Virus record (IMG/VR): IMGVR_UViG_3300047546_001496 | Span: 31,379-95,378 of that record | DNA length: 64,000 nt | Direction: 5' to 3' (one strand) | DNA from: a virus | Shown here: positions 1-64,000 of the stretch, one piece after another | Numbering within the stretch: position 1 is the first letter of the stretch | Layout of the letters: every line of letters begins with the position of its first letter | The notes under the pieces: generated by a model | Database searches by the model: none | What the model saw: the letters and a program-made list of their open reading frames with translations, nothing else | What the model was told of the DNA's origin: nothing | Translations under genes and position numbers: made by a program

Positions 1-380
1 ATAGGTGGTCTTACTGTACAAAAATCTTTATACATTGTATTTTCAACTTTAACATCTAAAGATCCAGCACTATTTTTGGTAAATATTAAATCACATGGTG
101 TCTTGAAAACATATCCAGTCATAAAGGCATCCATAATTGCAGGACATGCCTTCCATGTTGGTATCATTCCATAGTCGTCTACTGTACCCTCTTTAGGAAA
201 TGGACAAACTTCCTTTGGTGCCTTATAATATTCTCCGCTAATTGGGTTTTTAGCAAACCTATCTGCATCTTTATACCATTGTGGGATTTCTTTTTGTGTT
301 GATGAAGGTGTAGACTTACTTTCTTTTGTAAGCCACGGTCTATAAGATTTAAATATTACTGGTTTATAATTAGTATCCAC
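1..380 (-). CDS. Partial conserved phage protein (WKxCPAIxD..GY family), often found next to 2OG oxygenases
   Basis: Manual translation from GTG at 380 gives ...WKACPAIMDAFMTGYVFKTPCD...; paralog of 42090..42857; runs off the window edge. Confidence 0.7.
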   Translation of the reverse strand, partial: MDTNYKPVIFKSYRPWLTKESKSTPSSTQKEIPQWYKDADRFAKNPISGEYYKAPKEVCPFPKEGTVDDYGMIPTWKACPAIMDAFMTGYVFKTPCDLIFTKNSAGSLDVKVENTMYKDFCTVRPP

Positions 381-1092
381 CCTTATGTCCTAACTCATTA
401 ATATCAGTCATGATTACGACACAATACTTTGTACCGCTCTTCATTGGAAGAGATGCATGCTCATAAATGTAGTTAGATGGAAAGATAGCGATATCTCCTA
501 CTTTTGGAGTAAGGGTATATCCATCCAATCTTGGAAATTGAATTTCTCCACCCTCATAATCATCGTTTATATATATAACTGCAGAAACTGTAGCATTATA
601 TGCTGGACCATGATCTGCATGAATATTGAAGTGTTTTCCTTCGCCCTCATACTTTACAAAATTAAATGCTTCATAATAGATAACATTAATTCCCCAATAT
701 CTTGCATAATCATCTATACAAAATTTTAGTTTTTGATATATTTCTTCATGAAGATCAATAAGTTCGCCATTAAATTCATCTCTTGGACCAAGGTTTTCTT
801 GCTTATATTTAAAATCTACACAGTCTCTTGCTCTCTTGATAGGGGTTGAAGAATTTGTTACTTGCGCTTCAGACCATTTATATCTTTTTGTTCCATCAAG
901 ATTTGACTCAAGAGTTTTTATATATCTATCTGCATCATCTTGAGAAAATACATTTCTATAAATATTTAGGCCAAGTCCTGGATTTTCTACAACTATACCA
1001 TTTGATAAAGTTTTTGTAGGATATCTATTTGATGCAGTTTCTGACCTATCTTTTGTAAACCAAGGATTTTGATTTTCATCATAAATTTCCAT
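370..1092 (-). CDS. 2OG-Fe(II) oxygenase, prolyl 4-hydroxylase-like
   Basis: HAD...YINDDYEGGE.F...PKVG...FPS...HAS...K signature. Confidence 0.85.
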   Translation of the reverse strand: MEIYDENQNPWFTKDRSETASNRYPTKTLSNGIVVENPGLGLNIYRNVFSQDDADRYIKTLESNLDGTKRYKWSEAQVTNSSTPIKRARDCVDFKYKQENLGPRDEFNGELIDLHEEIYQKLKFCIDDYARYWGINVIYYEAFNFVKYEGEGKHFNIHADHGPAYNATVSAVIYINDDYEGGEIQFPRLDGYTLTPKVGDIAIFPSNYIYEHASLPMKSGTKYCVVIMTDINELGHKGGY

Positions 1093-1117
1093 TTGACTAA
1101 CCTTTCAGTAATTAAAG

Positions 1118-1555
1118 TTATGCTATTTCGCTAAAAGAAGTTCCATCCCAGTTATAAGAAAATCCTAACAAAAGATTTTGACTTGATGGTACCTTAAGCA
1201 AACTCATACCTGTCGCAACTGCTGCTGCATACATTTCTTTTTTTGGGCTATTTGTTGCAATTGCTACTCTAGCAACAACAGTATTATTAGATAAAAATGC
1301 ATATAGGTCAAATGAATCTAGTTCTTCTTGTGTTGCACTTGCTAAATTTGGACCTGCTGTTCCACCAGAAAAAGATGATCCGTTCCAGGTCGCTCCATAA
1401 AGTGCTGTTTGTTTATATGAACTTGCATCAATTGCTGTTATTGGTAAACCAGTTTCCCATGCAGAATCTAAAGTTTCCATTACCTCATTTTTTTGATGAC
1501 TAAAAAATCCAATGACATCATATACATTATCATTTTTTACTACAACTGCATACAT
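1118..1555 (-). CDS. Hypothetical protein
   Basis: 145-aa ORF with GGAG RBS; internal repeated WNGSSFS/WDGTSFS. Confidence 0.7.
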   Translation of the reverse strand: MYAVVVKNDNVYDVIGFFSHQKNEVMETLDSAWETGLPITAIDASSYKQTALYGATWNGSSFSGGTAGPNLASATQEELDSFDLYAFLSNNTVVARVAIATNSPKKEMYAAAVATGMSLLKVPSSQNLLLGFSYNWDGTSFSEIA

Positions 1556-1631
1556 TAATAGTCTCCTTTAGTACTTTTATTATAGCACATGTTAGTTATT
1601 GGGTACATATTTTTGTATGTACCCGCTAACT

Positions 1632-2582
1632 TTAACAAGCACATGTTCTTCCTGGACAACATACGTTACATCTCCAGCAATATCCGCAGAAACAGCCTCC
1701 GAAAGATGGTGGGAAGAATGGGAAGTAAGGGAAGAATGGGAAGAATGGTGGGAAGAATGGGAAGTAAGGGAAGTAAGGGAAGAATGGTGGGAAGAATGGG
1801 AAGTAAGGGAAGTAAGGGAAGAATGGTGGGAAGAATGGGAAGTAAGGGAAGAATGGGAAGAATGGTGGGAAGAATGGGAAGTAAGGGAAGAATGGGAAGA
1901 ATGGTGGGAAGAATGGGAAGAATGGAAAGAATGGGAAAAACGGCGGGAAGAATGGGAAATAAGGTGGGGTAGTGGTAACATTGTTTGTAGTTACACCAGT
2001 TGATTCTCCGCATGCATTTGTTAGATAAATTGTATATGTTTGTGATCCTGGAGATGATCCAGGGTCATTAGCAGCATATGATGTAGCAGATCCAGATATA
2101 CCAGTATAACTTGATCCATCTGAACCAGTAATTCTGATCGATGTTATTGTGCTACCTCCAGTTGCTGATCCGCTTGGAAGAGTCCATGATATTGTATTTG
2201 TATTAGCAGATGTAGCAGATGCTGAAACTCCTGTAGCATTGCTTGGACTTGTTGTAACTGTTACTGAAGATGAAGCAGATGATGCTGCTGATGTTCCAGA
2301 AGCATTTGTTGCTGTTACTGTAAATGTAGGTGTTGCTCCTGCAGCAATGCCAGTTACAGTAATTGGGGATGATGCTCCTGATGCTGACTGACCAGTGCTT
2401 GCATAAACAGTATAAGAAGTTGCTGGAGGGGATCCTGCAGGCAATGCAAAAGCAACTGATACAGCACCGTCATTATATGCTCTACCAGTACATACGTTGG
2501 TTGGAACAACACTAATTGGTGGCTTTGGCTCTAAGAAGTCGTTTGCTGCTGCTGACTTTTTACCTACTTTTTTATTTGCCAT
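1632..2582 (-). CDS. Putative virion protein: FN3-like domains, Phe/Pro repeat and Cys-rich C-terminus
   Basis: FTVTATNASGTS and YTIYLTNACGES FN3-like strands; about 85 aa of almost only F/P/Y; ends [20 protein letters not shown]. Confidence 0.75.
   Translation of the reverse strand: MANKKVGKKSAAANDFLEPKPPISVVPTNVCTGRAYNDGAVSVAFALPAGSPPATSYTVYASTGQSASGASSPITVTGIAAGATPTFTVTATNASGTSAASSASSSVTVTTSPSNATGVSASATSANTNTISWTLPSGSATGGSTITSIRITGSDGSSYTGISGSATSYAANDPGSSPGSQTYTIYLTNACGESTGVTTNNVTTTPPYFPFFPPFFPFFPFFPFFPPFFPFFPYFPFFPPFFPFFPYFPFFPPFFPYFPYFPFFPPFFPYFPYFPFFPPFFPFFPYFPFFPPSFGGCFCGYCWRCNVCCPGRTCAC
1705..1965. repeat. Tandem 9/12-nt repeats (GGGAAGAAT / GGGAAGTAA) encoding PFF/PYF units
   Basis: Directly visible. 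Confidence 0.95.
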
Positions 2583-2608
2583 TATTTATTCCCCTTTTTT
2601 ATTGTAAA

Positions 2609-5209
2609 TTATTTAAGATCTCCGTAAACAACCCAAGTATTTGCTGCTCTCTTCAAGAGAGTTGCAGATGACCATTGTGTACGTAAAGTTAATCCTGGAG
2701 TAGCATTTACTGTTACTCCTGCGCCTGCTGCAATTGCAACTCCGCCTGTATTTGTCTGAAGAACATCGATAGAAGTTCCGACTGGGAAATTCAATGTCGA
2801 GTCTGCAGGAATTGTAACGTTTACTGCTGAACCGCCAGTGTGAGAAACCTCAATAAGTGAGTCTCTTTCTGTTAGCGCTCCAAGAGTATACGCTGCTGTT
2901 TTCTGAATAATTGGTGTGCGTGAAGGTACACCTTCTTTTGTCTGTGTACCATCTGTAAAAATGATACCTGAAGAATCTACAGTAACTCCACCAGTAAATG
3001 ATGGTGCTGCAAGGTTTGCCTTAAGTGCAAGGCTTGATGAAAGACCTGAGATCTTTGATTGATCGATTGCTGCTGAAGCGCTAATGTCTCCGTTTACAAT
3101 TGTCCCATCTGCGATCATTGCTGATGTAACTCCACCAGTTGCGATATCAAGTGTTCCTGGTGTAGATTCTGTTAAACCAGAACCTGCTGTTACAGCCTTA
3201 GCAGCATTGAATGCTGCATATGTAACATTTGTTGTTCCAATTGTAATTGCTGATGTATTAGAGCAAACATATCCGTAACCTGAGTTTACTGTACCTTCAA
3301 GAACAAGAGTGAAGTCTCCACCCTTTAGTTCTCCATCTGGTGTATTGTCTGCATCTGTTGCTCTTGTCCATGAACCTGAAGCAACTACATAAATACCATT
3401 TTGTGTTTGTGTGGTTTGATCTTTTACGAGAACACGATCTCCAGCGATTACTGCTACGCCATCAATTGTTTGTGTTCCACTAAGTGTAATATTTCCTGTT
3501 GTAGCAACACGAACTGGCTGATGAAAATTAATTCCTGCAGTTACATTGTCTACATATGCTTTTGTTGCTGCATGTAGGTCAGAACTTGGTGCACCTGAAA
3601 GTGTGAGTGCTCCTGTCATTGTTCCGCCAGCAAGTGACAACTTAGAATCAATCTGTGTCTGAATTGCTGATGTTACGCCATCAACATATCCAAGTTCTGT
3701 TGCTGAAACATTTCCAATAGATGTTGTGCTTGGAAGAACAACTGTTCCTGTAAATGTTGGGCCAGCAAGGTTAGCCTTTAGATCAAGTGCTGTTTGTGTA
3801 GCAGTTGAAACTGGCTTATTAGCATCTGAAGTATTATCTACGTTGCCAAGACCAACCATTGACTTTGTGATACCTGAAACAGTACCAGTAAATGTTGGTG
3901 AAGCAAGATCAGCCTTTGCTGCTAAATCTGTTGTAAGGTTTGCAATCTTTGACTGTGCAATTGCTGCTGATGCATTTATATCAGCATTAACAATTGTTCC
4001 ATCTGCAATCTTAGCAGAAGTTACTGCTCCATCAAGAATTTTTGCTGTTGTTACAGAATCTCCAGCCAACTTATCTGCAGTTACATTGCTATTAACAATC
4101 TTTGCAGTTGTAACTGTGTTATCTGTTGGTGTTCTTGTATCAGATAAGCGAGAATCATTTGTAAGTACAAGATCTGCTGTGTCTGCAATACCGTGTACGC
4201 TTGTTGTATCTAATCTATGTGCTTCAATATCTGCAGTTAGTGCTAAGGCTGTAGTATCTGCAATTCCATGCACATTTGTTGCTGAGTTATGGTTTGATAC
4301 TGCAGTGTCTGCATAATCTTTTGTTGCAAGATCCTCAACATCAGCAATACCATGTACATTTGTTGTTAAAGCATTATGGTTTGCTACTGCTCCGTCTGCA
4401 GCATCAGAGGATGTATTGTCTACATATTCTTTTGTAGCAGCATCATCAGCATTTATAGGTGCTCCGATAAGGGTAAGCATGCCTGTCATTGTTCCACCAG
4501 TTATAGGAAGTTTGCTGCTTAATCCATTAGCCACAGTTGTTGCAAAGTTTTCATCATTAGCAATAGCATTTGAAAGTTCATTTAATGTATTTAATAGTTC
4601 TGGTGAACCAGCAACTATTGAATTAATTCTGCCTTGTACGAATTCGGTTGTTGCAATTTTTGTTGTATTATCAGTTCCAGCCTGAGTAGTTGCTACTGAA
4701 GTAGAACCAAGATCTGCACCTGTTAATGTTTTATTTGTTAGTGTTTGTGTTCCAGTCAGAGTTACTACTGTTGAATCAATATCAAATTGTTCTGAGCCTG
4801 AGTTCCAGTCAATACCTACACCAGCAAGCGCTGATTGATCAACTGTTGCGTTTGAAACAGCATCTGCTACATAATCTTTTGTAGCAAGATCGTCTGTATC
4901 TGCAATACCGTGCACATTTGTAGTAGCATCTGTGTGATCGGAGAGATTGTTTGCCACTGTGGTAAAGAAAGCAGGATCGTCGCCAAGAGAGGCAGCAAGT
5001 TCGTTAAGTGTATCCAATACACCTGGTGCACCATCTAGTATCGCATTTGCGTCTACATAATAGTTAAGTGCGGACCATGCTGATGATCCATTACCAATTT
5101 TAAATTTACCTGTGTCGGTTTCATAACCGATTTCACCTGCTGCTAGAGTTGGGTTTGCTCCCGTCCATTGGGCTGCAGTTCCTCTGCGCTGTTGCATTCT
5201 TGTTGCCAT
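2609..5209 (-). CDS. Tail fibre protein with Mtd-N-like N-terminus
   Basis: MATRMQQRRGTAAQW..NPTLAAGEIGYETDTGKFKIG; LDTLNELA and ATKxYVD fibre repeats. Confidence 0.85.
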   Translation of the reverse strand: MATRMQQRRGTAAQWTGANPTLAAGEIGYETDTGKFKIGNGSSAWSALNYYVDANAILDGAPGVLDTLNELAASLGDDPAFFTTVANNLSDHTDATTNVHGIADTDDLATKDYVADAVSNATVDQSALAGVGIDWNSGSEQFDIDSTVVTLTGTQTLTNKTLTGADLGSTSVATTQAGTDNTTKIATTEFVQGRINSIVAGSPELLNTLNELSNAIANDENFATTVANGLSSKLPITGGTMTGMLTLIGAPINADDAATKEYVDNTSSDAADGAVANHNALTTNVHGIADVEDLATKDYADTAVSNHNSATNVHGIADTTALALTADIEAHRLDTTSVHGIADTADLVLTNDSRLSDTRTPTDNTVTTAKIVNSNVTADKLAGDSVTTAKILDGAVTSAKIADGTIVNADINASAAIAQSKIANLTTDLAAKADLASPTFTGTVSGITKSMVGLGNVDNTSDANKPVSTATQTALDLKANLAGPTFTGTVVLPSTTSIGNVSATELGYVDGVTSAIQTQIDSKLSLAGGTMTGALTLSGAPSSDLHAATKAYVDNVTAGINFHQPVRVATTGNITLSGTQTIDGVAVIAGDRVLVKDQTTQTQNGIYVVASGSWTRATDADNTPDGELKGGDFTLVLEGTVNSGYGYVCSNTSAITIGTTNVTYAAFNAAKAVTAGSGLTESTPGTLDIATGGVTSAMIADGTIVNGDISASAAIDQSKISGLSSSLALKANLAAPSFTGGVTVDSSGIIFTDGTQTKEGVPSRTPIIQKTAAYTLGALTERDSLIEVSHTGGSAVNVTIPADSTLNFPVGTSIDVLQTNTGGVAIAAGAGVTVNATPGLTLRTQWSSATLLKRAANTWVVYGDLK

Positions 5210-5267
5210 TTATCTCTCCTTGTGGTATTTCTACCGTTTTATTTCTGTGCTTATTATAACATCAATT

Positions 5268-5723
5268 TTAGTTGAAGTTATCTGTTGCTACACCACCATC
5301 ATAGGTTGCTGTCCATGAGTTGGTGTTGTAATCTCCTCCAGAAACTGGTGTTCCTTGAGGATCATTAAAACTACCAGCGCTAACAAACTGGGATACTATG
5401 AAACCAGTTCCATCAATCGCTGTATCGTGAATATGCTGTGGAAGATTAAGGGTATCGTCAATTGTAGCCATGGTTAGCCATGAGCCATTGTAATAAACAT
5501 TAACTCTTGAGGTTAATGTATCAAACCATTGATCTCCATTTTCTGGTGTAGAGGGAGCGGTAGAACCGACAACCATGCTTCCTGCTACTGAGTCTACATA
5601 TTCCTTTGTAGCAGCATGATTATTTTCAGTAGGAGTACCTACGATTACAGATCCTCCGAAACTACCGCCGTTTCCGACCTGTAGTCCATTCTTGACTTTG
5701 AAATCTTTGTCTACTGTTGCCAA
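5268..5723 (-). CDS. Virion/tail fibre accessory protein
   Basis: KDFKVKNGL N-terminus shared with next gene; HAATKEYVD; APSTPENGDQWFD. Confidence 0.7.
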   Translation of the reverse strand: MATVDKDFKVKNGLQVGNGGSFGGSVIVGTPTENNHAATKEYVDSVAGSMVVGSTAPSTPENGDQWFDTLTSRVNVYYNGSWLTMATIDDTLNLPQHIHDTAIDGTGFIVSQFVSAGSFNDPQGTPVSGGDYNTNSWTATYDGGVATDNFN

Positions 5724-5753
5724 GATTTACCACTCCCTCTTTTATTTATTTTT

Positions 5754-7301
5754 TTACTTCAAAAGTGTTCCAACAACAGCCACTGTTGAGTTGTTGTTGA
5801 GAGTTGCTACACGAAGGCGTACATCTGAACCGTTTACATCTGCTGAAACAGATCCAAGTGAGCCGTTTGTTCCTACCATCGCATATTCTGTGATTGCCAC
5901 ATTGTCAGAAGTATCAAGAGTCAAAATAACTTTTGAAACTTCAGTATGTGAACCTTGAGCAATCTTTACAAGGAATTCAGCAGACTTGTAATCTGCCTTA
6001 GCCCATGAGACTGCTGTGCTTGTGCTTGCAGTTGCAACAGAAGCCTCTGCTGCTACCTGCTTTGCAATGCTTGCAATTTCTACTGCAGGGAAGTCAGGTG
6101 TGACTGCCTCAAGAGCAGATACTGCACGAGCATTTGTAAAGTAAAGGTTTGAAGAACCTTCTACAAGATCATCTGTATCAGAATCTGCAACACCGTTTTC
6201 TGCGGTAATTGTAAGACCAGATCCATTTCCAGTAATCTGAATGTTTGTAAGTGTTGCACTTGTTAGAAGTGCTGCTGCGTCTGTCTTTGCACGAGCAGTT
6301 GTGTAATAAAGGTTTGAACCTTCTGCAACATCATCTGTATCAAGATTATTAATACGAGTATTTGTTGCTGAGTCAAGACCATCAGCATAAGACTGTGCTG
6401 CTGTCTGTGCTGCTGCTGCAGAACCTGCTGCATCATAATTTACAGCCAAACCGTCTGCATAATCCTCTGCTGCACCCTGAGCATCATCAACATATTGCTT
6501 TGTTGCTGCATGGTTTGCTGATGTTGGAGCACCTGAAAGTGTCAAAGCACCTGTCATTGTGTCTCCAGCCTTAGCAACCTTTTCACCAATCTGTGTTCCA
6601 ATTGTTGTTGCAAAGCCAGCATCTGAGTTGATTGCTGCTGCTAATTCATTAAGAGTATCAAGAAGTGCTGGTGCACCATTTACAAGTGCTGCAACCTCTT
6701 GGTCTGTGTATGCATTTGCTGCTGTAATAGCATCTGCTTCTGCAGCATCTGCATATGACTGATAGGCAGTTGTGATTGCGCCTTCACGAGTATCTGTATA
6801 TGCCTTAGCATCATTTTCTGCAGCATCTGCATAGTTTTGGTATGCAGTAGTAATTGCAGTTTCACGAGTATCTGTATAGTCATTTGCATCGCTAATTGCT
6901 TCGCCTTTTGCGGTAGCAACTTCTGCATCTGTTGCAAATGAGCCATCAATTGTTGTTGAGATTTGTACGTTTGCTGAACCATTGAATGATACAGAACCTG
7001 TAACATCTCCAGTAAGTTCAATTGTACGAGAAGTCTCAAGAGTTGTTGCTGTATCTGCATTACCAGTTACATCACCAACGAGATCTGCTGTTATTACTCC
7101 CGCAGCAAAATTGCCTGAGCCATCACGCTTTACAACCTTGTCTGCTTCATTTGCTGAGGTGGCTGTTCCACCAATTAAGTTGACGATATAATTTTGATCG
7201 TCTGTTTTCTTTGTAAGAATATCGTGGTTGTTGATGGTACCTGTTGTGCCTTCAACAATCAGACCATTCTTTACCTTAAAGTCTTTTGTGACTGTTGCCA
7301 T
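5754..7301 (-). CDS. Tail fibre/virion structural protein
   Basis: LLDTLNELAAA, HAATKQYVD and two TDD.xEGSxNLY repeats. Confidence 0.8.
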   Translation of the reverse strand: MATVTKDFKVKNGLIVEGTTGTINNHDILTKKTDDQNYIVNLIGGTATSANEADKVVKRDGSGNFAAGVITADLVGDVTGNADTATTLETSRTIELTGDVTGSVSFNGSANVQISTTIDGSFATDAEVATAKGEAISDANDYTDTRETAITTAYQNYADAAENDAKAYTDTREGAITTAYQSYADAAEADAITAANAYTDQEVAALVNGAPALLDTLNELAAAINSDAGFATTIGTQIGEKVAKAGDTMTGALTLSGAPTSANHAATKQYVDDAQGAAEDYADGLAVNYDAAGSAAAAQTAAQSYADGLDSATNTRINNLDTDDVAEGSNLYYTTARAKTDAAALLTSATLTNIQITGNGSGLTITAENGVADSDTDDLVEGSSNLYFTNARAVSALEAVTPDFPAVEIASIAKQVAAEASVATASTSTAVSWAKADYKSAEFLVKIAQGSHTEVSKVILTLDTSDNVAITEYAMVGTNGSLGSVSADVNGSDVRLRVATLNNNSTVAVVGTLLK

Positions 7302-7316
7302 TTTTTATCTCCTTAT

Positions 7317-7763
7317 TTACGCCTTAAGTCCAATTCGTGCATAACGAACTGTGACTGGCTTAATTGCAGGATCTGGAGTAACCGTTAAGGATACTGTATT
7401 TCCAGCCCTTGAGACGCTAATGGTGCCAATATTCCCATCGTTGTCTATTGTTCCGTATTCGCTGACATTTACATTTGTACCGTCAACTAATACGGTCAAC
7501 TCTGTTGCATAAAATTTATTGTCTCCCGCAGTTATCTTAGCGATTGAAACAATATACTTGACCATACGCCATTCTGTTGCATCAAAATTATCAATTACTG
7601 TTGGATTCTCAATACCTGTAATTGTATTTTCATTATTGCCCATAGATCCAAGATCTGTAGAACGAGCAGAGGCGGAATCAATTAAATCTTCGTAATCTTG
7701 TTGAGAGGGACGATCTCCAGTCTCAAACTTTGTCTTTAGTGTTGGTATTGATATCTTTGCCAT
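7317..7763 (-). CDS. Virion structural protein
   Basis: FETGDRPSQQDYEDLIDS; C-terminal domain similar to the C-terminus of 5754..7301. Confidence 0.65.
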   Translation of the reverse strand: MAKISIPTLKTKFETGDRPSQQDYEDLIDSASARSTDLGSMGNNENTITGIENPTVIDNFDATEWRMVKYIVSIAKITAGDNKFYATELTVLVDGTNVNVSEYGTIDNDGNIGTISVSRAGNTVSLTVTPDPAIKPVTVRYARIGLKA

Positions 7764-7786
7764 GTTGGTATTATAACTCCTTTTTA

Positions 7787-8035
7787 TTATAAAATATAGT
7801 TGCTATATCCTATAATTTGTAGTGGGATTGGGGGTGGATTATTCTTAGAATACCCAAACGAACTAACATTAATAAACTGCACTCTAAAAGGCAAAACCTC
7901 CTGTAGTTTAACCTTTGGTGTTATATCATTTATTCTTATTGATCTTTTGTCTAATTCTTTAATCTGAGCATGTGCTAAACGATGTGTTGTATTATAAACT
8001 TCTTTATAGGCAGGGGTTAAATTTTGATTTATCAT
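7787..8035 (-). CDS. Hypothetical protein
   Basis: ORF translationally coupled to upstream gene. Confidence 0.55.
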   Translation of the reverse strand: MINQNLTPAYKEVYNTTHRLAHAQIKELDKRSIRINDITPKVKLQEVLPFRVQFINVSSFGYSKNNPPPIPLQIIGYSNYIL

Positions 8036-8421
8036 TCCGTAACATCTTCAATGATAACCATGGAACCTTTGGCTACCGTCCAGACTCTTCCTTCTGACAA
8101 AAGTTCTGTCAACTGAATATCAAAGATATCTCCAGTTTCTAAAAGTTCTGATTGAGATGATAATAGTGTTACAGTAAAACTTCCTTCTACATCTTGAAAT
8201 TCAATTGGTTGTGGCTCAAGAGAAATAATTACTTCGTCTGTTGATGGACGATAAATATCCATCTTAATTTCCCAATCATCTAAGTATAGTGGTTCTCTTG
8301 CATCGTTTGTTACATAAACTCTAAATGATGCAGAGTCTCCACGAACTACAGTCCATCTAACTTCTGGTGGTAAAGCACCTAATGCATATGAGTCTGTTGT
8401 CTGATTTCGGAAGGTAGTCAT
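8032..8421 (-). CDS. Virion/baseplate-type protein (VVRGD family)
   Basis: WTVVRGDS...FDIQ; paralog of 20728..21126 and 17884..18324. Confidence 0.6.
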   Translation of the reverse strand: MTTFRNQTTDSYALGALPPEVRWTVVRGDSASFRVYVTNDAREPLYLDDWEIKMDIYRPSTDEVIISLEPQPIEFQDVEGSFTVTLLSSQSELLETGDIFDIQLTELLSEGRVWTVAKGSMVIIEDVTE

Positions 8422-8439
8422 AATGCGATTATATCATAT

Positions 8440-8958
8440 TTAGGCTAATCCAGCCTTCAATGCTCCCCATGTTCCATTGCCTTTTGCTTGTACAACAATA
8501 ACACCAGTTGATGTTCCATTGACAGCAACAATTCCAATTGCTCCACCTGTTGTTGTATTTGTTAAAGAACCGTATTGATCTACATATAAAAGAGATCCTG
8601 GAGTTCCAAGACCACTTGTATTTACATTTGTTAATACTCCAGCAACAACAACTTCTCCACTTCCGCCATGTGTTATTTCTGATTTTGTCAAACCAAGAAA
8701 TGGTTTATCGTCTGATAATGTTGATGTAAATAATGATATAGTTGTTTTATTATTTGTATATCCTGTAGCATATACTGGTTTTGCTGAACCTATAGTTGAG
8801 CCTGAGTTATTTATTACCTTTACCCGAACATTTGAAGCATCAAGAGATGCAAGCGCATCATCAACAGTATCTGCTAGTTTTTTAATATCACCATGTACAT
8901 TAACAGGATCAGTTGATTCTGGATATTTTAAATCATATTTATTAGTTTCTTGTGCCAT
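8440..8958 (-). CDS. Putative structural protein
   Basis: Gly-rich beta-strand ORF in the structural module. Confidence 0.55.
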   Translation of the reverse strand: MAQETNKYDLKYPESTDPVNVHGDIKKLADTVDDALASLDASNVRVKVINNSGSTIGSAKPVYATGYTNNKTTISLFTSTLSDDKPFLGLTKSEITHGGSGEVVVAGVLTNVNTSGLGTPGSLLYVDQYGSLTNTTTGGAIGIVAVNGTSTGVIVVQAKGNGTWGALKAGLA

Positions 8959-9064
8959 AGAAAATAATTATACCATGTTTGACTAAATCCCCTAAATTGT
9001 GTTATACTAGGAAGTAATATGGCACCCTTTAACAAGGTGTCATTACGTTTCTAAGGAGGAAACT

Positions 9065-9628
9065 ATGATTAACTTTATGAATAATAATAGGCAAATCATT
9101 GGCACACTCAGCATATTAGCAATGTTTGGCGTTTGGTCAAATGCTGCTAATGCTTCTGAAAACCGATTAAGTGACAGTAAATCTGTCATGCTACAGGGAT
9201 CTTTGATGGCCACGGAAGTGGCCAAAAGTGTTTCTATGGCTAAAGAAGATCAGTTAGAAAAATATAAAAGTGCTATAAATCTATCTGACAAAGACCTTAA
9301 AAACTTACTATCTTTAGTAGGTTTTGAAGGCGAAAATCTTAAGGAGGCTTGGGCTTTTGCTAAAAAAGAATCTAATGGAAGACCTTTAGCCCTTAATATT
9401 AGTAAAAGAACTGGAGATAGTTCTTATGGCTTATTTCAAATAAATATGATTGGCGACCTAGGTCCTGACCGTAGAGATAAGTTTAATTTAGAGTCCAATG
9501 TTGAACTCTTTAATCCAGTACTAAATGCTCAAGTAGCATACCACATGAGCAACGGTGGAAAAGACTGGACTGCATGGAAAGGCATTACACCAAAGGTGAA
9601 GTCGTTAATGCGTAACTTTCCCAATTAA
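9065..9628 (+). CDS. Secreted lysozyme-like/SLT transglycosylase
   Basis: Signal peptide; KKESNG...SYGLFQINM...NP..NA...WTAW; own TTGACT..TATACT promoter. Confidence 0.85.
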   Translation: MINFMNNNRQIIGTLSILAMFGVWSNAANASENRLSDSKSVMLQGSLMATEVAKSVSMAKEDQLEKYKSAINLSDKDLKNLLSLVGFEGENLKEAWAFAKKESNGRPLALNISKRTGDSSYGLFQINMIGDLGPDRRDKFNLESNVELFNPVLNAQVAYHMSNGGKDWTAWKGITPKVKSLMRNFPN

Positions 9629-10362
9629 TAGTTGATAAAATTATTATGGCTTCCGTGATAATATTTTATAGGAAGACGCTTATAATCATCTTTATCAAAT
9701 AAATAGTAGAGGGCCTCCCCCCACAAGGGGAGGTCTCCCCATCTATAGATATAAATATTATTTGAATTATCAACTTTTTCTATATATTCTTTTAATTCGT
9801 TATTTGCTCTTATTTTATCTAAATTAAAACCTACTAAATTTGTATATGGTCCAGATGGACTTTTTGGACCTTTGTCTGTTTTTATATTCTCTAATGAAAA
9901 ATTGTTTAGTCCTTTTGTAACATTATCATTATCAGCAGACCATTCGCCATATACACATACATTATTTTTTAATTCGTCAAAAATATTATCAATGTTGCTT
10001 CTTATTAAACAATCATCATCAATTCTTAATACTAAATTATATGCATCTAAATATTTTAAAAAATCTATAAACCAAAAATGACACATGTGCCTATATGCCC
10101 AACTAAATCCTAAGCCAGACTCTTTATCAAATTCTATATTATTTATGGGAGTAAACTCTGGTATTGTAATAAAATTTAAACATAAAGATGTTTTAGACCT
10201 AATATGTCTTTGATTTTCAAAACTAATATTTCCTTCATGAAAAATTAAAATATCATAATTATCATTAATGTTTTCTTCAATAAATTTATTTCTAATTATA
10301 AGATTGCCATAGTCATAATTACCAGAATAACCTTTGCATAAAGTGATTATTGCTTTTTTCAT
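9625..10362 (-). CDS. GT15 (Kre2/Mnt1)-like alpha-1,2-mannosyltransferase
   Basis: YRHMCHFW, RIDDD and YRWGDLP motifs. Confidence 0.7.
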   Translation of the reverse strand: MKKAIITLCKGYSGNYDYGNLIIRNKFIEENINDNYDILIFHEGNISFENQRHIRSKTSLCLNFITIPEFTPINNIEFDKESGLGFSWAYRHMCHFWFIDFLKYLDAYNLVLRIDDDCLIRSNIDNIFDELKNNVCVYGEWSADNDNVTKGLNNFSLENIKTDKGPKSPSGPYTNLVGFNLDKIRANNELKEYIEKVDNSNNIYIYRWGDLPLWGEALYYLFDKDDYKRLPIKYYHGSHNNFINY

Positions 10363-11315
10363 TAATTTTCTCCTGGTATGTCTATATATTTTATACCATC
10401 TAAATTATACATCCAGTGTGGTCTGTTGCCTTCTATAAAATTAACATTAATTTCTTCTAAACCATCTACTCCATATATAAGTCTTTTATCTATTACTGGA
10501 CTATATGTTTTTGCAGTTTTAGACAAAAAGCATGCCCACCAACTAAAACTACTATTTGCTCTAAATACTGTTCTTGCAAAATATATTTTTAAAAAGTCTT
10601 CTAGCCAGTCAAACATTAGTCCTGGTCTATAGTTAGATCCTTCGGGATATCTCCATCCAAAATTTTCTATTTTTGGCCTATCTAAATGCCAAAGATTTTT
10701 ATCATCATCTGAGATCCATAAAATTTTATTTTTATCAAAATTAAATTTTTCAAAAGCATTAAAGTAAGAATCTTTTGAAATTACAGAATATCCTTGAGTA
10801 TTATTTTTATTATAATTTACATCAGAAATATCTCCTCTTCTTAAATGAGCAACATCATATGTTCCTTGTTTATTGCTCCAATACTTGTATGCTTCTGTAT
10901 TTTTTACTTCATCTGAAAATTCAAAAACTTCTAATAAAAAATTTTTTGACATTTTACTATAAACATCAGATCCATAAGCGCATACGCTATCAAAAAATAC
11001 TGGATCTAAATATTTTGCATAATTATATGGAGCCTGTTCAGGATTTATTAAAAATGAATTTGGATAAATATCTTTTACTTTTTTTATTAGTGCATTTCTT
11101 GTATGATGTGCTGGATGACTCTGATTTAACTGATGTCTTAATTCATCATTTTCAGAAACTATATGAAATTGATTTTTAAATAATTTTGTTCCTTCCCAAT
11201 CTGATGGCAGGACAAACTGAGAACCTGTTAATTTATTGTATGTAGCGCCATAAGCATACTGGTGCATTCGATTGCCAAACCTGCCATGCCAATGTGATAA
11301 AAGTATAAAAGACAT
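10362..11315 (-). CDS. GT11-like alpha-1,2-fucosyltransferase
   Basis: GRFGNRMHQYA, HLRRGD and ANSSFSWWA motifs. Confidence 0.8.
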   Translation of the reverse strand: MSFILLSHWHGRFGNRMHQYAYGATYNKLTGSQFVLPSDWEGTKLFKNQFHIVSENDELRHQLNQSHPAHHTRNALIKKVKDIYPNSFLINPEQAPYNYAKYLDPVFFDSVCAYGSDVYSKMSKNFLLEVFEFSDEVKNTEAYKYWSNKQGTYDVAHLRRGDISDVNYNKNNTQGYSVISKDSYFNAFEKFNFDKNKILWISDDDKNLWHLDRPKIENFGWRYPEGSNYRPGLMFDWLEDFLKIYFARTVFRANSSFSWWACFLSKTAKTYSPVIDKRLIYGVDGLEEINVNFIEGNRPHWMYNLDGIKYIDIPGEN

Positions 11316-11322
11316 AAGAATA

Positions 11323-12348
11323 TTATATCTTAGACTTTATCCATTCATATGTTTTTGTTATTCCTTCTAATAATGACATAGAATAATCCCAATTTAATTT
11401 TTCTCTAATAAGTGTATTGTCTGAATTTCTACCACGAACTCCAGTTGGTCCATCTATGTGTATTTTATTTAATTTTTTATTTTCTATAGAACATGCAATA
11501 TCCACTAACTCATTTATTGATACACGCTCTTCTGAGCCTATATTAATTGGACCAGTAAAGTTAGATTTCATTAATTGTCTGGTTGCCTCTATACATTCAT
11601 CAATATATAAAAATGATCTAGTTTGATTTCCATCTCCCCAAATTTCTATTGAGTCTGTAGCCTGTATTACTTTTCTACATATTGCTGCTGGAGCCTTTTC
11701 TTTTCCGCCCTGCCAAGTACCCTCTGGCCCATATATATTATGATATCTGGCTACTGCAACTGGTATATTATAATTTTTATTGAATGCTAAAAATATTCTT
11801 TCACTAAATAATTTTTCCCAACCATACTCGCTGTCTGGTTCTGCAGGGTATGCGTCAGACTCTTTTAATCCTAAATTATCAATGTCCATTTGTTTATATT
11901 CTGGATATGCACAGGCAGAACTTGAATAAAATATTTTAGTTTTATTTATTAATTTTTCAGAATTAAGTCTTAGTTGTGCTCTTAACAAATTAAGATTAAT
12001 TAGTGCAGAATTTTCCATAATGTTTGCATCATTGTCTCCAGTAAATATATATCCTGCTCCACCCATGTCTGCTGCAAACTGATACACCTCATCAAATGTA
12101 TCTACTAACTGATATGGTATTTCTCTATAAAAATTTCCAGAGTATCCTTTAAATTTAATTACCTTTTCCATATTTTCATAATCTGAAAGATCTCTAATGA
12201 TAAATTCATCAGCCTTCGTTTTAGAAAATGGTGGCTCTTTAATGTCAACACCTCTAACCCAATAGCCTTCTTCTTTAAGTCTATTTACCATATGGTTTCC
12301 AATAAAACCACCAGCGCCTAAGACTAATGCTGTCTTCATTGTCATCAC
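11323..12348 (-). CDS. GDP-mannose 3,5-epimerase-like NAD-dependent epimerase
   Basis: GAGGFIG, AADMGG.G.I, SSAC.YPE, YGWEKL, GGKEKAPAA.CRK, GVRGRNSDN. Confidence 0.85.
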   Translation of the reverse strand: MMTMKTALVLGAGGFIGNHMVNRLKEEGYWVRGVDIKEPPFSKTKADEFIIRDLSDYENMEKVIKFKGYSGNFYREIPYQLVDTFDEVYQFAADMGGAGYIFTGDNDANIMENSALINLNLLRAQLRLNSEKLINKTKIFYSSSACAYPEYKQMDIDNLGLKESDAYPAEPDSEYGWEKLFSERIFLAFNKNYNIPVAVARYHNIYGPEGTWQGGKEKAPAAICRKVIQATDSIEIWGDGNQTRSFLYIDECIEATRQLMKSNFTGPINIGSEERVSINELVDIACSIENKKLNKIHIDGPTGVRGRNSDNTLIREKLNWDYSMSLLEGITKTYEWIKSKI

Positions 12349-12899
12349 ATCGATTCTTTATCTTTTTCTTTTCTTATATGGGTATATAAATATTCTGGTC
12401 CTTCTGTAAAATACCAATGATCTGGCTTACAATAAAATAAAAATATATTACAAACCATATTATTATCTGGATCTGTAAATTCTTCTCTCCAGTGTTCTTG
12501 ATCATTACCGTATGTCATTAATGCATCATTTTCCATTAATGTGTATGGCTTTCCCTCTACCCATAAATCCCAAGGTGTCTTTTGAAATACACAAAAGTTG
12601 ATATGGTATGTACAAGCATTATCATCTTTATGCTTCCAGAGTTTTGCATCTTTACCCTCGTAAATTGACATTAAGCACCAGGAAGGTAGTATGTCGTCTT
12701 CTTCAAAATGTTCTCTTGCTAAATCTAATAACTTATTATGTAAATCTTTAAGTTCTTCTGTGTTAGCCCATTGATGTCTGCCAAAAGAATTATCATAATT
12801 TGGCTGTGTTGACCACATCCTCATGGCATATTGTTGTATTTTTTTTAAATCTTCTGCAGGCAAAATTGTTTTAACAATTTCAGGTTCTTTAATCTTCAT
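12345..12899 (-). CDS. 2OG-Fe(II) oxygenase-like protein
   Basis: LWKHKD...YG...EHWRE facial-triad pattern. Confidence 0.7.
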   Translation of the reverse strand: MKIKEPEIVKTILPAEDLKKIQQYAMRMWSTQPNYDNSFGRHQWANTEELKDLHNKLLDLAREHFEEDDILPSWCLMSIYEGKDAKLWKHKDDNACTYHINFCVFQKTPWDLWVEGKPYTLMENDALMTYGNDQEHWREEFTDPDNNMVCNIFLFYCKPDHWYFTEGPEYLYTHIRKEKDKESM

Positions 12900-12900
12900 C

Positions 12901-13140
12901 TTACCATTTTCCTATAGGACATGTTGCTTTTTCTAATTTTGTTTTTGCTACCATAAAACAACCACATTTTTTACATTGTTTAGTTAATTTAATTAATTCT
13001 GGACATTGCTTACATATAGAATATCTTTCTTCTGCTACCTCGTCAGATGCCCACTCTGTTTCTGGATTAACCAAATCCCATGGCCTTGTATCTCCAAGAT
13101 TTTCTTTATATTTTTGCCATGCAGTTTTCTTTTCTGACAT
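12901..13140 (-). CDS. Small Cys-rich protein (DUF6171-like)
   Basis: R..IC..C...QCKKCGCFM..KT.L...CPIGKW; paralog of 23283..23483. Confidence 0.7.
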   Translation of the reverse strand: MSEKKTAWQKYKENLGDTRPWDLVNPETEWASDEVAEERYSICKQCPELIKLTKQCKKCGCFMVAKTKLEKATCPIGKW

Positions 13141-13178
13141 AAAACTCCTTATTTTTATAAGTATTTATACATTATACA

Positions 13179-16100
13179 CTAACAAGCGCAATCTTGTCCA
13201 GGGCAGCAAACATTACATCTCCAGCAGTATCCGCAGGTACATGGACCAGTCGGTGTCGGTGTTGGTGTCGGTGATGGTGGGAAATACGGGAATGATGGTC
13301 CGACAGGTTCAAATGTTGGGAAGAACGGCGGGAAGAATGGGAAGTAAGGGAAGAATGGGAAGAACGGCGGGAAGAATGGGAAGTAAGGGAAGAATGGGAA
13401 GAACGGCGGGAAGAATGGGAAGTAAGGGAAGAATGGGAAGAACGGGAATGAAGGACCAGGTGCTGTTGTAAAACATTCTCCTAAACTACTATCCCAATAA
13501 TATCCGCAAGCCTGGCATCCACTTTGTGTTAATAACCATATATTTTCAGGAGCACATTGATTTGTAGGTGTTGGCGTAGGAGTAGGAGTTGGTGTAGGAG
13601 TAGGAGTTGGTGTAGGAGTTGGGGTTGGAGTAGGTGTAGGTGTTGGGGTTGGTGTAGGTGTAGGAGTTGGGGTAGGTGTAGGTGTTGGGGTAGGTGTTGG
13701 GGTAGGTGTTGGCGTAGGTGTTGGGGTAGGTGTTGTGCAAGATGGTGTTCCAGATTGAGGGGTAGATCCGCAAACCCATCCTATTGGAGGATAGCCGTTT
13801 GCATTTTCTTGCGTTGTGTACAAAGTAGCGCAATCAATATTAAATGGTCCAAAAGGTCCTTGTGGAGATCCATTTAACGCACAATATCCATAGTAGTTAG
13901 TAACAGAAACTGGTGTAGGTGTCGGAGTTGGAGTAGGTGTCGGAGATGGAGTTGGTGTCGGAGTAGGTGTTGGAGTTGGAGTAGGTGTCGGAGTTGGTGT
14001 CGGAGTTGGTGTCGGTGTTGGTGTTGGTGTAGGTGTTGGTGTCGGTGTTGGAGTTGGTGTTGGGTTTGAAGGCATTACGCATTCTCCCAACTGTTCATCC
14101 CAGACCAATCCACACTGAGCACATTGTGACGAACTTAATAAACTCCAGTCTCCATCACATATACTGGTTGGAGTAGGTGTTGGTGTCGGTGTCGGGGTAG
14201 GCGTTGGTGTTGGTGTCGGGGTAGGAGTTGGTGTTGGGGTTGGAGTTGAACTACACCCAATACCCTCATAGAACATTAATCCAGAAGAACCGTCTGAACA
14301 CTTATACCATTTTTGTTGATAATTGCTACATCCTGGGCAAGATCCGTCTGGACATGATCCAATATAAATACCGCCACTAACTACGCCATATGTAGCATCA
14401 TTTGGACAAATTACTGTCGGAGTTGGAGTAGGAGTTGGTGTTGGCGTAGGAGTAGGAGTTGGTGTAGGAGTTGGGGTTGGAGTAGGTGTAGGTGTTGGGG
14501 TTGGTGTAGGTGTAGGAGTTGGAGTAGGTGTAGGTGCACAACTTGCAGTTCCTTCAGATACAGTTGCACCGCAAGCCCATCCATTTGGCGGGTATCCATT
14601 TGTATAATCAAACTCATTATACAAAGTATTGCAAAGAGAAGTTACTCTATCTTGCTCTGTAGTTCCTTGTACATTTCTAGATGTATTATACGGACCAACT
14701 AATTGATATGTTCCTTGATCACAATAGGAGTACCAAACCCCCGTTAGATAAAAGGTGAACTACACTGTCCTCCAGACCATGTATATCCACAACTTGTACA
14801 TTGAGTTGAATTAGTTATGCTACCCGCATTCTCTGGATCTGGACATGTCAACGTGGGGGTCGGTGTCGGAGTTGGAGTTGGAGTAGGGGTAGGTGTTGGT
14901 GTCGGTGTTGGTGTTGGGGTTCCTCCACATGATAGTGTTGGAATTGTTCCAGAAACTCCAGACTGTGTTTGTGTAATAGAACCTCCAGAACATTGTGAAT
15001 TCATAGAAGCATAAGCCTCAGTAAATCCAGAACTACTTATTCCAGTTACTTGAGATCCAGTAGTGCTACAGCATCCTGTTGCCCAATATTGATTACCTAC
15101 TGGTGTAGGAGTAGGTGTAGGTGTAGGTGTTGGAGTTGGGGTAGGTGTTCCTCCACAACTTGCAGTTCCTGCTGCTTGTGTTGCTCCACAAGCCCATCCA
15201 TTTGGTGGATATCCGTTTGTATAATCCCACTCATTGTAAAGATTATTACATATTGAAGAAACTGTGCCTACTGCTGAATAAGAGTATGGTCCTGATAATT
15301 GATAAGTTCCTTGATCACACCAACTGTACCATACCGTCGTTTGGCTAGATGTAGGTGTTGGGGTAGGAGTAGGTGTTGGGGTTGGTGTTGGGGTAGGTGT
15401 AGGGGTTGGAGTAGGTGTTGGGGTAGGTGTAGGTGTAGGAGTTGGAGTTGGCGTAGGATTAAAGAATGGGAATGATGGATTAAAGAATGGGAATGATGGT
15501 GGTGTAGGAGATGGAGTAGGCGTAGGTGTTGGAGTAGGTGTTGGGGTTGGTGTGGGAGTTGGTGTCGGGGTAGGCGAAGAAGATTCTGCTATATCACCAT
15601 AAGTAATCCATGTATCTGAACCTAATTTAAGTAAAGTTATTTTTCCATATTGGGCATCAATAGAGGCAGTTCCACCTTTTGCATAAACGGTTACTCCTGG
15701 GACACCAGAAACTGTAACATTTCCAGTACCCATTCTAATAATATTTATTTTTTGTCCAACTATAAATGGAGTTGTGCTATTTAATGGAATAGAAATTGTT
15801 GTATTGGTTGCAGAATTAACAGTTATTGTTTTACCTGGATCTGAAATAGCAATTGTATAGTTTTCGTCTTTAGAGACAAATGTTTCTGTGTCTAGTAATC
15901 CAATCCATTGTGTGCCATTGTAAATTTGTAGTTGATCTATATCGGTTCCACTATCGGTTTGTCTAACAAAACAAATAATACCTTTTTGTGGATTTGTAAT
16001 TGCAGCATCTCTAGCAGTAGGATTTAAAAATAAATTAACGCCACCCTTTGCACGAATAACATCATTAAAGGTTACTGGTTGTCCGAATGTATGAACTTGT

Positions 16101-16210
16101 GTCCATGTATATGGAACATTTGTATTCGCAACACCAGCAAGTGCATACCACTTTTCAGTTGCAGAGTCATATGCATATACTACTTTACTACCTGGAGCGA
16201 TTTGTGCCAT
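13179..16210 (-). CDS. Large (Thr-Pro)n / Cys-rich-repeat putative virion protein, split by a -1 frameshift near 14750
   Basis: ORFs 14744..16210 and 13179..14624 share repeats; the downstream frame is open, with no plausible start, up to about 14759. Confidence 0.75.
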
Positions 16211-16211
16211 T

Positions 16212-17282
16212 TTAGATTTCCTCCACTATAAAAGTATCGGAAGTTAATCCAAACTGTTGTGTAATTGTATTAGCAGAATATCCTACAGGAGTTATATTTA
16301 AAATTCTATATGTAATTGTATCTCCAGTTGTTGCTCCATGTGCGTCAATCCAAACAAAGTTAGATGTAACCAATTCTTTTGGAACAAGTCCAATTTGTAC
16401 TGTTTCATAAGATCCTGTGTTTATTTTTCTTTGTAGTCCTACAAACGCTGGAACAGATGTATCTGTAGTAGGCCTTAGTAATCCAGAAAAAGTAATTCTA
16501 GTTGTTGTTGATGATGTTGTTTTTACAACTTGAGCCTGTATTGATGATCCTAAAATTGTTTTTAATGTATCGTTTTCATTAACACCATTTGTCATAACGC
16601 TTGGATCTACTGGTGGATTAATTCCGTATGGCCCCTCTACTGGTGTTCCATAAATAACTCTTGCTGTATTTTTATTAATTTCATAATCTTGAGATGCCCA
16701 GGTAATTCCAAGCGGGGATGTAGAATCAACTGTCAAAACTTTACCATTATCTCCAGCAGACAATATATCAGTAGATCCTTGTGCAGATCCTACTAGGAGG
16801 TCTCCCTTTGCTTGAGTATATGTACCAATCTTTCTAAATCCCCCGTCATCATAAACATAAATATCTCGGTTTGGAGAATCTTTGTCTACCCATAGAACAC
16901 CGTTTGTAAGGTTTTGGGATGGTGCATCATTTTGATATATTGCTACGCCATATGTGGTTTGTACTGCTAGTCCACTTGAGTCAGAAGCAATTGCTATATA
17001 TCCATCAGTTGGAGAAGATACTGCCTGTATTTCTGAAAGTGTAAGAAAATCTGATCCAATGCCTAGGGTTTCTTGTGCAGTAACTCTATCGCTTAGTTCC
17101 TGTAAATGTTTTGCTACACCGCTACCAGCGAGAACTGCTGCTTTTTGTGCTGATGAAGATTGTGATGTATCAAAAGTATAACTACCATATAGGAATAGTT
17201 TAAGCGCAGCCTGTATATCTGCTGTATCATCATAACCTGGTTGTTTTACATTCCAGATTCCGCCAATGTCTTCTGCTGCCAC
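16212..17282 (-). CDS. Tail fibre-like structural protein
   Basis: AKGDLLVG...GDNGKVLTVDSTSPLGITW fibre motif. Confidence 0.65.
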   Translation of the reverse strand: MAAEDIGGIWNVKQPGYDDTADIQAALKLFLYGSYTFDTSQSSSAQKAAVLAGSGVAKHLQELSDRVTAQETLGIGSDFLTLSEIQAVSSPTDGYIAIASDSSGLAVQTTYGVAIYQNDAPSQNLTNGVLWVDKDSPNRDIYVYDDGGFRKIGTYTQAKGDLLVGSAQGSTDILSAGDNGKVLTVDSTSPLGITWASQDYEINKNTARVIYGTPVEGPYGINPPVDPSVMTNGVNENDTLKTILGSSIQAQVVKTTSSTTTRITFSGLLRPTTDTSVPAFVGLQRKINTGSYETVQIGLVPKELVTSNFVWIDAHGATTGDTITYRILNITPVGYSANTITQQFGLTSDTFIVEEI

Positions 17283-17299
17283 CTAGATCACCCCCTCGA

Positions 17300-17884
17300 T
17301 TATACCACCGAAATATGAAGGTTGGCTGTACGGGGTCCAGAGATATCAACCCAGTCGGTACCATCAAATTCTTTTGCATAAAATGTTATTTTTAAATTTT
17401 CAACTGAATTAAGAGAAACTATTTCTGTTTTTATTGAACTTACTATTGGTAAACCTGCTGATGTTGCAAAAGTTACATTAACACTAAAGTTTGAAGCATC
17501 TGTATTTCCTACATAAGATGGATCAACTATTGCTGTAACTGGTATATGTACATAATTAACAGAATTAAAATCAATACTTGTATTTGCAGAATAAGTATTT
17601 GGAATAAGTTTTGTAATTTCTTGCCACTGTAATCCAGTTAGTCCTGGCATATAAGAATAAATCATTAAATATTTATTGTCTGGATCAGACTTTAGCATAT
17701 TGATATAAAGATCAAATGCTTTTGGTGTTTGTCCAATTGTTAGTTCACTTGGGCTACCGTTGCCAACAAATATTAAACTTCCTCTTTCACCTTCTGGACC
17801 GTAGTCGAGTTCTATATTTAATTCTTGTGGTCCACCTAAAACAATTAAATCATCATTAGTTAACAAAACATCATAGTCTGACAT
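17300..17884 (-). CDS. Putative structural protein
   Basis: GPEGERGS..FVG.G.P motif. Confidence 0.55.
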   Translation of the reverse strand: MSDYDVLLTNDDLIVLGGPQELNIELDYGPEGERGSLIFVGNGSPSELTIGQTPKAFDLYINMLKSDPDNKYLMIYSYMPGLTGLQWQEITKLIPNTYSANTSIDFNSVNYVHIPVTAIVDPSYVGNTDASNFSVNVTFATSAGLPIVSSIKTEIVSLNSVENLKITFYAKEFDGTDWVDISGPRTANLHISVV

Positions 17885-18324
17885 TATGGGGTAACCTGTC
17901 CTTGTACTGTTATTGTTCCAGTAAGAACTGTTGTAATGATTGGAAATTGTAATGCGCCTGGATCTGTAGATCCATTTGTTGGTCTTGTAATCTGAACATC
18001 ATAAACATATTCTGTTCCTGGAGTTAAATATTGAGAATCCCCATCTTCGCCACCACGAATTGCACAATTAATATATTTTTTGTCAGAAGAAATCCATGCT
18101 GCTGCCTCATGCCAATTTGTTGATCCTCTACTAGGTGCAAATGTAAAAGTTACAGCGTCATATGGAACATTTGGTGTTGATGGATTATTATCATCATCAT
18201 AAGATCCACCACCAGTATATGGAGTTAAGTTAAATGCACTGCCATCAGCATTCTTTGGATAAATGCGAAACTGAAAGGTATCACCCTTATAATAGTTAAT
18301 GTTGTATGTGCCTGGAAATGCCAT
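17884..18324 (-). CDS. Virion/baseplate-type protein
   Basis: YKGDTF...YVYDVQIT...LTGTITV. Confidence 0.6.
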   Translation of the reverse strand: MAFPGTYNINYYKGDTFQFRIYPKNADGSAFNLTPYTGGGSYDDDNNPSTPNVPYDAVTFTFAPSRGSTNWHEAAAWISSDKKYINCAIRGGEDGDSQYLTPGTEYVYDVQITRPTNGSTDPGALQFPIITTVLTGTITVQGQVTP

Positions 18325-18340
18325 GAGTCCTCCTCGTAAA

Positions 18341-19060
18341 TTATATCACAGATACATATATTGAATTCATTAAAACTGATGAATCGTAGTCTGCTCTGAT
18401 TTGCGGTACTGCTCCAGAAGACCACATAGATTCGTCCTCAATAAAGAAATGCTGTGTAACATACATATTGTAAACATACTGATATTTTAGTGATGCTACA
18501 TACTGTGAAATTTCGGTGGTAGATTTAGGAAAAAGCGTTCTAATCCAAACCTCTGTATTATTACTATAAGTAGTAAGTTCAAAATTGTATGTTACAAATA
18601 CTTGGGATCCTACCTTAAGCCCGTGAAAATTAAGCATTCTTTGGTGCTCGTTCCAAAGACTAGTGCATCCTTCTGGTAAATATTTTTCGTTTGTATTACT
18701 GCCCTTCGAATCTACCCAGACACTAACCCACCCATCTTCACCCTGGTTTGCACCTAATCTTATTTCATTTCTATTTTTATTAAAATATGCTCCCCATCCC
18801 GCTTGTTGTCCAGATGAAGACAAAGAACTCTCACCGTCTTTTCCAGGAGTGCCTCTCTCGCCCTTTGGACCCTTCTCTCCGTCCTTACCAGCAGGTCCTT
18901 GAGGTCCAGGTATACCCGCAGGTCCTTGAGGCCCCATTGGGCCAGGGACAGGAACATAATTAATTAATACATCAGTATTAGTATTTTGAGTCTCTACAAC
19001 TTGTGCAGCATAACTTGATTTTTTGCTTGATGGGAAATCCATGGATTTAGACATAGCCAT
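18341..19060 (-). CDS. Collagen triple-helix repeat protein
   Basis: About 13 Gly-X-Y triplets. Confidence 0.8.
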   Translation of the reverse strand: MAMSKSMDFPSSKKSSYAAQVVETQNTNTDVLINYVPVPGPMGPQGPAGIPGPQGPAGKDGEKGPKGERGTPGKDGESSLSSSGQQAGWGAYFNKNRNEIRLGANQGEDGWVSVWVDSKGSNTNEKYLPEGCTSLWNEHQRMLNFHGLKVGSQVFVTYNFELTTYSNNTEVWIRTLFPKSTTEISQYVASLKYQYVYNMYVTQHFFIEDESMWSSGAVPQIRADYDSSVLMNSIYVSVI

Positions 19061-19080
19061 GGGGTAATTATCTCACAATA

Positions 19081-19587
19081 TTAGCCAATTTGATTTACAG
19101 TTAAAATCACTGATGGTATTGCTGGATGTGATCCTGCAACCTGATAATCCATTTGTATTTGTGTATTATCTGGAGACCACATTAATTCATAATAATCATT
19201 TGCAGAAGCATTAACAAAAAAGTTCCATGCTGCTACTACATATGGGCTATTAGTATTTACTGAAACTCTTGTGTTTGTATCTGCTATTGCTGTACCGTTT
19301 TTTGCCAACCAAATATTAACGGTAGTTCCAGAACCTCCTCCACCATTGTTATGAAGTTGAGCAGAAAAAGCAATATTATATTTACCAGCATTTGCAATAG
19401 TAATTCTAGAATTAGAAACAACACTTACACCATTGTTAAAGTCTGTATTGTTTAAAGTTACTGCACCGATTGCATCTTTTGCCAATGATTGGTTTTGTGT
19501 ACTATAAAAAGATCCGTAATGCAAATTACTTAATACATTTCCATTACCAGAATCATCGTTAATTCCAGGGTGTGTAAAACGTGCCAT
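19081..19587 (-). CDS. C1q/TNF-like beta-sandwich fibre-tip protein
   Basis: YGSFYS...RITIANAGKYNIAFSAQ...DYYELMW. Confidence 0.55.
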   Translation of the reverse strand: MARFTHPGINDDSGNGNVLSNLHYGSFYSTQNQSLAKDAIGAVTLNNTDFNNGVSVVSNSRITIANAGKYNIAFSAQLHNNGGGGSGTTVNIWLAKNGTAIADTNTRVSVNTNSPYVVAAWNFFVNASANDYYELMWSPDNTQIQMDYQVAGSHPAIPSVILTVNQIG

Positions 19588-19868
19588 TACATTCCTGCTT
19601 CTAGTGATGCTTTAAGAACTGCTAGTTTCATTTCATTAACAGAAGAAATGGCGTATATCGCATCATTTCCATTTAATTCAATTGAGAATGAATGGTTTGG
19701 CATAATTCTAAAACCATAGTTTGTTGATGATACTGTATTTGATCCACCAATATAAATATAACCAGAAGCATTTACATTTTGTAAAGTTATGTCCATTCCA
19801 GAATGTTTACCATTTGGAGTAAGCCTAGTTGATGTTGTGTTTGATAAAGTAATTAATGAGTGATCCAT
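19587..19868 (-). CDS. Hypothetical structural protein
   Basis: ORF coupled to both neighbours. Confidence 0.55.
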   Translation of the reverse strand: MDHSLITLSNTTSTRLTPNGKHSGMDITLQNVNASGYIYIGGSNTVSSTNYGFRIMPNHSFSIELNGNDAIYAISSVNEMKLAVLKASLEAGM

Positions 19869-20728
19869 TATGCTTTCCTATACCAACCACTTAAATTAAA
19901 TCTAAAATATGGCATTAATGTAGCATTCTGTTCAGATTCTCCAAGAAGATTTACAATATTTGTACATGTAACTGGTTTAAAAGTATCTGTATTAATATTT
20001 ATATCATTTGGATCTTGATAATAAATTGAAATAAAATCAGAATTATTTGTAACAGGTTGATGATTTCCCCATATTGGAACAACTACAGACTCATCTGGAC
20101 CAAATGGTACTCCTGAAGTATAATCATAGTATGGTTCTGCATCTGCTCTTATAAATAATCTACCAAAACTGTTAGTTGATGAAAGCGTTGGAACATAACC
20201 ATTTATATTAATATTGATTAATGGTGCAACTTCAAATGGTGGCGCAGTTATTGACCAAGCGTGATTTGGGCTTGTTTCTTCATTAGGAAAACCAATTAAA
20301 TGAACATCCCAAAATACAATATCTCCAATTACACGATATGTACCCAAACTACTTAAAGTTTGTCCATCCATAGAACGATTTACTATTTCATTTTGTGAAT
20401 AAAAATTTGTTTCCCAAGTTCCTTGCTCATATAAATTACTCTGTCCTTTTGCAGCAAGTAAATCCCAGAATGGTCCTTCTGAGGGAGTATCTCCAACATT
20501 TCCACCATTTGCATTTTTGCGATACCAGAGTTGTCCGTCATATGTTACAACATCACCAATCACATAAGATGCACCTGGATTGTATTCTCCATTGTAATAC
20601 CAAACAGCGTCAGCACCTGCTGGACCTGTTGCACCTGTTTCACCTTGAGGACCTTGTGGGCCTACTGCTCCTGTTTCGCCTTGCTGTCCTTCTGCGCCTG
20701 GCATAGGAACAATCTTAATTACTGCCAT
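19868..20728 (-). CDS. Collagen-repeat tail fibre with CBM5/12-like module
   Basis: Gly-X-Y run followed by Y..GDVVTYDG.LW...P.....W. Confidence 0.7.
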   Translation of the reverse strand: MAVIKIVPMPGAEGQQGETGAVGPQGPQGETGATGPAGADAVWYYNGEYNPGASYVIGDVVTYDGQLWYRKNANGGNVGDTPSEGPFWDLLAAKGQSNLYEQGTWETNFYSQNEIVNRSMDGQTLSSLGTYRVIGDIVFWDVHLIGFPNEETSPNHAWSITAPPFEVAPLINININGYVPTLSSTNSFGRLFIRADAEPYYDYTSGVPFGPDESVVVPIWGNHQPVTNNSDFISIYYQDPNDININTDTFKPVTCTNIVNLLGESEQNATLMPYFRFNLSGWYRKA

Positions 20729-21126
20729 TATAAAGTACCTCCTGGTGTAACATCACCTAATACATAAATAGTTCCAATAACTGGAGTCCACACTGTGTCT
20801 TCAATTTCGTTTGGAATAATAACTTGTAAATCAAAAGGAAGTTCTGCAACATTTGCTGCATACTTCAATCCCCAATTTTTAGTTACTGAGGGATAAGCAG
20901 TAATATCAACATAACCAGGTTCTGATGCACAATCGAGGGCATCTAGTAAATCTCCAGACTGATCATATGCTGTTGCTCTATAAATCCATCCCTCAGTATC
21001 GTAGTAAGTAGATTCATCATCTTCGTAAAATGCTATTCGTAATGTTGCGGTATCTCCTCGTACGACTCGCCATTGTATATTTGCTGGATCAGCACCAAAT
21101 TTTTCGGGAGCACAGAGATTTGCCAT
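20728..21126 (-). CDS. Virion/baseplate-type protein (VVRGD family)
   Basis: WRVVRGDT...FDLQ; start placed at ATG 21126 behind TGGTATAAT. Confidence 0.6.
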   Translation of the reverse strand: MANLCAPEKFGADPANIQWRVVRGDTATLRIAFYEDDESTYYDTEGWIYRATAYDQSGDLLDALDCASEPGYVDITAYPSVTKNWGLKYAANVAELPFDLQVIIPNEIEDTVWTPVIGTIYVLGDVTPGGTL

Positions 21127-21278
21127 AATAGAAAGATTATACCATGAAATATAGACTTGCCCCATGATCGGTGGGTATGAGAGACAGATCACGGGGACAA
21201 GCAATTAAAAGTATATCATAACAGACAAAACGGACATATGTGTTTGCAATAGAAAATTACTTATGGTATAGTGTTTAA

Positions 21279-21385
21279 ATGGGTTTGTAGGGGCTTTGCA
21301 CTGAGAGATATGCAACGCTCCCTTTCTCACCATTAGATTGCAATATAAAAATCTATGGGGGGAGGGGGGGCTTTCCCTAAAAGAT
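21279..21385 (+). ncRNA. Candidate small structured RNA
   Basis: TTGCAA-17-TATAGT promoter at 21244-21272, no ORF, pseudoknot potential and a G-tract. Confidence 0.35.
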
Positions 21386-21412
21386 AAACTTTATATATAT
21401 TATATATAGTAA

Positions 21413-21697
21413 TTACTTATCGGTTTTTGCAATGTGATTTAGCAAAACATCAAACATCTTATCGATTTTTTCATGAAGGCGTTTTCTATCTTCTTCTGCT
21501 TCTTCTGATTTTTTTTCTAGTCTATTAATTTGATCTTTCAAACTGGATCCCCCATTAGGCTTAAACTCTGCTTTCATTTCAGCAAAATAATTTTTTACAA
21601 GAAACTTGATTGCAAAGGCAATACCTGATAGAATAGTTCCTATACCTATAATTATTTCGATTATTAAAGCAGTGCCATCGAATATCATGATAGGCAC
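21413..21697 (-). CDS. Single-TM membrane protein, holin-like
   Basis: TM helix then KPNGGSSLKDQINRLE coiled coil. Confidence 0.6.
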   Translation of the reverse strand: MPIMIFDGTALIIEIIIGIGTILSGIAFAIKFLVKNYFAEMKAEFKPNGGSSLKDQINRLEKKSEEAEEDRKRLHEKIDKMFDVLLNHIAKTDK

Positions 21698-21721
21698 AAT
21701 TATAACAGGAGTTTTTATAAA

Positions 21722-22489
21722 ATGAAATCTGAAATACTGGCAACGCTAGAGTATTCTAAAAATTTAATAATCTCGCCAGACATGGACGGTTTTGTTTCGG
21801 CGCAGTTATTAAATCGTTATAACGGATATAAAGTCGTAGGCACATATGACAAGAATGTTCTTTGCCTTTCGCCAGGAATTAGTCCTAGAGATTGTTTGTT
21901 CGTTGACTGCGATATGAATCATCCAGATTATGTTTCAATTGGCAATCATATGCGTTTGCAAAATGATAATATGTCGTCGAAAAGTTTTAACCCCAATATT
22001 CATTTTGGCATAACTAAGTACAGCGACAAGTTTCCATTTGCTACAGCATATTTGATTGCATACGCAACAGGAATTAAAACATCGGCGACAGAGATGATAC
22101 GCATGGCCTACGCTGACTCCACCCTACGCAATATGGAATCTTACAGCGAGAACATGCGAACATGGTCTGATAGGATGAATTGTCCTGCAGTAGAATATGT
22201 TATCCACAACACAAATGTTGCCAAGGAAATTGACGAGGGTATACGGAACATTTATACCAAACAATCCTTCACTAATCGTCAATATGGCAAAACCCGATAT
22301 ATACAGGAATTGTCCAAAAACCTTATAGCCGAAAATGTTTCACATGAAACAATCAATAGGGCATATAAATATAAAACCGATAAAGTAGGTTTGACAACCG
22401 TAAAGAAATATATGTGTGATATTTTCTCATATGCTGAAGTATTCGGAGGAGAGTATTCTATTACGTATTATGATCGTATGGAGTGGTAA
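21722..22489 (+). CDS. DHH-like phosphoesterase
   Basis: SPDMDG motif I, FVDCD motif II, GNH in place of DHH. Confidence 0.5.
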   Translation: MKSEILATLEYSKNLIISPDMDGFVSAQLLNRYNGYKVVGTYDKNVLCLSPGISPRDCLFVDCDMNHPDYVSIGNHMRLQNDNMSSKSFNPNIHFGITKYSDKFPFATAYLIAYATGIKTSATEMIRMAYADSTLRNMESYSENMRTWSDRMNCPAVEYVIHNTNVAKEIDEGIRNIYTKQSFTNRQYGKTRYIQELSKNLIAENVSHETINRAYKYKTDKVGLTTVKKYMCDIFSYAEVFGGEYSITYYDRMEW

Positions 22490-23237
22490 TTAGGTTCTTT
22501 TTTATTTCAGCAAGAATGAGTTCTTGACTTTGTCTACCCTCGGCTATTTGGTATCTTTCTTCTAGAGTTAAACCCATCCCGTCTCTTTTTAAAGATTTAA
22601 GAAAAGATTGTGCAAGTTCTCTGATTTGATCAGTCATCATAAATTTTTGAAAAACTATTTTGTCATCTGTCAATGCTTGAAAATAAAATAGATCATCGCC
22701 TTCTTTAATTTCAAACCTTGTATTATCTGTAGGTACAAACCAATTAAGTACAGCAGGTCGATACCATCTACCAATGTCGAATTCTCCACTAATAAGCATT
22801 GCTCCTGGAGATGGAGCAGATGGTGGATAGTTTGGTGTCGACAATCTGATGGTTAGAGGTTTGTCTGCAAACATTACATAATTAATATCATATATAAGAT
22901 CTATATATCCATCTATTGCAGACTTACGAGATTGTCTTAGTGTTACTTTATTACCAAAGTCTCCTATTGAGCCTATGCTTTGATTGGCTACCGTTTTTAG
23001 ATACCCTGCAGGAAATTTAGCGCTATCATTTTTATTTGCCTTGAATGTGTATAGATTTTTAAAGAAAGCACCTGCAGCAGGACAACCAAAAAACCCCATA
23101 TCCGCATTATCTTTATTTTCTGGTATATTATTTATAAAATAATTCTTTACTGGCTCTGGATCCTTTAAATACCATTGGTCTGGTGGAGATGGATCTCTCA
23201 ATGAAGATGACCAGTATATGGTAGTTATTTCTCGCAT
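22461..23237 (-). CDS. Conserved phage hypothetical protein (CPA family)
   Basis: GCPAA...GEFDIGRWYRP...GDDLFY. Confidence 0.6.
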   Translation of the reverse strand: MREITTIYWSSSLRDPSPPDQWYLKDPEPVKNYFINNIPENKDNADMGFFGCPAAGAFFKNLYTFKANKNDSAKFPAGYLKTVANQSIGSIGDFGNKVTLRQSRKSAIDGYIDLIYDINYVMFADKPLTIRLSTPNYPPSAPSPGAMLISGEFDIGRWYRPAVLNWFVPTDNTRFEIKEGDDLFYFQALTDDKIVFQKFMMTDQIRELAQSFLKSLKRDGMGLTLEERYQIAEGRQSQELILAEIKKNLITTPYDHNT

Positions 23238-23282
23238 TTATTCAGTATAGCATGATTGAGACTTTTATGATAAACTGTATAG

Positions 23283-23483
23283 GTGGGTGATGATGTTAAG
23301 TTCTCTGATTTGTTTGATCCGAATCAGCCAAGAAGTGATAGAGACTTAATTGAGTCCCGCCTAAAAATATGCAATGGTTGTGAATTCTTCAATCGTCGTA
23401 TGGTAAAATGTAAGAAGTGTGGTTGTTTTATGAAACTTAAGACAACACTAAAAAGCGCAAAATGTCCTATAGGAAAGTGGTGA
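23283..23483 (+). CDS. Small Cys-rich protein (DUF6171-like)
   Basis: CKKCGCFM..KT.L...CPIGKW. Confidence 0.7.
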   Translation: MGDDVKFSDLFDPNQPRSDRDLIESRLKICNGCEFFNRRMVKCKKCGCFMKLKTTLKSAKCPIGKW

Positions 23484-23486
23484 AAT

Positions 23487-23672
23487 ATGAATAAGGAAGA
23501 AGTTATTAAATTAATGTTGGAAAGCATGAATGCTGATAATAGAGAGTTATGTGAAAAGGCTGGAATAAGTTCTGAAGATGCCGAAAAACAAATTTCACAA
23601 AGTCAGCCTACATTGATTTTTATGTTTGGCAATATTTACGAAAAACTAAAAAGCAACAATATTATTGCTTAG
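23487..23672 (+). CDS. Hypothetical protein
   Basis: ORF directly following the previous gene. Confidence 0.6.
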   Translation: MNKEEVIKLMLESMNADNRELCEKAGISSEDAEKQISQSQPTLIFMFGNIYEKLKSNNIIA

Positions 23673-23673
23673 T

Positions 23674-23793
23674 TTATGATTCTTGTACATTAACTGCAGG
23701 AGCCTCATCAGTTTCCAAAGGCTTGGAACGGTGAGGTTCTGTGCATGTGCAAGCATTGCAACATTTTAATTCAGATACTGGTGTTTCGCTCAT
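23674..23793 (-). CDS. 39-aa CCxxCxC peptide
   Basis: MSETPVSELKCCNACTCTEPH...; TGCTATAAT 7 nt before ATG. Confidence 0.55.
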   Translation of the reverse strand: MSETPVSELKCCNACTCTEPHRSKPLETDEAPAVNVQES

Positions 23794-23810
23794 GTGGATT
23801 ATTATAGCAC

Positions 23811-23960
23811 CTATTTATCGTTCATGCAGGAACAATTATCACAGCATGCTTCTTTAAATATTTTTAATGCCAAACCATCGTTTTCTGGCCTACCTAGATC
23901 TTCCCAGAATTTCTCTCTGCCCATATTGTCATTTTCTGAAATTTTTTGTGATTCTGTCAT
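23811..23960 (-). CDS. 49-aa CCxxCxC peptide
   Basis: Manual translation ...EACCDNCSCMNDK. Confidence 0.5.
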   Translation of the reverse strand: MTESQKISENDNMGREKFWEDLGRPENDGLALKIFKEACCDNCSCMNDK

Positions 23961-24127
23961 ATTGACCACCACCCTACCTCTTTGTATGCCAAAGGATTCT
24001 CCTTAAGCCATTGTTGTCTTAGTTTGTTTTCTTTCTTCCAGTCAGTTTCATGACTGTCCCCGCCACAATACTGGCATGGGTTCTGTCCCACATTTCTATA
24101 GACATGTTGGCAATGTTCAAATGGCAT
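23957..24127 (-). CDS. Small Zn-finger-like protein
   Basis: MPFEHCQH...CQYCGG..H; leaderless start. Confidence 0.5.
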   Translation of the reverse strand: MPFEHCQHVYRNVGQNPCQYCGGDSHETDWKKENKLRQQWLKENPLAYKEVGWWSI

Positions 24128-24243
24128 GGATCCATTATACCAAAAATCTGAATTTTTTGTTAAAGTGTATGATGCAAGAAATAAAAATAAAAAGATCAAA
24201 AAAATAGTGAGCACATAAGCCCACCATTTTTTATTTATTTTTT

Positions 24244-24438
24244 TTAGATGTTTTCTCTAGATTTTGTGCCTACTACCCACCCGCTATGAATACCCACTAG
24301 TGGGGCATCAATACAAACAGCATAGCCTTTCGGTAATTGAGCAGGAAAGTAAGCGACAAACTTTTCAACATGCTCTCGGTTATAGAATGGAATTGTTTTA
24401 GTTTCTCCATTAGTCGTTGTTAGTTTTACTTGTATCAT
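24244..24438 (-). CDS. Hypothetical protein
   Basis: AGGAG RBS. Confidence 0.6.
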   Translation of the reverse strand: MIQVKLTTTNGETKTIPFYNREHVEKFVAYFPAQLPKGYAVCIDAPLVGIHSGWVVGTKSRENI

Positions 24439-24557
24439 TTTTATTTTCTCCTAATTTTATTCTATCATTTGTTTTTGTGTAATGGCTTCTATCATAGTTA
24501 GAAAGAGTGCCACCTCTCGCAAGGTGGGCTTTTCTGCGTAGTTGCTCTGCTGAGTAG

Positions 24558-24677
24558 TTAGCCATTGGCTACACACTCGCATGGCTCTATGTTGTAATCT
24601 TGGGCATCACCATAGAAAACATAGCCTCTACCATAACAGGTAGAGCAATCAAAACTTAGTGTTTTGTAGAGTTTCAT
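24558..24677 (-). CDS. 39-aa CxxCxGxG...CxC peptide
   Basis: GAAAGG RBS; paralog of 28494..28706. Confidence 0.6.
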   Translation of the reverse strand: MKLYKTLSFDCSTCYGRGYVFYGDAQDYNIEPCECVANG

Positions 24678-24797
24678 TTTTTATCCTTTCTATTTCACAA
24701 AATACAATAATGGGCAAACAACACCAACAACAATTAGAACAATCGCTAGTGCGTATTCTTCAACAAACATTTCTAGATTTTCTAGTAGGTCAAACAT

Positions 24798-24965
24798 TTA
24801 TTTCACCAAACTTTCTAATTCGTCAATTCTTACACTTTGGACAGTGTATCCATGTTCTACTAGACTATCTAGTAGGTCATTTATTTGAGTTTCATTTAGC
24901 ATGAACTTATCTAGGGTGGTCAATTCCACACCCTCTTTTTCTACTGTGTAACTTAGTTTTAGCAT
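24798..24965 (-). CDS. 55-aa hypothetical protein
   Basis: AGAAAGG RBS, downstream of a PafBC-type promoter. Confidence 0.6.
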   Translation of the reverse strand: MLKLSYTVEKEGVELTTLDKFMLNETQINDLLDSLVEHGYTVQSVRIDELESLVK

Positions 24966-24997
24966 TTTCTTTTGCTACCTTTCTTTTTAGTAATCTA

Positions 24998-25020
24998 ATC
25001 TTATACCCTGCCACTGACAA
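24998..25020 (-). promoter_or_regulatory. PafBC/RecA-NDp-type promoter
   Basis: TTGTCAGTG-8nt-TAAGAT. Confidence 0.65.
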
Positions 25021-25058
25021 ATTGGGGTGTCTGTGGGGTGTGTCCCCTGTGATTTACC

Positions 25059-25238
25059 TCACAAACCTACTATGTCTGTACCATAGTAGTCTATGGCTTG
25101 AGGTAGCCTCATCATACCCTTGTATTCTCTACAACTAGGGCAGAAAGCGTTCCACCCGTCTGTTATTGTTGAACAAAATACACAAACCTTATCCATGGCG
25201 CATAAGCCATTTTTTTCTATAAATTCCATTGTATCCAT
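25059..25238 (-). CDS. Small Zn-ribbon protein
   Basis: CVFC...CPSC; AGAAAGG RBS. Confidence 0.6.
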   Translation of the reverse strand: MDTMEFIEKNGLCAMDKVCVFCSTITDGWNAFCPSCREYKGMMRLPQAIDYYGTDIVGL

Positions 25239-25270
25239 TTTTAGTTTTCCTTTCTTTTTGTTATAGGAGA

Positions 25271-25487
25271 ATAATAACACAGAGGACTGACAAAATCAAG
25301 CCCTGCTTCGGCGTGTCGCTAAACTATTTTTGTGGTGTTAGTCACATGTCCAATATGTCCGAATTCACGTGCCCTGTGGATAACTATGTGGATAACCTAG
25401 TGTGGTATAGGTCACATGTGAGGTATATCACAATGTCCGATTTATCCTATTTATACCCTCGAAAATGTCAGACCCCTATGTTAGGAT
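25271..25487. promoter_or_regulatory. Divergent control hub: two PafBC-type promoters, GACAC site, three CRP-type sites, two DnaA boxes, two 9-bp TGTCC repeats
   Basis: All motifs read directly; see findings. Confidence 0.75.
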
Positions 25488-25520
25488 ACTTGTATTAGAT
25501 AAAAAAGAAAGGACAATAAA

Positions 25521-25754
25521 ATGTCACTAGAAAAAAAATTAGATAAAGTAATCGCTTCAGGCTACCAAGCATGGAGCCATGTTCCACAATTCTACAATGA
25601 CTACAATGAAAAGGGTAATGACCCTACTTGTAAGCATGAAACTTGGACAGATAAGTGGGGCGTATCAACACGCCAACCTTACTTCAATAGATACTGCGAT
25701 ACCTGCGGATACCGAAAGTTATTCGTAAAATACGCTAAGTATTGTAAGAAATAA
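25521..25754 (+). CDS. Small Zn-binding hypothetical protein
   Basis: CKH...CDTCG; AGAAAGG RBS. Confidence 0.6.
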   Translation: MSLEKKLDKVIASGYQAWSHVPQFYNDYNEKGNDPTCKHETWTDKWGVSTRQPYFNRYCDTCGYRKLFVKYAKYCKK

Positions 25755-25769
25755 AAAATAAATAAAAAT

Positions 25770-25807
25770 CCTGTGAGCCTTACTAAATAAGTAAGCAAAT
25801 AATCAGG
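25770..25807 (+). ncRNA. Structured leader module UGAGCC..GCAAAUAA (single)
   Basis: CCTG/CAGG outer stem, TTACT/AGTAA inner stem. Confidence 0.5.
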
Positions 25808-25844
25808 TCAGCAAAAGAAAATCTCTTGAAAGGAGAATTGTAAA

Positions 25845-26054
25845 ATGAGTAAATTAGAAATTTTTCGTATAAATGAAAATGGTGCTGGTTGGGTTGATTT
25901 TAATCAGGCTACTACTAGCGAATTGTTAGATGTTGAATTAGGTTTAATAACTAATCAAATAAAAATGAATTGTTTCAAATGCCATGTAGAAATTCCTCGT
26001 GGTAATGTTTGTGTAAATCATAAAGATGTGAAAGGGGGAATTTACCTTGACTAA
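25845..26054 (+). CDS. Small Cys-containing hypothetical protein
   Basis: GAAAGGAG RBS. Confidence 0.6.
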   Translation: MSKLEIFRINENGAGWVDFNQATTSELLDVELGLITNQIKMNCFKCHVEIPRGNVCVNHKDVKGGIYLD

Positions 26055-26205
26055 AAAAAATGTTCTTATCAGTTTCATAACTGAATCAGATACAGACTTA
26101 GGTGCTGTGTTTGATCTAAATAAAATCTTTCTAGCGTTGTCAGAAAACGATTTGAAAAAGTTTGATGTATTTGATGTTCTAGATGTTGTAGAATAAAAAT
26201 AAAAA

Positions 26206-26231
26206 TTGCGGAACTAAAAATTCCGCAAAAA
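26206..26231 (+). terminator. Hairpin TTGCGGAA/TTCCGCAA, possible terminator
   Basis: 8-bp inverted repeat after a gene end. Confidence 0.4.
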
Positions 26232-26350
26232 TTCACGTCAATGTCCGATTTGCACCTTTTGCGGTGTGGTCTAAATCACACACGACACGCCGAGAAATAA
26301 TTTGACTTTTTGAGATTTTTGTGATAGTATTCTACTATAACAATTAAATA

Positions 26351-26403
26351 AGGGTATGAGCCTAGCAAATAATCCGAAAGGTGAGCCTAGCGAATAAGAC
26401 CCT
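26351..26403 (+). ncRNA. Structured leader module UGAGCC..GCRAAUAA (double, pseudo-symmetric)
   Basis: AGGGT/ACCCT outer stem, CC-GAAA-GG cap, between promoter and RBS. Confidence 0.55.
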
Positions 26404-26433
26404 AAAACTACTAAAGAAAGGTTGGTTCAACTT

Positions 26434-26532
26434 ATGGACTATTTAGACTACATGGACGAAATCTATGAGGAACTCGTCTCAGAATTTGGACACGAAATTG
26501 AAGAAAAGTGTGAGCATAATCACACCGCCTAA
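26434..26532 (+). CDS. 32-aa acidic peptide
   Basis: MDYLDYMDEIYEELVSEFGHEIEE...; AGAAAGG RBS. Confidence 0.55.
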   Translation: MDYLDYMDEIYEELVSEFGHEIEEKCEHNHTA

Positions 26533-26606
26533 GCGTGTTTCAGATTTGACTTTTTGACAAAAAAATGAAATAATAGATTTATTAGAAACTAAAGAAAGGA
26601 AAACTA

Positions 26607-26807
26607 ATGTCTGCTAATTTATACTCAATTGAAAGCCTACTAATAGGCAAAACTTATCGCTCAAAAACCCTAACAGGTGAAATCATTTCAGCAGAAAAAC
26701 ACCCTGCTTGTGTATGGTATGACAACGCTGAGGCGTATCTTGTCGGTGTTCGTAGCGAGGGTGGGCGTTATACCTACCGCACTATCGCAGTTAGGAATAA
26801 TGACTAA
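26607..26807 (+). CDS. Hypothetical protein
   Basis: YSIE.LL.G..YR...GEI..AEK; paralog of 27685..27885. Confidence 0.7.
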   Translation: MSANLYSIESLLIGKTYRSKTLTGEIISAEKHPACVWYDNAEAYLVGVRSEGGRYTYRTIAVRNND

Positions 26808-26924
26808 TGAAATTAGATGAATTCAAGAAACTTGTTGAAAGCCAGCGAGAAATTACTCGCTTGACTAACTTAGAGAAAATCGCTACAATTGTCAATAACA
26901 CTAAAGAAAAGGAAAAGAACTAAA

Positions 26925-27182
26925 ATGACAAACTTCACTTATACAGACTACCACTTTACAGCAGACGGAATAAATTTTGTCTCTCGTATCGCTGACCATT
27001 CGCCATTCTTAGGCGCACTAAAAAATATTCCTGCTGAACAATTTATTGAAATGAATATTCAAGCCGTTCAAGAATTACTAGGCAGACCTTCACTAATGAC
27101 GCAGGCAGAAATTCTCGCAGAATTAGAGCGTGTCAATGAAGGCGCAACTCATTCATGGATTTTGTTAGGAGCGAACGCCTAA
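26925..27182 (+). CDS. Hypothetical protein
   Basis: ATG after AAGGA RBS. Confidence 0.6.
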   Translation: MTNFTYTDYHFTADGINFVSRIADHSPFLGALKNIPAEQFIEMNIQAVQELLGRPSLMTQAEILAELERVNEGATHSWILLGANA

Positions 27183-27373
27183 TGATGACAAGAAAAGACT
27201 ATGTAAAAACTTCAAACATCCTAAAAGGATTTGTGGATGAAATTCATCCGCAGGTCTTTGAGGATTTAGTAGAAGAATTTGCTCAATACTTTCAAAGCGA
27301 CAATGAAAGATTTGACAAAGCAAAATTTGAAAAGGCTTGTGGCGTTGATGAAATTGGTTTAATTCCTGTCTAA
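27182..27373 (+). CDS. Conserved small phage protein
   Basis: MTRKDY...F..DN.RFD..KF..ACG. Confidence 0.7.
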   Translation: MMTRKDYVKTSNILKGFVDEIHPQVFEDLVEEFAQYFQSDNERFDKAKFEKACGVDEIGLIPV

Positions 27374-27684
27374 TGCCTAAAACAAAATTCGCTACTTGTG
27401 AGATCTGCGGAAGAATTTTTGTCGCAGATCTAAAATGTTTTGCATGTGCTGCAAAAAATAATTAAGTAGCGAATATTTTTTTTCCTGGAATTTGCTGCTA
27501 AAAAATTTTTTCAAAAAAAATGACGTCCCGCACTCGGGCGTGTCGTCCACAGGTTTATCCACAGGCTGTTTAAGATGTGATTATTATCACACCCGAATTT
27601 TTTTCTTAAATTACGGCGTGTCGATTTGATTTTACGGATAAAAAATGATACGCTGGAAGCCTAAAAATAAAGAAAGGAAATTCA

Positions 27685-27885
27685 ATGAGAAGTTATTCAA
27701 TTGAAGATTTACTTGTAGGTCAGTATTATAGACCTACTTCTTTTGCCCGTAAATATCAGGGTGGAGAAATAAATTTCGCTGAAAAGCGTGATGATGTTTG
27801 GGTAGGTACTGATTATCAGGCTTATTCAATTCGTTTCAATGGACATAAATGGGCAACCATTGCTGTAAAAGTATCAGACCTATAA
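27685..27885 (+). CDS. Hypothetical protein
   Basis: Paralog of 26607..26807. Confidence 0.7.
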   Translation: MRSYSIEDLLVGQYYRPTSFARKYQGGEINFAEKRDDVWVGTDYQAYSIRFNGHKWATIAVKVSDL

Positions 27886-27903
27886 GAAAGGAAATAAAAT
27901 AAA

Positions 27904-28401
27904 ATGGGTTTAGACATGTATCTAAGTGCTCGTAAGCACATAAATAAAATTGAATGGGATAAGTTAGATCGTGATAGCGATACTAAATATTCTGAGGCTA
28001 CCGCTCCACAATGGAACGATGTAGTAAATGCTGCTGGTGTTGATTCGCTTGTAGATAAAGAAAGTATCTATGGCGTAGATGTAATGGTAAATGTTGCCTA
28101 TTGGCGTAAGGTAAATTCTGTTCATGGCTGGTTTGTAAATAATGTACAGAATGGTGAAGATGACTGTGGTGAATACTATGTATCTCACGCTAAACTAAAA
28201 CAATTGGTAAATGACTGTACTCTAGCGGTTACTAATAAAGACCCTAGCCTAATTCCGCCTGTTGGTGGATTTTTCTTCGGCGGTACTGATATTGACCAAT
28301 GGTATTGGCAAGACCTAATGGATACCATAAATCAATTACAGCCCCTTATTGATAGACCTGATTTTGAGCGTCTGTCATTCTACTATCAGTCCTCTTGGTA
28401 G
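27904..28401 (+). CDS. Conserved phage protein (MGLDMYL..YWRK family)
   Basis: MGLDMYL...YWRKVNSVHGWF...YYQSSW. Confidence 0.75.
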   Translation: MGLDMYLSARKHINKIEWDKLDRDSDTKYSEATAPQWNDVVNAAGVDSLVDKESIYGVDVMVNVAYWRKVNSVHGWFVNNVQNGEDDCGEYYVSHAKLKQLVNDCTLAVTNKDPSLIPPVGGFFFGGTDIDQWYWQDLMDTINQLQPLIDRPDFERLSFYYQSSW

Positions 28402-28493
28402 GACAAAACGGACATATCGGACAGGGCGTGTCGGATTTGATTTTGTCACCCCTATCTGATAGGATTTCAGTATTGAAAGAAAGGAAATAAAAA

Positions 28494-28706
28494 ATGGATA
28501 AATTGGAATACGCACTAAGGCAGATTAGAAACTGCGATTTTTGTGGTGGTAAAGGTAATCTCTATTATGGCAACGGAGAGGACTTTGATTTTGAGGTATG
28601 CCCTTGTAATACCTATGAACTAATCCTAGATGATGACGGCTCTGTAATTTGGGATAATGGACTACTAAGTGAGCCTGAACTATTCGCAACAATGGAGGCT
28701 AACTAA
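28494..28706 (+). CDS. Small CxxCxGxG Zn-finger protein
   Basis: CDFCGGKG...CPC. Confidence 0.65.
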   Translation: MDKLEYALRQIRNCDFCGGKGNLYYGNGEDFDFEVCPCNTYELILDDDGSVIWDNGLLSEPELFATMEAN

Positions 28707-28707
28707 A

Positions 28708-28989
28708 ATGGGAAGTAATTTTGCTAATGATTTGGCTCTTGCTGATAATCTTGATATTGAAACTCAGATAGGAATACACCTAAAGTCTAATCACTACCCG
28801 CCCGTTCCTGATTTCATGGTTCAACCTTGTGTTGAAGCCATAGATGCGGTGAATGATGCTGGGCTATGGGATTTGGAAATACCTATGCCTGAAGGCGTAA
28901 CCTATAAAGGCTTGACTACTGCTCCTGCGTGGGCTATTATTGAACAACACCACCTAGATGCGTGGATTATTGAAAGAGAGGAATACTAA
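28708..28989 (+). CDS. Hypothetical protein
   Basis: HL.SNHYPPVP...IIEQHHL; GGAGG RBS. Confidence 0.65.
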   Translation: MGSNFANDLALADNLDIETQIGIHLKSNHYPPVPDFMVQPCVEAIDAVNDAGLWDLEIPMPEGVTYKGLTTAPAWAIIEQHHLDAWIIEREEY

Positions 28990-28990
28990 A

Positions 28991-29206
28991 ATGGAATATC
29001 TATATTCTGTAACCTGCACCTACGATAGCGAAACTGCCCCTAGATGGATAGGTCGTTATAGTGATGCAATTTCGGCTGTTGAAACTTATCAAAAGTTTGT
29101 TGATTGGGGAACTGCTGTTGAATACTCAACTATCAACTTATCAGAACCTAATGGCAAAATGCACACTAAGATTTTCTATAAAGACGGAAGCGTGAGTGGA
29201 AAATAA
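28991..29206 (+). CDS. Hypothetical protein
   Basis: ORF in operon. Confidence 0.6.
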   Translation: MEYLYSVTCTYDSETAPRWIGRYSDAISAVETYQKFVDWGTAVEYSTINLSEPNGKMHTKIFYKDGSVSGK

Positions 29207-29464
29207 ATGTCTGCTACAATGATAAGCATGGATAACTTTGTATTCGTTGATCAATTACTTCCCGACCAATTACTGGAAGGGGATTTAATTGAATTTTCTG
29301 ATGAATATGCAACCGAAATTGGAAGAGTTATTAATGTTGAATCTACATATGAAAATAATGAATATACTTATGTAATTCAAGGTAGAAATGACTTTGATGA
29401 AATTCTTGAAATTGTTGTTAATGATTCAGAATATTTAAAATTATTTATTGTGCGTGACGAATAA
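29207..29464 (+). CDS. Acidic hypothetical protein
   Basis: ORF in operon. Confidence 0.55.
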   Translation: MSATMISMDNFVFVDQLLPDQLLEGDLIEFSDEYATEIGRVINVESTYENNEYTYVIQGRNDFDEILEIVVNDSEYLKLFIVRDE

Positions 29465-29548
29465 AAACCGCACGTCCCGCCCGATTTGTCCGATTTGTTA
29501 AGAACCTCCCGATTTGATTTTTGTATTTTTTTATGATAAGATTATTTT

Positions 29549-29686
29549 ATGAGAAAGAAAACTGCTGAGGAATTAAGGCGCTTAATGGAATTGCGCCGAT
29601 CTAATGCTGCTCAACCATTAAGGAACAAAAAAAATTATTCCCGAAAGATTAAGCACAAAAAATTTGACATCTCTGAAAATAAATGA
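29549..29686 (+). CDS. 45-aa highly basic peptide
   Basis: MRKKTAEELRRLMELRRSNAAQPLRNKKNYSRKIKHKK...; leaderless behind TTGATT-17-TAAGAT. Confidence 0.6.
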   Translation: MRKKTAEELRRLMELRRSNAAQPLRNKKNYSRKIKHKKFDISENK

Positions 29687-29714
29687 TAAAATAAAAGAAA
29701 AGAAAGGACCCATA

Positions 29715-30428
29715 ATGCTAAAACGCTCTATGGATAGGAAGGTGACTAATGCAGTCTCAAAAAATGGAAAGACCCCAACAATTGCCAACACTTTTGGATT
29801 ACCTGCTGGTAAAGATTTCTCGTGCCCTGGTGCCACCCCAACTTGTACAACTATTTGTTATGCAGGAAAACTCGAAAAAGTCTATAAAGGAGTAAAGGCA
29901 GTATTACTCCATAACTGGGAATTACTTAAAGACGCTAATCAAGAAACGATGATTAGTTTATTGTCTGACATGATTGCAGACTTTAGAAAAGATTGTGAAA
30001 AGAAAAATGCACCCTTACTATTTCGTATTCACTGGGATGGGGATTTCTTCTCTGATACCTATACCAATGCATGGAAAATAGTAATTCTAAATAATCCTGA
30101 CATTAAGTTTTGGGTTTATACTCGTGTACCTAGTGCAGCGACAATTCTTAATAAGATAGATAATCTATCTCTCTATTTCTCTACTGATAAAGATAACACC
30201 GAAAACGCTAAAAGTGTAAATGCGCTAGGTGTACGCCTTGCATACCTTGCAGATACTTTCGCAATAGGTCAAGCAGACTTAAAGGCTATGATTGGTAAGG
30301 TAGGCGCAAAGTGTCCTGAGAATAAAAAGGCTATTCCCTTAATTGACAAAGACGGCTCTGCCTGTGTAAAATGTAGTCTATGCGTAGATAATAAGGCAGA
30401 CATAGTATTTAGCGCAAAGAAAAGGTAG
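29715..30428 (+). CDS. Gene-product-88-like Fe-S (radical-SAM-like) protein
   Basis: FGLPAG..SCPGAT..C...CYA, FRIHWDGDF, WVYTR, C..C..C. Confidence 0.75.
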   Translation: MLKRSMDRKVTNAVSKNGKTPTIANTFGLPAGKDFSCPGATPTCTTICYAGKLEKVYKGVKAVLLHNWELLKDANQETMISLLSDMIADFRKDCEKKNAPLLFRIHWDGDFFSDTYTNAWKIVILNNPDIKFWVYTRVPSAATILNKIDNLSLYFSTDKDNTENAKSVNALGVRLAYLADTFAIGQADLKAMIGKVGAKCPENKKAIPLIDKDGSACVKCSLCVDNKADIVFSAKKR

Positions 30429-30603
30429 GCTATGAGATCTGAGTATTGGATAATAATAGGGTTATTACTATTTACCCTCTCAATGTGGGGGAGTAATGGG
30501 CTATAAATCTCAAAATGTGAGATTTTTAGATTTGGACTTGACAACCAATAAAATAAATGTCATAATAAATACAAGAAATACCAACCTAACGAAAGGAAAC
30601 AAA

Positions 30604-30771
30604 ATGGCAGTAAATACCGCAACATACAAGGTAGGCGACCTCTACACCTCACAGAAATCAAAGGTTACAGGCACTATCACAGAAATCAAGCCAAACAAAG
30701 ACGGAAACTCCGTTCGTGTCAAACTTGATGTAAATGGCTCACCTCGCTGGACAACTTGGACAGCGAAGTAA
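30604..30771 (+). CDS. Small beta-barrel hypothetical protein
   Basis: TY.VGDL.T..K...TG.I; paralog of 31399..31566. Confidence 0.7.
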   Translation: MAVNTATYKVGDLYTSQKSKVTGTITEIKPNKDGNSVRVKLDVNGSPRWTTWTAK

Positions 30772-30786
30772 TTTAGCAAACGCTAA

Positions 30787-30818
30787 CCTGTCCTGAGCAT
30801 GACAAGGCTAAACTGCTC
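30787..30818 (+). ncRNA. Mini-pseudoknot motif, copy 1
   Basis: TGTC-CTGAGCAT-GACA-aggctaaac-TGCTC. Confidence 0.7.
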
Positions 30819-30886
30819 ACTTGATTTTTAGCACTAAAAATGCTAAACTATAAATAACCCAAAAACCCAAACGAAAGGATAAACAA

Positions 30887-31309
30887 ATGGCTAGAAATGG
30901 CAAAGCGATAAATGTAAAAATCGCTACAACTAAAGTAGTCAAGGCACTAGAAAGTGCGTTGGCTAAGTTAGATAAAGACTTCGCTTCACAAGAGGCGAAC
31001 GAGGCAAAGCACGACAAAGCAGTAAAGGCATGGAATAAAGAGGTTGCCAAACTTGCTATGGGTGCTATCAACAAGGCAGAGGATTTATCTGCTCATACAA
31101 GATACAATGGCGAAATCCAAGTATCTTTCTCACTACCTAAAGGTTCTATTGAAATCCCTGCTGAACCTAAGAAAGACTACAACTCTATCCATGAGTGGCA
31201 GTATCGTGAGCAAAAAGAGGAAATTGAGAACGCAATTCGTATTCTCAAGATGACAGATGAGGAAGTAGTTTCTACTTCTACTTACAACGCTATCGCAAGA
31301 TACTTGTAA
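30887..31309 (+). CDS. Hypothetical protein
   Basis: Own promoter and GAAAGGA RBS. Confidence 0.7.
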   Translation: MARNGKAINVKIATTKVVKALESALAKLDKDFASQEANEAKHDKAVKAWNKEVAKLAMGAINKAEDLSAHTRYNGEIQVSFSLPKGSIEIPAEPKKDYNSIHEWQYREQKEEIENAIRILKMTDEEVVSTSTYNAIARYL

Positions 31310-31398
31310 TTAGATAGGCAGGGGAGGGTATTTGACTTCCCTGCCAAAATCTAGTAAAATAATAATAAGACCCAATAAACAGAAAGGCAAGAAAAAAA

Positions 31399-31566
31399 AT
31401 GACATTAGGCGGATACACTTACCAAATCGGTGATTTATTCACAACAAGCAAAACAGGAATTACAGGTCGTATTGAGAAGTTCGTTCCAATGCGTCACAAT
31501 GTAACAAAGGTAATGCTTCGCTTGGCAAATAATCAAACTCGATTTGCTATGGTAAAGACATACTAA
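31399..31566 (+). CDS. Small beta-barrel hypothetical protein
   Basis: Paralog of 30604..30771. Confidence 0.7.
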   Translation: MTLGGYTYQIGDLFTTSKTGITGRIEKFVPMRHNVTKVMLRLANNQTRFAMVKTY

Positions 31567-31635
31567 GTTTCTTTCCTGATAAGCCCCGCTAAAAAATGAA
31601 GTGGCGAAAGTCCTTGCGGGTATTCCTGGAAAGAT

Positions 31636-31662
31636 CATCCTGAGCATGATGTAAAACTGCTC
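31636..31662 (+). ncRNA. Mini-pseudoknot motif, copy 2
   Basis: CATC-CTGAGCAT-GATG-taaaac-TGCTC. Confidence 0.7.
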
Positions 31663-31791
31663 CACCTCCAAAAACCCCACGTGGGCCTGTGATCTTTATC
31701 ACACCGACACGCCATAAATTTTTAAGACTGGACTTGTATTTTCCCCTATTTTTTGCTAGACTTGTTACAAGACCCAAAGAAAGGAAACAAA

Positions 31792-32067
31792 ATGATAGCG
31801 ACAATGCTAGGACTACAAAATGCAACACAGGAAGCGGTTCATGACCCAATTATAATGAACATGGCTTCTGCTATTTATCATCACAAAGACGAAATGTCAT
31901 CAGAGGAATTTGCTAGGGCTTTATTTGAATACTCTGCTGCTCTTTCATCTATGACAACAACTCTCGTGACCCATGTATTATTGACACAAGAACAATTAGA
32001 TGTTATGCTAGATACTATTAGAGAATTTGATGAACTAGGAAAGGACATCTCAAATGGAAACGAATAA
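31792..32067 (+). CDS. Hypothetical protein
   Basis: GAAAGG RBS and promoter. Confidence 0.65.
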   Translation: MIATMLGLQNATQEAVHDPIIMNMASAIYHHKDEMSSEEFARALFEYSAALSSMTTTLVTHVLLTQEQLDVMLDTIREFDELGKDISNGNE

Positions 32068-32506
32068 TGAAACCGTGGCTCCAGTCCACTACAACCCAAA
32101 TCAATTGGTAACCTATAAAGTTATTGATTTAGATGCAACGGACCAAACCGTACAGTACCCAACTATCAAAGTTGTAGACCTTGAATGGGAACTTGAACAG
32201 GGCCGTCGTAAGTCGAAGAGGCTGAATGAATACGTAGAAAAAGTTGGCCATGTAGAAAATAGACTGGCTGATTATTTAGAAATGGACGCAGAAGACATTG
32301 TCTCTGAACTATGCAATATTTTTGGATTCAATCCAACCAAGGAAATTGAATTTGAAGCAACCGCAACAATTACTGGAAGGGTTAGTGTTCCACTAGCGGA
32401 CCTATCAACATTTGACATTGAAGATATCGATTTGACTGTTTATGCAGATTCGCATTCACATGATGTTGATGTTGATGTAGAAGTTGACAACATCTCAATG
32501 CTATAA
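32054..32506 (+). CDS. Acidic hypothetical protein
   Basis: AAGGA RBS. Confidence 0.65.
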   Translation: METNNETVAPVHYNPNQLVTYKVIDLDATDQTVQYPTIKVVDLEWELEQGRRKSKRLNEYVEKVGHVENRLADYLEMDAEDIVSELCNIFGFNPTKEIEFEATATITGRVSVPLADLSTFDIEDIDLTVYADSHSHDVDVDVEVDNISML

Positions 32507-32510
32507 AAAT

Positions 32511-32612
32511 TTGCGGGGTTCATGAAAGGCCCCGCAATGTATGCAGCATCCCTCTTTCATCCTTTCTTTCAGGGATCTGCAAGGGACCTGAGCATGTCCA
32601 TGTAAACTGCTC
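32511..32612 (+). ncRNA. Candidate sRNA: two hairpins (anti-SD loop) plus mini-pseudoknot copy 3 (32584-32612)
   Basis: Two strong stems; GGAC-CTGAGCAT-GTCC-atgtaaac-TGCTC. Confidence 0.6.
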
Positions 32613-32755
32613 CCTCCAAAAATCCACGTCCCGCAAAGGGATTTTGTCAAGTTTACGGACAGTCTGGACAATTCGGACATTTTGCTTAACAGGATTTGCT
32701 TTTGTCGCTGGGTTGTGCTAAGATAGATTCTAAATGACCACAGAAAGGAAAAAAA

Positions 32756-33775
32756 ATGGCTCATGAATTAGAAACACAAAATGGTGTTGCTTCTTTTGCT
32801 TCTTTCAGAGAACCTGCTTGGCATGGCTTAGGCACAGTTTTCACAGAAGAAAAAAATACTAGCGAAATGCTAGTTGCTGCTAATCTAAATAATTGGAATG
32901 TTAGATTGGCTGATGTTGAAATTCCAAATACACTTACCTCAGACAAAAATTACTTTTTTGTAGTAAGAGATAATCCTACCGATAAATCACAAACAGATGT
33001 TCTTGGTGTTGTCGGTGAGCGTTATCATGTTTTACAGAATGAAGATTTATTCTCATTCGGTGATACTCTCCTAGATGGTGGTGGTCGTTGGGAAACTGCT
33101 GGCTCTATTCGTGGAGGTCGTGTTGTATTCGGCTCTCTTGCTCTTGAGCGTGAAACAGTATTAGACCCTAATGGTGTTGCGGATAAGGTAAAGACTTATC
33201 TTCTTATCAATACATCTCACGATGGTTCTATTGCTATTCAAGCATCTATCACGCCCGTTCGTGTTGTATGCGCTAACACTCTAAACCTTGCTCTTGGTGG
33301 CGTAGGTCGTAAGAAAAAAGGCGTAAAGCAATCTTTCAAGATTCGCCACACACAAACCGCTAATGGTAAAGTCCAAATTGCTCGTGAGGCTCTTGGTCTT
33401 GCTAATGCTTACATGGACGAATTCGATAAAATGGCTCATGCTATGATTCAACACGAAATCACAGCACAGCAATTTAACGATATTGTTCTTGCTGCTTATC
33501 CAAAGCCTGAAAGCGATAAGAAAATCGCACTCACCAAATGGACAAATAAAGTTGATACTATCAACGATATTTACACAGGTGAATTTAATGGCATGATTGC
33601 TGGTTCTGCTTGGGGTGCGTTCAATGCGCTAACCGAAAGATTAGATTGGCATCGTTCTGCTCGTGGTGGAAATAATGAGGCAATGCTTGCTGCTGCTTCT
33701 GGTTTTGACGCTACAATTACAGCAGAAAAAAATCGTTTGCTAAAAGTTGTAAAAGATGTTTTAGCAATAGCGTAA
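32756..33775 (+). CDS. DUF932 / TIGR03299-type phage-plasmid protein
   Basis: REPAWHGLG, ETAGS..GG.V, NTSHDGS, TPVRVVCANTL, IRHT. Confidence 0.85.
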   Translation: MAHELETQNGVASFASFREPAWHGLGTVFTEEKNTSEMLVAANLNNWNVRLADVEIPNTLTSDKNYFFVVRDNPTDKSQTDVLGVVGERYHVLQNEDLFSFGDTLLDGGGRWETAGSIRGGRVVFGSLALERETVLDPNGVADKVKTYLLINTSHDGSIAIQASITPVRVVCANTLNLALGGVGRKKKGVKQSFKIRHTQTANGKVQIAREALGLANAYMDEFDKMAHAMIQHEITAQQFNDIVLAAYPKPESDKKIALTKWTNKVDTINDIYTGEFNGMIAGSAWGAFNALTERLDWHRSARGGNNEAMLAAASGFDATITAEKNRLLKVVKDVLAIA

Positions 33776-33786
33776 ATAAATTCGCA

Positions 33787-33813
33787 ACTCCTGAGCACGA
33801 GTATAAACTGCTC
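33787..33813 (+). ncRNA. Mini-pseudoknot motif, copy 4
   Basis: ACTC-CTGAGCAC-GAGT-ataaac-TGCTC. Confidence 0.7.
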
Positions 33814-34287
33814 AAATTTTTTTTGCAATCGCTGATCTAAAATAAAAAATTGCAAAAAACCCCACGTGAATTCGGACATTTCGGACATAACATTTTTAGA
33901 AAATTTAATTACGAAGCGCTTGCTTTTTTCCCTGAATTTTGGTATGATTAATTCATGACTCAAACCTACAAACCTTACACCGTAAACGAACTCGTTATGG
34001 CTTTATGGGAAGATAACATGTCCCATTTTGAATTTATGGAATCCATGAATGGCGGGGACTGTGATTGTGCCCTGCATACTACTATGAATACTATCTATCC
34101 TTACTTATGACAGACATCGTACTTTCATGGTCTGATTTAGCAGATCTAACACATGAGACTCAGGTAGAATTATTTAATTTCTGTACCTGCGAAGACCCTG
34201 ATTATGATAAGCCATATTCTGACTGCCCTTGACATTCCCCTGCATTTTTGCTAAAATATAATTACGACCTAACAGAAAGGACCCATA

Positions 34288-34974
34288 ATGCCAAATTGGT
34301 GTTATAACTATCTATCCATAGAGGGTAGTGCAAAAGATATCTCCACTATCAAGGCTCAACTCAATACTCCATTTGAGGTAATGCATGACAACTGGAATTC
34401 TGAAACAAGACAAATGGAAAAGAAAATGTATAAATACTCTAAACCAGTATTTGCATTCTGGAACATTGTCAAACCCACAAACCTAAAAGCCTATAATGGT
34501 CCACAACCTGAAACAGATTTATCTAAAGGTGTTACTTTTGAATCAGACCATTGGTATGACTGGAATGTTCGCAATTGGGGAACTAAGTGGGATGTTGCTG
34601 TATCTGATGAAGAGAAGTATTCTGAGACTGAGTTGACTGATGAGGGTAAGAAGTTTCTTTCCTATCGTTTCAACACTGCTTGGTCCCCTCCTACTGAGGC
34701 AATAACAAAACTATCTGAACAATATCCTGATTTAGTTATTACTCTATCCTTTGAGGAAGAGACTGGTTGGGGTGGAGAGATAGTTTTTGAAAATGGCGAG
34801 GGTGCAGAAACAGAATCCTATGGCTGGAAGTGTAAAGAGTGCGACCATACAGAGGAAGAAACACCATTTTGTGAAGATTGTGACTTTGACACTTGCCCAA
34901 GTTGTGGATATAATGAAGCAGATGAGGCATGCGAACAACACAGAGAGGGACATAATGCACACTTATTTGCTTGA
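34288..34974 (+). CDS. DUF1281/Api92-like ferredoxin-like-fold protein with C-terminal Cys cluster
   Basis: MPNWCYN...WYDWN..NWGTKWD...FNTAWSPP. Confidence 0.8.
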   Translation: MPNWCYNYLSIEGSAKDISTIKAQLNTPFEVMHDNWNSETRQMEKKMYKYSKPVFAFWNIVKPTNLKAYNGPQPETDLSKGVTFESDHWYDWNVRNWGTKWDVAVSDEEKYSETELTDEGKKFLSYRFNTAWSPPTEAITKLSEQYPDLVITLSFEEETGWGGEIVFENGEGAETESYGWKCKECDHTEEETPFCEDCDFDTCPSCGYNEADEACEQHREGHNAHLFA

Positions 34975-35164
34975 ATATATGAAGGCACATCTAATTAGTT
35001 TAGAACAAGACCAAGAAGAGATAGAAAAACAAATGGAAAATTTAGATATGAATTCTAAAGAGTTCCTAGAGTTAGATTTTGAATTTAACTGGTTGGGTGG
35101 GCAGGCTATTGCTACCCGCCACTTTATAAAAATAGCAGAGGAGTATAATGGAACTGCAGCCTAG
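34955..35164 (+). CDS. Hypothetical protein
   Basis: GAGGGA RBS. Confidence 0.55.
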   Translation: MHTYLLEYMKAHLISLEQDQEEIEKQMENLDMNSKEFLELDFEFNWLGGQAIATRHFIKIAEEYNGTAA

Positions 35165-35417
35165 TCTACAGAGACAGGTGGACCATGGTTCATCTGGTCT
35201 TGATATATTACATGGTGCCCTTAAAGTTCTCATGGTGGACGCAGAAGATGAACTACGTATGGCCCAAGAGACCGAAGAGGCCAATGACTATGACGACGCT
35301 ATGGAATCTATGGAGCGTAAATACTGGGAGGGACAGGTAGACGCTCTTGCACATTTATATGAACTCACATATGCATTATCATTCGCTATAGCAGAAAGGG
35401 AAAGCAGCAATGCCTAA
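35148..35417 (+). CDS. Hypothetical protein
   Basis: GAGGAG RBS. Confidence 0.6.
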   Translation: MELQPSLQRQVDHGSSGLDILHGALKVLMVDAEDELRMAQETEEANDYDDAMESMERKYWEGQVDALAHLYELTYALSFAIAERESSNA

Positions 35418-35684
35418 TTACAGCATAGAGGTTATTCATGAGCCTACGGGTACATTTATGAACTTTACTGTCGATTCAGATCTAGAAGAGGACCAGGTTT
35501 GGAACGAGGTTTTGTCCGATTTGTCCGTAGTTGCTTTTTCAAAGGATAACTGATACAATGGCAATAAACCCTACAGAAAGGAAATAATAATGGCTATGGA
35601 ATACATTGACGGAGAACTAGTGTTCTTTGAGGATGAAGAAATAGATTTAATTGATGAAGAGCAAGATGAGGACGAGGAGTAATC

Positions 35685-36047
35685 GTGGGAGATAGAATCG
35701 TCTACACAATCAAACAAGATAATAATTTATCAGTTAACCTGTACAGCCACTGGGGTGGCAGCGATAGGTTTGAGTCCCTGGCGAATGCATTACATGCAGC
35801 AATGCCAAGGTGGAATGACACATCCTATGCAACACGCATTATCGTATCTCAGTTGATTGGCAACCAATGGGATGAGGAGACAGGCTTTGGTCTATGGGCC
35901 AGCAATAGTGACGGGGCATATGGAGGAGACCATCCAGATATCACTATTGATTTAATTAATAAGACTGTAGAAGATGAGACTGGCATTCATGACTTTGAAA
36001 GTTTTATTACTTATCATAAAGGCTTTGTGACGACGGTCACATCATAA
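35685..36047 (+). CDS. Conserved phage hypothetical protein
   Basis: MGDR...LYSHWGG...RWND.SY. Confidence 0.7.
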   Translation: MGDRIVYTIKQDNNLSVNLYSHWGGSDRFESLANALHAAMPRWNDTSYATRIIVSQLIGNQWDEETGFGLWASNSDGAYGGDHPDITIDLINKTVEDETGIHDFESFITYHKGFVTTVTS

Positions 36048-36140
36048 AGAGGGTTGGGTCCCCTCTATACGGGGGCGTGGGTTATCTTGCCAACTTGCGC
36101 CCCCTTCTAATTTTTGGTACAATCTATAGGAAGGAGCATA

Positions 36141-36395
36141 ATGTCTAGATATAGTGTTAGAAGGCCTACACATAATAAAGAATCAAGGGCAGCCGAGCAG
36201 ATTGCTAAGTTGCTTACACAAGACATGGCTCTTGACTTAGAGCGTGTTGGATATTATTTAGTCAGAAATCTTCCTAGAATTGTTTATCATCGCCTTGAAG
36301 TCATGGCCTTGTCAGCACAGGAAGAATCTGCTATACTTATGGGTGAGTATGAAAAGGATAGAGGCAGGGGAATAAGTTATGGACTTCGCAGATAA
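36141..36395 (+). CDS. Hypothetical protein
   Basis: AAGGAG RBS. Confidence 0.6.
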   Translation: MSRYSVRRPTHNKESRAAEQIAKLLTQDMALDLERVGYYLVRNLPRIVYHRLEVMALSAQEESAILMGEYEKDRGRGISYGLRR

Positions 36396-36705
36396 GACAG
36401 GTGTTCTGGCACAATGCTGGATCGACTTTAGAGATGATGACAACTTCAAGGAGTTCATCAAATACAACGACCTTGGGTTGCCAATGGCTTACATGATGGC
36501 GCAGGGACTAATAAATGAACTCACACCACTAGGCGAGGAATATATAACAGAATCTTTCAAGATGCTTATAGATATCCTAGATGTTAGTGAAGAAGATATT
36601 GACGCAGTCTTGCCTAATAAAGACCTTGGCGCTATCTTAGTATTTGCCTACAATAAAAAGCGCTTCAAAGAACTAGACGAAAAAAACAAGAACAAAGATA
36701 ATTAA
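36379..36705 (+). CDS. Hypothetical protein
   Basis: YNDLGLPMAY motif. Confidence 0.6.
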   Translation: MDFADKTGVLAQCWIDFRDDDNFKEFIKYNDLGLPMAYMMAQGLINELTPLGEEYITESFKMLIDILDVSEEDIDAVLPNKDLGAILVFAYNKKRFKELDEKNKNKDN

Positions 36706-36732
36706 GCGGGACGTGAATTCGGACATATGGTA

Positions 36733-37475
36733 CAAACCACCCAAACCATTATATCCAGATAGATTACGAACCAGAAGATTACGATCCCAAACCATATATC
36801 CCCAAACCTTATACCATAATATTTTTGGTTTGTCAAACCTTCAAACCATAGTGTATGATTGTATCTCTATGTATTCTATATAGGGTATTACGATCTCTTC
36901 TTTATTCCCCGCCGTTTTTTGGCGGGCTTCAAACCAGTGTTATAATGATTATATGAGTCCCCGTCACTTTGCTAAGATGTATCAAACTAAAAACCAACAC
37001 AGGCATGATCAACAATCTGATTGGGACTCGTTTACGAAAGACATGACGGTTTTGACGGGCATGTTGTATACAATTGCAAAGGCACCTCTCAAACCATTCA
37101 TCCCTGCATTCTACAAAACTGCGAGGGAAGTTAAAAAAGATTACGAACTCCTCTATAATCCCCCTAATGAAGAGTAACAAACCATATTTCCTGGTTTTCT
37201 GGTTTTTTAAAACCTTTTAAAAAGTATTACGAACTTATTCGAATTTTTCCTGGATTTTGGCAATTTTTCATCCAAAATCTATTACGAAGACACTTGACAA
37301 ACCATGGTTTTGGATGTATAATGCCAAACCTTTATACAATGGTTTGACAATATCGAGCAAATATGGTACAAGGGTTTGTCCGATATGATGGTTTGGGATA
37401 GATGGTTTGTCCAAAAGATTACGACGCCCCCTTTAAAAGCGCTCCATAACCCACTATCCTCCACTTTACTCCACT
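36733..37475. repeat. Iteron-like field of CAAACC/GGTTTG and ATTACGA repeats
   Basis: 11 CAAACC, 5 GGTTTG and 7 ATTACGA counted by eye in about 700 bp. Confidence 0.75.
36953..37177 (+). CDS. Hypothetical protein
   Basis: TGTTATAAT leaderless start, inside the repeat field. Confidence 0.45.
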   Translation: MSPRHFAKMYQTKNQHRHDQQSDWDSFTKDMTVLTGMLYTIAKAPLKPFIPAFYKTAREVKKDYELLYNPPNEE

Positions 37476-37543
37476 TTAACCCTATTCAATAATATAATCA
37501 GTAAGATTTATTTATGGATAACTATCTAGTGTATAATAAAAAC

Positions 37544-38110
37544 ATGAGTAAATTTATGGATCTTTGGCTGGGCACAGTTTATGATAAATTATCTAAAAGA
37601 GCAAATGCTTTTGACATAATAACATCAAAACTAGAAGAATTAAATAGACCAGTCATAATAATTGAAACTGGGTGTTCCAGATATGTAGATAGTTGGGAGG
37701 GTGATGGTAACTCCACTGTTATATGGGATAACTTTGTCTCTAATTTTGGCGGGGAAGTATATTCCGTAGATATTGACCCAAACCACACTGTATACGCTAA
37801 AGCCCTAGTAAGTGATAAAACCACTATAGTTACATCTGACTCTGTACAGTGGCTTAAGGGTCTAAGCCTAAATGCTGATTTACTCTATTTGGATTCATAT
37901 GACATTGATTGGAATAACCCAGAACCATCTATGAGACATCATGAGAATGAATTAATGGCCTCTATGCATATATTAAGGCCTGGATCTATAGTTGCAGTAG
38001 ACGATAACCTAGAAAATGTTGGTAAAGGCTATATAGTAGAACAAATAGCAAACCATTTAGGTTGGACTACTATAGTAGATGAGTATATTAAGGCTTGGGT
38101 AGTTATATAG
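37544..38110 (+). CDS. Class I SAM-dependent methyltransferase (Methyltransf_24-like)
   Basis: IIETG, SVDID, DSV.WL, DLLYLDS, VDD. Confidence 0.75.
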   Translation: MSKFMDLWLGTVYDKLSKRANAFDIITSKLEELNRPVIIIETGCSRYVDSWEGDGNSTVIWDNFVSNFGGEVYSVDIDPNHTVYAKALVSDKTTIVTSDSVQWLKGLSLNADLLYLDSYDIDWNNPEPSMRHHENELMASMHILRPGSIVAVDDNLENVGKGYIVEQIANHLGWTTIVDEYIKAWVVI

Positions 38111-38129
38111 GGGTTAGTGGGTATATTCT

Positions 38130-38981
38130 CTATACCGCCCCAATTTTATCCTTATATCCCCAGATACCCCTAAACTCTCTATCTTCTGGTCTAAAACCAC
38201 CTGTAACGGCATGGGCTAACTTGAACATATCTGGTATGACTAAGTCCCCCTGTTGCCACTTATGGACAATACGTATATCCTCATTATTCCAGATAATATC
38301 TTCAATCTTTCTAACCACAATCTCAAAATGATCTAAATTGTCCTGTGTTGGCACTTCACCTTTATAAGATACAAGTTTGACAATATGTGGTTTGGGCAAT
38401 AGGGTAAGTCTGATAATTGGTTTGTTCGTTAGCCAGTGTTCGGTAACAATAGGATAGTTATCTGCAAAGTTTAATGTGCTACTTGCAAAACCATGTTTTA
38501 ATTGTGCCTCTTTTAGAAAGTCTGGCTCAGTAATTCTACATCCCAAAAGAAAGTCTTTTTCCTCATCTGTAAGCATTTCAAAAACCACATTAGTATCAAC
38601 AAAATAAGTTTTGCCATTTTCATTGTCTGTCTTGAAATTATACATATTCCAAGTAGAGGCTACGATAGGGTTAACATAATAGGTATGTTCAACATGCCAC
38701 TCTACAATAATATCATCTGGTCCAGATTTTATTTCTGACTTCCGCTCATGATTTTCTATGTATTTACTTTCATCATTGATTAAATACCACCCAATTAATT
38801 CACCTAATTTTTTAGCAAAAGCAAATTGTTCTTTTTCAGTTAGATTGGCATTTCTAAAACATATAACAGAATCATTAATAAGTTTATTTTTATAGTAATT
38901 AGCATTATCCAATACCTGATCAATTCCAGGAAATTCTATAGGCTCTACATATTTCATTTTTTTTCTCCTTTGGCTGTGCAA
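38130..38981 (-). CDS. TauD/TfdA-family dioxygenase
   Basis: WHVE...GKTYFVD...HKWQQGDLVIPD...HA. Confidence 0.8.
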   Translation of the reverse strand: MHSQRRKKMKYVEPIEFPGIDQVLDNANYYKNKLINDSVICFRNANLTEKEQFAFAKKLGELIGWYLINDESKYIENHERKSEIKSGPDDIIVEWHVEHTYYVNPIVASTWNMYNFKTDNENGKTYFVDTNVVFEMLTDEEKDFLLGCRITEPDFLKEAQLKHGFASSTLNFADNYPIVTEHWLTNKPIIRLTLLPKPHIVKLVSYKGEVPTQDNLDHFEIVVRKIEDIIWNNEDIRIVHKWQQGDLVIPDMFKLAHAVTGGFRPEDREFRGIWGYKDKIGAV

Positions 38982-39337
38982 GGCTCTTCTACCCTATGGG
39001 CTACATATGCCCCACAACGACAAGATGTTGTAGTGCATTGACAATCCCAGGTTCTTGTCTGCTTGTCTGGCTCATCATTAATAACATCACATGGCTCATC
39101 TGCTGGATGGGTAATGTAGTCACCGCATGGACAAAACCCAGGTGCATCATTACAAACAGTTGGATCTATATCAGCATAGGTGCTTACTTCAGGTGGAAAT
39201 GGTAATTTATTTTTATTTTCTTCAGTTACTAAAGTAAAAATAATTGATTGACAAGCACCACAGATCAAACCATTTTCTATTTCTGAAGAAATATGATTGC
39301 CACAATTATTACATCTATATATATATTCCATTATCAT
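38954..39337 (-). CDS. Cys-rich hypothetical protein
   Basis: CxxC pairs and a duplicated C.CG.Y..H...EPC. Confidence 0.55.
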   Translation of the reverse strand: MIMEYIYRCNNCGNHISSEIENGLICGACQSIIFTLVTEENKNKLPFPPEVSTYADIDPTVCNDAPGFCPCGDYITHPADEPCDVINDEPDKQTRTWDCQCTTTSCRCGAYVAHRVEEPCTAKGEKK

Positions 39338-39451
39338 TAGTATATCAGATAGGCAATGTAGATTATATTTACCCTTATTGCTCGTTTAGAGCATGAATAG
39401 GGTATTTATTTCTATTTACCGCCGAATTTAAAACCTGCTATAATTGAACAT

Positions 39452-40201
39452 ATGAATGATAATCTATCCATCGCCGAACTTCAAAAAATTTGGGAACCCC
39501 GCAAAGAGTACATCGAAAAAGATCTTTGGGTAATCCGCAATTTTTTAACACAAGAAGAGTTAGATTTACTTAATAAAGAAGCAAATGATCCAGAAGGTTG
39601 GTATCCTACAATGCGCTCACCTTATGGACAAAATACAAAAAATAAATTTATAGGATATATTCCAGAATATACTGAAACTGGCGAACTACTTGTTCCTCAT
39701 GCAGGATCAAAATGGAAGGATAGAGACTGGATGTCTTTAATTGAAAAAAGAATAGAGGCCGTTGTGCCAAAATATTTTGGTGGCGCAGGCGCTTTGCAAT
39801 CTTTTTTTGAAGTTTCTGATGAAGATATATTTAAAGAAATAGGATATATTCCAGACTTTGCAATGAATTGGCATTATGAAAGAGATCATGACGACGATGA
39901 AGAATCTCAAAAAACTGTAGTTGAACATTCTAAAACTCAAGGAAAACAAATACTAAGTAAAGGTAAAATTTCAGCATCCTTTAATGTTTATATTAATGAT
40001 AATTTTGATGGTGGAATTCTTGAGTTTCAAAATAAAGATTATGTTATTAAACCAGAAGTTGGTATGCTTGTAAATATTCCAATTTATAAAGAGTTTATGC
40101 ATAGAGTTACTAAGGTTACTAATGGCAATAGACATACTATTTATGGAAGATGTTGGGATACCCCTGATGGTAAATATTTTTCAACAAATGAAGATTGTTA
40201 A
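39452..40201 (+). CDS. 2OG-Fe(II) oxygenase
   Basis: WHYE...YINDNFDGG.LEF...HRVTKVTNGNR. Confidence 0.8.
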   Translation: MNDNLSIAELQKIWEPRKEYIEKDLWVIRNFLTQEELDLLNKEANDPEGWYPTMRSPYGQNTKNKFIGYIPEYTETGELLVPHAGSKWKDRDWMSLIEKRIEAVVPKYFGGAGALQSFFEVSDEDIFKEIGYIPDFAMNWHYERDHDDDEESQKTVVEHSKTQGKQILSKGKISASFNVYINDNFDGGILEFQNKDYVIKPEVGMLVNIPIYKEFMHRVTKVTNGNRHTIYGRCWDTPDGKYFSTNEDC

Positions 40202-40431
40202 TGAATAAGCGCACATTAAAAGACGGAACTGAAGTACCTTCATATGATCACCCAATTGATCTTATTATTCATACCAAGGCTCCCGCTAAATGGAAACTAA
40301 TAGACCTTGAGACAGGGCAAGAATATATAGGTTCTGAAATAACACACCCATCCTTTGGAGAAATGTTAAGACAAAGGGTTATGGAGTGTAAAATAGGCTC
40401 TTGGATCAAGACAAAATATAAGGATAAATAG
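40201..40431 (+). CDS. Hypothetical protein
   Basis: HTKAPAKWKLIDLETG. Confidence 0.6.
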   Translation: MNKRTLKDGTEVPSYDHPIDLIIHTKAPAKWKLIDLETGQEYIGSEITHPSFGEMLRQRVMECKIGSWIKTKYKDK

Positions 40432-41552
40432 TAGTGTTATAATGGGTTTGCCATGTTATCTCACGAAGCCCTTGTCCAAACCATCTCAGATGTCATTTAC
40501 GACCACATAAAGGGCAAACATAAAGATAAGATAGCCAGAGATCTGGCAGAACAGATTATTGATATTTTAGATTTAGATGAGCCAGAAAGTTGGTATACAC
40601 ATGGGTAAGTTAACATTAAATGTTTTATGTTATAGGTGTGGGGTTATGTTTACGGTTTCTGTAGATACCCCGAACATTATGCAGTCTTGTCCAAGATGCT
40701 ATAATAAATAGATGACAAAATGTTTTTATTGTGATGATAAGGCAGAGTTTAACCAGCCTGAAAAAGAAACTGGCAAGATTATAGATGTGTGCAAAAAGCA
40801 CTTTACTTGGATGCATGCTGGATAGGAGAAACCATGAATACCGAAGAATGGCCATATAAAACAAAGAAAAAGTTTGTTATTTTTATGGGCTTAATAGTAC
40901 TATCATTTATAATTCTTGGACTTTTAAGTTAAACTTTACAAACTAAGTCTTTTACGCTATAATAGATAGATGAGCGAAAAAGATAAGGTAGATTGGATGA
41001 TGTCTCCTGAGTTTAAAGAGGCATACTGGGCACTTAAAAAAAATAAAGCACTGATTAATTCTACATATAGAGGTACATCAGCATATAAAAAATATGATTA
41101 TAAGATGCAAACAAAAAGAAAAAATGGTCCAATGTCATGAGTAATAAAGTTGTTATATGCAATGTTTGTAAAAAAGAAATTGAAGTTAGATGGGGTATTT
41201 TTGCTCATGATACACTTAGTAGACATATGAAGGAGCACAAGTGAAGCCATATAAGTTTCCAGATCCAGATTACGAAGGGTATGAAATCGAGATTCCTGTC
41301 CCAGTAGTCAAAGATATTATTCTTGATTATTTAAGAAAAACTTATTATTGGTCGGTGGCAATACTATCTGCTATGGTTGGATTTTTAGTTGGAGTATTAG
41401 TAAAGTGATTACACAAAAACAATTTAAACAATTAGATAAACAGATGGTTGTTAGTCTTTTTACTGACTGCCCTGAAAAATTTTTGTTGGTAGACAGAGAA
41501 ACAGGTAATGTATTTATAGCCAGAGAAACTGGAGAATGGGAGTTAATTCGAG

Positions 41553-41897
41553 ATGGATCTATCAGATAAAGATATAAGAATTGACAATTCTCGTCCTCCA
41601 TTAAGATGGATTGCAAATTTATTTGGTTCGATATCTTGTTGGGCTATTTTGCGTCTTGCATATTTAGATGAAGATGAAAATTTTGGGTTTAGATATAAAG
41701 TATTTTCTTTTATACATAATCTTACATGGCCTTTATATCACAAGTATGGGACTTTTTATACATGGCTTGGAGATTTAGGTGGAAAAGGTTGGGACGATTA
41801 TGATAAAAATGGTCATCCCTATTGGCTTTATACAGAGTGGCAAGAAGATCCAGTTACTGGTGACGCTTGGCGATTAGTTAACAAAGGAGATAAATAA
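41553..41897 (+). CDS. Hypothetical protein
   Basis: 114-aa ORF in a plus-strand operon. Confidence 0.55.
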   Translation: MDLSDKDIRIDNSRPPLRWIANLFGSISCWAILRLAYLDEDENFGFRYKVFSFIHNLTWPLYHKYGTFYTWLGDLGGKGWDDYDKNGHPYWLYTEWQEDPVTGDAWRLVNKGDK

Positions 41898-41898
41898 T

Positions 41899-42090
41899 AT
41901 GCAATGTGGTTGTGGGTTTTCTACAGAGTATCCAATGTGTAACGGTACACACAAAGTTGTAAAAGAAGTTAAAGAGAAAATTATTGCAGCAATTGAGGCT
42001 ATCCCAACAGAAAGTAATGGTGCTCAATTAAATGCAATTGGTATGAGAATGCTTGCTATTGAGGCTATTAAAAAGACAAAAGGTATTTAA
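41899..42090 (+). CDS. CDGSH iron-sulfur domain protein
   Basis: CGCGFSTEYPMCNGTH matches CxCxxSxxxPxC(D/N)G(S/T)H. Confidence 0.8.
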   Translation: MQCGCGFSTEYPMCNGTHKVVKEVKEKIIAAIEAIPTESNGAQLNAIGMRMLAIEAIKKTKGI

Positions 42091-42857
42091 TGAGTGAAAA
42101 TATAATTAAGTTTCATTCATGTCATCCATCTAACAATATTAATAATTTGTATAGGCCAGAACCTGTGCAAAAACATATACCTAAATGGTTTTTAGATAAG
42201 GATAAACATGCTCAAAATCCAGATGGAACATATAAAATTGATTTTTTTCGCAATAGAGAAACCGATGCTTACGAAGTACATAGAATCCCATCTTGGAAAT
42301 CTTGTCCTGCAATATTAGATATTTTTAGTTCTGGATACTATCTTTTTACTCCTTGTGATATAACATTTAAAGAAAATTTAGAAATAGAATATGATGATGA
42401 TTGGAAAAGTATTGGTGGATCTTGGGCATTTTGTTTTCCAAGAGGGGATGAGGCAGATATGCCAACACCCTACGGTTACTCAACACAAACCTTTGCATGG
42501 CACCCTAATTGGTTTATGGAAGTTCCTAAAGGATATACTGTTCTATTTACTCACCCCATGAATATACACGAGTTACCATTTAGGACTATGTCTGGATTTA
42601 TAGATGCATCAAATATTTTAACTGGAAGCGGAAATGCCTCTTTTTATATTCAGGAAAACTGGACTGGAACCATACCTGCTGGAACTCCATATGCTCAGGT
42701 AATTCCAATTAAAAATGATGCATGGGTGTCTGAAATAGTTGATCATACAAATGAAGAAATTTTAGATCATAGGAATACCAAATCAGAAAATTATCTTATT
42801 GGGCCAGGTATAACTAAATATAAGCAACTTGACTGGCTTAAAAAACATTATAAGTGA
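42090..42857 (+). CDS. Conserved phage protein (WKxCPAIxD..GY family)
   Basis: WKSCPAILDIFSSGY...IPAGTPYAQVIP. Confidence 0.7.
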   Translation: MSENIIKFHSCHPSNNINNLYRPEPVQKHIPKWFLDKDKHAQNPDGTYKIDFFRNRETDAYEVHRIPSWKSCPAILDIFSSGYYLFTPCDITFKENLEIEYDDDWKSIGGSWAFCFPRGDEADMPTPYGYSTQTFAWHPNWFMEVPKGYTVLFTHPMNIHELPFRTMSGFIDASNILTGSGNASFYIQENWTGTIPAGTPYAQVIPIKNDAWVSEIVDHTNEEILDHRNTKSENYLIGPGITKYKQLDWLKKHYK

Positions 42858-42901
42858 GCACTTGACAACTACCCCCATTCTGTTCTATAATTAAATATTC
42901 A

Positions 42902-42975
42902 GGAGCAGTAGCCAAGTTGGTCAAGGCCCCGAACTCATAATTCGGCTATCGTAGGTTCAAGTCCTACCTGCTCTA
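42902..42975 (+). tRNA. tRNA with CAT anticodon (elongator Met or Ile2)
   Basis: Cloverleaf; CCGAA-CTCATAA-TTCGG; lacks the initiator GGG/CCC stem. Confidence 0.9.
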
Positions 42976-42981
42976 CTGTAT

Positions 42982-43054
42982 ACCCTCGTAACTCAGTGGA
43001 TAGAGTAGCGGACTTCTAATCCGTTTGTCGTTGGTTCAAATCCAATCGAGGGTG
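42982..43054 (+). tRNA. tRNA-Arg(TCT)
   Basis: Cloverleaf; GCGGA-CTTCTAA-TCCGT. Confidence 0.92.
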
Positions 43055-43069
43055 CTACAATAGAATAAT

Positions 43070-43142
43070 TGATCTGTAGTTCAGTTGGTAGAACACTCGA
43101 CTGTTAATCGAGATGTCGCAGGATCGAGACCTGCCAGATCAG
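43070..43142 (+). tRNA. tRNA-Asn(GTT)
   Basis: Cloverleaf; CTCGA-CTGTTAA-TCGAG; atypical T loop ATCGAGA. Confidence 0.88.
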
Positions 43143-43169
43143 CAAAAACATGTAAGGTATAATTGAAAT

Positions 43170-44024
43170 ATGAAAATTTATTATTTTGGTGGACAGGCTT
43201 CAATTTATGCAACAAATATAGATCAACTTGAAGACGCTCATTGCGATGGTATTTTATTTACATATAGACAATTACAAGGTGATTTTTTTACTATCATTGC
43301 AAGAACCCTAAATAAAAATCAAAAAATAAAATATATGGTTGCAATTAGACCTCATGCCTTGTCTGCACAATATTTAACAATGATAAATCAATCTATGAAT
43401 AGCATACAAAAAGATAGATTACAAATAAATATTATTGCTGGACATATTAAACCTGATGAAATTAATTTTGGTGGAATTGTTGGTCCTATAACTGATAGTT
43501 CTTCGATTCCAGATAGAACAAATTATATGATAGATTATATTCAAGAACTTGATAATATGAAAAACAATGGCATAGATATACCAGATTGTTATGTTTCTTG
43601 CACAAATAAATATTCCTTGGAAGCAGCAGCCAAACTTGATTATAAAATAATTTTTTCATATAAAGATTATAAATTTGGATATTTTTTAGATAAAAGCATT
43701 GAGGGCCAAGAAAAACCTGGAGATACTTTTAATTTGTCTGATAAAAAAATTATGTTGGCTATTTCTCCAATTATAAGAGATACTCAAGAAGAAATAGATA
43801 AAGAATTTCCAAAGGATGTGGTAGTTCATGTTTATGGCGGAACATCCTATAAAGATAGGCCTAGATTTGCAAAAGATACAGCATATTTCACATATGATAA
43901 ATTTGTTTCTTTTATTCAAGACTTAAAATCAAAGGGTATTAATGAGATACTTATTAATGGGGTTCCAGAATCTGAAAGAAATAATTTAATTAAATACATA
44001 AAAAAATATAAAGAAAATGAATAA
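43170..44024 (+). CDS. Luciferase-like (LLM) flavin monooxygenase-fold protein
   Basis: IKYMVAIRPH.LS...RLQINIIAG. Confidence 0.7.
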   Translation: MKIYYFGGQASIYATNIDQLEDAHCDGILFTYRQLQGDFFTIIARTLNKNQKIKYMVAIRPHALSAQYLTMINQSMNSIQKDRLQINIIAGHIKPDEINFGGIVGPITDSSSIPDRTNYMIDYIQELDNMKNNGIDIPDCYVSCTNKYSLEAAAKLDYKIIFSYKDYKFGYFLDKSIEGQEKPGDTFNLSDKKIMLAISPIIRDTQEEIDKEFPKDVVVHVYGGTSYKDRPRFAKDTAYFTYDKFVSFIQDLKSKGINEILINGVPESERNNLIKYIKKYKENE

Positions 44025-44063
44025 CTTGCAATATTATTTGAAATAGTATATACTTTAATGGTT

Positions 44064-44137
44064 GGTCCGTTAGTTCAGTTGGTTAGAACGCTACCCTGTC
44101 ACGGTAGAGGTCGTGAGTTCAAGTCTCATACGGATCG
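44064..44137 (+). tRNA. tRNA-Asp(GTC)
   Basis: Cloverleaf; CTACC-CTGTCAC-GGTAG. Confidence 0.92.
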
Positions 44138-44221
44138 CTGAGAAGGTAGGTGCTCTATGTGTGCCAGGGAAAAGGGAAACACATGTAAAGCAAGTTGCAA
44201 CCCTACCTTCTCCTTATTTTT

Positions 44222-44293
44222 GGCACTATCGTCTATCGGCTAGGACATCGCCCTTTCACGGCGGAAAGACGGGTTCGATTCCCGTTAGTGCTA
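44222..44293 (+). tRNA. tRNA-Glu(TTC)
   Basis: Cloverleaf; TCGCC-CTTTCAC-GGCGG. Confidence 0.92.
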
Positions 44294-44321
44294 CAATTTA
44301 ACAATATGGTATGATACATAT

Positions 44322-45005
44322 ATGGAAAAAGTATACCTAGATGAAGATAAAAAGGTTTGGATAATTGAAAACTTCCTTACTGAAGAAGAGTTAAATTGGT
44401 TCAAAAGACAAACAGATGATCCAAATGGTTGGTATCCAACAATGAGATCTCCATATAAAAATATATTAAATAAATTTTTGAATATTGTTCCTAAATATGA
44501 TGAAACTGGTAATATTATATTTCCAGATGAAAGTTCTGAAGTATTGCAATTAGAAGTTTTTACTAAACCTGGCGGAATTTGGGAAAGACTTGAGTCTGTA
44601 TTGCCACCAGTATACGGTAGACACGCAACATTACAAAGTTTTAAGTATATGACCGATGAAGAAATTAAAGAAAATGCAAATTATTCAACTCTAAATGAGT
44701 ACGGAGTTGATGTTTCAAACATAGATTTTGCTATGTATTGGCATCAGGATCCAGATGAAGAACAAAACATAATTTGCTCCTTTAGCCTTTACCTCAATGA
44801 TGATTTTGATGGTGGAGAGTTAGAGTTTGCAGAAGTCCCCATTAAATTAAAGCCGAAGGCTGGAACATTGGCTGTAATTCCTGGCGGATACAAGTATAGA
44901 CATAGGGTAAATAAGGTATTAGGGCCTAACTCAAGGCATACTCTATATGGCAATTCGTTTATAGATGCTTCTAAGATCCCTCAGAGCACCAAAGATGACT
45001 GCTAA
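44322..45005 (+). CDS. 2OG-Fe(II) oxygenase
   Basis: WHQD...YLNDDFDGGELEF...HRV; paralog of 39452..40201. Confidence 0.85.
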   Translation: MEKVYLDEDKKVWIIENFLTEEELNWFKRQTDDPNGWYPTMRSPYKNILNKFLNIVPKYDETGNIIFPDESSEVLQLEVFTKPGGIWERLESVLPPVYGRHATLQSFKYMTDEEIKENANYSTLNEYGVDVSNIDFAMYWHQDPDEEQNIICSFSLYLNDDFDGGELEFAEVPIKLKPKAGTLAVIPGGYKYRHRVNKVLGPNSRHTLYGNSFIDASKIPQSTKDDC

Positions 45006-45043
45006 AATAGTGTTATAATAATCCCATAACCCACAGGAGGTAA

Positions 45044-45859
45044 TTGATGAAATCAATTTACGATATCGAACTGGAATCAGCCGAAGGCGTTCCACACTTT
45101 ATGCAACAGTTTAAGGGCAAAGCAATCATGCTTATCAACACAACAGTTGGTTGCGGAAATGCTGGTCAAATGGAATCTATTCAGTGGATACAGGATGACC
45201 TTGCGGGAGAAGATTTCTCTGTTGTTGCAATCCCAACAAATGATTTCTGTGGACCAAGCATTACAAAAGGTAAATGGTCTAAAGGAATTGAAAAAGGTTT
45301 AGACTCAAAGGCTTATGGAGAAGATGTTTATCAAGTTACTTTTCCTTTCTCAGAAATGATTACATCCAATCCTGCAGAAATTCCATTGGAAGAGCCATGG
45401 GCTGGTAAGGGTCCAGGACTTAATGGAAATGGTCAACCTTTTGGAGAAAGACATGAACTTTATTTAGAAGTTTCAAGACAAGTTGAAGCAATTCAAAAGA
45501 AAGTAAGAGAACTTGGAATTGTTCAAAAAACAGATTATGAATCAAGATATTTAAATGAACATAATGGTGGAATTACAATGAATTGTAATTTTGAAAAATA
45601 TCTTATTGATAAAGATGGATATGTTGTAAAGCATTATCCTTGCACAACACTCAATTATGATGTTGAAAGAACTTTGAAAGAGGATCTTTTGGCAAAGGGA
45701 ATTGTTGCAACTATGGGTCCAGACAGATCTCCTTCTATTTTTGAAGAAGAAAATCGTGTTATTCGTGATCATATTCAGCGCCTTATGAATGGAGAAAAAT
45801 CAATTATTAATCCTAATAATGTGCTAATAGAAGCATTCCCAGAATTACTTGCAGTTTAA
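45044..45859 (+). CDS. Glutathione peroxidase-like protein (extended)
   Basis: NTTVGCG, IPTNDF, NFEKYLIDKDG. Confidence 0.75.
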   Translation: MMKSIYDIELESAEGVPHFMQQFKGKAIMLINTTVGCGNAGQMESIQWIQDDLAGEDFSVVAIPTNDFCGPSITKGKWSKGIEKGLDSKAYGEDVYQVTFPFSEMITSNPAEIPLEEPWAGKGPGLNGNGQPFGERHELYLEVSRQVEAIQKKVRELGIVQKTDYESRYLNEHNGGITMNCNFEKYLIDKDGYVVKHYPCTTLNYDVERTLKEDLLAKGIVATMGPDRSPSIFEEENRVIRDHIQRLMNGEKSIINPNNVLIEAFPELLAV

Positions 45860-45920
45860 TAAAATATCAACTATTTTCTCCTATGGTATACTTAATATAT
45901 AACATAGGAGAAAATTTTTT

Positions 45921-46355
45921 ATGAACATATACAATTTATCATTTACTGATAATAACAAAAATGTTATACAGTTAAAAACTTTTGAGGGTAAAGACATCCT
46001 TATTGTAAATACAGCCAGCCATTGTGGAAGTACACCGCAGTATGCTGATTTACAAAAAATACAAAGCGAGTCACTAGTAGTAATTGGATTTCCATGTAAT
46101 CAATTTGGCAATCAAGAGCCAGGAACTAATGAAGAAATCAAAAACTTTTGTACAACTAACTACGGTATAACTTTCCCAATGTCAGAAAAAATTGAAGTAA
46201 ATGGTCCAAATACCCATCCTATTTATAAATATCTTAAAGATAAGGCTAAAGGTGGACGGGACATCGAATGGAATTTTGAAAAATTTTTAATATCAAAAGA
46301 TGGATCTATTACTCATTACCCAACACCTCATCCAGTATCTGATATTGTAAAGTAA
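45921..46355 (+). CDS. Glutathione peroxidase family protein
   Basis: NTASHCG, GFPCNQFGNQEPG, WNFEKFL. Confidence 0.92.
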   Translation: MNIYNLSFTDNNKNVIQLKTFEGKDILIVNTASHCGSTPQYADLQKIQSESLVVIGFPCNQFGNQEPGTNEEIKNFCTTNYGITFPMSEKIEVNGPNTHPIYKYLKDKAKGGRDIEWNFEKFLISKDGSITHYPTPHPVSDIVK

Positions 46356-46368
46356 ATATAGATGGATT

Positions 46369-46440
46369 GCCTCCTTAACTCAGTGGTAGAGTATCCGCCT
46401 TGTAAGCGGAAAGTCGTAGGTTCAAATCCTACAGGAGGCT
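46369..46440 (+). tRNA. tRNA-Thr(TGT)
   Basis: Cloverleaf; TCCGC-CTTGTAA-GCGGA. Confidence 0.92.
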
Positions 46441-46591
46441 CAAATGAATTTAGAAAATGAAATAAAAAATATATTATTTGAAATAGGAAAAGAAATTCAG
46501 ATCCACAAACTAATTGATGGTAATCTTATTATTGAAATAGATTATGATAAATACACAATTGAAATTATGGAACTTCTGCAAAAATATTTAT

Positions 46592-47335
46592 CTAATTAGG
46601 AATCCAAAATAAAGAATCGTTATCGTATATTTTTTTGTCAAAATCAAATTTTTTATATATAACTTCTTTATCTAAACTATCTAATTTATTAAATAATTTT
46701 TCTGAAGCATTATTTTTAAAGTATTGTTTATCAATTAAAGAATTATCTAAAGTTAAATTTGTTTCTATATTTAAATCATTTAAAACTTTACTTAACAATA
46801 ATGAATAATTTATATCTTTTAAATCTTTATGTCTAATCATTAAATTAGTTCTTTGTATTCTCTGCATAATAAGATCAGTATCAAAATGCTGCTTATGATT
46901 ATATAATCTTCTTGATGTATGTAGAATTGGCTCTCCATTAGGCTCTAAAAGAAAGTTTTGTGATTGAAAATTTTTCAAATATTTTAACTCTTCTAAAATA
47001 TTAAATACCTCTTGCTTATCAATATCTAAACTATTACCATTATCTTTAACAATAAAGTTTTGATTATCGTCCATCAAACCTTGCTCACTTGCAATCATAT
47101 GTGCAACAATACTTACAAAATGTTCTGCGGGATCTCTAAAAACACTAATAACATAAGTGTTGTCATCAATACATTTATCCCAGCCACCGTGCTTAAGGAC
47201 ATTATCTGGTAGTCTAACTAACTCAATATTATTTTCTTTTAATAGATTACTAATAGGATTTAAAAGATATTTTGTTACAAACCTTCCACCAGTTTTTGGA
47301 ATATGAAGAAAGTATACTTTATTGTATTGACTCAC
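46592..47335 (-). CDS. Sulfotransferase family protein
   Basis: FLHIPKTGG (5'-PSB) and FRDP...S (3'-PB). Confidence 0.75.
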   Translation of the reverse strand: MSQYNKVYFLHIPKTGGRFVTKYLLNPISNLLKENNIELVRLPDNVLKHGGWDKCIDDNTYVISVFRDPAEHFVSIVAHMIASEQGLMDDNQNFIVKDNGNSLDIDKQEVFNILEELKYLKNFQSQNFLLEPNGEPILHTSRRLYNHKQHFDTDLIMQRIQRTNLMIRHKDLKDINYSLLLSKVLNDLNIETNLTLDNSLIDKQYFKNNASEKLFNKLDSLDKEVIYKKFDFDKKIYDNDSLFWIPN

Positions 47336-47477
47336 TTGTTATTCTTTTTTCCGTACTCTCCGTACTTGCCAAGTATTGCTTTAATAGTACCGTCTTTTCT
47401 AAGACGAACAATCATCCCATCTTTAATTTGAATAGGATTAAATTTACGATGCGGTTTATATTGACCAGAAGACATAA

Positions 47478-48221
47478 TTACCAACCTTTTATTCTTTCAG
47501 TTTTGGATATTGTTCTACCAAAACCTTCAAATAATAACTTTTCAACTGGAATACAATTAGGAACCATTTTTCCATCTTGTTCTTTCATTCCTCTTTGTAC
47601 ATATCCTTCCCAGCATGGATCTGCTTTATTTACATCCCCGCAGCAATCGCCCTTCATTTCATTGGCTTGACAAACTGGACATAAATCACAGCAAACATTC
47701 ATATCTTTACATGTAGGACATCCGCAGCCATCATAAGTACAAGGATCATTTGATGCTTGACCAACTACAGAAATATCTTCTTTAATAACTTCATTTTTAT
47801 CCATACCAATATTTTCCTCTAACGATGGCATAACTAATACTTCAGATGCTTTATGTCCAACAAAATATTCTGTTTCTTGAAGTCCTCCATTTTCAACTTC
47901 AAATAACTGAATTAATACAGCAGGTTCTGTTGGTGTAGCCTCAATTGCATATTCTGATCCTGGCATTCCAAGCATTCCTTCATTCATTACATGAACTACA
48001 CGGCCAATATGAACTTCGCCTTCTTCGTATGGTGCTATGACCATATCCCCTTCTTTGACCATAGACTTGCCTATATTGCCCTCAGAGCGGTTTATAGCGT
48101 ATATCTGTGCTGCTGCCTCTCCTTTGGTCTTATGACAGCCCATAACCTCTCCTGTGCTTGTTTTTACAGCAGGATACCCAGAGCATCCGTGAGAACCTTT
48201 TTCACCTACAGAATATGGCAT
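47478..48221 (-). CDS. Hypothetical protein with Cys-rich segment
   Basis: GCH.TK.EA..Q; DPCWEGY.Q.GMK..DGKMVPNC.P. Confidence 0.65.
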   Translation of the reverse strand: MPYSVGEKGSHGCSGYPAVKTSTGEVMGCHKTKGEAAAQIYAINRSEGNIGKSMVKEGDMVIAPYEEGEVHIGRVVHVMNEGMLGMPGSEYAIEATPTEPAVLIQLFEVENGGLQETEYFVGHKASEVLVMPSLEENIGMDKNEVIKEDISVVGQASNDPCTYDGCGCPTCKDMNVCCDLCPVCQANEMKGDCCGDVNKADPCWEGYVQRGMKEQDGKMVPNCIPVEKLLFEGFGRTISKTERIKGW

Positions 48222-48244
48222 ATTGTAATTATAGCATGTAAAAT

Positions 48245-48271
48245 GAGCAGTTTATCCACATGCTCAGGTGG
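48245..48271 (-). ncRNA. Mini-pseudoknot motif, copy 5
   Basis: CCAC-CTGAGCAT-GTGG-ataaac-TGCTC, 8 nt after the hsp20 stop. Confidence 0.7.
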
Positions 48272-48279
48272 TATTTTAT

Positions 48280-48699
48280 TTACTTGATTTTGATAGTTTT
48301 TGGTTTCTTTTCTTCGGGGATGTTTCTTTCCACAAAGACGCTAAGAATACCGTCTGCCATTTCAGCACGATCTACCTCCATATACTCTCCAAGAGCAAAG
48401 GTGCGTGTGAATTTGCGAGTTGCGATACCCTTATGGAGTACATTCTCTGTACCCTCTTCGGTTTTCTCACCCTTGACGATTAGACTTCCATTATCCACAG
48501 AAACCTCGACTTCGTCCTTGCTGAAACCAGCAATGGCCAAAGACAACTTGTAAGTGTCCTCATCGATCTTTACCACATCATATGGTGGGTAGGATTGACG
48601 AGTTGCCTCACGATGGATGTTATAGAAGCGGTCCAACTCTCTGTTGAAACCAATAAAAAAAGGATCCTTAAAAAGATCCAATGACCATGTACTTACCAT
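48280..48699 (-). CDS. hsp20: Small heat shock protein (Hsp20/IbpA family)
   Basis: YPPYD, LAIAGF, LHKGIATRKFTRTF.L, DGILSV. Confidence 0.95.
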   Translation of the reverse strand: MVSTWSLDLFKDPFFIGFNRELDRFYNIHREATRQSYPPYDVVKIDEDTYKLSLAIAGFSKDEVEVSVDNGSLIVKGEKTEEGTENVLHKGIATRKFTRTFALGEYMEVDRAEMADGILSVFVERNIPEEKKPKTIKIK

Positions 48700-48752
48700 T
48701 TTTCCTCCTTGTTAAGCGAGTCATTTTAAGTACCCCCCTTTGGGCAGGTACA
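48700..48752 (-). promoter_or_regulatory. ROSE-like RNA thermometer in the hsp20 5' UTR
   Basis: CUCGCUU pairs with AAGGAG with a bulged G; preceded by a 5' hairpin. Confidence 0.55.
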
Positions 48753-48758
48753 TATATA

Positions 48759-49628
48759 TTATACCATAATACTGTGTATGAGTTCTGCTAAGTGTAAATG
48801 ATAATGAAGCCCAAGATGGCTATTATCTGCTGCAAAATCAAAACCTTCATTATTTTTAAATTCATTATGACAGTCATATTTTTTCAAATAATCTGGGTTA
48901 AAAAAATTTACCTCAAAATAGTTTTTAGGATTTGTTAAATCTAAAAAAGGTTTTACTTGATATCCTTTTTGTATTTCATATGTTGACCAATATAACTTTA
49001 TATTATTTGATTCACAATATTGAATTAACATCTGAATAAACATAAAATTATAAAATACTGAAAACTCTCTTGGCAATATATAGTCTAAGTTATATGGTGC
49101 TTTTGCATATTTTAAAATATTTTTATTATCAAAAAAATGTTGAAATATTTCATGTCCATCTTTATTTTTTTCTTTTTCTTTCATTAAAATGTTTTTTATT
49201 TTAGGGGCTTCAAGTCTAAATACTGGTAAAAAAGCAACAATATACTCAGGATTATAAAATTCTTTAAAAAATTGAAATGCTTTTATTATTTGTGATTGGG
49301 CAGAATCACCAGGCGTTCCAAGATTTATATAATCAAGATTTAATTTTTTAGATAATATATTTGGCCAAGTACTTTCAATATTTGACCCTACCCCATAAGT
49401 ATTAGAACAACCTAAAAACATTATTTTTTGATTATTAAATTCATCACACCTATATCCATAAGAATTATGAGTATAATCAACATGATAAGAATGATTGTCT
49501 GCCCACACTGGTTTAGCATTTTTGTCATATGGTGAATTATCTTCGTTGAAATTAAATATATGACTCATTTCTTTTAAAGATCTATTGTATAGATATTTAT
49601 ATTTTAAATCAACTTCATCTTGAGCCAT
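48759..49628 (-). CDS. SGNH-hydrolase-like protein
   Basis: GYRCDEF, FLGCSNTYG, NLG.PG, D.SH.G. Confidence 0.65.
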   Translation of the reverse strand: MAQDEVDLKYKYLYNRSLKEMSHIFNFNEDNSPYDKNAKPVWADNHSYHVDYTHNSYGYRCDEFNNQKIMFLGCSNTYGVGSNIESTWPNILSKKLNLDYINLGTPGDSAQSQIIKAFQFFKEFYNPEYIVAFLPVFRLEAPKIKNILMKEKEKNKDGHEIFQHFFDNKNILKYAKAPYNLDYILPREFSVFYNFMFIQMLIQYCESNNIKLYWSTYEIQKGYQVKPFLDLTNPKNYFEVNFFNPDYLKKYDCHNEFKNNEGFDFAADNSHLGLHYHLHLAELIHSIMV

Positions 49629-49629
49629 A

Positions 49630-51060
49630 CTATATTTCTCCCATTATGATTTTACTATTATACTCTTTTTCCCAATTAAGTATATCATTATGATCATTTA
49701 ACAATGGTTGCCCTTTAATGTTTAAACTTGTATTAAGTAATACTGGGACTCCAGTCTGAAGATAAAATTTGTTTAGAACTCTCCACAAACCGTAATGTTG
49801 TTCCTTGGTAACTGTTTGGACTCTTGATGTTCCATCTGCATGCACAACCGATGGTATTTTTTCTGGTTGCAAACATTTAACTGTATATTGCATATACGGA
49901 CTTTCATAGTCCATATCAAACCATCTAGATGCATGTTCTGCCATGACAACTGGAGCAAATGGTCTAAATAATTCTCTTTGTTTAATCTTATTTACTTTAT
50001 CTTTAATATTTGGATCTCTAGGATCTGCAAGTATACTTCTGTTTCCTAACGCTCTTGGACCATATTCGGCTCTTCCTGATGCCACTGCTACAATTCCATC
50101 TCTTAATATACCGTCCACAATTTCTTGAATTGGATATTTTCCCCCAAGATCATGACCAAGGTACGGAGTCTTCCACTCTATGTGTTTTCCATATAATGCT
50201 GCTGCTGCACCCAAAGAACTGCCAGCATCTCCTGGATTTGGCATAATCCAAATCATATCAAATAGATTCCACAGAGATGTGTTAGCAGATGAATTTAATG
50301 CACAACCGCCCATAAAAACAAGATTCTTTTTACCAGTTATTTTTTTTGCCATGATCATAAAATCAATCAACCTTAACTCATAAACTTTTTGAACTGATGC
50401 TGCTATATCAAACCTATCTTGTTCTGTTATGGGTTGATTCCAATCATTTATTCCTTGATGATAATTATATTTTTGATAATCTATGGATGAAAAGTATGAT
50501 TCAACCTTATGATAATATTTTTTCCAATCACCGTAAGCAGCCATTCCCATCATAATATATTCCTCTTGGTTAGGTATAAGGCCTATAAGTTTAGTAAATG
50601 CAGAATAAAATAAACCAAAACTGAATGGATAATTTTTCTTATATTTTAACTTTATGTTATTTCCTTCTCCAGCCCAAATAGTAGAAGTGTTATATTCTCC
50701 TATTGCATCTAGCACAACAATTAGAGCATCATTAAAAAAACTAGTGTAATAGCCTGCTGCTGCGTGAGAATAATGATGACTAAAATATTTGGTTGGAAGA
50801 TTCATTGGAAGTTGTGGCTTCCATTCCCCCAAACCACCCTTTAAAAGCAATCTAGAAGCCTTTAAAAGCGGTTTCTCATAGTATGCTATATGAGTTGGTG
50901 TTCCATAATTTAAAGCATCTAAATAGATTTGTTTGTTGTTGTAACAATCATTTTTTTGTTTACTATATCTTTCTGCATGCCCTGCAAAAAGTATCTCTCC
51001 ATCTTTAATTAAAGATATAGATGCGTCATGTGATGTTTCATTAATACCTAAAATAATCAT
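49630..51060 (-). CDS. Carbamoyltransferase (NodU/CmcH family)
   Basis: HD, ERYS..K, HHYSHAA, GPRALGNRSILADP, FRPFAP, H.DGTSR.QTV, LNTS.N. Confidence 0.95.
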   Translation of the reverse strand: MIILGINETSHDASISLIKDGEILFAGHAERYSKQKNDCYNNKQIYLDALNYGTPTHIAYYEKPLLKASRLLLKGGLGEWKPQLPMNLPTKYFSHHYSHAAAGYYTSFFNDALIVVLDAIGEYNTSTIWAGEGNNIKLKYKKNYPFSFGLFYSAFTKLIGLIPNQEEYIMMGMAAYGDWKKYYHKVESYFSSIDYQKYNYHQGINDWNQPITEQDRFDIAASVQKVYELRLIDFMIMAKKITGKKNLVFMGGCALNSSANTSLWNLFDMIWIMPNPGDAGSSLGAAAALYGKHIEWKTPYLGHDLGGKYPIQEIVDGILRDGIVAVASGRAEYGPRALGNRSILADPRDPNIKDKVNKIKQRELFRPFAPVVMAEHASRWFDMDYESPYMQYTVKCLQPEKIPSVVHADGTSRVQTVTKEQHYGLWRVLNKFYLQTGVPVLLNTSLNIKGQPLLNDHNDILNWEKEYNSKIIMGEI

Positions 51061-51213
51061 AGTTTAATATATAAAGGTGTCCTTATCCTTTTTTCTGAAA
51101 AATTTTTTAATTTTATAATAAACTATATAAATATAATATCGAAATTTCATATATTCTCCTTAAAAATAAAACAGGGATGCTCATAAGAACATCCCCATTT
51201 TATCATAATGACC

Positions 51214-51492
51214 TTAAGCCATATTTGCTGGCTTACCGCCACCGCCAGATTTCTTTTTAGCGGGAGCCTTTTTTCTCAATTTCTTAAGTTCTGCTTCTGC
51301 TCTATCTGCAATAATGCCGAAAGCAGGATCTTTTGGATTAACTGCACGAAGTCCTGGACCTACTACTGCAATCAATGCAACAAGAAGAATGTCCTTTGGA
51401 TCATTATTTCCTTGTGAAAATGCATATGCTGCAGTTGCTGCAAATGTACGACCATACGAAGCAAGCATCTTTTTTAGTTGTTCTGTGTTCAT
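51214..51492 (-). CDS. Small membrane protein, holin-like
   Basis: SYGR.F...LRA.NP.D.AFG and a basic tail. Confidence 0.6.
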   Translation of the reverse strand: MNTEQLKKMLASYGRTFAATAAYAFSQGNNDPKDILLVALIAVVGPGLRAVNPKDPAFGIIADRAEAELKKLRKKAPAKKKSGGGGKPANMA

Positions 51493-51501
51493 TTTTTCCT
51501 C

Positions 51502-51660
51502 CTAGGATGTGAACCTTGTTATGGCATAGTAACCTAGCCATAGTCCAATTATACCAGCAACTCCAGCAAAGGCTGGGGGTGCAGGAACTGGAAGTTTAAA
51601 TGCTGCAAATGCAATACCGCAACCGAGTCCTGTTAATACTGAAAATATTACTTCTTTCAT
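51502..51660 (-). CDS. XapX/DUF1427-like membrane peptide
   Basis: G...G..F...KLPVPAPP..AG..GI.G.WLGY. Confidence 0.75.
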   Translation of the reverse strand: MKEVIFSVLTGLGCGIAFAAFKLPVPAPPAFAGVAGIIGLWLGYYAITRFTS

Positions 51661-51854
51661 TTTTCTCCTTTATTAAAGTTTGGATGATCTATTGGTGTTG
51701 CTACTGTAAGTAATGTTCCACATTTAGCACACTCGCCATCCAACATATATAGACCTAACTCATAATCAGATTGATCAATTTTTACATTTACTTTAAGTAA
51801 ATCAAATCCACACTCAGGGCATACTGGTGTTGGAATTCCTCTTGCATTAATCAT
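51657..51854 (-). CDS. Small Zn-ribbon protein
   Basis: CPECG...CAKCG. Confidence 0.6.
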   Translation of the reverse strand: MINARGIPTPVCPECGFDLLKVNVKIDQSDYELGLYMLDGECAKCGTLLTVATPIDHPNFNKGEK

Positions 51855-52227
51855 TTGGAATATCTTCTGGAAACATTTTTTGCAATTTAGCAAAAGCAGA
51901 TCTAAACCTGATAATAGAAAGGTCGCTTGGATTTTCTAAATCAAATTCAATTTCATTTTTATATTCTATTAATGCTTTGTGAAGATCTTCTATGTATTTA
52001 AAAGCATCTTCTCTTGTTTGTGTTAAAAAAGAAATCAAATGTTCTTTTTCTACTAAGGCATCTCCATTAAAACCTTCTCTTAAAACTTCGATGTCTTCTA
52101 TTGTTTGTCCTAGCAACATCATCAATTCTAAATTTTTATTTTTTAATCTTAATAAAACTATGCTAACAAAACAAATGGTTATGGTTGCTAATGCAAAAAT
52201 TAAAAACTCAGACATTTCTGCCCTCAT
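51847..52227 (-). CDS. Membrane-anchored hypothetical protein
   Basis: N-terminal TM; FL..TRE.AF.YIE. Confidence 0.6.
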   Translation of the reverse strand: MRAEMSEFLIFALATITICFVSIVLLRLKNKNLELMMLLGQTIEDIEVLREGFNGDALVEKEHLISFLTQTREDAFKYIEDLHKALIEYKNEIEFDLENPSDLSIIRFRSAFAKLQKMFPEDIPND

Positions 52228-52693
52228 GTGTTACCCAATAATATTTACATGTAGAACAGCAAGGGCTATTATAAATGCTATGCTTGGCATAACCAAATTT
52301 AGCATAAAATAAAGGATCCTTATCAAACAAACTAGCCTTATGTGTAGTTACTACACGCATAAGTTTTGTAGAATCTGACCAAAACGATGGCTTATTATCT
52401 CCCCATGTGTCCCAGCATTGATCTTTTAGTTTATTAAGGTTTGCTTCATTGTTTTCTGTACGAATACCTCGCCCACGAGCCTCACGAATCATAGCCTGTA
52501 CATACTGCCATAAGCCACGCTCATAACCTTTCCACATAAGAACTGCAGGATGATTACGCCAGCCACCAGTTGGGGATTTGCCAGAAAGAACATTAAGAAT
52601 CTGATAACACTCAAGAATCTGCTTGTTAAGGCGCTTGCTATCTAACATACTAGCAGCAATATTTGCATTTGCGGATGGTAAAAATGTTTGCAT
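52208..52693 (-). CDS. Pyrimidine-dimer glycosylase/DenV-like protein (MSMEG_6728 family)
   Basis: MQTFLP...LD.KRL.KQ..E..QI...GW.NHPAV.MW.G. Confidence 0.85.
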   Translation of the reverse strand: MQTFLPSANANIAASMLDSKRLNKQILECYQILNVLSGKSPTGGWRNHPAVLMWKGYERGLWQYVQAMIREARGRGIRTENNEANLNKLKDQCWDTWGDNKPSFWSDSTKLMRVVTTHKASLFDKDPLFYAKFGYAKHSIYNSPCCSTCKYYWVTHEGRNV

Positions 52694-52842
52694 TATAAAT
52701 CTTCCTCATCTTCTATAGTTTCAAATATATCAAAGTTTGGAAGTTTTGTCAACTCTTTTATCCAAAAACTTATTGTAGCCCCTAGTGCAAGGGTTGCAAC
52801 TAATAATAATACTATCTTCTTTTTCATTGGATTTCCTATCTA

Positions 52843-53127
52843 TTAGACCCAATGTTTAATTATAGCAGTTATGGCAAGAATTGTCCATAGGATATTAAAC
52901 CAAATAATTGTAGGCAAAGTCTTTACTGTTGCTGACCAAATCAGCGCAAGGCTTGACACCAACGCAAATATGTACAGCCACCACCACTGCTTGCCAAACA
53001 GAAGGCCTGGAAATATAATAGATATTTTTGTCATAAAAGCAATAAACTCTACAGTATTTGGTTTATTCCAATATTTTTTATCAAACATTGTTTTTAAGGC
53101 AGCATACCATTCTAATCTAAAACTCAT
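52843..53127 (-). CDS. Small multi-TM membrane protein
   Basis: Three hydrophobic helices. Confidence 0.6.
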   Translation of the reverse strand: MSFRLEWYAALKTMFDKKYWNKPNTVEFIAFMTKISIIFPGLLFGKQWWWLYIFALVSSLALIWSATVKTLPTIIWFNILWTILAITAIIKHWV

Positions 53128-54649
53128 TTAATTGCTCCAAAAAGGTTTTATGATTAATACATTTGGTTTGATTAAAATTTTGAATATTAATAAAAGAATC
53201 ATAATTATCAAAACCTTTTTTATATTTATCTGAATGCTCTATATATTTTTTAGCAATATCTTTATTTGCAACATTAAGCCCAAGTGCTATTATCAACCAA
53301 CTATCAAATCCCCAAAAAGATCCACCATCACGTTTATTTGGAAATCTTTGCTGCCATAAACTTACTTTATCTTTTATTGCCTCTGGAGCATTTTCATATG
53401 TAAATTTATTCCAAAACTCTGTATCTTTTCTTTGAGTCATGTAATGTAAATAAATAAATTCTGCGACTTCTGTATTCATTTTTATTGTAATTTTATTAAA
53501 TTCTTTTCTTAATTCTTCAGATTCTCCAAATAACCATTCTGGACTAGACAATAATCTATTCAACATATTAATAGTTACCCAGATGGAGGTGGCTTCTAAT
53601 GGCTCTATAAAGTTGGCTGCAAGACCTATTGCAACACAGTTATTAATCCAAGCAGTTTCATAACATCCAGCATTAAACTTAAATCCACCCTTGTCTTTAC
53701 GAGGATATGTTGGCTCGTATCCTAAAAATTCTTCGATTTCTTTTGCTGCTTGTTCTTCTGAGATAAGTGAAGAATCATACACATACCCACATCCAAATCT
53801 TGATTGTAATGGAATTTTCCACATCCAACCATACTTCATTGCAATTGCTTCTGTGTATGGCGGTATTTCTTCTGTCATCTCAATAAAAAATGGAAGAGCA
53901 GAGTCTACTGGAAGAAAATCTTTATAAGATTTCCATTTTGCATTAAATAGTTTTCCAATAATTAATCTATTAAACCCACTGCAGTCAAATATAAAGTCAC
54001 AATTTTCTTTAGTTTTATCTTCAAAAGATACACTACTAACATTATTATTTTGATCTAAGTGTATATCATTAATGGTTTTTTCTATAACTAAAATTCCACG
54101 CTCTATTCCTATTGACTTTAATCTATCTGCAAACTTAGAAGCATTAAAGTGTATTGAATATGATCCTAAATTTTCATAATCTGATTCTAAGTTTTTAGTA
54201 TTTAAATTTTTACTTACAAATGGAATTTGATTACTTTCTGAAATTTTATTTATAAAATCAATTTCTGAAAAGTTGTTATTTTTAATAATACTAGAAATAA
54301 TTAATGGATGTGTCTGTAATCCTCCAGTTGCTGCATCAAATCCAGACATTGTGTGTGGTTTTATGTCAAAACCATGATAATAATATTGGCCATCATTATT
54401 CCAATTAGTAAACTTTATTGCATTTTTAATAGTTACATCACAATTTTGTACTAAATCGTGTAATGATATATCTAATTTATTTAAAAAATCTATTAACTGT
54501 TTTGTAGATCCTTCTCCAGCACCCAAAATTCCTATATCTTTAGATTCAACTAATGTGACATTAAAGTTTGGATATATTTTTTTTACATAAAGAGCAGTTA
54601 GCCAACCAGCACTACCTCCGCCAACAACTAATATATTTTTATTTTTCAC
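53117..54649 (-). CDS. Tryptophan halogenase-family flavoprotein
   Basis: GGGSAGW, GAGEGS, DCSGF, WMWKIP, FIEPLEATS. Confidence 0.9.
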   Translation of the reverse strand: MKNKNILVVGGGSAGWLTALYVKKIYPNFNVTLVESKDIGILGAGEGSTKQLIDFLNKLDISLHDLVQNCDVTIKNAIKFTNWNNDGQYYYHGFDIKPHTMSGFDAATGGLQTHPLIISSIIKNNNFSEIDFINKISESNQIPFVSKNLNTKNLESDYENLGSYSIHFNASKFADRLKSIGIERGILVIEKTINDIHLDQNNNVSSVSFEDKTKENCDFIFDCSGFNRLIIGKLFNAKWKSYKDFLPVDSALPFFIEMTEEIPPYTEAIAMKYGWMWKIPLQSRFGCGYVYDSSLISEEQAAKEIEEFLGYEPTYPRKDKGGFKFNAGCYETAWINNCVAIGLAANFIEPLEATSIWVTINMLNRLLSSPEWLFGESEELRKEFNKITIKMNTEVAEFIYLHYMTQRKDTEFWNKFTYENAPEAIKDKVSLWQQRFPNKRDGGSFWGFDSWLIIALGLNVANKDIAKKYIEHSDKYKKGFDNYDSFINIQNFNQTKCINHKTFLEQLNEF

Positions 54650-54881
54650 TTCCGCCCGCTCTAACTAACATAACCATAGAACCATTATCTTCAAACGCCT
54701 TTTTAACTCTAACCATATATTCTACAGCACGACGCTTATCTTCATCAGCCAAACTCATAAAAGATTTTTCTGAAGCACGGACAGTAATAAAATGATCATT
54801 ATCTATTATATCTAATGTAAATCCTTTTGGACAAAAATGACTTAATGATCTAAAGGCACGGGCCATTTCAGGTGTATACAT
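54639..54881 (-). CDS. Hypothetical protein
   Basis: ORF coupled to both neighbours. Confidence 0.6.
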   Translation of the reverse strand: MYTPEMARAFRSLSHFCPKGFTLDIIDNDHFITVRASEKSFMSLADEDKRRAVEYMVRVKKAFEDNGSMVMLVRAGGSEK

Positions 54882-55099
54882 TATTTTCTACCCCACTGTA
54901 TTTTATTCCATCCACGCTCATGAATATAATAAATAAATACTTTAACTACCGTCTCCCAAAAGGCGATGGCCCCAGAAAGAGTAGCATTTTGTGTTAAAAC
55001 ATAGGCTACGGCAAATGAAGATAGTGTTCCCCATATGCGATAACTTAATGCTTTAACAAATGATCTACTTCTTGTTACGGTCATCTTTTTCCCAGACAC
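54881..55099 (-). CDS. DUF2061 membrane protein
   Basis: RS.VKA.SYR...YY.HER.W. Confidence 0.8.
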   Translation of the reverse strand: MSGKKMTVTRSRSFVKALSYRIWGTLSSFAVAYVLTQNATLSGAIAFWETVVKVFIYYIHERGWNKIQWGRK

Positions 55100-55146
55100 C
55101 CCAAATTCGTTCTTCTACATCTGCAATCTTATTGTCCCATAATGGC

Positions 55147-55905
55147 TTAGATGCCCATTTCACGACGCTTTTGAGTCGCTGATATAGCCTCAATAGAATC
55201 TTCAAGTTTCACCTGCTCAATCTTATATCCAACATCTCTACCATAAACTATGTTTGTTATATTTGGCAATCTTAGTACAAGCGTGTCCTTAAAAGAATTA
55301 TCTTGTTTAATATATGTTGCAACTTCATCATATTTAAGTGGATCTTTTTCTGATGTTTTATAGGTATTTCGTACACCAACCAATACCTGTGAAGTTCTTT
55401 TATGTGCTTCTTCCTTTAAAGCCTGATGACCTTCATGCCAGGGCTGATATCTGCCAAGTTGCAGGGTAGTTGGAGCAGACCAATCAAACAAACCACAAGC
55501 CTGTATTACTGTGTCTACTTCTTGCTCTACAGTATACCCTTCAAGAATTCTGATATGAAAATTTATAGGATCTTTCCAAAGTTTATTAGTATCCTCAAAT
55601 CTGCCTTCTTTTATTCTGTCAACCCATACGATGATGTCTGCGAAACCAAATGCACTTCTAGTTTCATCATTAGGGCAAACAAAATCAACAATTACAGGAG
55701 CAACATTCTGTTTGGCAATTAACCTTGCCATTTCTCCCATACGCCTTGCTTGTTCGATTCTGTCGGCGGGAGTGAAAGAAAGATCTGAGTTAACTGTAGA
55801 TCTAACTTCATCTGCATTAAGATGAATAGCATTAATGCGTTCCTTAAGTGCTTTGGCCAGTTCAGTCTTTCCTGATCCTGGAAGACCTATAATCTGAATA
55901 ATCAT
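55147..55905 (-). CDS. cysC: Adenylylsulfate kinase fused to a HIGH-type nucleotidyltransferase domain
   Basis: GLPGSGKT, NAD.VR..DL.F...DR; C-terminal GRYQPWHEGH. Confidence 0.8.
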   Translation of the reverse strand: MIIQIIGLPGSGKTELAKALKERINAIHLNADEVRSTVNSDLSFTPADRIEQARRMGEMARLIAKQNVAPVIVDFVCPNDETRSAFGFADIIVWVDRIKEGRFEDTNKLWKDPINFHIRILEGYTVEQEVDTVIQACGLFDWSAPTTLQLGRYQPWHEGHQALKEEAHKRTSQVLVGVRNTYKTSEKDPLKYDEVATYIKQDNSFKDTLVLRLPNITNIVYGRDVGYKIEQVKLEDSIEAISATQKRREMGI

Positions 55906-56104
55906 TCAAAATCCCTCTGTTCCTCAAATATTTTATTTATATCTTCTTCCATTATATCAAATGGCCTATCATCATGATCTTTGCACACTGGCCTAATTGC
56001 ATACCCATCAGCAACAATAGTTATTGCAAATCCATCGCAATAATGACATTTAGATAACATTTGTTTATTTTTTTGTCTTAAAAAATCTAAGTATTGTTTA
56101 TTGT

Positions 56105-56395
56105 TCATTTGTCTTCCTCCAAGGTTAGATGTTGCCAAACATTGGCCCAATCCTGTGCTGTCTTGTGATCATTAAACTCTTTGGATGGATTACCAGCATC
56201 TAAATAAATACCGCCCCAAACGCCGTACTCTTTACTTGATACCCCTACAGCAAAACAAGTTTTTGATACTGGACACTTTAGACATAGTAAGTCTATTGCA
56301 GGCCTTAAAGAAATGTCTTCTTCATACTTATCAAAAAATAAATTTGTATCATAATCAAGGCACGATGCCTGATCTTTCCATTTAAGTTTGTGCAT
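56105..56395 (-). CDS. whiB: WhiB-family Fe-S transcription factor
   Basis: W...ASC...FF...C..CPV...C...YGVWGG. Confidence 0.92.
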   Translation of the reverse strand: MHKLKWKDQASCLDYDTNLFFDKYEEDISLRPAIDLLCLKCPVSKTCFAVGVSSKEYGVWGGIYLDAGNPSKEFNDHKTAQDWANVWQHLTLEEDK

Positions 56396-56642
56396 GTCCT
56401 AGCACGAACCTTTCTGGAATATCCCAGCCATTCCTACTTGGTTCGAATCTTTTAGACATATACCAATTACCCTTGAAGTATACGCCATGCTTGGAAGTCT
56501 TAGCCTTATCAGATCTATATCGATGAATAACTGTCCAGCCATCCCAATATAGTTCCTTGCTTTTTGCAACTACCGCTTCCATTTGCTCTAATGTTTGTAT
56601 AATCATATCTCTCCTAGTATTTAAATATTCCCACTTCAACAT
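56382..56642 (-). CDS. Hypothetical protein
   Basis: L.WDGW motif. Confidence 0.6.
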   Translation of the reverse strand: MLKWEYLNTRRDMIIQTLEQMEAVVAKSKELYWDGWTVIHRYRSDKAKTSKHGVYFKGNWYMSKRFEPSRNGWDIPERFVLGHAQT

Positions 56643-56964
56643 TATTTAATTGTGCCTGTGCTACTAATTTTGAATTATTTTCTTTTGGCTTAGAAAGATA
56701 AACAAAATAATTAATTTCTGAAAAATTTTCTGCAAGCCACGATGGTGCTACTTTAAACATTTTAATTTTTTTACCACGAGACTTCATGCCCTTTTCAGAA
56801 ACATTGGTAAACTCCATAACCATCTTATTTACATTTGCTGGTCCAGCCGAATAGATATAGAAGTACTCGTCATCTACTGGCATGCTTGACAGGGCTACGC
56901 CCATAGCACGGAGGAAAACCTGGTAGTCTTCAAAACTACTAGTTCCCTGTACCCCCACTATCAT
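56614..56964 (-). CDS. Hypothetical protein (SLOG-like start)
   Basis: IVGVQGT..F.DY. Confidence 0.55.
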   Translation of the reverse strand: MIVGVQGTSSFEDYQVFLRAMGVALSSMPVDDEYFYIYSAGPANVNKMVMEFTNVSEKGMKSRGKKIKMFKVAPSWLAENFSEINYFVYLSKPKENNSKLVAQAQLNNVEVGIFKY

Positions 56965-57361
56965 TTAAGTTCCCTTCTCGTAGACGATCCATTATGAATA
57001 TCATCTTATCTAATTGTACCTTACTCATGGTCATTGTGTCAACTACTCTTGTAGTTTCTTTATCCACTATTTCTCCAGACATATCGGCGGTATAAAAAAC
57101 ATTATCTTTAACCCAGTATGCCTGATCATCCATAATAATTACCTTAATCCTAGTCTTTTTCTCATGCTTTTGTGCCTGAGTTTCTTGCTTAGGCTTCTCA
57201 ATTCCTGGCTGTTTATCCAGGGCTGACCTAAGAAAAAGTTTATGACTTTGTGTCTTTCTGCTAGTTTCATTAAACTCATTAAAAATATTATATTTTGATT
57301 GAAGTTTTGAGACTATGTAGACGAGGAAAAATGAAAAAAGAAATCCAATATAGTACTTCAT
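56939..57361 (-). CDS. Membrane-anchored hypothetical protein
   Basis: N-terminal TM. Confidence 0.6.
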   Translation of the reverse strand: MKYYIGFLFSFFLVYIVSKLQSKYNIFNEFNETSRKTQSHKLFLRSALDKQPGIEKPKQETQAQKHEKKTRIKVIIMDDQAYWVKDNVFYTADMSGEIVDKETTRVVDTMTMSKVQLDKMIFIMDRLREGNLNDSGGTGN

Positions 57362-57373
57362 ACCACTATTATA

Positions 57374-57727
57374 CTACTGTCTTGAAAGATGTCTCTTAAC
57401 TTCTCTTAATGTATGTAAAATATCTTCATCAAGAGATTTAATTAGTTCTGGATCAAAAGCCTTTTTAGTCAATGTAACCACTGGATTTTCAGCCATTACA
57501 TTCATGCTAACCATACCTAGTTCCCACAACTTCATTATATGAGAGTCAAACATATTTGCTGCCTCTCTTGCTAGAACTGGACTAACATATTTTAACTTGT
57601 CAGTAAAATTGTATAGTAATTCTCCAGTATCTGGATCTACGCCTGCTGGCTCAATAGCACCACTCAATATTAAATCATCTAAATTCATTTTATTCTCCCA
57701 ATCTCCATAGCATGGCTTTTGGACCAC
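57374..57727 (-). CDS. Hypothetical protein
   Basis: GAIE.AG.D..TGE..Y..TDKL; similar to the adjacent upstream ORF. Confidence 0.6.
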   Translation of the reverse strand: MVQKPCYGDWENKMNLDDLILSGAIEPAGVDPDTGELLYNFTDKLKYVSPVLAREAANMFDSHIMKLWELGMVSMNVMAENPVVTLTKKAFDPELIKSLDEDILHTLREVKRHLSRQ

Positions 57728-57913
57728 GCTTGTCTAATCTAAACAAATGATCCTTAAATTGATCTTCTAACTCTGCATAAATATGTGGAGCAATTTCTTG
57801 TAGTTTATCTGTTATCTTATAATATGTCTTGCCAGTATTCAAATCAATATCAGCAATCTCTATAGCATTTTGTAACAAAAGATGTTCTACAAGTGCATCA
57901 TTTTTTGCATTCA

Positions 57914-58321
57914 CTATTTCCCAGACTTCTTTCTTTGTGCAGCAAGTGCAGCAAAATCCTTTACCTTGGTCTCTCCAAGATAACCCCAAGCATAACCATC
58001 TTCGATCATATGATCATTAACAGAAACAGTATCTCCATCAACATATAGCCATCCTAAAATACGACCATACTTTTCTGAAGAGTCTGGTTTTTCTGTTTTG
58101 ATTACTACAAGTTTAGCATCTTTTAACTTATATTTCAAGTACTCTTTTGCCTCAATACCTAAAGTTTTTTCAAACTTATCTGAAGTTCTTGACTCTGGGG
58201 TATCAATTCCAGCAAGTCTGACTCGCTGAGAAAATGAAACATTAAAGCCAAGATCAATATCGACATCTATCGTGTCTCCATCAACAACTCCAGTTACCTT
58301 TTTTACTCTATATTCATACAT
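57914..58321 (-). CDS. Thermonuclease (SNase-like)
   Basis: VVDGDT, RVRLAGIDTPE, KYGRIL. Confidence 0.92.
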   Translation of the reverse strand: MYEYRVKKVTGVVDGDTIDVDIDLGFNVSFSQRVRLAGIDTPESRTSDKFEKTLGIEAKEYLKYKLKDAKLVVIKTEKPDSSEKYGRILGWLYVDGDTVSVNDHMIEDGYAWGYLGETKVKDFAALAAQRKKSGK

Positions 58322-58339
58322 AGTTTTCTCCTTTATATA

Positions 58340-58900
58340 TTAAATTAATTCTTCGTTAGGCATTATATCAACCAATAGGTGTACTCTGTCGATGTCACTA
58401 TTATTGTCTACCCAATGAAACCTATGATTATTTATTTCCCAACATTCGCCCATTTGCATATTAACTCTTTCAGACCCCACCCCAAAAACCACATTTCCAG
58501 ATGTAATAATTGGTACATGGTTTCTTCTTGCTAACATTAAGTAGTCGCCAGCATCTTCATGTAATGCTACATCTTCTCCTGCTGGTAGTTTAATTAATAA
58601 AACATTTCCCCTAATACCATTATGAATTCTTTCTAAATCTTGCAAGATAGGTTCTAATAATTCAAGCAATTTTTCATCATTAGAAATCTTATTGGTTATA
58701 AACTTTTGCCCATGCTTCCACTGTATACTACTAGTGTACACATTGTAGGTATTGGTATGCTTATGTGGAGTGTTTGGCCTTTTCTGTCTACTTGTATCGA
58801 TCATCCACTCATCTGAAAAATTACTAATATAGTTATTAAGTTCTGTTACATCATATTGTGCATGTTTTTTAACATTAAAATCTTCTTCTGTTTTTCTCAT
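58340..58900 (-). CDS. Aspartyl/asparaginyl beta-hydroxylase-like oxygenase
   Basis: HED...R.H.PI.T...GE.WEINN...H.V.N....RVHL. Confidence 0.85.
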   Translation of the reverse strand: MRKTEEDFNVKKHAQYDVTELNNYISNFSDEWMIDTSRQKRPNTPHKHTNTYNVYTSSIQWKHGQKFITNKISNDEKLLELLEPILQDLERIHNGIRGNVLLIKLPAGEDVALHEDAGDYLMLARRNHVPIITSGNVVFGVGSERVNMQMGECWEINNHRFHWVDNNSDIDRVHLLVDIMPNEELI

Positions 58901-58902
58901 TT

Positions 58903-59484
58903 TTACTCCAATGTTTTTGCAAAATCAGTTGAATAGCCAAAGATTGAAAAATCAAGGGCATAAAATTTTCTAACAATATCTATAGCAACATCAGTATATT
59001 CTTCAACATACATCTCTTTAGTATAGTTACCAATATGATGGAAGCCTAGTTCCCAATTTAGATCTTGTTCTAGTTCTTTTATATTTTCAAACCTATAAAC
59101 TTTTGTTACCTGGATATTATTTTGTGCATCAGTAATATACCAGGCCATTGGTAGGTGGAGCAAAGGGCTAATTTCTGATATTCTTTTTTCTAAAATATTA
59201 TTTAAATATTCCATAAAAGATATATTAGTCTTGTTTGCTTTATTATATTGATGATAAGAACTATACGTTCTAGTGTATGGATTTCTTACAACAGCAAAAG
59301 AAAATACTTTATCATCTATGTTGTTTTCTTTTTGCATATAAAAATATGGATCATGATGTCTTGGATATCCTCTTTTCCAATTATCAAGATTGTTGTCTTT
59401 TAATATTTTTATAATAGATGATCCAGCAGTTTTGGGTATATGAATATGCAAAACACCACTGTACTCTTTACCCAAAATATTCAT
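58903..59484 (-). CDS. Sulfotransferase family 2 protein
   Basis: HIHIPKTAGSS, VRNPY.R..S, Y..DF..FGY. Confidence 0.85.
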   Translation of the reverse strand: MNILGKEYSGVLHIHIPKTAGSSIIKILKDNNLDNWKRGYPRHHDPYFYMQKENNIDDKVFSFAVVRNPYTRTYSSYHQYNKANKTNISFMEYLNNILEKRISEISPLLHLPMAWYITDAQNNIQVTKVYRFENIKELEQDLNWELGFHHIGNYTKEMYVEEYTDVAIDIVRKFYALDFSIFGYSTDFAKTLE

Positions 59485-59486
59485 GA

Positions 59487-59786
59487 TTAGTTTTCGCTAC
59501 CAATCGTTCTGTTTTCCTGAAGTCTCTCTCTTTCATCAATAACACTTTCCATATACTTCATCATGTTATCGTAGCCAATAGCATTGTCCAATGCCTTATC
59601 ATAATGGTGCCCACAGAACAATAAATCTGAACCATTTTTACCCAAGACCTTTACATAGGCCTGAGCGCTACATCTATCGCATCTATCCCTGGCATCAAGA
59701 AGCCATACCTTTTCTTCTTCCTTAGACTTCAACATACTAAACATATTATACCTTTCTATTGTCAGTTTTATAAAATCCAGAGCCAT
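59487..59786 (-). CDS. Actinobacterial-type small Zn-binding protein
   Basis: DRCDRC.AQAYV...LLFCGHH. Confidence 0.7.
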   Translation of the reverse strand: MALDFIKLTIERYNMFSMLKSKEEEKVWLLDARDRCDRCSAQAYVKVLGKNGSDLLFCGHHYDKALDNAIGYDNMMKYMESVIDERERLQENRTIGSEN

Positions 59787-59931
59787 TGAATGTGACTCCT
59801 ACATTAGAGTATACACGAACTAAGTCCTTATTGCAAGTATCACATTTATACCCTGGATCTTCTTCGTTCATGCTTCTAACTTTGGTGTATCGCATAGCAC
59901 AAGCCATGCAGTCATATTCGTATGCTGGCAT
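59746..59931 (-). CDS. FmdB-family Zn-ribbon protein
   Basis: MP.YEY.C..C...C..C...F.GSGFY.TD. Confidence 0.9.
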   Translation of the reverse strand: MPAYEYDCMACAMRYTKVRSMNEEDPGYKCDTCNKDLVRVYSNVGVTFNGSGFYKTDNRKV

Positions 59932-60043
59932 AGCCTTTACTTCTTTTTCTTAGCCTTTACTTGCCAGACTGGTAGGTTTAGTTCATCTCCAGACCACTCA
60001 TAGCCAAGTATCTTAACAACAAACTTGATTATTTTAATTCTCA

Positions 60044-60244
60044 TTACTTTACTCCTTTGCCAAATTTGGCCCAAACTCTTTCATGGATAAAATATCCTAG
60101 TGCTTCCCAACCAATATAAAGAAGTGCTCCAAGGCTTGCATATTCCCATTCGCCAGTAAATAAATAAATTACTCCAGCAACTCCAACAAGGTGAAATGTT
60201 TCCCAACTTGCGGTTTTTAGCAATGTTCTTTTAGTAGATTCCAT
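60044..60244 (-). CDS. DUF2061 membrane protein
   Basis: RT.LKT.SW...YF.HER.W. Confidence 0.75.
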   Translation of the reverse strand: MESTKRTLLKTASWETFHLVGVAGVIYLFTGEWEYASLGALLYIGWEALGYFIHERVWAKFGKGVK

Positions 60245-60274
60245 AGTTCCTCCTATGTATATTATATCATTATT

Positions 60275-60301
60275 GGGCAGTTTTTAATCATGCCCAGGAT
60301 T
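60275..60301 (-). ncRNA. Mini-pseudoknot motif, copy 6 (compensatory variant)
   Basis: AATC-CTGGGCAT-GATT-aaaaac-TGCCC. Confidence 0.7.
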
Positions 60302-60308
60302 TTTATAA

Positions 60309-61139
60309 TTACTTAATGAATGGATATGTTAGAAACTTAGTAAGCCCAGAAATAAACTGAGCAAACAAACTTGTTTGTCCAACATATGTTGTTGCTGCTA
60401 CAGAAGTTGCAACCGATGTTCCAGAAATATCATATGTATTATTAAGTGCTTTTCTAATATCTCCAACTGCAACAACATCAAGGCCTGGACCTGAATTTGT
60501 AACTGCCTGCAGCATACTTCCATCAAGTGTCATAGCGCCTACACCAACTGCACCTTGAACACATGCTGGAAAACCAACTTTATCTTTAAGGCTATCGTTA
60601 CCTGTAGCAATAAATGTTGGCACATTTTGGCTTTCTAAAGATTTAATTGAATTAGATATAATCAAATCTGTAGGACATGTTGTCCAATTAACTCTTGACT
60701 GACTTACGGAAACAGCATCAATACTATATTTAGATGCATTTTTAGATACCCAATCCATAGCATTAGAAAGACTTGCTCCAGAATTTAAAGTTCCACCTGT
60801 CGAAGTTACATTGGCAATTCTAACAAAAACAATCTTAATATTTGAATTAGTTTTTATTGATGCCGTAACCATTTTTAGTCCGTGATATATTGGATGAGAA
60901 AAGTTTGTAGATGTTGCCCATACGGGAGAGTTGGCAGATCCTTTACCCTCCATAAAATTAGTTTTATTTAGACATGACTTATTGTCTGTAAAGCATGCCT
61001 CATAAATAATTGAAGGAAATTGATTTGAGTCAATGGCTGTATCAATAATTGCCACAACTCTTTCATCTGCTGCCTTTGCAATTTGCATAGGTGCAAAAAT
61101 AGTTAGTGCTGTTAGTATTGTTATTAGTATTTTTTTCAT
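60309..61139 (-). CDS. Secreted S8 subtilisin-like peptidase
   Basis: Signal peptide; IIDT, HG, ATGND, GTS catalytic motifs. Confidence 0.85.
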   Translation of the reverse strand: MKKILITILTALTIFAPMQIAKAADERVVAIIDTAIDSNQFPSIIYEACFTDNKSCLNKTNFMEGKGSANSPVWATSTNFSHPIYHGLKMVTASIKTNSNIKIVFVRIANVTSTGGTLNSGASLSNAMDWVSKNASKYSIDAVSVSQSRVNWTTCPTDLIISNSIKSLESQNVPTFIATGNDSLKDKVGFPACVQGAVGVGAMTLDGSMLQAVTNSGPGLDVVAVGDIRKALNNTYDISGTSVATSVAATTYVGQTSLFAQFISGLTKFLTYPFIK

Positions 61140-61154
61140 TGTGTTACCTTTCTG

Positions 61155-61358
61155 TTAGATGAATATTCTTACTACATGTTCGCATGGGTCGCCTCCTGCT
61201 TCCCATTCTTCTATTTCTTCTTCACTCATATATTGATAGCCACCATCATGTGTGTGACAGTAGGGATCACTAATCCATCCTCTTTCGATGCCATTAGTTA
61301 ACCAAACACCAAACTCCTGTTCCTCTGGAGACAGGTCTTCCATACCCATATGATTCAT
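61155..61358 (-). CDS. Hypothetical protein
   Basis: GW....C.THDG...GGDPC. Confidence 0.65.
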   Translation of the reverse strand: MNHMGMEDLSPEEQEFGVWLTNGIERGWISDPYCHTHDGGYQYMSEEEIEEWEAGGDPCEHVVRIFI

Positions 61359-61373
61359 ATATTTAGTATACCT

Positions 61374-61907
61374 TTAAATGCTTAGAATGTCAATAGGACC
61401 TTTACAAGACATTGAGTGATTAATAGCAGCATTTACTGCAAGTACCGCTCTTTTTCTTGCATCTTTTTGTTTTTGTGTTGAATATAATGATCCTAATGCT
61501 AAGTCTGAACCAGAACCCATAGCAAGATAATCTTGTTCATATTGTGTCAACGACATGTCTCCTGCGTTGTGTTCATATATTTTTCCACGAACACATATAA
61601 GCATTCCAAAATCTGATGATGGAGAGGTATCAACCCACCAACCTTCATAAAAATTACGAAGTGCTTTTAAAAATTTACTATACATAAATTTATCAATACT
61701 GCCACGACCCTCAAAAACTGGCGGTACAAATAAATGTTTTATCCTATCTCCATCCATGGATCCAGCATACCCAAATAAGTATCCTTCTTTTTTCCAAATC
61801 TTAGGACTTGATGAAACATTAATTACATTGTCATCAGAGACACCACGATCTCCTGCCATCCATAGTTTATTATTTACTTTATCACGCACAACTGCTATAC
61901 AAGTCAT
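61374..61907 (-). CDS. Ntn-hydrolase, proteasome-beta/HslV-like peptidase
   Basis: N-terminal MTCI, AGD, K..., G.AG, AMGSG. Confidence 0.8.
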   Translation of the reverse strand: MTCIAVVRDKVNNKLWMAGDRGVSDDNVINVSSSPKIWKKEGYLFGYAGSMDGDRIKHLFVPPVFEGRGSIDKFMYSKFLKALRNFYEGWWVDTSPSSDFGMLICVRGKIYEHNAGDMSLTQYEQDYLAMGSGSDLALGSLYSTQKQKDARKRAVLAVNAAINHSMSCKGPIDILSI

Positions 61908-61961
61908 GGTAGCCTTTCTGATCGTTTATATCAGTATATCAATTAAAAAATGTTTTGTCAA

Positions 61962-62594
61962 CTACTTCTTGACTTCTTGTCCACATGTTGGACAGGTCTT
62001 TGGTTTAACTGTTTTATTAGTAGTTGCTGTAGATTTTTCAGCAGGTTTTGCTGCTGCCCCGCCAAACTTGGGACGACCAAAACCAACTATAGAAATCATT
62101 ACATTGGCTTTATTTTTCTTATATGCACGAAGTTTTTTGCAGGCTTCTCCACCGTTTCTTTGACTACCTTTTTTACCATCTCCAGTTGTATTACCTTCAA
62201 TACACCAGACAGTTCCATCTTCGTTATCTTCAATTACAATACCAACATGTGAGATTCTATCTGCACCATCATTTGGAAAATCAAAATATGCAATATCTCC
62301 TGGTTCTGGATCTGCAACATCTCCATCAATCCATGATCCAGCCTTTTTAAATGCTGCTGCACCATTGGGTGTAAAAACTGTGTTTGGAACTTTTACTCCT
62401 GCTTCATTAGCACACCAATTAACAAATGATCCGCACCAAGGTTGAAAGTTAGCCTTTGTATATGCACCATACTTTGTTTCGTTATCTTTTGGACCCTCAA
62501 TATATCCAACTTGTGATTTAGCAACCTGAATAAATCTGCCAACTGTTCCTGGTTGATGTTTATCTACTGGTGGTACTGGAAAATTATCTGCCAT
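61962..62594 (-). CDS. CHAP-domain endolysin
   Basis: PWCGSFVNW, PGDI..F, SHVGIV, IEGNT. Confidence 0.9.
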   Translation of the reverse strand: MADNFPVPPVDKHQPGTVGRFIQVAKSQVGYIEGPKDNETKYGAYTKANFQPWCGSFVNWCANEAGVKVPNTVFTPNGAAAFKKAGSWIDGDVADPEPGDIAYFDFPNDGADRISHVGIVIEDNEDGTVWCIEGNTTGDGKKGSQRNGGEACKKLRAYKKNKANVMISIVGFGRPKFGGAAAKPAEKSTATTNKTVKPKTCPTCGQEVKK

Positions 62595-62596
62595 GA

Positions 62597-63040
62597 TTAC
62601 TTTTTATCCCATTCTGTATCTACTGGATGTTCTGCTGGAACTGCTCCATCTGGTTTTGCAGCAAGCCTTGCATATGTTTCTGCAAGTTCTGCATCAAGTT
62701 TATCTTCTGCCATTCTAATTTCAGACTCAAGTTTCTTGTCTGCTTGTGTATTTTTAGCATCAACTTCTTTATTATCTATTTGTGCTTTCATAATATCTTT
62801 AGCACCAGACTGACCAATTAATAATCCCGCTAATGTTCCTGTAATAAAAGTTGCAACTGATCCAAGCACATTGAAGAACATCTTATCATTTTCTGATTGT
62901 GCTCCGACTGGTTGTGTAACAAACAACAAACCATATAAAATTCCAAGTGCTGTGAATAAAAGAATTGCACCAAGTGTGCAACCTAAAATAAACTTTAAAC
63001 GAGCATCCAACTCTGCTGGTGTTAGTCTTTCTTTAGCCAT
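62597..63040 (-). CDS. Two-TM membrane protein (holin candidate)
   Basis: Two TM helices directly upstream of the lysin. Confidence 0.6.
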   Translation of the reverse strand: MAKERLTPAELDARLKFILGCTLGAILLFTALGILYGLLFVTQPVGAQSENDKMFFNVLGSVATFITGTLAGLLIGQSGAKDIMKAQIDNKEVDAKNTQADKKLESEIRMAEDKLDAELAETYARLAAKPDGAVPAEHPVDTEWDKK

Positions 63041-63248
63041 TTTTCTTTCCGTTCTGGTAATCATCCCATACCGTCTTACCTACTAAATCTCTTGAACAAG
63101 TTCCAGAGGCTTCACATATTGGCGGATTACACTCTTTAAGTTCCCAATTTGCTGGATCTTGGCAGGAATAACGATAACCACCGTCATAGTTACAACTACT
63201 AAGACCTAATACAAGTATACACGATAAAAAAATACGAAGCGTACGCAT
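63033..63248 (-). CDS. Small Cys-rich lipoprotein
   Basis: Lipobox LSSC; YRY.CQDP.NW...C.PP.C...G.C. Confidence 0.75.
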   Translation of the reverse strand: MRTLRIFLSCILVLGLSSCNYDGGYRYSCQDPANWELKECNPPICEASGTCSRDLVGKTVWDDYQNGKKNG

Positions 63249-63268
63249 ATATGCATTATACCAATATA

Positions 63269-63478
63269 TTATTCTTTATCTTCACGAAGAGGGATGGTGA
63301 TAAGCCATAGGGCTATTGATATTAATGTGGCTACCCCCACGACCTGCTGGGCGGTACCTGTAAGGGTGAGCCAAGCAATAAAGAAACCAAGTATAGTAAA
63401 GACCTGGGCTATGCTCTCAATAATAGCAGCCTTAAACCACTTTAGTAAACCCTTAACTATCCTTTTAATCATGTTCAT
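63269..63478 (-). CDS. Small two-TM membrane protein
   Basis: Hydrophobic helices. Confidence 0.65.
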   Translation of the reverse strand: MNMIKRIVKGLLKWFKAAIIESIAQVFTILGFFIAWLTLTGTAQQVVGVATLISIALWLITIPLREDKE

Positions 63479-63479
63479 A

Positions 63480-64000
63480 TTATAACCTCCTTAGTGACAT
63501 AACTGAATTAACTATATTTCCTACCAAGATAACAGGAATAATCACTTCCTGAACCTTTTCTCTTTGATCATCCGTCATATCCTTACCCCATTCAGATGGA
63601 CTAAGAACCTTTTCTAAATCTATATTTGTTAATGCACCTATTGGATCTGACAAAAACTTATCAGCCTGTACCTCAGTAATAGCATCTGCTAATGTATAAG
63701 GCATAGGAGCATTTGCATTTTCCGCAGATTTTTCAGAAAATGTAGCAAGCGCTTCAGCAACTGACTCATTTGATTTTGCAAGGTTTGCCACTATTGCAAT
63801 TTCTGCTGGTTTGATACCAAGTGTTTGTGCTACTGCAACCTTTTGCTCTGGAGTTAATTTAGTTAATGTATCCTTACTTGTAAGATCAGAAAGTTGTTTT
63901 ATTAAATCATTTGTTTCTTCCGATGGTGTTGGAATTGCCTCGTCTGGAAATCTTGGATCATCTGGAGTAATTATTTCTGGATCAATAACAATAACTTCTG
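63480..64000 (-). CDS. Partial large protein (C-terminus)
   Basis: Frame stays open from 63791 to the window edge. Confidence 0.7.
   Translation of the reverse strand, partial: EVIVIDPEIITPDDPRFPDEAIPTPSEETNDLIKQLSDLTSKDTLTKLTPEQKVAVAQTLGIKPAEIAIVANLAKSNESVAEALATFSEKSAENANAPMPYTLADAITEVQADKFLSDPIGALTNIDLEKVLSPSEWGKDMTDDQREKVQEVIIPVILVGNIVNSVMSLRRL

Follow-up and report, generated by a model that had tools for sequence, protein, structure and literature searches.

The window analysed here, 64,000 nucleotides of an IMG/VR virus record, contains two runs of genes, each with a Pro-rich, Cys-tailed protein, then a small gene and then a 2OG/Fe(II) oxygenase, and the question is on what these enzymes act. 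The initial annotation had interpreted them as a pathway that hydroxylates and glycosylates Pro/Thr-rich virion proteins, a reading that our analysis partly supported. We consider it somewhat probable that the phage encodes post-translational modification of its own fibre-region proteins and that two cassettes of a single recurrent system lie in the window. The genes named in the initial annotation all lie on the minus strand and keep the boundaries first assigned to them. The record derives from an uncultured water phage of actinobacteria; WhiB and a portal protein 47-49% identical to those of Streptomyces phages mark it as an actinophage.

A Pro/Phe-tailed protein at the edge of an oxygenase array

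The first run and its paralogues elsewhere in the window comprise the following features.

3..380, minus strand: 3' part of a DUF6065-like gene (259 aa, start beyond the window edge; jackhmmer)
370..1092, minus strand: P4H-like 2OG/Fe(II) oxygenase (PF13640 at 3e-11)
1118..1555, minus strand: s145, a 145-aa protein often located behind the tailed protein and ahead of DUF6171 or an oxygenase
1632..2582, minus strand: candidate substrate 1, FN3-like protein (translation, weak fn3 match)
1706..1964, minus strand: 39-nt tandem repeat coding for a 13-residue Pro/Phe/Tyr unit (TRF)
2609..5209, minus strand: tail fibre protein of 866 aa, whose gene immediately precedes that of candidate substrate 1
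39452..40201, plus strand: P4H-like oxygenase paralogue outside the array (PF13640 at 4e-5; jackhmmer family member)
42090..42857, plus strand: third DUF6065-like (dUTPase-fold) paralogue (jackhmmer family member)
44322..45005, plus strand: P4H-like oxygenase paralogue (PF13640 at 3e-8)

Translation of 1632-2582 gave a protein of 316 aa with a tract of about 87 residues consisting exclusively of P, F and Y; this (PFF/PYF/PPFF)n tract is followed at the C terminus by an eight-Cys tail of 22 residues. More than 329 relatives were present in IMG/VR, most with the same type of tail. The underlying repeat has a period of 39 nt, 6.6 copies and 94% matches, and its Phe codons are TTC in 42 cases and TTT in 2. 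By tblastn the 866-aa fibre protein matched minor tail proteins and tail fibre proteins from Gordonia phages among others, and its synteny with the tailed gene was kept in 78 of 80 related loci. Among the same number of related loci s145 occupies 30 cassette positions; it had no match in Pfam, PHROG, NCBIfam or PDB, and none of its 281 homologues bears a name.

The oxygenase at 370-1092 is the final member of seven in tandem, the other six lying upstream of it, and the array extends past the window start, so that the first run represents the edge of this array. The gene at 3-380 is the second of two DUF6065-like genes within it. Its paralogue matched PF19541 at 1e-26, the PDB matches of the family model were dUTPases only, and the family alignment contained an invariant C37 and no invariant His. 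In total the phage encodes nine P4H-like paralogues and one further oxygenase family. The best PDB sequence matches of 370-1092 were Bacillus anthracis prolyl 4-hydroxylase (3itq, 5e-4), lysyl hydroxylase LH3 and P3H1; the weakness of such matches to protein hydroxylases (5e-4) counts against a modification system.

Thr-Pro proteins, DUF6171 and sugar genes in the second run

The second run consists of seven genes.

14744..16210, minus strand: candidate substrate 3 (488 aa), with (TP)n linkers and Cys modules behind a fibre-tip domain
13179..14624, minus strand: candidate substrate 2, a 481-aa protein (translation)
12901..13140, minus strand: DUF6171, 79 aa, the cassette marker gene (PF19668 at 7e-7)
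12345..12899, minus strand: ox184, a 184-aa 2OG/Fe(II) oxygenase of a separate family (AlphaFold and Foldseek)
11323..12348, minus strand: GDP-mannose 3,5-epimerase (GME; PF01370, PF16363)
10362..11315, minus strand: GT11-like glycosyltransferase, fucosyltransferase type (phrog_2644 glycosyltransferase at 2.5e-8)
9625..10362, minus strand: GT15-like glycosyltransferase, a relative of Kre2/Mnt1-type mannosyltransferases (PF01793, 19.2 bits)

The tip domain of 14744-16210 and the end of the 866-aa fibre share 31% identity (E 2e-6), and residues 89-208 of 14744-16210 fall into PHROG tail and virion families; its relatives consist of the tip domain of about 210 aa only. The protein at 13179-14624 carries five (TP)n tracts, small Cys modules, the PFF 13-mer of 1632-2582 and an eight-Cys tail of 21 residues nearly identical to that of 1632-2582. 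The two tails differ by 8 synonymous and 4 nonsynonymous codons in 22, which shows the peptide to be under selection. The initial annotation had described one gene order occurring twice, and each run does contain a tailed protein, a small gene and an oxygenase, but only the tails are homologous: the small genes 1118-1555 and 12901-13140 are not, and jackhmmer placed the oxygenases 370-1092 and 12345-12899 in different families.

DUF6171, with more than 566 relatives in IMG/VR, has six invariant Cys in the alignment. In two related loci (L010 and L011) it forms a fusion with a glycosyltransferase domain, PF11397, which Pfam calls 'Glycosyltransferase (GlcNAc)'; the Skp1 hydroxyproline GlcNAc-transferase (GT60) belongs to this family. 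A role in fibre modification is opposed by the DUF6171 of Stenotrophomonas phage Moby, which sits without a fibre context. Although ox184 had no Pfam match, its AlphaFold model (pLDDT 82) adopted a 2OG-oxygenase fold with invariant H90, D92 and H136. The best Foldseek matches were Pseudomonas putida P4H (4j25, the top PDB match), PHD2, AlkB and chlorovirus vCPH (5c5t); the fit of the model to P4H is about as good as its fit to AlkB and to small-molecule oxygenases, which also speaks against modification of the fibre.

The continuation of this run into sugar genes, noted earlier, was firm for the epimerase, which matched Arabidopsis GME (2c59 in the PDB) over its full length at E 3e-92; the GT11 and GT15 labels fell below curated Pfam cut-offs, and the ESM Atlas feature search points the same way as these putative assignments. 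For the GT11-like protein, the search scored 0.97 to viral PF01531 clusters, and a homologue in a related locus (L053) matched PF01531 at 18.8 bits, under the cut-off. The GT15-like protein reached 19.2 bits against a PF01793 cut-off of 25 bits; all 30 of its Atlas feature matches lie in clusters partly carrying PF01793, the top three at 0.97-0.99, and a homologue is present in the same cassette of a second locus (L093). Two observations on these genes tell against a modification system: no GT60, and hence no priming transferase for Thr or Hyp, was found in the window, and sugar genes occur near the tailed FN3 gene in just 0-2 of 80 loci.

Tail and linker types covary with the downstream enzymes

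We compared 160 related viral contigs, comprising 80 loci seeded with 1632-2582 and 80 seeded with DUF6171. The former kept the order of fibre, tailed FN3 protein, optional s145 and DUF6171, and oxygenase/DUF6065 array. Counting only loci with at least 6 kb of downstream sequence (37 with the Pro/Phe tail, 15 without it), we found 4-10 tandem P4H-like oxygenases and exactly two DUF6065 (dUTPase-fold) genes in 37/37 Pro/Phe-tailed loci, compared with 0-1 oxygenase in the 15 loci lacking the tail, 14 of which had no DUF6065; this association comprises one clade of 13 and two long branches, equivalent to 1-3 evolutionary changes. In the clade without the Pro/Phe tail, the slot is taken by other enzymes, for example a sulfotransferase-like gene or an Asp/Asn beta-hydroxylase.

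Of 60 proteins upstream of DUF6171 in the loci seeded with it, 39 ended in a Pro-rich linker and a Cys-rich segment, versus 8 of about 340 other large ORFs, and an oxygenase lay at most three genes behind DUF6171 in 32/54. Sugar genes (GME, GT11, GT60 or GT61) followed 28 of 33 Thr/Ser/Ala-Pro or poly-Thr linkers versus 1 of 27 other proteins (Fisher 6e-11, a value that ignores phylogeny, with only two supported independent phylogenetic pairs). Linker type also varied with the enzyme: GT61 loci followed VTPA repeats (one followed APV repeats) and most GME and GT11 pairs followed PT repeats. One locus (L093) is a gene-for-gene copy of the window's cassette, while another (L053) encodes an FGFTP-repeat peptide, DUF6171, an oxygenase, a GT11-like protein and GME. 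Relatives follow the same overall plan with different enzymes, among them GT61, a radical-SAM/SPASM enzyme and GT60 (Skp1 hydroxyproline type). The cassette was found at two genome sites, each time inside a co-directional fibre module, and hundreds of viral contigs show this arrangement, more than chance would produce. The co-occurrence of TP/PF-repeat genes with these enzymes, which the initial annotation had proposed to examine, was observed both for Pro/Phe tails with oxygenase arrays and for Thr/Ser/Ala-Pro linkers with glycosyltransferase and GDP-sugar genes, and the comparison supports a functional link between tails or linkers and enzymes.

Collagen-like fibres may offer another hydroxylase substrate. 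The same fibre module contains:

18341..19060, minus strand: collagen-like (GXY)13 fibre protein (PF01391 at 1e-6)

This protein and a second one at 19868-20728 contain X-Pro-Gly and X-Lys-Gly sites and are candidate alternative or additional substrates that the initial annotation had not listed. In the corresponding explanation, which we judge quite unlikely, the P4H-like enzymes hydroxylate such GXY fibres, as B. anthracis P4H does collagen-like peptides, the Pro tracts are unmodified linkers or sticky tails, and the Cys ends are disulfide or metal knots whose folding DUF6171 aids. PT linkers occur widely and do not require modification, the best PDB matches of 370-1092 are to collagen-type P4H, LH3 and P3H1, and in cyanophage S-IOM18 DUF6171 adjoins a thioredoxin-like CPQC protein, which suits Cys chemistry. 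Yet the array goes with the Pro/Phe tail rather than with collagen, and the sugar genes go with Thr/Ser-Pro linkers. Complete genomes of the array-free clade retain a collagen-like homologue (87% and 43% identity) together with 2-6 scattered oxygenases; collagen alone therefore does not account for the array.

Alternatively, the genes may encode auxiliary, secondary-metabolite or host-envelope enzymes acting on small molecules or on host glycans or proteins, their proximity to the fibre reflecting a hypervariable island. Such a site lies between the tip gene and a lysozyme-like gene, a 28% GC island holds the sugar genes, and small-molecule chemistry would be in keeping with other genes of this genome, namely those for a Trp halogenase, TauD, a carbamoyltransferase and a luciferase-like protein. 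An equivalent array in Synechococcus phage Syn9, with 10 dioxygenases, two Trp halogenases, a dUTPase-fold protein and no substrate seen, was taken as metabolite biosynthesis (Iyer, Abhiman, de Souza and Aravind 2010, PMC2938197). Our phage shares with Syn9 the tandem divergent classical 2OG/Fe(II) dioxygenases, a dUTPase-fold protein with a conserved Cys and a genomic Trp halogenase. It differs in its actinobacterial rather than cyanobacterial host, in a halogenase away from the array, and in an array directly behind a Pro/Phe/Tyr-tailed fibre-region protein with whose tail it covaries in relatives. The metabolic explanation leaves unexplained why the enzyme set varies with the tail or linker type of the adjacent protein, why DUF6171 tracks Cys-tailed proteins and is fused to a polypeptide-type glycosyltransferase, and why the cassette is found at two sites, in each case immediately behind such a protein. 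Pfam scans of the window and locus proteins detected no peptide-synthetase or scaffold-making gene, and we assign this explanation a low though appreciable probability.

We regard as highly improbable a RiPP-like scheme, in which Cys-rich C-terminal peptides are cross-linked, perhaps Trp-halogenated, and released as bioactive peptides from N-terminal leaders. It would accommodate the radical-SAM/SPASM enzyme (cassettes L039, L091 and L101), the Hint-like self-cleaving ends of some homologues, the conserved Trp in a Cys context in many tails, and the Trp halogenase in the genome. The radical-SAM enzyme is rare (2/54 loci), however, the proteins bear fibre-tip, FN3 and fibre N-terminal domains, and neither a protease nor an exporter was found in the cassettes.

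A proposed fibre modification system and its known counterparts

Returning to modification of the phage's own fibre-region proteins, from the observed gene identities, folds, gene order and co-occurrence we infer substrates, residues, sugars and a virion location. A full cassette begins with a fibre-associated protein ending in a low-complexity Pro-rich tract, usually with a Cys-rich knot, continues with the 145-aa protein, Cys-rich DUF6171 and at least one P4H-like 2OG/Fe(II) oxygenase, and often ends with glycosyltransferases and a nucleotide-sugar enzyme. The oxygenases would hydroxylate tract residues, most likely proline, in the infected cytoplasm, and DUF6171 may bring enzymes to the substrate. 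The seven-gene array and its two dUTPase-fold partners would act for the Pro/Phe/Tyr tail of 1632-2582. In the second cassette the epimerase would convert host GDP-mannose to GDP-L-galactose, which the GT11-like enzyme could take as donor; L-galactose (GT11-like) and mannose (GT15-like) would be added to Thr or hydroxyproline residues in the (TP)n linkers, yielding a mucin- or extensin-like stalk bearing small Cys-knot modules. Judged from sequence, the phage would probably decorate its own fibres much as plants do wall proteins.

In the pathway that hydroxylates Skp1 at proline and then glycosylates it in Dictyostelium and Toxoplasma, PhyA acts first, followed by the Skp1 hydroxyproline GlcNAc-transferase Gnt1 (GT60; PMC6939170) and then further transferases (PMC6939170, PMC3515798). 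The proposed system likewise combines a cytoplasmic P4H with soluble nucleotide-sugar glycosyltransferases, and PF11397 occurs in cassette relatives, but the window lacks GT60, the sugars would be mannose and L-galactose, and the modified sites would lie in the long repeats of a structural protein rather than at a single proline of a regulator. Chlorovirus PBCV-1 also combines a virus-encoded P4H with Pro-rich repeats, its own Pro-rich repeat proteins presumably being the vCPH substrates, and the ox184 model aligns to vCPH 5c5t with a TM score of 0.63. Unlike this algal virus with its one enzyme, the bacterial virus studied here has nine P4H-like paralogues and an additional family of oxygenases, together with partner proteins and linked glycosyltransferases. 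Freeman and colleagues (2023, cited in PMC12801897) reportedly described mycobacteriophage virion glycosylation in which capsid and tail-tube extensions are the acceptors and hydroxylases are absent. That case, too, concerns actinophages with glycosyltransferase genes beside structural genes, and virion proteins are the proposed acceptors in ours; the proposed system differs in its GT11-like and GT15-like families and GDP-mannose epimerase.

Candidate sulfation genes

The initial annotation had also pointed to a carbamoyltransferase and sulfotransferases elsewhere in the window; we found both, the latter as sulfotransferase-like genes accompanied by an APS kinase.

46592..47335, minus strand: sulfotransferase-like protein (jackhmmer link to L052 4632-5288)
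55147..55905, minus strand: APS kinase-like protein (PF01583 at 2e-14)

The linking protein, L052 4632-5288, matched PF03567 at 2e-5, and a second sulfotransferase-like copy lies at 58903-59484. The APS kinase-like protein is a possible source of PAPS for sulfation. In bacterial operons described by Iyer et al. 2010 (PMC2938197), genes for beta-hydroxylases, sulfotransferases and PAPS synthetase accompany those for tail-collar or collagen-like proteins, and the prediction is that the co-encoded fibre-like protein is first hydroxylated and then sulfated. The sulfotransferase-like and APS kinase genes resemble this arrangement, in a phage with Pro/Phe and Thr-Pro tracts instead of cellular operons with Gly-rich or tail-collar substrates. 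Relatives of this phage place a sulfotransferase directly behind the tailed gene, the relatives of 46592-47335 occupying this position in three loci (L052, L031 and L026).

Two gene runs in the fibre region

The initial annotation proposed a phage pathway for hydroxylating and glycosylating Pro/Thr-rich virion proteins, and all the genes of the two runs that it described were found, on the minus strand. Its starting point, that the same gene order occurs twice, held in part: a shared tail, a small gene and an oxygenase are present in both runs, but the small genes are unrelated and the oxygenases belong to separate families.

Genes of the two runs (window positions)
1632-2582, minus: tailed FN3 protein, 316 aa; weak fn3 region, Pro/Phe/Tyr tract, eight-Cys tail
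1118-1555, minus: s145, an orphan of 145 aa
370-1092, minus: oxygenase of run 1
14744-16210, minus: fibre-tip protein; tip domain, then (TP)n tracts and Cys modules
13179-14624, minus: TP-linker protein; five (TP)n tracts, small even-Cys modules, PFF unit, eight-Cys tail
12901-13140, minus: DUF6171 gene, with Pfam match
12345-12899, minus: ox184, oxygenase of run 2
11323-12348, minus: GDP-mannose 3,5-epimerase (GME)
10362-11315, minus: GT11-like protein
9625-10362, minus: GT15-like protein

The tract of the tailed FN3 protein consists of 87 residues, exclusively Pro, Phe and Tyr, arranged in 13-residue units (a 39-nt repeat in 6.6 copies). The tip domain of the fibre-tip protein matched PHROG tail families and shares 31% identity with the end of the 866-aa fibre (2609-5209). 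Together with the weak fn3 match and the position of the genes inside the fibre module, this domain provides indirect evidence that the tailed proteins are putative virion components. The tailed FN3 and TP-linker proteins have the PFF unit and the eight-Cys tail in common, and their tails differ by 8 synonymous and 4 non-synonymous codon changes in 22 codons, a pattern by which we judge the tail peptide to be under selection. That the Cys peptide is released in a RiPP-like manner is a weakly supported alternative.

Phe codons in the Pro/Phe arrays (1706-1964 and 13317-13448) are TTC 66 times and TTT twice, while the adjoining 866-aa fibre gene has the opposite preference (TTT 9, TTC 5); Pro codons are unlike between the two arrays (CCA versus CCG/CCA). 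A Trp in a Cys context is kept in many Cys tails (12 residues, not shown) and is a possible candidate site for halogenation.

Oxygenases and the tandem array

The run 1 oxygenase matched PF13640 at 44.6 bits, against a curated cut-off of 27 (E 3e-11). Its nearest solved relatives, all at weak E-values, were the prolyl 4-hydroxylases (P4H) 3itq, from Bacillus anthracis, and 5hv0, both at 5e-4, followed by the lysyl hydroxylase LH3 and by P3H1. Ox184 had no match in Pfam or NCBIfam, and a homologue reached only 16 bits against PF13532. Its predicted structure (pLDDT 82) is a double-stranded beta-helix, the 2OG-oxygenase barrel. Its PDB matches at E <= 0.001 numbered at least 500, and all those listed were 2OG oxygenases. 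The top match was the Pseudomonas P4H 4j25 (TM 0.63), followed by PHD2, AlkB and a chlorovirus P4H. The iron triad HxD...H (H90, D92 and H136) was invariant in six family members.

Run 1 forms the edge of an array in which seven classical divergent 2OG dioxygenases stand in tandem (genome positions 25421-32470): the run 1 oxygenase and six PF13640 genes upstream of the window. Two more dioxygenases lie elsewhere. Also upstream of the window are a class II ribonucleotide reductase and two genes of DUF6065 type. In a structural model of DUF6065 (pLDDT 70, moderate), the best PDB matches were nearly all dUTPases, with one dCTP deaminase of the same fold; C37 is invariant in the family and no His is. 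PDB sequence searches with ox184 and DUF6065 returned no match.

Paralogues outside the array (window positions)
Start 39452: oxygenase paralogue
Start 44322: oxygenase paralogue
Start 42090: third DUF6065 paralogue

In cyanophage Syn9, ten dioxygenases in tandem are accompanied by Trp halogenases and by a dUTPase-fold protein that has a conserved Cys, and metabolite synthesis was proposed for this array (Iyer et al. 2010, PMC2938197). The present array resembles it in the tandem 2OG dioxygenases and in the dUTPase-fold protein with a conserved Cys. A Trp halogenase is present in this phage too (53117-54649, match 1e-104), about 50 kb away from the array. Its genome also has TauD, carbamoyltransferase, APS kinase and sulfotransferase-like genes.

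Sugar genes of the second run

The gene at 11323-12348 aligned with the Arabidopsis GME structure 2c59 at E 3e-92 (residues 9-341 on 34-342), the next family after GME reaching only 6.5e-23, and its translation has the N-terminal NAD-binding Gly motif GAGGFIGNH at residues 11-19; these matches identify it as a GDP-mannose 3,5-epimerase. The GT11-like protein had no Pfam match, and its homologue in L053, a related viral locus, scored 18.8 bits against PF01531, under the cut-off of 23.9. By ESM Atlas features, 26 of 30 matches fell in PF01531 clusters at 0.97, and the predicted structure reached a TM of 0.85 (by target) to a GT11 cluster. We treat its GT11 membership, suggested by these models, as a lead and not as proof. 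Membership of the GT15-like protein in GT15 (Kre2/Mnt1) is likewise a lead only: it matched PF01793 at 19.2 bits, under the cut-off of 25 and over the C-terminal 56 residues only, and PDB entry 1s4n at E 0.26, and all 30 ESM Atlas feature matches (top three 0.97-0.99) were in viral clusters with PF01793 in 16-41% of members.

A GT60 gene (PF11397) beside a P4H is absent from this genome. PF11397 is the family of the Skp1 hydroxyproline GlcNAc-transferase. That transferase, Gnt1, is a GT60 enzyme specific for hydroxyproline (PMC6939170). The Skp1-type pathway combines a GT60 GlcNAc-transferase with a P4H; this genome lacks GT60, whereas relatives have it. PDB sequence searches with the GT11-like protein and a GT60-like relative gave no match.

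A near-consensus promoter-like site (TGGACA, 18 nt, TATAAT; 13171-13200, minus) overlaps the end of the TP-linker gene, just ahead of DUF6171, although promoter-like matches in the region overall were not above chance. Because of its position, the enzyme genes downstream of the TP-linker gene may form a separate transcription unit.

Tail type and oxygenase array vary together

Relatives of the tailed FN3 protein were found in more than 329 IMG/VR stretches, of which 80 were analysed. In these 80 loci the conserved order is a tip gene, a variable island, a lysozyme-like gene, six structural genes and the 866-aa fibre, followed by the tailed FN3 protein, s145 and DUF6171 (each in some loci), the oxygenase/DUF6065 array and the reductase. 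The tails are mostly (PFF)n with a Cys-rich end that varies; one clade instead shows repeats of FGVFGFSP type, and several tails have Hint-like ends.

The initial annotation called for a test of whether the repeat genes co-occur with these enzymes across related phage genomes, and its outcome was favourable, Pro/Phe tails going with arrays and Thr/Ser/Ala-Pro linkers with sugar genes. Where 6 kb or more lay downstream, each of the 37 loci with a Pro/Phe tail had 4-10 oxygenases and exactly two DUF6065 genes, against 0-1 oxygenase in the 15 without such a tail. There the array slot held other genes, including a sulfotransferase-like gene, an Asp/Asn beta-hydroxylase and a family of about 220 aa. 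In a tree of the FN3 region, 13 of the 15 array-poor loci formed one clade and the other two sat on long branches, so the association of tail and array rests on 1-3 changes.

Collagen-like GXY proteins of the same module are also candidate substrates of the P4H-like oxygenases.

Collagen-like (GXY)n fibre proteins, with X-Pro-Gly and X-Lys-Gly sites (window positions)
18341-19060: first protein
19868-20728: second protein, with a weak CBM5/12 match (23.5 bits, under the cut-off of 26.2)

Such sites would suit collagen-type hydroxylases, but complete genomes without the array still keep the collagen-like gene, and we therefore rank lower a role of the oxygenases in serving these proteins only.

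The family of about 220 aa, which gave no Pfam match, has 30 members spread over 17 loci (for example L020 2278-4264, L032 10759-11433, L052 5807-6526 and L063 11229-12526) and replaces the array in the clade with Phe/Gly, not Pro/Phe, repeats in its FN3 protein. The Hint-like ends (…ILTHNK or …LVHNK) stand in place of the Cys knot in several tailed FN3 or fibre proteins, namely homologues of the tailed FN3 protein in L018, L062, L065, L067, L070, L071 and L082, and also L071 1011-2207; they suggest either self-cleavage or that the end of the repeat tract is ligated.

DUF6171 marks linker proteins followed by putative modifying enzymes

DUF6171 relatives occurred in more than 566 stretches, 80 of which were analysed. 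In 39 of 60 loci the nearest large protein upstream terminated in a Pro-rich linker and a Cys-rich end, compared with 8 of about 340 other large ORFs. Among the 54 loci with at least 4 kb downstream, 32 had an oxygenase within three genes after DUF6171, 25 had recognisable sugar genes (GME 12, GT60-like 8, GT61-like 6, GT11-like 5) and two had a radical-SAM/SPASM enzyme; GT60 was present in 14 related DUF6171 loci in all and is fused to DUF6171 in L010 and L011. Sugar genes followed Thr/Ser/Ala-Pro or poly-Thr linkers in 28 of 33 cases versus 1 of 27 for Pro/Phe-only or linker-less proteins (Fisher 6e-11). GT61 loci came after VTPA repeats in six of seven cases and after APV repeats in the seventh, and most loci with GME and GT11 came after PT repeats. 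An independent-pairs test on the short DUF6171 tree yielded 2 supported pairs only and had no power. L093 matches the window's cassette gene for gene, and in L053 an FGFTP peptide is combined with DUF6171, an oxygenase, a GT11-like gene and GME. When ten other families of neighbours in the DUF6171 cassettes were searched against Pfam, hardly any match emerged.

The radical-SAM/SPASM enzyme adjoins a GT60-like gene in some cassettes (L039 526-1461, L091 6622-7557 and L101 7176-8153), which hints at cross-linking of Cys-rich ends. The other small gene, s145, had 281 relatives, all unnamed and none with a domain, and no match in a PDB sequence search; NCBIfam added nothing for the small and unfamiliar proteins. 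A role of s145 as a tail-fibre assembly chaperone, based on position and a W-x-G motif, was not supported.

In cultured phages, DUF6171 occurs in Synechococcus myophages, P-SS2, and Xanthomonas, Stenotrophomonas and other phages. In S-IOM18 (L168) it lies after fibre-like genes and the gene of a thioredoxin-like protein, and before a 2OG-like gene that is annotated as an endonuclease V; in S-SRM01 (L170) it comes after a tail fibre gene, a Trp halogenase and an adhesin-tip gene. Stenotrophomonas phage Moby has it without fibre context. The S-SRM01 halogenase (L170 2327-3784) lies between tail fibre genes, just ahead of the adhesin-tip gene and DUF6171. The S-IOM18 gene directly after DUF6171 (L168 5239-5844, 'DNA endonuclease V') has the His/Asp-rich stretches HNDHNFDH and HFHH, which suggests a putative 2OG oxygenase. 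Since the window's oxygenase, too, is matched by PHROG families with endonuclease in their names, many cyanophage records probably carry the 'endonuclease V' label in error.

A proposed pathway for modified fibres

Genes for 2OG/Fe(II) oxygenases are numerous in phages of marine and fresh water, and they are usually classed as auxiliary metabolic genes. Here and in hundreds of related contigs, oxygenase genes directly follow extreme Pro-rich fibre proteins and vary with the type of tract, a pairing that makes the question of their substrates directly testable. The best-supported reading of these gene arrangements is a modular system that would modify the phage's own fibre-region proteins. That the oxygenases and sugar genes instead do metabolite or host-envelope chemistry is in keeping with the broader range of enzymes and with the low-GC island, but it leaves the covariation with the adjacent protein unexplained, and we consider it unlikely. 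DNA modification was rejected as the main reading: the glycosyltransferase families and P4H-like matches point to proteins or glycans, and tail and linker covary with the enzymes.

In the modular system, the oxygenases would hydroxylate the Pro-rich tracts of the fibre-region proteins. From known family chemistry, we infer that the second cassette could use host GDP-mannose in two ways, directly for mannosyl transfer by the GT15-like enzyme, and after epimerization for L-galactosyl transfer by the GT11-like enzyme. L-galactose is proposed because GT11 enzymes usually transfer L-fucose, of which it is the 6-hydroxy form. More tentatively, and with somewhat less than an even chance of being right in full, aquatic phages may make extensin- or mucin-like fibres in the bacterial cytoplasm, with oxygenase batteries acting on Pro/Phe and Thr-Pro tracts, swappable sets of GT60, GT61 or GT11+GT15+GME, and DUF6171 as an adaptor to Cys-knot-tipped substrates.

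Eukaryotes are known to combine prolyl hydroxylation with O-glycosylation, one viral P4H is known from a chlorovirus, and virion glycosylation is known from mycobacteriophages; the novelty here lies in finding such enzymes paired with particular fibre tails in bacterial viruses, and in DUF6171 as a marker. If the proposal is true, 2OG oxygenases of aquatic phages would have a role in the virion and not in metabolism, and bacterial viruses would have their first known pathway for protein hydroxylation and their first for glycosylation linked to it. Host recognition and the physical behaviour of fibres would thereby gain a further layer, and the system would provide compact enzyme/substrate pairs for producing hydroxylated or glycosylated repeat proteins in bacteria.

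Phage type and host

A megablast of the region against cultured phages and a tblastn with the tailed FN3 protein on cultured phages gave no match. The source contig, an IMG/VR viral record of which the window covers bases 31379-95378, is 95.4 kb long, was judged 87% complete and has a GC content of about 35%. Its portal shares 47-49% identity with those of Streptomyces siphophages of the cluster-BE type, and the genome contains a WhiB gene and, upstream, a tape-measure gene of 3030 aa; by these gene likenesses the phage is a long-tailed actinophage. The host is most likely a low-GC aquatic actinobacterium. Six tRNA genes (Met, Arg-TCT, Asn, Asp, Glu and Thr-TGT) at 42902-46441 are interspersed with oxygenase paralogues, and luciferase-like and glutathione-peroxidase-like genes also lie among them.

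Follow-up and report, generated by a model that had tools for sequence, protein, structure and literature searches.

In the Bacillus phage SPO1, whose host is a Firmicute, a host-takeover module is reportedly located in the terminal redundancy and is expressed first. We know of no arrays of host global-regulator sites at the SPO1 early promoters. In the Streptomyces phages of the BE cluster (e.g., Jay2Jay, NC_029098), a DUF932 homologue is located inside a terminal repeat of ~11 kb (PMC5764925). T5-like phages carry an array of host DnaA boxes in the injection-stop region, which is first-expressed and of the terminal-repeat type (bioRxiv 10.1101/866236). In mycobacteriophage D29, early genes are repressed by Gp36, a BldC/Xis-like protein that recognises direct repeats (PMC12266134).

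The window analysed here is a stretch of 64,000 nucleotides from the 95-kb genome of an uncultured freshwater (lake) actinophage with its own WhiB-family gene (56105–56395, minus strand), which lies outside the operator array and serves as a host-lineage marker. An actinobacterial host is supported by the WhiB match above the Pfam cut-off and by the DUF932 relatives, almost all of which are actinophages. The region at 24.97–37.5 kb contains ~36 small genes in ~18 short promoter-driven units, each with its own promoter of the sigma-A type and a strong ribosome site, AAGAAAGGA (nine copies genome-wide versus 1.8 expected, all nine within 24.9–37.5 kb). This region may represent an early, host-takeover-type gene block of a lytic phage. 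It resembles the SPO1 module in size (~11–13 kb), in the presence of ~24–36 very small genes forming a dozen or more short operons, and in the combination of a host-sigma-A promoter with an unusually strong Shine-Dalgarno (SD) sequence in each operon; the terminal redundancy is so far a feature of the SPO1 module. On balance, we lean towards the reading that its early cassettes are tuned by host regulators of the Crp/GlxR, BldC, DnaA and PafBC types.

Distribution of operator words in the early block

Operator words were found upstream of ~10 units and almost nowhere else in the genome. The operator-bearing blocks (24966–25058, 25239–25520, 26197–26433, 27466–27684, 28402–28493, 29465–29714, 31567–31791, 32507–32755, 33776–33954 and 36706–36952) account for all the intergenic blocks listed in the original prediction, and the mix of words differs from block to block, as it had proposed. 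About seven sigma-A promoters are bare, i.e., without operator words (26546–26574 on the plus strand, 29664–29692, 30538–30566, 30820–30848, 31332–31360, 34229–34257 and ~36114–36142). The promoter, the SD and the structured element of the proposed cassette grammar were found, whereas its ACGT-core word is mostly limited to the source phage (40 copies in 21 full relatives).

Word counts were compared with the expectations of a Markov-1 model of the genome, and the share within 24.9–37.5 kb was determined. Perfect TGTGA-N6-TCACA palindromes occur six times in the genome (0.13 expected) and the G-box GGCGTGTCG also six times (0.04 expected), all of them within the region, as are all five copies of A[AT]TTCGGAC (0.8 expected) and 11 of the 12 copies of TCGGACA (3.3 expected). 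The perfect DnaA box TTATCCACA was found six times versus 1.6 expected; three copies are in the region and the other half are at 22200, 48252 and 48491. When only the 3.1 kb of intergenic DNA of the region was simulated, the observed count was reached in 0 of 500 simulations for any word, and the array is confirmed as real. The remaining 5.4 kb of non-coding DNA of the genome gave 0–1 matches, in agreement with the claim that the sites are almost absent elsewhere.

The divergent control region at 25239–25520 has a leftward promoter (25299–25271) and a rightward −26-class promoter (25466–25487) and includes a G-box (25310), GGACA/AATTCGGAC units (25350–25365 and 25434), CACGTG (25366), two tandem DnaA-type boxes 12 bp apart (25375 and 25387), and one perfect (25417) and two imperfect (25331 and 25401) Crp-type palindromes. 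The following cassette heads are on the plus strand. At 26197–26433, a hairpin, CACGTC and a TGTCCGA unit are followed by an imperfect Crp-type palindrome (26267), a reverse G-box (26283), a sigma-A promoter (26302–26330) and an SD. The head at 27466–27684 contains an A-tract, GACGTC, a G-box (27537), a DnaA-type box (27555), a Crp-type palindrome (27576), a second G-box against the −35 element (27615), a promoter and an SD. The head at 28402–28493 is made up of a pair of GGACA units lying 9 bp apart, a G-box against the −35 element (28425) and a promoter that combines a −35 with a TGTCAC −26 element (28444–28465), while that at 29465–29548 consists of CACGTC, three CCGATTTG/GTCCGA units, of which two lie 9 bp apart, and a promoter. 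At 31567–31791, a structured element and CACGTG precede a perfect Crp-type palindrome (31688), a reverse G-box (31705), a promoter and an SD. The head of the DUF932 gene (32507–32755) contains a hairpin, a structured element, CACGTC, three GGACA units including AATTCGGAC (32670), a −26-class promoter (32703–32724) and an SD; in relatives, its −35-like element, TGTC, −10 and SD are conserved. The head at 33776–33954 carries a structured element, CACGTG, the tandem AATTCGGAC-ATTTCGGAC, ATTACGA and a promoter.

The words also recur in related phages: 80 related viral loci (1.34 Mb) contain 311 palindromes, 242 G-boxes and 349 DnaA-type boxes, counts that overstate the number of independent events because many instances are orthologous copies. 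In these relatives, the words are confined to −9 to +5 kb around the DUF932 gene, the family anchor (32756–33775, plus strand, in the source phage), and are conserved at fixed offsets from the promoters.

Crp-, BldC- and DnaA-type sites

The Crp/GlxR-type palindromes, such as the perfect one at 25048–25063, have the spacer t-n-W-W-n-a over 222 unique sites in related loci, which agrees with the GlxR site TGTGANNTANNTCACA (PMC4254451). Their centre shows a preferred offset of −52.5, ~30 bp upstream of the −35 element, and appears to be shifted upstream by ~3 bp relative to the class I position of E. coli.

The word AATTCGGAC is the exact unit of the crystallised BldC operator (PMC5859096), and the tandem at 33869–33886 is identical to the crystal operator except for one base. 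The units are arranged head-to-tail in a 9-bp register, and 97 neighbour pairs of GGACA units on the same strand 9 bp apart were found in related loci. The Streptomyces BldC operators (whiI, smeA-ssfA; PMC5859096) are also composed of 9-bp head-to-tail units, in which NNNN(C) comes after an AT-rich tetrad, and both they and the phage words have 2–3 units per site. The phage words differ in that they lie on phage DNA and precede early promoters; they are candidate sites by sequence, and a host BldC is deduced only at class level.

In the early intergenic DNA, TTATCCACA boxes are tandem, and 79 pairs of DnaA-type boxes 11–12 bp apart were counted in related loci. The extended consensus is AGTTATCCACAGG, with extra conserved flanks, and the extended box could belong to another protein. 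As originally predicted, the CRP-, BldC- and DnaA-type sites all match the published consensus sequences in both sequence and geometry.

The right boundary zone (36706–37513) has GACGTG-AATTCGGAC at 36711–36724, followed by dense iterons around a small ORF (nine copies of CAAACCAT and seven of ATTACGA). In relatives this zone also carries DnaA-type boxes; that of the source phage is without a perfect DnaA box. Conserved host DnaA boxes in the non-coding DNA of a large lytic phage are shared with T5-like phages, as is, in the relatives, a zone of DnaA boxes and iterons at the block edge, whereas most DnaA boxes here are tandem pairs upstream of promoters. To our knowledge, two-step injection is not known for the group of the source phage. 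It seems improbable that the array is a decoy that disrupts host programmes by titrating Crp, BldC, DnaA and PafBC of the host once the DNA has been injected, and even more once it has been replicated, with the control of the phage's own genes being secondary. The clustering of the sites, which are multimeric for BldC and DnaA, the untranslated zone rich in DnaA boxes adjoining the block in relatives, and the comparable DnaA-box array in T5 first-injected DNA (bioRxiv 10.1101/866236) would fit such a role; however, each genome copy provides only ~6 Crp and 3 DnaA sites, and the fixed promoter offsets indicate transcriptional coupling and not mere sequestration.

Promoter classes and the G-box

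The canonical promoter class is of the sigma-A type (TTGACA-N17-TGnTAnaAT), and the second class combines a weak −35 element with a conserved TGTCAG exactly 10 nt before the −10 element. Of 1359 contexts, 128 have TGTC at a distance of exactly 16 nt from the −10 start, on its upstream side, versus at most 14 at any other offset, which agrees with the RecA-NDp motif tGTCgg-N10-tA(N3)T (PMC8635444). This element also occurs in recA promoters of streamlined actinobacteria. The leftward −26-class promoter at 24998–25019 (minus strand; TTGTCAGTG-N8-TAAGAT), which drives the small genes at 24798–24965 and beyond, is the only match to the strict RecA-NDp pattern in the genome, and a 9-mer of it is also present in the recA promoter of one streamlined actinobacterium.

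The second class shares with PafBC-dependent RecA-NDp promoters, which act by 'sigma adaptation' (PMC8635444, PMC8223512), the invariant GTC at −26, the N10 spacing to a TAnnnT −10 element and, for many of its members, a −35 that is weak or missing. Unlike those promoters, it has AG instead of GG at bases 5–6 (TGTCAG, not TGTCGG) and drives phage early genes, not repair genes; a −35-like hexamer, usable in several copies, is often retained, unlike in mycobacterial PafBC promoters. The predicted PafBC-type sites were thus borne out in their bipartite −26/−10 architecture and not in the exact motif, since the strict consensus with GG has no matches in the genome.

The G-box either abuts the −35 element or lies 10 bp upstream of it, with preferred offsets of −34 (forward) and −42 (reverse). 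The WhiA-type label that it had been given is weak: the word is a family-specific 9-mer of these phages, and GACAC alone showed no enrichment in the genome.

Candidate readers of the words

In the proposed mechanism, host RNA polymerase would read both promoter classes (sigma-A and, at −26, 'sigma adaptation'), an operator slot upstream of ~10 promoters would be filled with differing word mixes, and host readers would adjust the output of each early cassette to the cAMP, growth/development, replication and DNA-damage state. Given the match of the words to sites of the host lineage's master regulators, the first genes of the phage probably respond to the condition of the cell it infects. The words, their enrichment, conservation and fixed positions and the presence of the regulators in the host class are shown here, whereas we infer that proteins bind, in which direction they regulate and that the block is expressed early; the specificities of the host regulators were assumed from class-level conservation. 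The original interpretation is supported in part: four of the five site types proposed match their consensus in sequence and geometry, the WhiA type being the weak one. The regulators concerned are present even in actinobacterial genomes of 1.0–1.4 Mb (Crp, the tandem WYL pair and WhiA), and of 201 genomes sampled from the class, 175 encode BldC, with ~80% identity. Searches of five phage genomes (four complete) for homologues of the Crp HTH, BldC, sigma region 2 and WYL gave no match, and therefore host proteins are the most likely readers.

We regard as rather unlikely the alternative that the words are operators for phage proteins that time the early-to-middle switch by silencing or strengthening early promoters, with host regulators uninvolved. 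Its candidate readers are a MerR-like 180-aa HTH protein of the relatives for GGACA, WhiB, which may act through sigma-A region 4 near the family-specific G-box, and small early proteins; the family specificity of the G-box, the flanks of the DnaA-type box and the conservation of WhiB above the Pfam cut-off in the source phage and four complete relatives (5/5 genomes searched) are consistent with it. Homologues of the 180-aa protein are confined to 127 BE-cluster phages of Streptomyces, the sole other group seen with GGACA words in early intergenic gaps; protein and words co-occur in both groups. D29 Gp36 (PMC12266134), itself phage-encoded, is a precedent in its direct-repeat operators, its BldC/Xis-like nature and its control of early phage genes; it reads GC-rich GCGGC repeats 13–19 bp apart, and the five genomes yielded no protein resembling Gp36 or BldC. 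Against this alternative, the words match base for base the sites of four unrelated host regulators, which is unlikely if they evolved for phage proteins only. The 180-aa protein is not significantly similar to BldC and, in a manual alignment, is without the Arg responsible for reading the C-G pair; a search of the 38 small early ORFs gave no DNA-binding domain.

Jay2Jay shares with the source phage's group the DUF932 gene (52% identity) and the MerR-like protein, and its terminal-repeat early region has a similar order of hairpin, GGACA-type words (e.g., AAATCGGACAT), promoter, SD and small ORF; BE-cluster phages also have TTACGA-type iterons at the repeat boundaries. The GGACA words of Jay2Jay differ in often forming an inverted repeat without a strict 9-bp register, and Crp-type and DnaA-type words were not found in its first 14 kb. 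No published description of GGACA-type words in BE-cluster phages was found in the literature; both this parallel and the identity of the words with the BldC operator unit are new here, and the parallel makes the host-regulator idea testable in culture.

It is very improbable that the blocks are module boundaries promoting recombinational shuffling of cassettes, with an incidental likeness to host sites. Gene content varies among relatives, many related contigs break within the region, and promoter, terminator and structured elements are reiterated; however, the conserved words are short and differ per block, leaving no long homology, and their conservation is position-specific relative to the −10 element, which argues for a role in transcription. 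The structured RNA predicted to close the cassettes proved to be real. The copy at 30787–30818 (plus strand) has a covarying 4-bp stem, a constant loop CUGAGCAY and a constant tail AAACUGCUC, and further copies are at 31634–31662, 32582–32612, 33785–33813 and 48245–48273 (the last on the minus strand). Over 64 unique copies, the stem positions are 94–100% paired, versus 39–50% with shuffled partners.

Layout and conservation of the operator words

The virus is represented by a single contig of 95,378 bp, of which the window is a part, with a GC content of about 35% and an estimated completeness of 87% (CheckV). The structural genes are located on the minus strand of the left arm, a tRNA cluster was found at 42.9–46.4 kb, and the auxiliary genes are many, carbamoyltransferase, Trp halogenase, APS kinase, sulfotransferase and 2OG oxygenases among them. 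The early block (24.97–37.5 kb) contains about 36 small genes, five of which, left of 25.24 kb, are on the minus strand and the others on the plus strand. A GP88-family protein (29715–30428) and a DUF1281/Api92-like protein (34288–34974) are encoded in this block near the DUF932 gene (32756–33775, plus strand); both families are characteristic of the early regions of actinophages and the leading regions of plasmids.

The early-block genes are separated by 19 intergenic blocks with the following order of elements: a hairpin and/or a GAGCA...TGCTC element, an A-tract, the word CACGT(C/G), a variable mix of further words, a −35 hexamer with an extended −10 hexamer, a Shine–Dalgarno (SD) sequence and small ORFs. 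About seven early-block promoters are bare of operator words. Many tiny genes, many short operons, strong host-type promoters and strong SD sequences, which together make up one trait of a SPO1/T5-type host-takeover block, were all found here.

An unbiased k-mer test showed that the words are concentrated in the early region, which makes up 13% of the genome. This region holds 9 of the 9 copies of AAGAAAGGA, 7 of 7 of ATGTCCGA, 6 of 6 of the family-specific 9-mer GGCGTGTCG (the G-box), 6 of 6 of CCGATTTG and 11 of 12 of TCGGACA. Genome-wide expectations were taken from 100 Markov-1 genome simulations. Perfect Crp-type palindromes (TGTGA-N6-TCACA) occur six times, always in the early region, against 0.13 expected; the six G-box copies compare with 0.04 expected, and three perfect DnaA-type boxes (TTATCCACA) in the early region with 0.2. 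When only the 3.1 kb of intergenic DNA in the region was simulated, the observed count was matched in 0 of 500 runs for every word, and the remaining 5.4 kb of non-coding DNA in the genome contained only 0–1 word matches. The original prediction of operator blocks that share a loose grammar across the early region, and whose sites are nearly absent from other intergenic DNA, is therefore confirmed, including the enrichment over simulated intergenic DNA on which it had been made to depend.

All nine genome copies of the long SD word AAGAAAGGA lie between 25.2 and 35.6 kb, and the ribosome sites of structural and auxiliary genes are shorter or absent; thus, translation signals differ by gene class. 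The tetranucleotide ACGT is depleted about three-fold genome-wide (36 copies against 117 expected), and 10 of the 36 copies are located in the early region (24.9–37.5 kb), mostly within the CACGT(C/G) word. The pattern suggests that the phage avoids a restriction system specific for ACGT but has kept the tetranucleotide where it functions in the operator slots.

Conservation was evaluated in 80 related viral loci anchored on the DUF932 gene (1.34 Mb, GC 34–40%), which contained 311 perfect palindromes, 242 G-boxes, 349 copies of TTATCCACA, 705 of ATTACGA and 369 of CAAACCAT. The ACGT-core word is the exception, being common in this phage but rare in its relatives. In the 21 loci with full flanks, no words were found beyond −9 to +5 kb of the DUF932 gene. 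Within these limits, Crp, G-box and DnaA words occupy −8 to −5 kb, a structured element −2 to +1 kb, and iterons of ATTACGA and CAAACCAT, accompanied by 44 DnaA-type boxes, +4 to +5 kb.

The structured element consists of a 4-bp stem around a constant loop, CUGAGCAY, and is placed after stop codons, ahead of the next operator slot. Among 64 unique copies the four stem positions pair in 100, 100, 100 and 94% of cases, with all four Watson–Crick pair types present, compared with 39–50% when partners were shuffled. The constant tail AAACUGCUC and the loop can form a predicted pseudoknot; both are invariant, so a covariation signal is not possible for it. An Rfam search at gathering thresholds returned tRNAs only. 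A fifth copy of the element (48241–48277, minus strand) and perfect DnaA-type boxes at 48252 and 48491 lie in the right arm, flanked by genes on the minus strand, so the same cis-toolkit is used sparingly outside the early block.

Proposed assignment of the words to regulators

The GlxR consensus is TGTGANNTANNTCACA, a 16-bp palindrome of the form TGTGA-N6-TCACA with an A/T-rich centre (PMC4254451). The spacer of 222 unique family sites, t-n-W-W-n-a, reproduces this consensus, and the two central positions are A/T in 88% of sites and carry G or C at the disfavoured base in 1%. The centre of the palindrome lies 52.5 nt before the start of the −10 hexamer in 24 of 51 anchored cases, many of them orthologous copies, a position upstream of the −35 hexamer that deviates from the class I register of E. 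coli by about 3 bp.

The crystallized BldC operator contains two head-to-tail 9-bp units of AATTCGGAC, and the general form of the unit is AATTNNNN(C) (PMC5859096). The phage words have this form, with an AT-rich tetrad followed four bases later by a C-G pair. Four copies of AATTCGGAC, identical to the crystal unit, and one of ATTTCGGAC were found, all in the early region, against 0.1 expected; a tandem of such units is located at 33869–33886. The register also agrees. The spacing between GGACA words on the same strand is 9 bp in 97 family pairs, with 5 pairs at the next most frequent spacing, and the intergenic DNA of the region contains five pairs spaced by 9 bp, against none in 500 simulations. 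By sequence, and for BldC also by register, the predicted Crp and BldC labels can be regarded as strong.

The labels of DnaA and PafBC type, likewise proposed in the original prediction, are good. For DnaA they rest on the perfect copies of the 9-mer TTATCCACA and on its clustering in tandem pairs 11–12 bp apart, 79 of which were found in the family (in this phage, at 25375 and 25387). However, a DnaA box would need nothing beyond the 9-mer, and here the flanks are conserved (AG...GG, AGTTATCCACAGG); a reader other than DnaA is therefore possible.

In the PafBC motif, tGTCgg-N10-tA(N3)T, an invariant GTC at about −26 replaces the −35 element (PMC8635444). Promoters of a similar build, with a weak −35 and a TGTC(AG) element before the −10 hexamer (the −26 class), were sought in 1,359 contexts in which a −10-like hexamer is followed by an SD sequence and a start codon, the upstream sequence being ignored in the choice. 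A TGTC placed exactly 16 nt ahead of the −10 start was found in 128 of these contexts; neighbouring offsets gave at most 14, and the resulting consensus is ttgaaaaTGTCAGtccc...TGnTAnGAT. The phage words thus agree with the PafBC motif in GTC and spacing and carry AG as bases 5–6; the strict motif with GG has no match in the phage genome. The form TGTCAG does occur in a genuine recA promoter: the recA upstream regions of streamlined actinobacteria contain TTGTCAGTG-N8-TACCTT or TTGTCGGAG-N8-TAGGGT, and the 9-mer TTGTCAGTG is common to the host-class recA region and the phage promoter at 24998.

Five promoters of the −26 class were found in this phage, at 24998 and 25271 on the minus strand and at 25466, 28444 and 32703. 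The class consensus amounts to no more than 'ttgaaa' at the −35 position, where many copies lack TTG; the promoters at 25271, 28444 and 32703 retain hexamers resembling TTGATT or TTTGCT. Direct repeats of the GTGGGG type, about 11 bp apart, are located at 25020–25047, between the leftward −26-class promoter and a Crp palindrome.

The WhiA type is the weakest of the site labels in the original prediction. The asymmetric core GACAC on its own is not enriched in the phage genome, and the assignment of the G-box to WhiA is weak. What stands is that GACAC is embedded in the conserved 9-mer GGCGTGTCG at fixed promoter offsets, forward copies abutting the −35 hexamer and reverse copies lying 10 nt further upstream. 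WhiB and WhiA contact region 4 of sigma-A (PMC10243135), and the positions of the G-box are compatible with a factor making such a contact. An 8-mer, GGCGTGTC, which has 8 of the 9 G-box bases, was found just upstream of the LexA box in the recA leaders of two streamlined actinobacterial genomes (L107 and L108); this may be a coincidence, or it may indicate that the G-box is a site of the host.

Host lineage and candidate readers

A megablast search against cultured phages gave no match. At the protein level, the DUF932 product (32756–33775) had 551 matches among cultured phages, nearly all actinophages, the best being Streptomyces BE-cluster phages with about 52% identity. A WhiB-family gene (56105–56395, minus strand) scored above the Pfam cut-off, as it did in four complete relatives of 116–120 kb each. 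More than 300 related contigs are present in IMG/VR, and copies were found mis-binned in lake MAGs from Mendota and Rimov. Based on the phage WhiB and the actinophage affinities of DUF932 and of a 180-aa HTH protein of the relatives, the host lineage is judged to be actinobacterial despite the low GC content, and the phage is assigned by sequence to a large family of uncultured freshwater actinophages. The 35% GC and the cyanophage-like auxiliary genes had pointed to a low-GC Firmicute or a cyanobacterium as the host, a reading rejected on the strength of the same WhiB and actinophage affinities. When genomes were scanned with the phage WhiB in search of a host, the only matches were phage contigs that had been mis-binned into lake MAGs, and the taxa of these MAGs were inconsistent.

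The possibility that the host lacks the regulators had been recognized as a threat to the original prediction. With a bona fide BldC orthologue as the query (85% identical to PDB entry 6AMA), an orthologue of about 80% identity was detected in 175 genomes out of 201 sampled from the class, genomes of 1.0–1.5 Mb among them; this tally includes six unpublished genomes (G012, G020, G029, G035, G041 and G048), on which no individual claim depends. Each of five streamlined actinobacterial genomes has one Crp-type gene (about 232 aa); a tandem WYL pair is present in three of them and WhiA in four. At the class level, the objection of missing host regulators thus fails. On the phage side, homologues of a Crp-type HTH protein, BldC, sigma-70 region 2 and a WYL protein were all absent from five phage genomes, four of them complete, and no DNA-binding domain was recognized by Pfam or PHROGs in the 38 small ORFs of the early block.

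The main rival explanation is that the words are read by a protein of the phage itself. The relatives do encode a 180-aa MerR/Xis-type HTH protein (L091:1279–1818 in the relative G001), whose homologues are confined to 127 Streptomyces BE-cluster phages that also have GGACA-type words in their early gaps, and a phage repressor, Gp36 of D29, offers a precedent (PMC12266134). However, BLASTP showed no significant similarity of this protein to BldC. It had no sequence match among solved structures. Its gene is not in the present contig, which is 87% complete, and synteny places it past the contig end. On the phage side, the protein is a candidate for reading the GGACA words.

Proposed host-state reading and terminal-repeat analogy

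Reading of the words by host regulators would allow different early cassettes to be gated by different combinations of them. Crp would report cAMP, BldC whether the cell is growing or developing, DnaA the status of replication, and PafBC the presence of single-stranded DNA or damage, and the phage WhiB might plug into the same promoters via region 4 of sigma-A, so that the physiological state of the host would be read before the takeover genes are committed. Such sensing, as proposed in the original prediction, is plausible as a hypothesis, and the interpretation given there is supported in part; the decoy function named there as an alternative is hypothetical. The wider view, that in large actinophages from lakes to the Streptomyces BE cluster the first-expressed block is a multi-input panel of Crp, BldC, DnaA and PafBC gates, joined by WhiB, through which host state is read before takeover, is put forward as a speculative and rather doubtful generalization.

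The actinobacteria of lakes rank among the most abundant bacteria of fresh water. To our knowledge, the phages of these slow-growing, streamlined hosts are almost all uncultured, and BldC biology has so far been confined to the development of Streptomyces and PafBC biology to DNA repair in mycobacteria. If true, a conserved promoter array that draws on four or five master regulators of the host would show in compact form how a phage senses host state and would extend BldC and PafBC biology to phage infection. The parallel with cultured BE-cluster phages makes the hypothesis testable at the bench: these phages have related words, and the genetics of bldC, crp, whiA and pafBC are established in Streptomyces and Mycobacterium, so that at least the BldC part can be addressed directly.

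In SPO1, the host-takeover module is the first DNA acting in the cell. The BE-cluster phage Jay2Jay carries its DUF932 homologue within a direct terminal repeat of about 11 kb (PMC5764925), and the gaps between the 25 small genes of this repeat contain a terminator hairpin, GTCCGnCCCGGACA or AAATCGGACAT words, a promoter and an SD sequence. By analogy with the BE-cluster phages, the segment at 25.3–37 kb is a candidate terminal repeat and may be the DNA that acts first in the cell. Inspection of contig ends among the relatives gave a distribution without a clear boundary signal.

The Jay2Jay repeat boundaries contain iterons of TTACGA and GGTACATA (L106, positions 221–535 and 10429–10812), much like those at 36.7–37.5 kb of the present phage. 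Here, nine copies of CAAACCAT and seven of ATTACGA are densely packed around a 74-aa ORF (36706–37513), and in the relatives the same zone also includes DnaA-type boxes (44 in 21 loci). In T5, the first-step-transfer DNA carries a DnaA-box array (bioRxiv 10.1101/866236). The iteron zone may correspond to an origin, to a boundary of packaging or of a terminal repeat, or to an injection-stop region like that of T5.

Follow-up and report, generated by a model that had tools for sequence, protein, structure and literature searches.

Several genes in this phage are followed by a short RNA element which, judged from the covariation of its stems, is a compact H-type pseudoknot and which recurs in many phages unrelated to this one and in some bacteria. 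It has a P1 of 4–5 bp, an L1 consisting of CU, a P2 of 5–6 bp, a one-base junction and an A-rich L3 ending in AAAC. The phage genome of 95 kb contains exactly six copies, every one of them inside the window, that is, the whole stretch of 64,000 nucleotides analyzed here. The knot may be a cap for mRNA 3′ ends which shields the upstream message, a reading that we prefer tentatively and to which we give a little less than an even chance. Folds of fewer than 30 nt kept in both sequence and structure across so many phyla are few, and if the knot marks gene ends it would be a general punctuation signal of phage genomes, so far unannotated. In that event, transcription units of uncultured phages could be annotated better, and a portable 27-nt part could become available to tune mRNA stability or to insulate cistrons.

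Six copies in one phage genome

A strict pattern found four copies on the (+) strand and two on the (−) strand of the whole 95-kb record, and none in the same sequence read backwards. A covariance model trained on 148 copies and then run on the phage record scored the six at 27.5–45.9 bits (E 6e-6 to 2e-11), whereas the best match that is not a copy reached only 11.8 bits (E 0.26). By both methods, all six copies of the repeat described in the initial annotation are present. They share one layout: a variable P1 of 4 bp with a closing C-G pair, CU, GRGCA, one base, P1′, two to five nucleotides followed by AAAC, and UGCYC.

Copy 1 lies at 30789–30818 on the (+) strand (29.5 bits), starting at 30789 and not at 30787 as had been given, and consists of P1 TGTC (30789–92), CU, GAGCA (30795–99), U, GACA (30801–04), L3 AGGCUAAAC and UGCUC (30814–18), followed by an A at 30819; the TAA of the ORF 30496–30771 is 17 nt upstream. 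Copy 2 (31636–31662, (+), 45.9 bits) has P1 CATC/GATG, P2 GAGCA/UGCUC and L3 UAAAAC, and copy 3 (32584–32612, (+), 27.5 bits) has P1 GGAC/GUCC, P2 GAGCA/UGCUC and L3 AUGUAAAC; the 55-aa ORF 31399–31566 ends 69 nt upstream of the former and the ORF 32054–32506 ends 77 nt upstream of the latter, with a GC-rich hairpin in between in both cases. Copy 4 (33787–33813, (+), P1 ACUC/GAGU, P2 GAGCA/UGCUC, 41.9 bits) begins 11 nt past the TAA of a DUF932 gene (32756–33775) and is followed by AAA and eight T. The remaining two are on the (−) strand. Copy 5 (48271–48245, P1 CCAC/GUGG, P2 GAGCA/UGCUC, 45.9 bits) begins 8 nt past the TAA of an hsp20 gene (48280–48699), and downstream of it are an extended −10-like sequence, TGCTATAAT, and then the ORF 47478–48221. 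Copy 6 (60301–60275, P1 AAUC/GAUU, P2 GGGCA/UGCCC with one A-U pair replaced by G-C, 42.0 bits) begins 7 nt past the TAA of the ORF 60309–61139 and is followed by TGATATAAT and a Shine-Dalgarno site and then by a DUF2061 gene (60044–60244).

The stop-to-P1 distances of copies 1–6 are consequently 17, 69, 77, 11, 8 and 7 nt, a measured range of 7–77 nt that agrees with the 7–80 nt claimed earlier. Other details of the initial annotation also stood: the six P1 stems (TGTC, CATC, GGAC, ACTC, CCAC, AATC) differ in sequence yet pair perfectly, copy 6 has changed both strands of P2 (GGGCA/TGCCC), and a U-tract is mostly missing, a clear T run being found 3′ of copy 4 alone among the six. The base past UGCYC is A in four of the six and could give P2 a sixth U-A pair. 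In addition, each copy in this phage closes a gene block and is succeeded by promoter-like or operator-like sequence, with no canonical terminator. The statement that the element always precedes the next promoter holds locally but fails as a trait of the whole family.

Fold, novelty and distribution

In the alignment of 148 copies from phage and bacterial contigs, double-sided changes are found at all five P2 pairs and at three of the four P1 pairs, and the observed covariation score was reached by none of 500 shuffles. Moreover, among 34 copies with an off-consensus P2, which were selected without demanding P2 pairing, 30 retain all five pairs, 14 of these through changes on both strands. The proposed H-type fold with both stems covarying is borne out by these two sets. 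The single helices are weak (P1 0 to −5, P2 −4 to −7.5 kcal/mol), and the loop CUGAGCAH is present in at least 90% of the 148 copies. L3 is predicted to make minor-groove triples with P1. A DNA palindrome bound by a protein was rejected, since interleaved arms together with a covarying P1 are a pattern for which only a single-stranded fold accounts. A sigma-70 promoter within the motif was rejected as well, since the conserved blocks are about 7 nt apart with a spacing that varies by up to 9 nt, and such variable spacing misfits a double-stranded DNA site.

The fold had been called unrecognized, and it matches no family of Rfam 15, either in the whole window at the gathering score, which only six tRNAs pass, or in the region 30700–33900 at E up to 10, where three spurious snoRNA/miRNA matches appear, none of them on the knot. 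Hammerhead and other small ribozymes were rejected, there being no Rfam match and the CUGAGCA context misfitting the CUGANGA–stem II–GAAA layout. A literature search found no paper on the knot.

In all, 283 copies were placed relative to genes. The range of the knot covers phages of Actinobacteria, Cyanobacteria, Firmicutes, Proteobacteria, Bacteroidota and bacteria of candidate phyla. Carriers among cultured phages are those of Mycobacterium, Arthrobacter, Nostoc, Synechococcus and Staphylococcus, the named hosts being Mycobacterium smegmatis, Arthrobacter, Staphylococcus aureus and cyanobacteria, and because such carriers exist, the question of what the knot does is directly testable. No copy is present in Streptomyces phage Comrade, which the portal protein (47% identity) marks as the nearest relative in culture, and in a BLAST search with a query of knot plus tRNA the tRNA part alone was matched.

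Position relative to genes and possible functions

A same-strand ORF is upstream of 252 of the 283 copies (89%), and the sense orientation after stop codons noted for the six copies is thereby upheld in the wider set. Convergent gaps, in which there is no co-directional gene to serve, hold 63 copies at a median of 17 nt past the stop, and in long gaps the knot keeps close to the upstream stop codon, which is mostly TAA. The knot is thus placed like a 3′ stabilizer, in sense, just past coding regions and with the last gene of a unit included. Behind ORFs of at least 100 aa (193 copies), the spacing from the stop to the closing C is never 0–6 nt, and it is 7 nt in 2 copies, 8 nt in 14, 9 nt in 11 and 10 nt in 12; about half of the copies are more than 20 nt past the stop. 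This edge at 7–8 nt means that P1 starts at about +11/+12 from the P-site codon, the position at which the ribosomal helicase sits, as Takyar et al. reportedly found in 2005. A P1 so placed would leave the knot folded during termination, and the spacing suggests that the knot sits at the mRNA entrance of the terminating ribosome.

In 18 copies a tRNA starts 4–13 nt 3′ of the knot, and an upstream tRNA end within 100 nt was seen in only one case; the knot therefore appears to track translated genes, and cutting by RNase P would leave it 3′-terminal. In the Arthrobacter phage Molivia, for example, the knot begins 6 nt past the SSB stop, and tRNA-Gly starts 4 nt past the knot. A Shine-Dalgarno site and a start codon follow within 45 nt in 41 of 151 copies. 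The tail past the knot is poor in G from +1 to +8, with A at +1 in 70–74%, often C at +2 and +3, and T enriched to 40–47% at +3 to +9; at least six T within +1 to +10 are found in about 16% of copies. The next 30 nt fold at −5 kcal/mol or below in only 21% of copies, versus 11% of shuffles. A hairpin plus T run follows 7% of knots versus 9% of other ORF ends, and as canonical terminators are no commoner after knots, the knot is no accessory to them. A Rho loading site was rejected, since the G depletion stops after about 8 nt.

The flanking genes have no common function: they include ORFs without a family and DUF932, Api92-like, Hsp20 and DUF2061 genes, and in bacteria HD, TldD, DUF72, SerRS, peptidase C26, Fur and others. 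A riboswitch or aptamer of a single pathway was rejected because the neighbours are functionally unrelated in phage and bacteria alike. A stimulator of −1 frameshifting was also rejected, as the upstream element is a stop codon and not a slippery heptamer, and as copies lie in convergent gaps. In 18 bacterial contigs a conserved 20-aa micro-ORF with a strong Shine-Dalgarno site, for which NCBIfam has no family, terminates on a UGA within the knot; selenocysteine insertion or readthrough at this internal UGA was rejected by inspection, the following frames being short and not conserved.

If the knot is a cap, it would be transcribed together with the upstream gene, as the first part of that gene's 3′ UTR, and the transcript would then be cut downstream or the polymerase would stop nearby, presumably just 3′ of the knot. 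The cut could be made by RNase P at an adjoining tRNA or by an endonuclease acting within the 8 nt of tail, which are poor in G and rich in A/U. The 3′-to-5′ exonucleases would trim back and stall at the knot, with the result that the upstream cistron would survive longer than the remaining transcript, and the knot would be as near the stop codon as it can be without being melted by the terminating ribosome. Three functions had been proposed initially, and the block to 3′ exonucleases fits the wider data best, because the knot follows ORFs and not tRNAs, is found in convergent gaps and often precedes at short distance tRNA 5′ ends cut by RNase P; the terminator is hard to reconcile with the tRNAs and translation starts that begin a few bases past the knot, and the aptamer is disfavoured. 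Some observations go against a cap. It is not obvious why a passive block should need the strong conservation of the P2 sequence, CU, the closing C-G and AAAC across phyla, and this conservation may point to a specific partner or to a tertiary fold with strict requirements. The G-poor tail of 8 nt, which equals the RNA-DNA hybrid at a terminator in length, is not predicted by the cap model. Structured RNA is degradable by RNase R where a tail remains, and each helix of the knot is weak alone.

That tail would be accounted for if the knot were a weak or conditional transcription terminator or a pause signal, at which some polymerases stop while the others continue, a possibility we regard as unlikely. 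As the hairpin of a terminator does, P2 would close within the RNA exit channel, and the following 8 nt, poor in G, rich in A/U, enriched in T and equal to a U-tract region in length, would form a weak hybrid. The ends of gene blocks in this phage, the T-rich tails of a minority of copies and the closing of convergent units that have few ordinary terminators are all in line with such a function. However, the tRNAs and translation starts described above leave no space for a promoter, and polymerase must therefore pass the knot as a rule, which is hard to square with a true terminator, though partial termination may occur. Furthermore, A at +1 and C or U at +2/+3 are unlike a U-tract, the fold is interleaved and not an intrinsic terminator hairpin, and sequence conservation across phyla would be unexpected.

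It is quite unlikely, though conceivable, that the knot is a universal end-of-cistron mark read actively by the translation or transcription machinery. Ribosome release would then be tied to what happens to the RNA next (cutting, pausing or reading on), with the knot parked at the mRNA entrance of the ribosome and the hybrid-length G-poor tail behind it, and the 20-aa micro-ORF ending on the knot UGA would be a cellular prototype.

A signal read by the ribosome, which would modulate termination or recycling, or would block post-termination sliding and re-initiation and so insulate cistrons, is in our estimate very unlikely. The sharp edge, at which the distribution also has its mode, matches the spacing at which stimulators of frameshifting and readthrough act, the knot stands behind translated ORFs and not tRNAs, the micro-ORF ends within it, and scanning ribosomes in eukaryotic extracts halt at small coremin-type pseudoknots (PMC10520033). 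Nevertheless, about half of the copies, copies 2 and 3 among them, are more than 20 nt from the stop, neither extended readthrough ORFs nor shifted ones turned up, and the edge is explained equally well by a cap that must escape melting.

We think it highly improbable that the knot mimics a tRNA acceptor arm, as in the tRNA-like structures of plant viruses, and punctuates polycistronic RNA by being read by RNase P, RNase Z or the CCA-adding enzyme. P1 stacked on P2 would give a helix of about 10–11 bp, the A at +1 resembles a discriminator base, and ACC comes next in 20 of 118 phage copies versus about 1% expected, with ACCA in 12; but bacterial copies seldom have ACC, related loci adjoining a tRNA make up about half of the ACCA cases, the helix falls short of the 12 bp that an acceptor plus T arm has and lacks a T-loop mimic, and the tRNA-like families of Rfam gave no match. 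Just as surprising would be a site bound by a universal protein, for example a Nus factor, S1 or PNPase, or by a small ligand: CU, GAGCA/UGCUC, AAAC and the closing C-G are conserved unusually strongly for 27 nt among phages of many phyla and bacteria, and UGCUC, which we take to be the start of the rrn boxA core, counts in its favour, but compensatory changes are tolerated at every P2 position, which argues against base-specific reading of P2, and the one-base junction with no evident pocket and the lack of a common gene function disfavour an aptamer.

Comparison with known systems

The tRNA-like structures of the TYMV type have a 3′ (A)CCA, whereas ACC is present in 17% of the phage copies and in 0 of 6 here. 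Like the knot, the preQ1-I riboswitch is an H-type pseudoknot of minimal size whose tail is rich in A, but the knot has a 3′ position, unrelated neighbours, no queuosine genes, no nucleotides of the ligand pocket and no Rfam match. The luteovirus-type pseudoknots, which are −1 frameshift stimulators (BWYV, PEMV-1, ScYLV), resemble it in their size of about 27 nt, short L1, junction of 0–1 nt, A-rich last loop with an AAAC-like end and distance of about 5–8 nt from the A-site codon. In the knot, however, this codon is a stop and not part of a slippery heptamer, there is no overlapping ORF, and P2 has 5–6 bp instead of 3.

The 3′ ends of MALAT1 and MEN-beta, where a triple-helical element precedes a tRNA-like RNA that RNase P cleaves, share with the tRNA-adjoining knots a protective structure directly 5′ of an RNase P cut; the knot differs in its fold, in its domain of life, in capturing no A-rich tract and in being mostly without a tRNA. 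REP elements and other bacterial stem-loop stabilizers of mRNA 3′ ends are, like the knot, short, repeated, in sense and just past stop codons. They are considered to halt 3′-to-5′ exonucleases as a cap would, and how far they lie from the stop codon is important with respect to the ribosome that terminates there, as Liang, Rudd and Deutscher reportedly found in 2015. REPs are limited to particular species and form simple imperfect palindromes, whereas the knot is an interleaved pseudoknot whose core sequence is shared by phages and bacteria from many phyla.

Finally, coremin/xrRNA-C and its Watson-Crick variant are physical roadblocks (PMC6546385, PMC10520033, PMC10321173) which, like the knot, have a 4-bp hairpin whose loop contacts a downstream spacer containing AAAC and are located in viral 3′ UTRs or intergenic regions. 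The loop of coremin hairpin hp1 has the consensus YGAD or YGNNAD (PMC10520033), to which the knot loop CUGAGCAH does not conform, and the second hairpin, obligatory in coremin, has as its counterpart in the knot the G-poor 8 nt and the seldom folded sequence after it. Coremin blocks a 5′-to-3′ enzyme, whereas the position rules of the knot point to protection of upstream RNA. If the knot indeed marks gene ends, bacteria-infecting viruses, like the RNA viruses of eukaryotes, would use pseudoknot roadblocks.

A widespread pseudoknot family and its fold

Six copies of a small H-type RNA pseudoknot of about 27 nt (knots 1-4 at 30789-30818, 31636-31662, 32584-32612 and 33787-33813 on the plus strand, knots 5 and 6 at 48245-48271 and 60275-60301 on the minus strand) occur 3' of stop codons, and all six sites read as the initial annotation had described them. 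A first helix (P1), closed by a C-G pair, leads into the loop CU (L1) and GRGCA; a single U or C then precedes the P1 partner, which 2-5 free bases separate from AAAC and UGCYC. The pairing of GRGCA with UGCYC (P2) interleaves two helices, which makes the pseudoknot H-type. P1 has 4 bp and is different in all six copies (TGTC, CATC, GGAC, ACTC, CCAC and AATC), and knot 6 has a P2 of GGGCA with UGCCC. The observation holds, and these six make up the whole set: the parent IMG/VR virus record has 95,378 bases, of which the window is bases 31379-95378, and a strict pattern gave only these six copies in the full record and none on the backwards reading, while a covariance model built later scored them at 27.5-45.9 bits versus 11.8 bits for the next match of the genome.

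The knots form a real RNA family that is widely distributed and has no catalogue entry. Scanning IMG/VR for both conserved blocks gave at least 145 copies on at least 119 contigs and, among the matches listed, the gap length was 7 in at least 102 of the 145 and P1 was paired over at least 3 bp, with an always changing sequence, in at least 135. A scan of prokaryotes, one genome per species, gave at least 119 contigs for a pattern with about 17 estimated chance matches, and P1 was paired in at least 110 of these among the matches listed. Candidates were also chosen by a P1 of 4 bp or more, CCU, G and AAAC, with at most two changes from the consensus in each half and no demand that P2 be paired; of the 209 copies, 175 had the P2 consensus and 34 departed from it. 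All five P2 pairs were retained in 30 of the 34 and a pair was broken in four; retention was by single changes giving G-U in 16 copies and by two-strand changes in 14 (AAGCA/UGCUU, GGGCA/UGCCC, GGGUA/UACCC, GAGUA/UACUC, GGACA/UGUCC and GGGCG/CGCCC). Furthermore, in a gap-free alignment of 148 copies, double-sided changes occur at every P2 pair and at three of the four P1 pairs, the fourth, C-G, being invariant; none of 500 shuffles reached this covariation, and it was lost when partners were slid by 1-3 columns. The L1 U can pair with the base 3' of UGCUC in 67% of copies, a pair without covariation. Neither helix is strong by itself (0 to -7.5 kcal/mol), so the stability of the knot must derive from stacking and loop-groove contacts.

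The initial annotation had not recognised the fold. Rfam 15 at the gathering score gave only six tRNAs over the whole window and, at E up to 10 over 30700-33900, no match on the knots. Literature searches in full text, both by sequence and on pseudoknots of phages in connection with mRNA ends or exonucleases, turned up no account of it.

Surroundings of the six copies

Among the genes of the phage are those for portal, protease, capsid, a 3030-aa protein, tail fibres, ribonucleotide reductase, Hsp20, a carbamoyltransferase, a halogenase and many 2OG oxygenases. With a portal 46-49% identical to its counterparts in large Streptomyces siphoviruses, the phage plausibly infects an actinobacterium; no knot copy occurs in Comrade, one of these relatives. 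None of the six knots is in the structural module. The four on the plus strand end small-gene blocks of the early region, and downstream of knots 2-4 (31669-31710, 32616-32690 and 33855-33890) are recurrent A5-CCCACGTG or A5-(C/T)CC(C)ACGTG elements, TGTGAT-N4-ATCACA, the palindrome TGTGATCTTTATCACA and repeats of GGACA/TTCGGACA in tandem, all of them resembling operators or promoters that would serve the next early unit. The same palindrome follows the knot of a related phage contig. On the minus strand, one knot follows hsp20 and the other a 276-aa ORF, and extended -10-like elements of the form TGnTATAAT, TGCTATAAT (48225-48233) and TGATATAAT (60252-60260), stand directly past knots 5 and 6; TGCTATAAT would make the mRNA of ORF 47478-48221 leaderless or near-leaderless. 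The earlier proposal that knots precede the next promoter thus fits this phage, with its operator- or promoter-like sequences past the knots, but fails as a rule for the family.

GC-rich hairpins, CCCGC...GCGGG (31584-31619) and GCGGGG...CCCCGC (32513-32535), lie between the upstream stop and knots 2 and 3, the only two of the six far from stop codons. Six tRNA genes are clustered among ORFs at 42902-46440 and, unlike in many knot-bearing phages, none adjoins a knot.

Position at gene ends and possible functions

Among the matches listed, pooling phage and bacterial loci gave 283 structured copies, and the upstream neighbour is a same-strand ORF in 252 (89%). Convergent gaps hold 63 copies at a median of 17 nt past the stop, divergent gaps only 19, and in long co-directional gaps the knot remains close to the upstream gene. 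Shine-Dalgarno sites with start codons follow within 45 nt in 41 of 151 phage copies, and a tRNA starts 4-13 nt past the knot in 18 copies, whereas a tRNA ends within 100 nt upstream of only one; since these distances leave no space for a promoter, polymerase must read through such knots.

In the 193 copies that follow ORFs of 100 aa or longer, the spacing from the stop codon to the P1 closing C is never 0-6 nt, is 7 nt in two copies and 8, 9, 10, 11 and 12 nt in 14, 11, 12, 9 and 9, and declines beyond. The helicase site of the ribosome is at about +11. When the A site (+4 to +6) is occupied by the stop codon, a spacing of 8 nt sets the 4-bp P1 at +12 to +15, just beyond the helicase site; therefore the knot would lie as near the terminating ribosome as it can without being melted.

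Of the functions initially offered, a 3' exonuclease block, a terminator or an aptamer, the first is the best-supported candidate. RNA would be cleaved, or transcription occasionally terminated, just downstream; 3' exonucleases would trim back to the knot and stall, and the upstream cistron would be stabilised. We consider this the simplest mechanism, at slightly less than an even chance, because the knot lies at the 3' ends of translated genes, is read through, is often followed directly by a site of obligatory RNA cleavage and keeps out of reach of the terminating ribosome.

A weak terminator or pause is unlikely. It would explain a G-poor tail of hybrid length (G is almost missing at +1 to +8, 1-10% in phage copies, with background composition thereafter; +2 and +3 carry C or U, and +4 to +9 U or A) and the scarcity of other terminators, a hairpin with a T run being found within 70 nt past the knot in 19 of 279 copies (7%) versus 9%, within 100 nt, for the remaining ORF ends of these loci, but it clashes with the adjacent tRNAs and start sites. 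A ribosome-directed role, improbable as half of the copies are farther from the stop, has in its favour the sharp spacing edge and a bacterial micro-ORF ending in the knot. This 20-aa ORF stops on a UGA inside the knot in at least 18 bacterial contigs (L135:109-168:+, L169:1996-2055:+, L184:2745-2804:-, L192:1648-1707:+ and at least 14 further loci), some of them complete chromosomes, from Aminicenantes, Thermodesulfobacteriota, Anaerolineae, Actinomycetes, Eubacteriales, Spirochaetota and others; several anaerobic phyla have it in their chromosomes. Its consensus is MKRFMVPRVAHCKEGCxxxS, with invariant H11, C12, G15, C16 and S20, behind a strong Shine-Dalgarno site; NCBIfam has no model for it, a terminator hairpin often lies 3' of its knot, and its neighbour genes vary among genomes. 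The ribosome must melt the knot to terminate here, so a ribosome-linked function stays in play. In two copies of the spacing survey, too, the stop codon is a UGA within the knot (L1 U and P2 GA). Mimicry of RNase P substrates or tRNA ends, suggested by A at +1 (in 70% of the phage copies and 53% of the bacterial ones) and by an ACC present in 17% of the phage copies, is very improbable, as the copies of this phage lack ACC and those of bacteria seldom have it. A protein or ligand site would account for the sequence conservation but is hardly to be expected where compensatory change is tolerated at all P2 positions.

Carriers among bacteria and cultured phages

Saccharibacteria contigs (L132 at 4879-4906 and 5459-5486, L196 and L173) carry two knots about 580 nt apart around small DUF7249 and DUF3768 genes, beside an AAA_13 ATPase gene, probably as a mobile element of candidate-phyla bacteria; P2 of the second is GGGCG/CGCCC, in which even the otherwise invariant A-U pair is altered. 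On a Polynucleobacter contig, CTGATGAGTCC, which resembles the hammerhead ribozyme core, lies 30 nt past each of two knots.

BLAST with a consensus-like copy gave intergenic matches in cultured phages, and five were inspected. In Mycobacterium phage Labelle (Patiencevirus) the knot follows TAA by 6 nt; the Patience paper reported no transcript mapping. Arthrobacter phage Molivia has the SSB stop, 6 nt, the knot, 4 nt and tRNA-Gly, Nostoc phage NMeng1 has the knot 3 nt before a tRNA, and Synechococcus phage S-EIVl has at least four copies, one with L1 CC and P2 AAGCA/UGCUU. Finally, S. aureus Phietavirus phages have a diverged copy (CCUUAGCA ... UGCUU) 17 nt past a small ORF, with genes for scaffold and major head downstream of it. 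This copy, which matched 85 S. aureus phage records and has in the late operon of Staphylococcus phage StauST398-3 (L248:1500-1530) L1 CU and a P2 cut to AGCA/UGCU, offers a tractable system for segmental mRNA stability.
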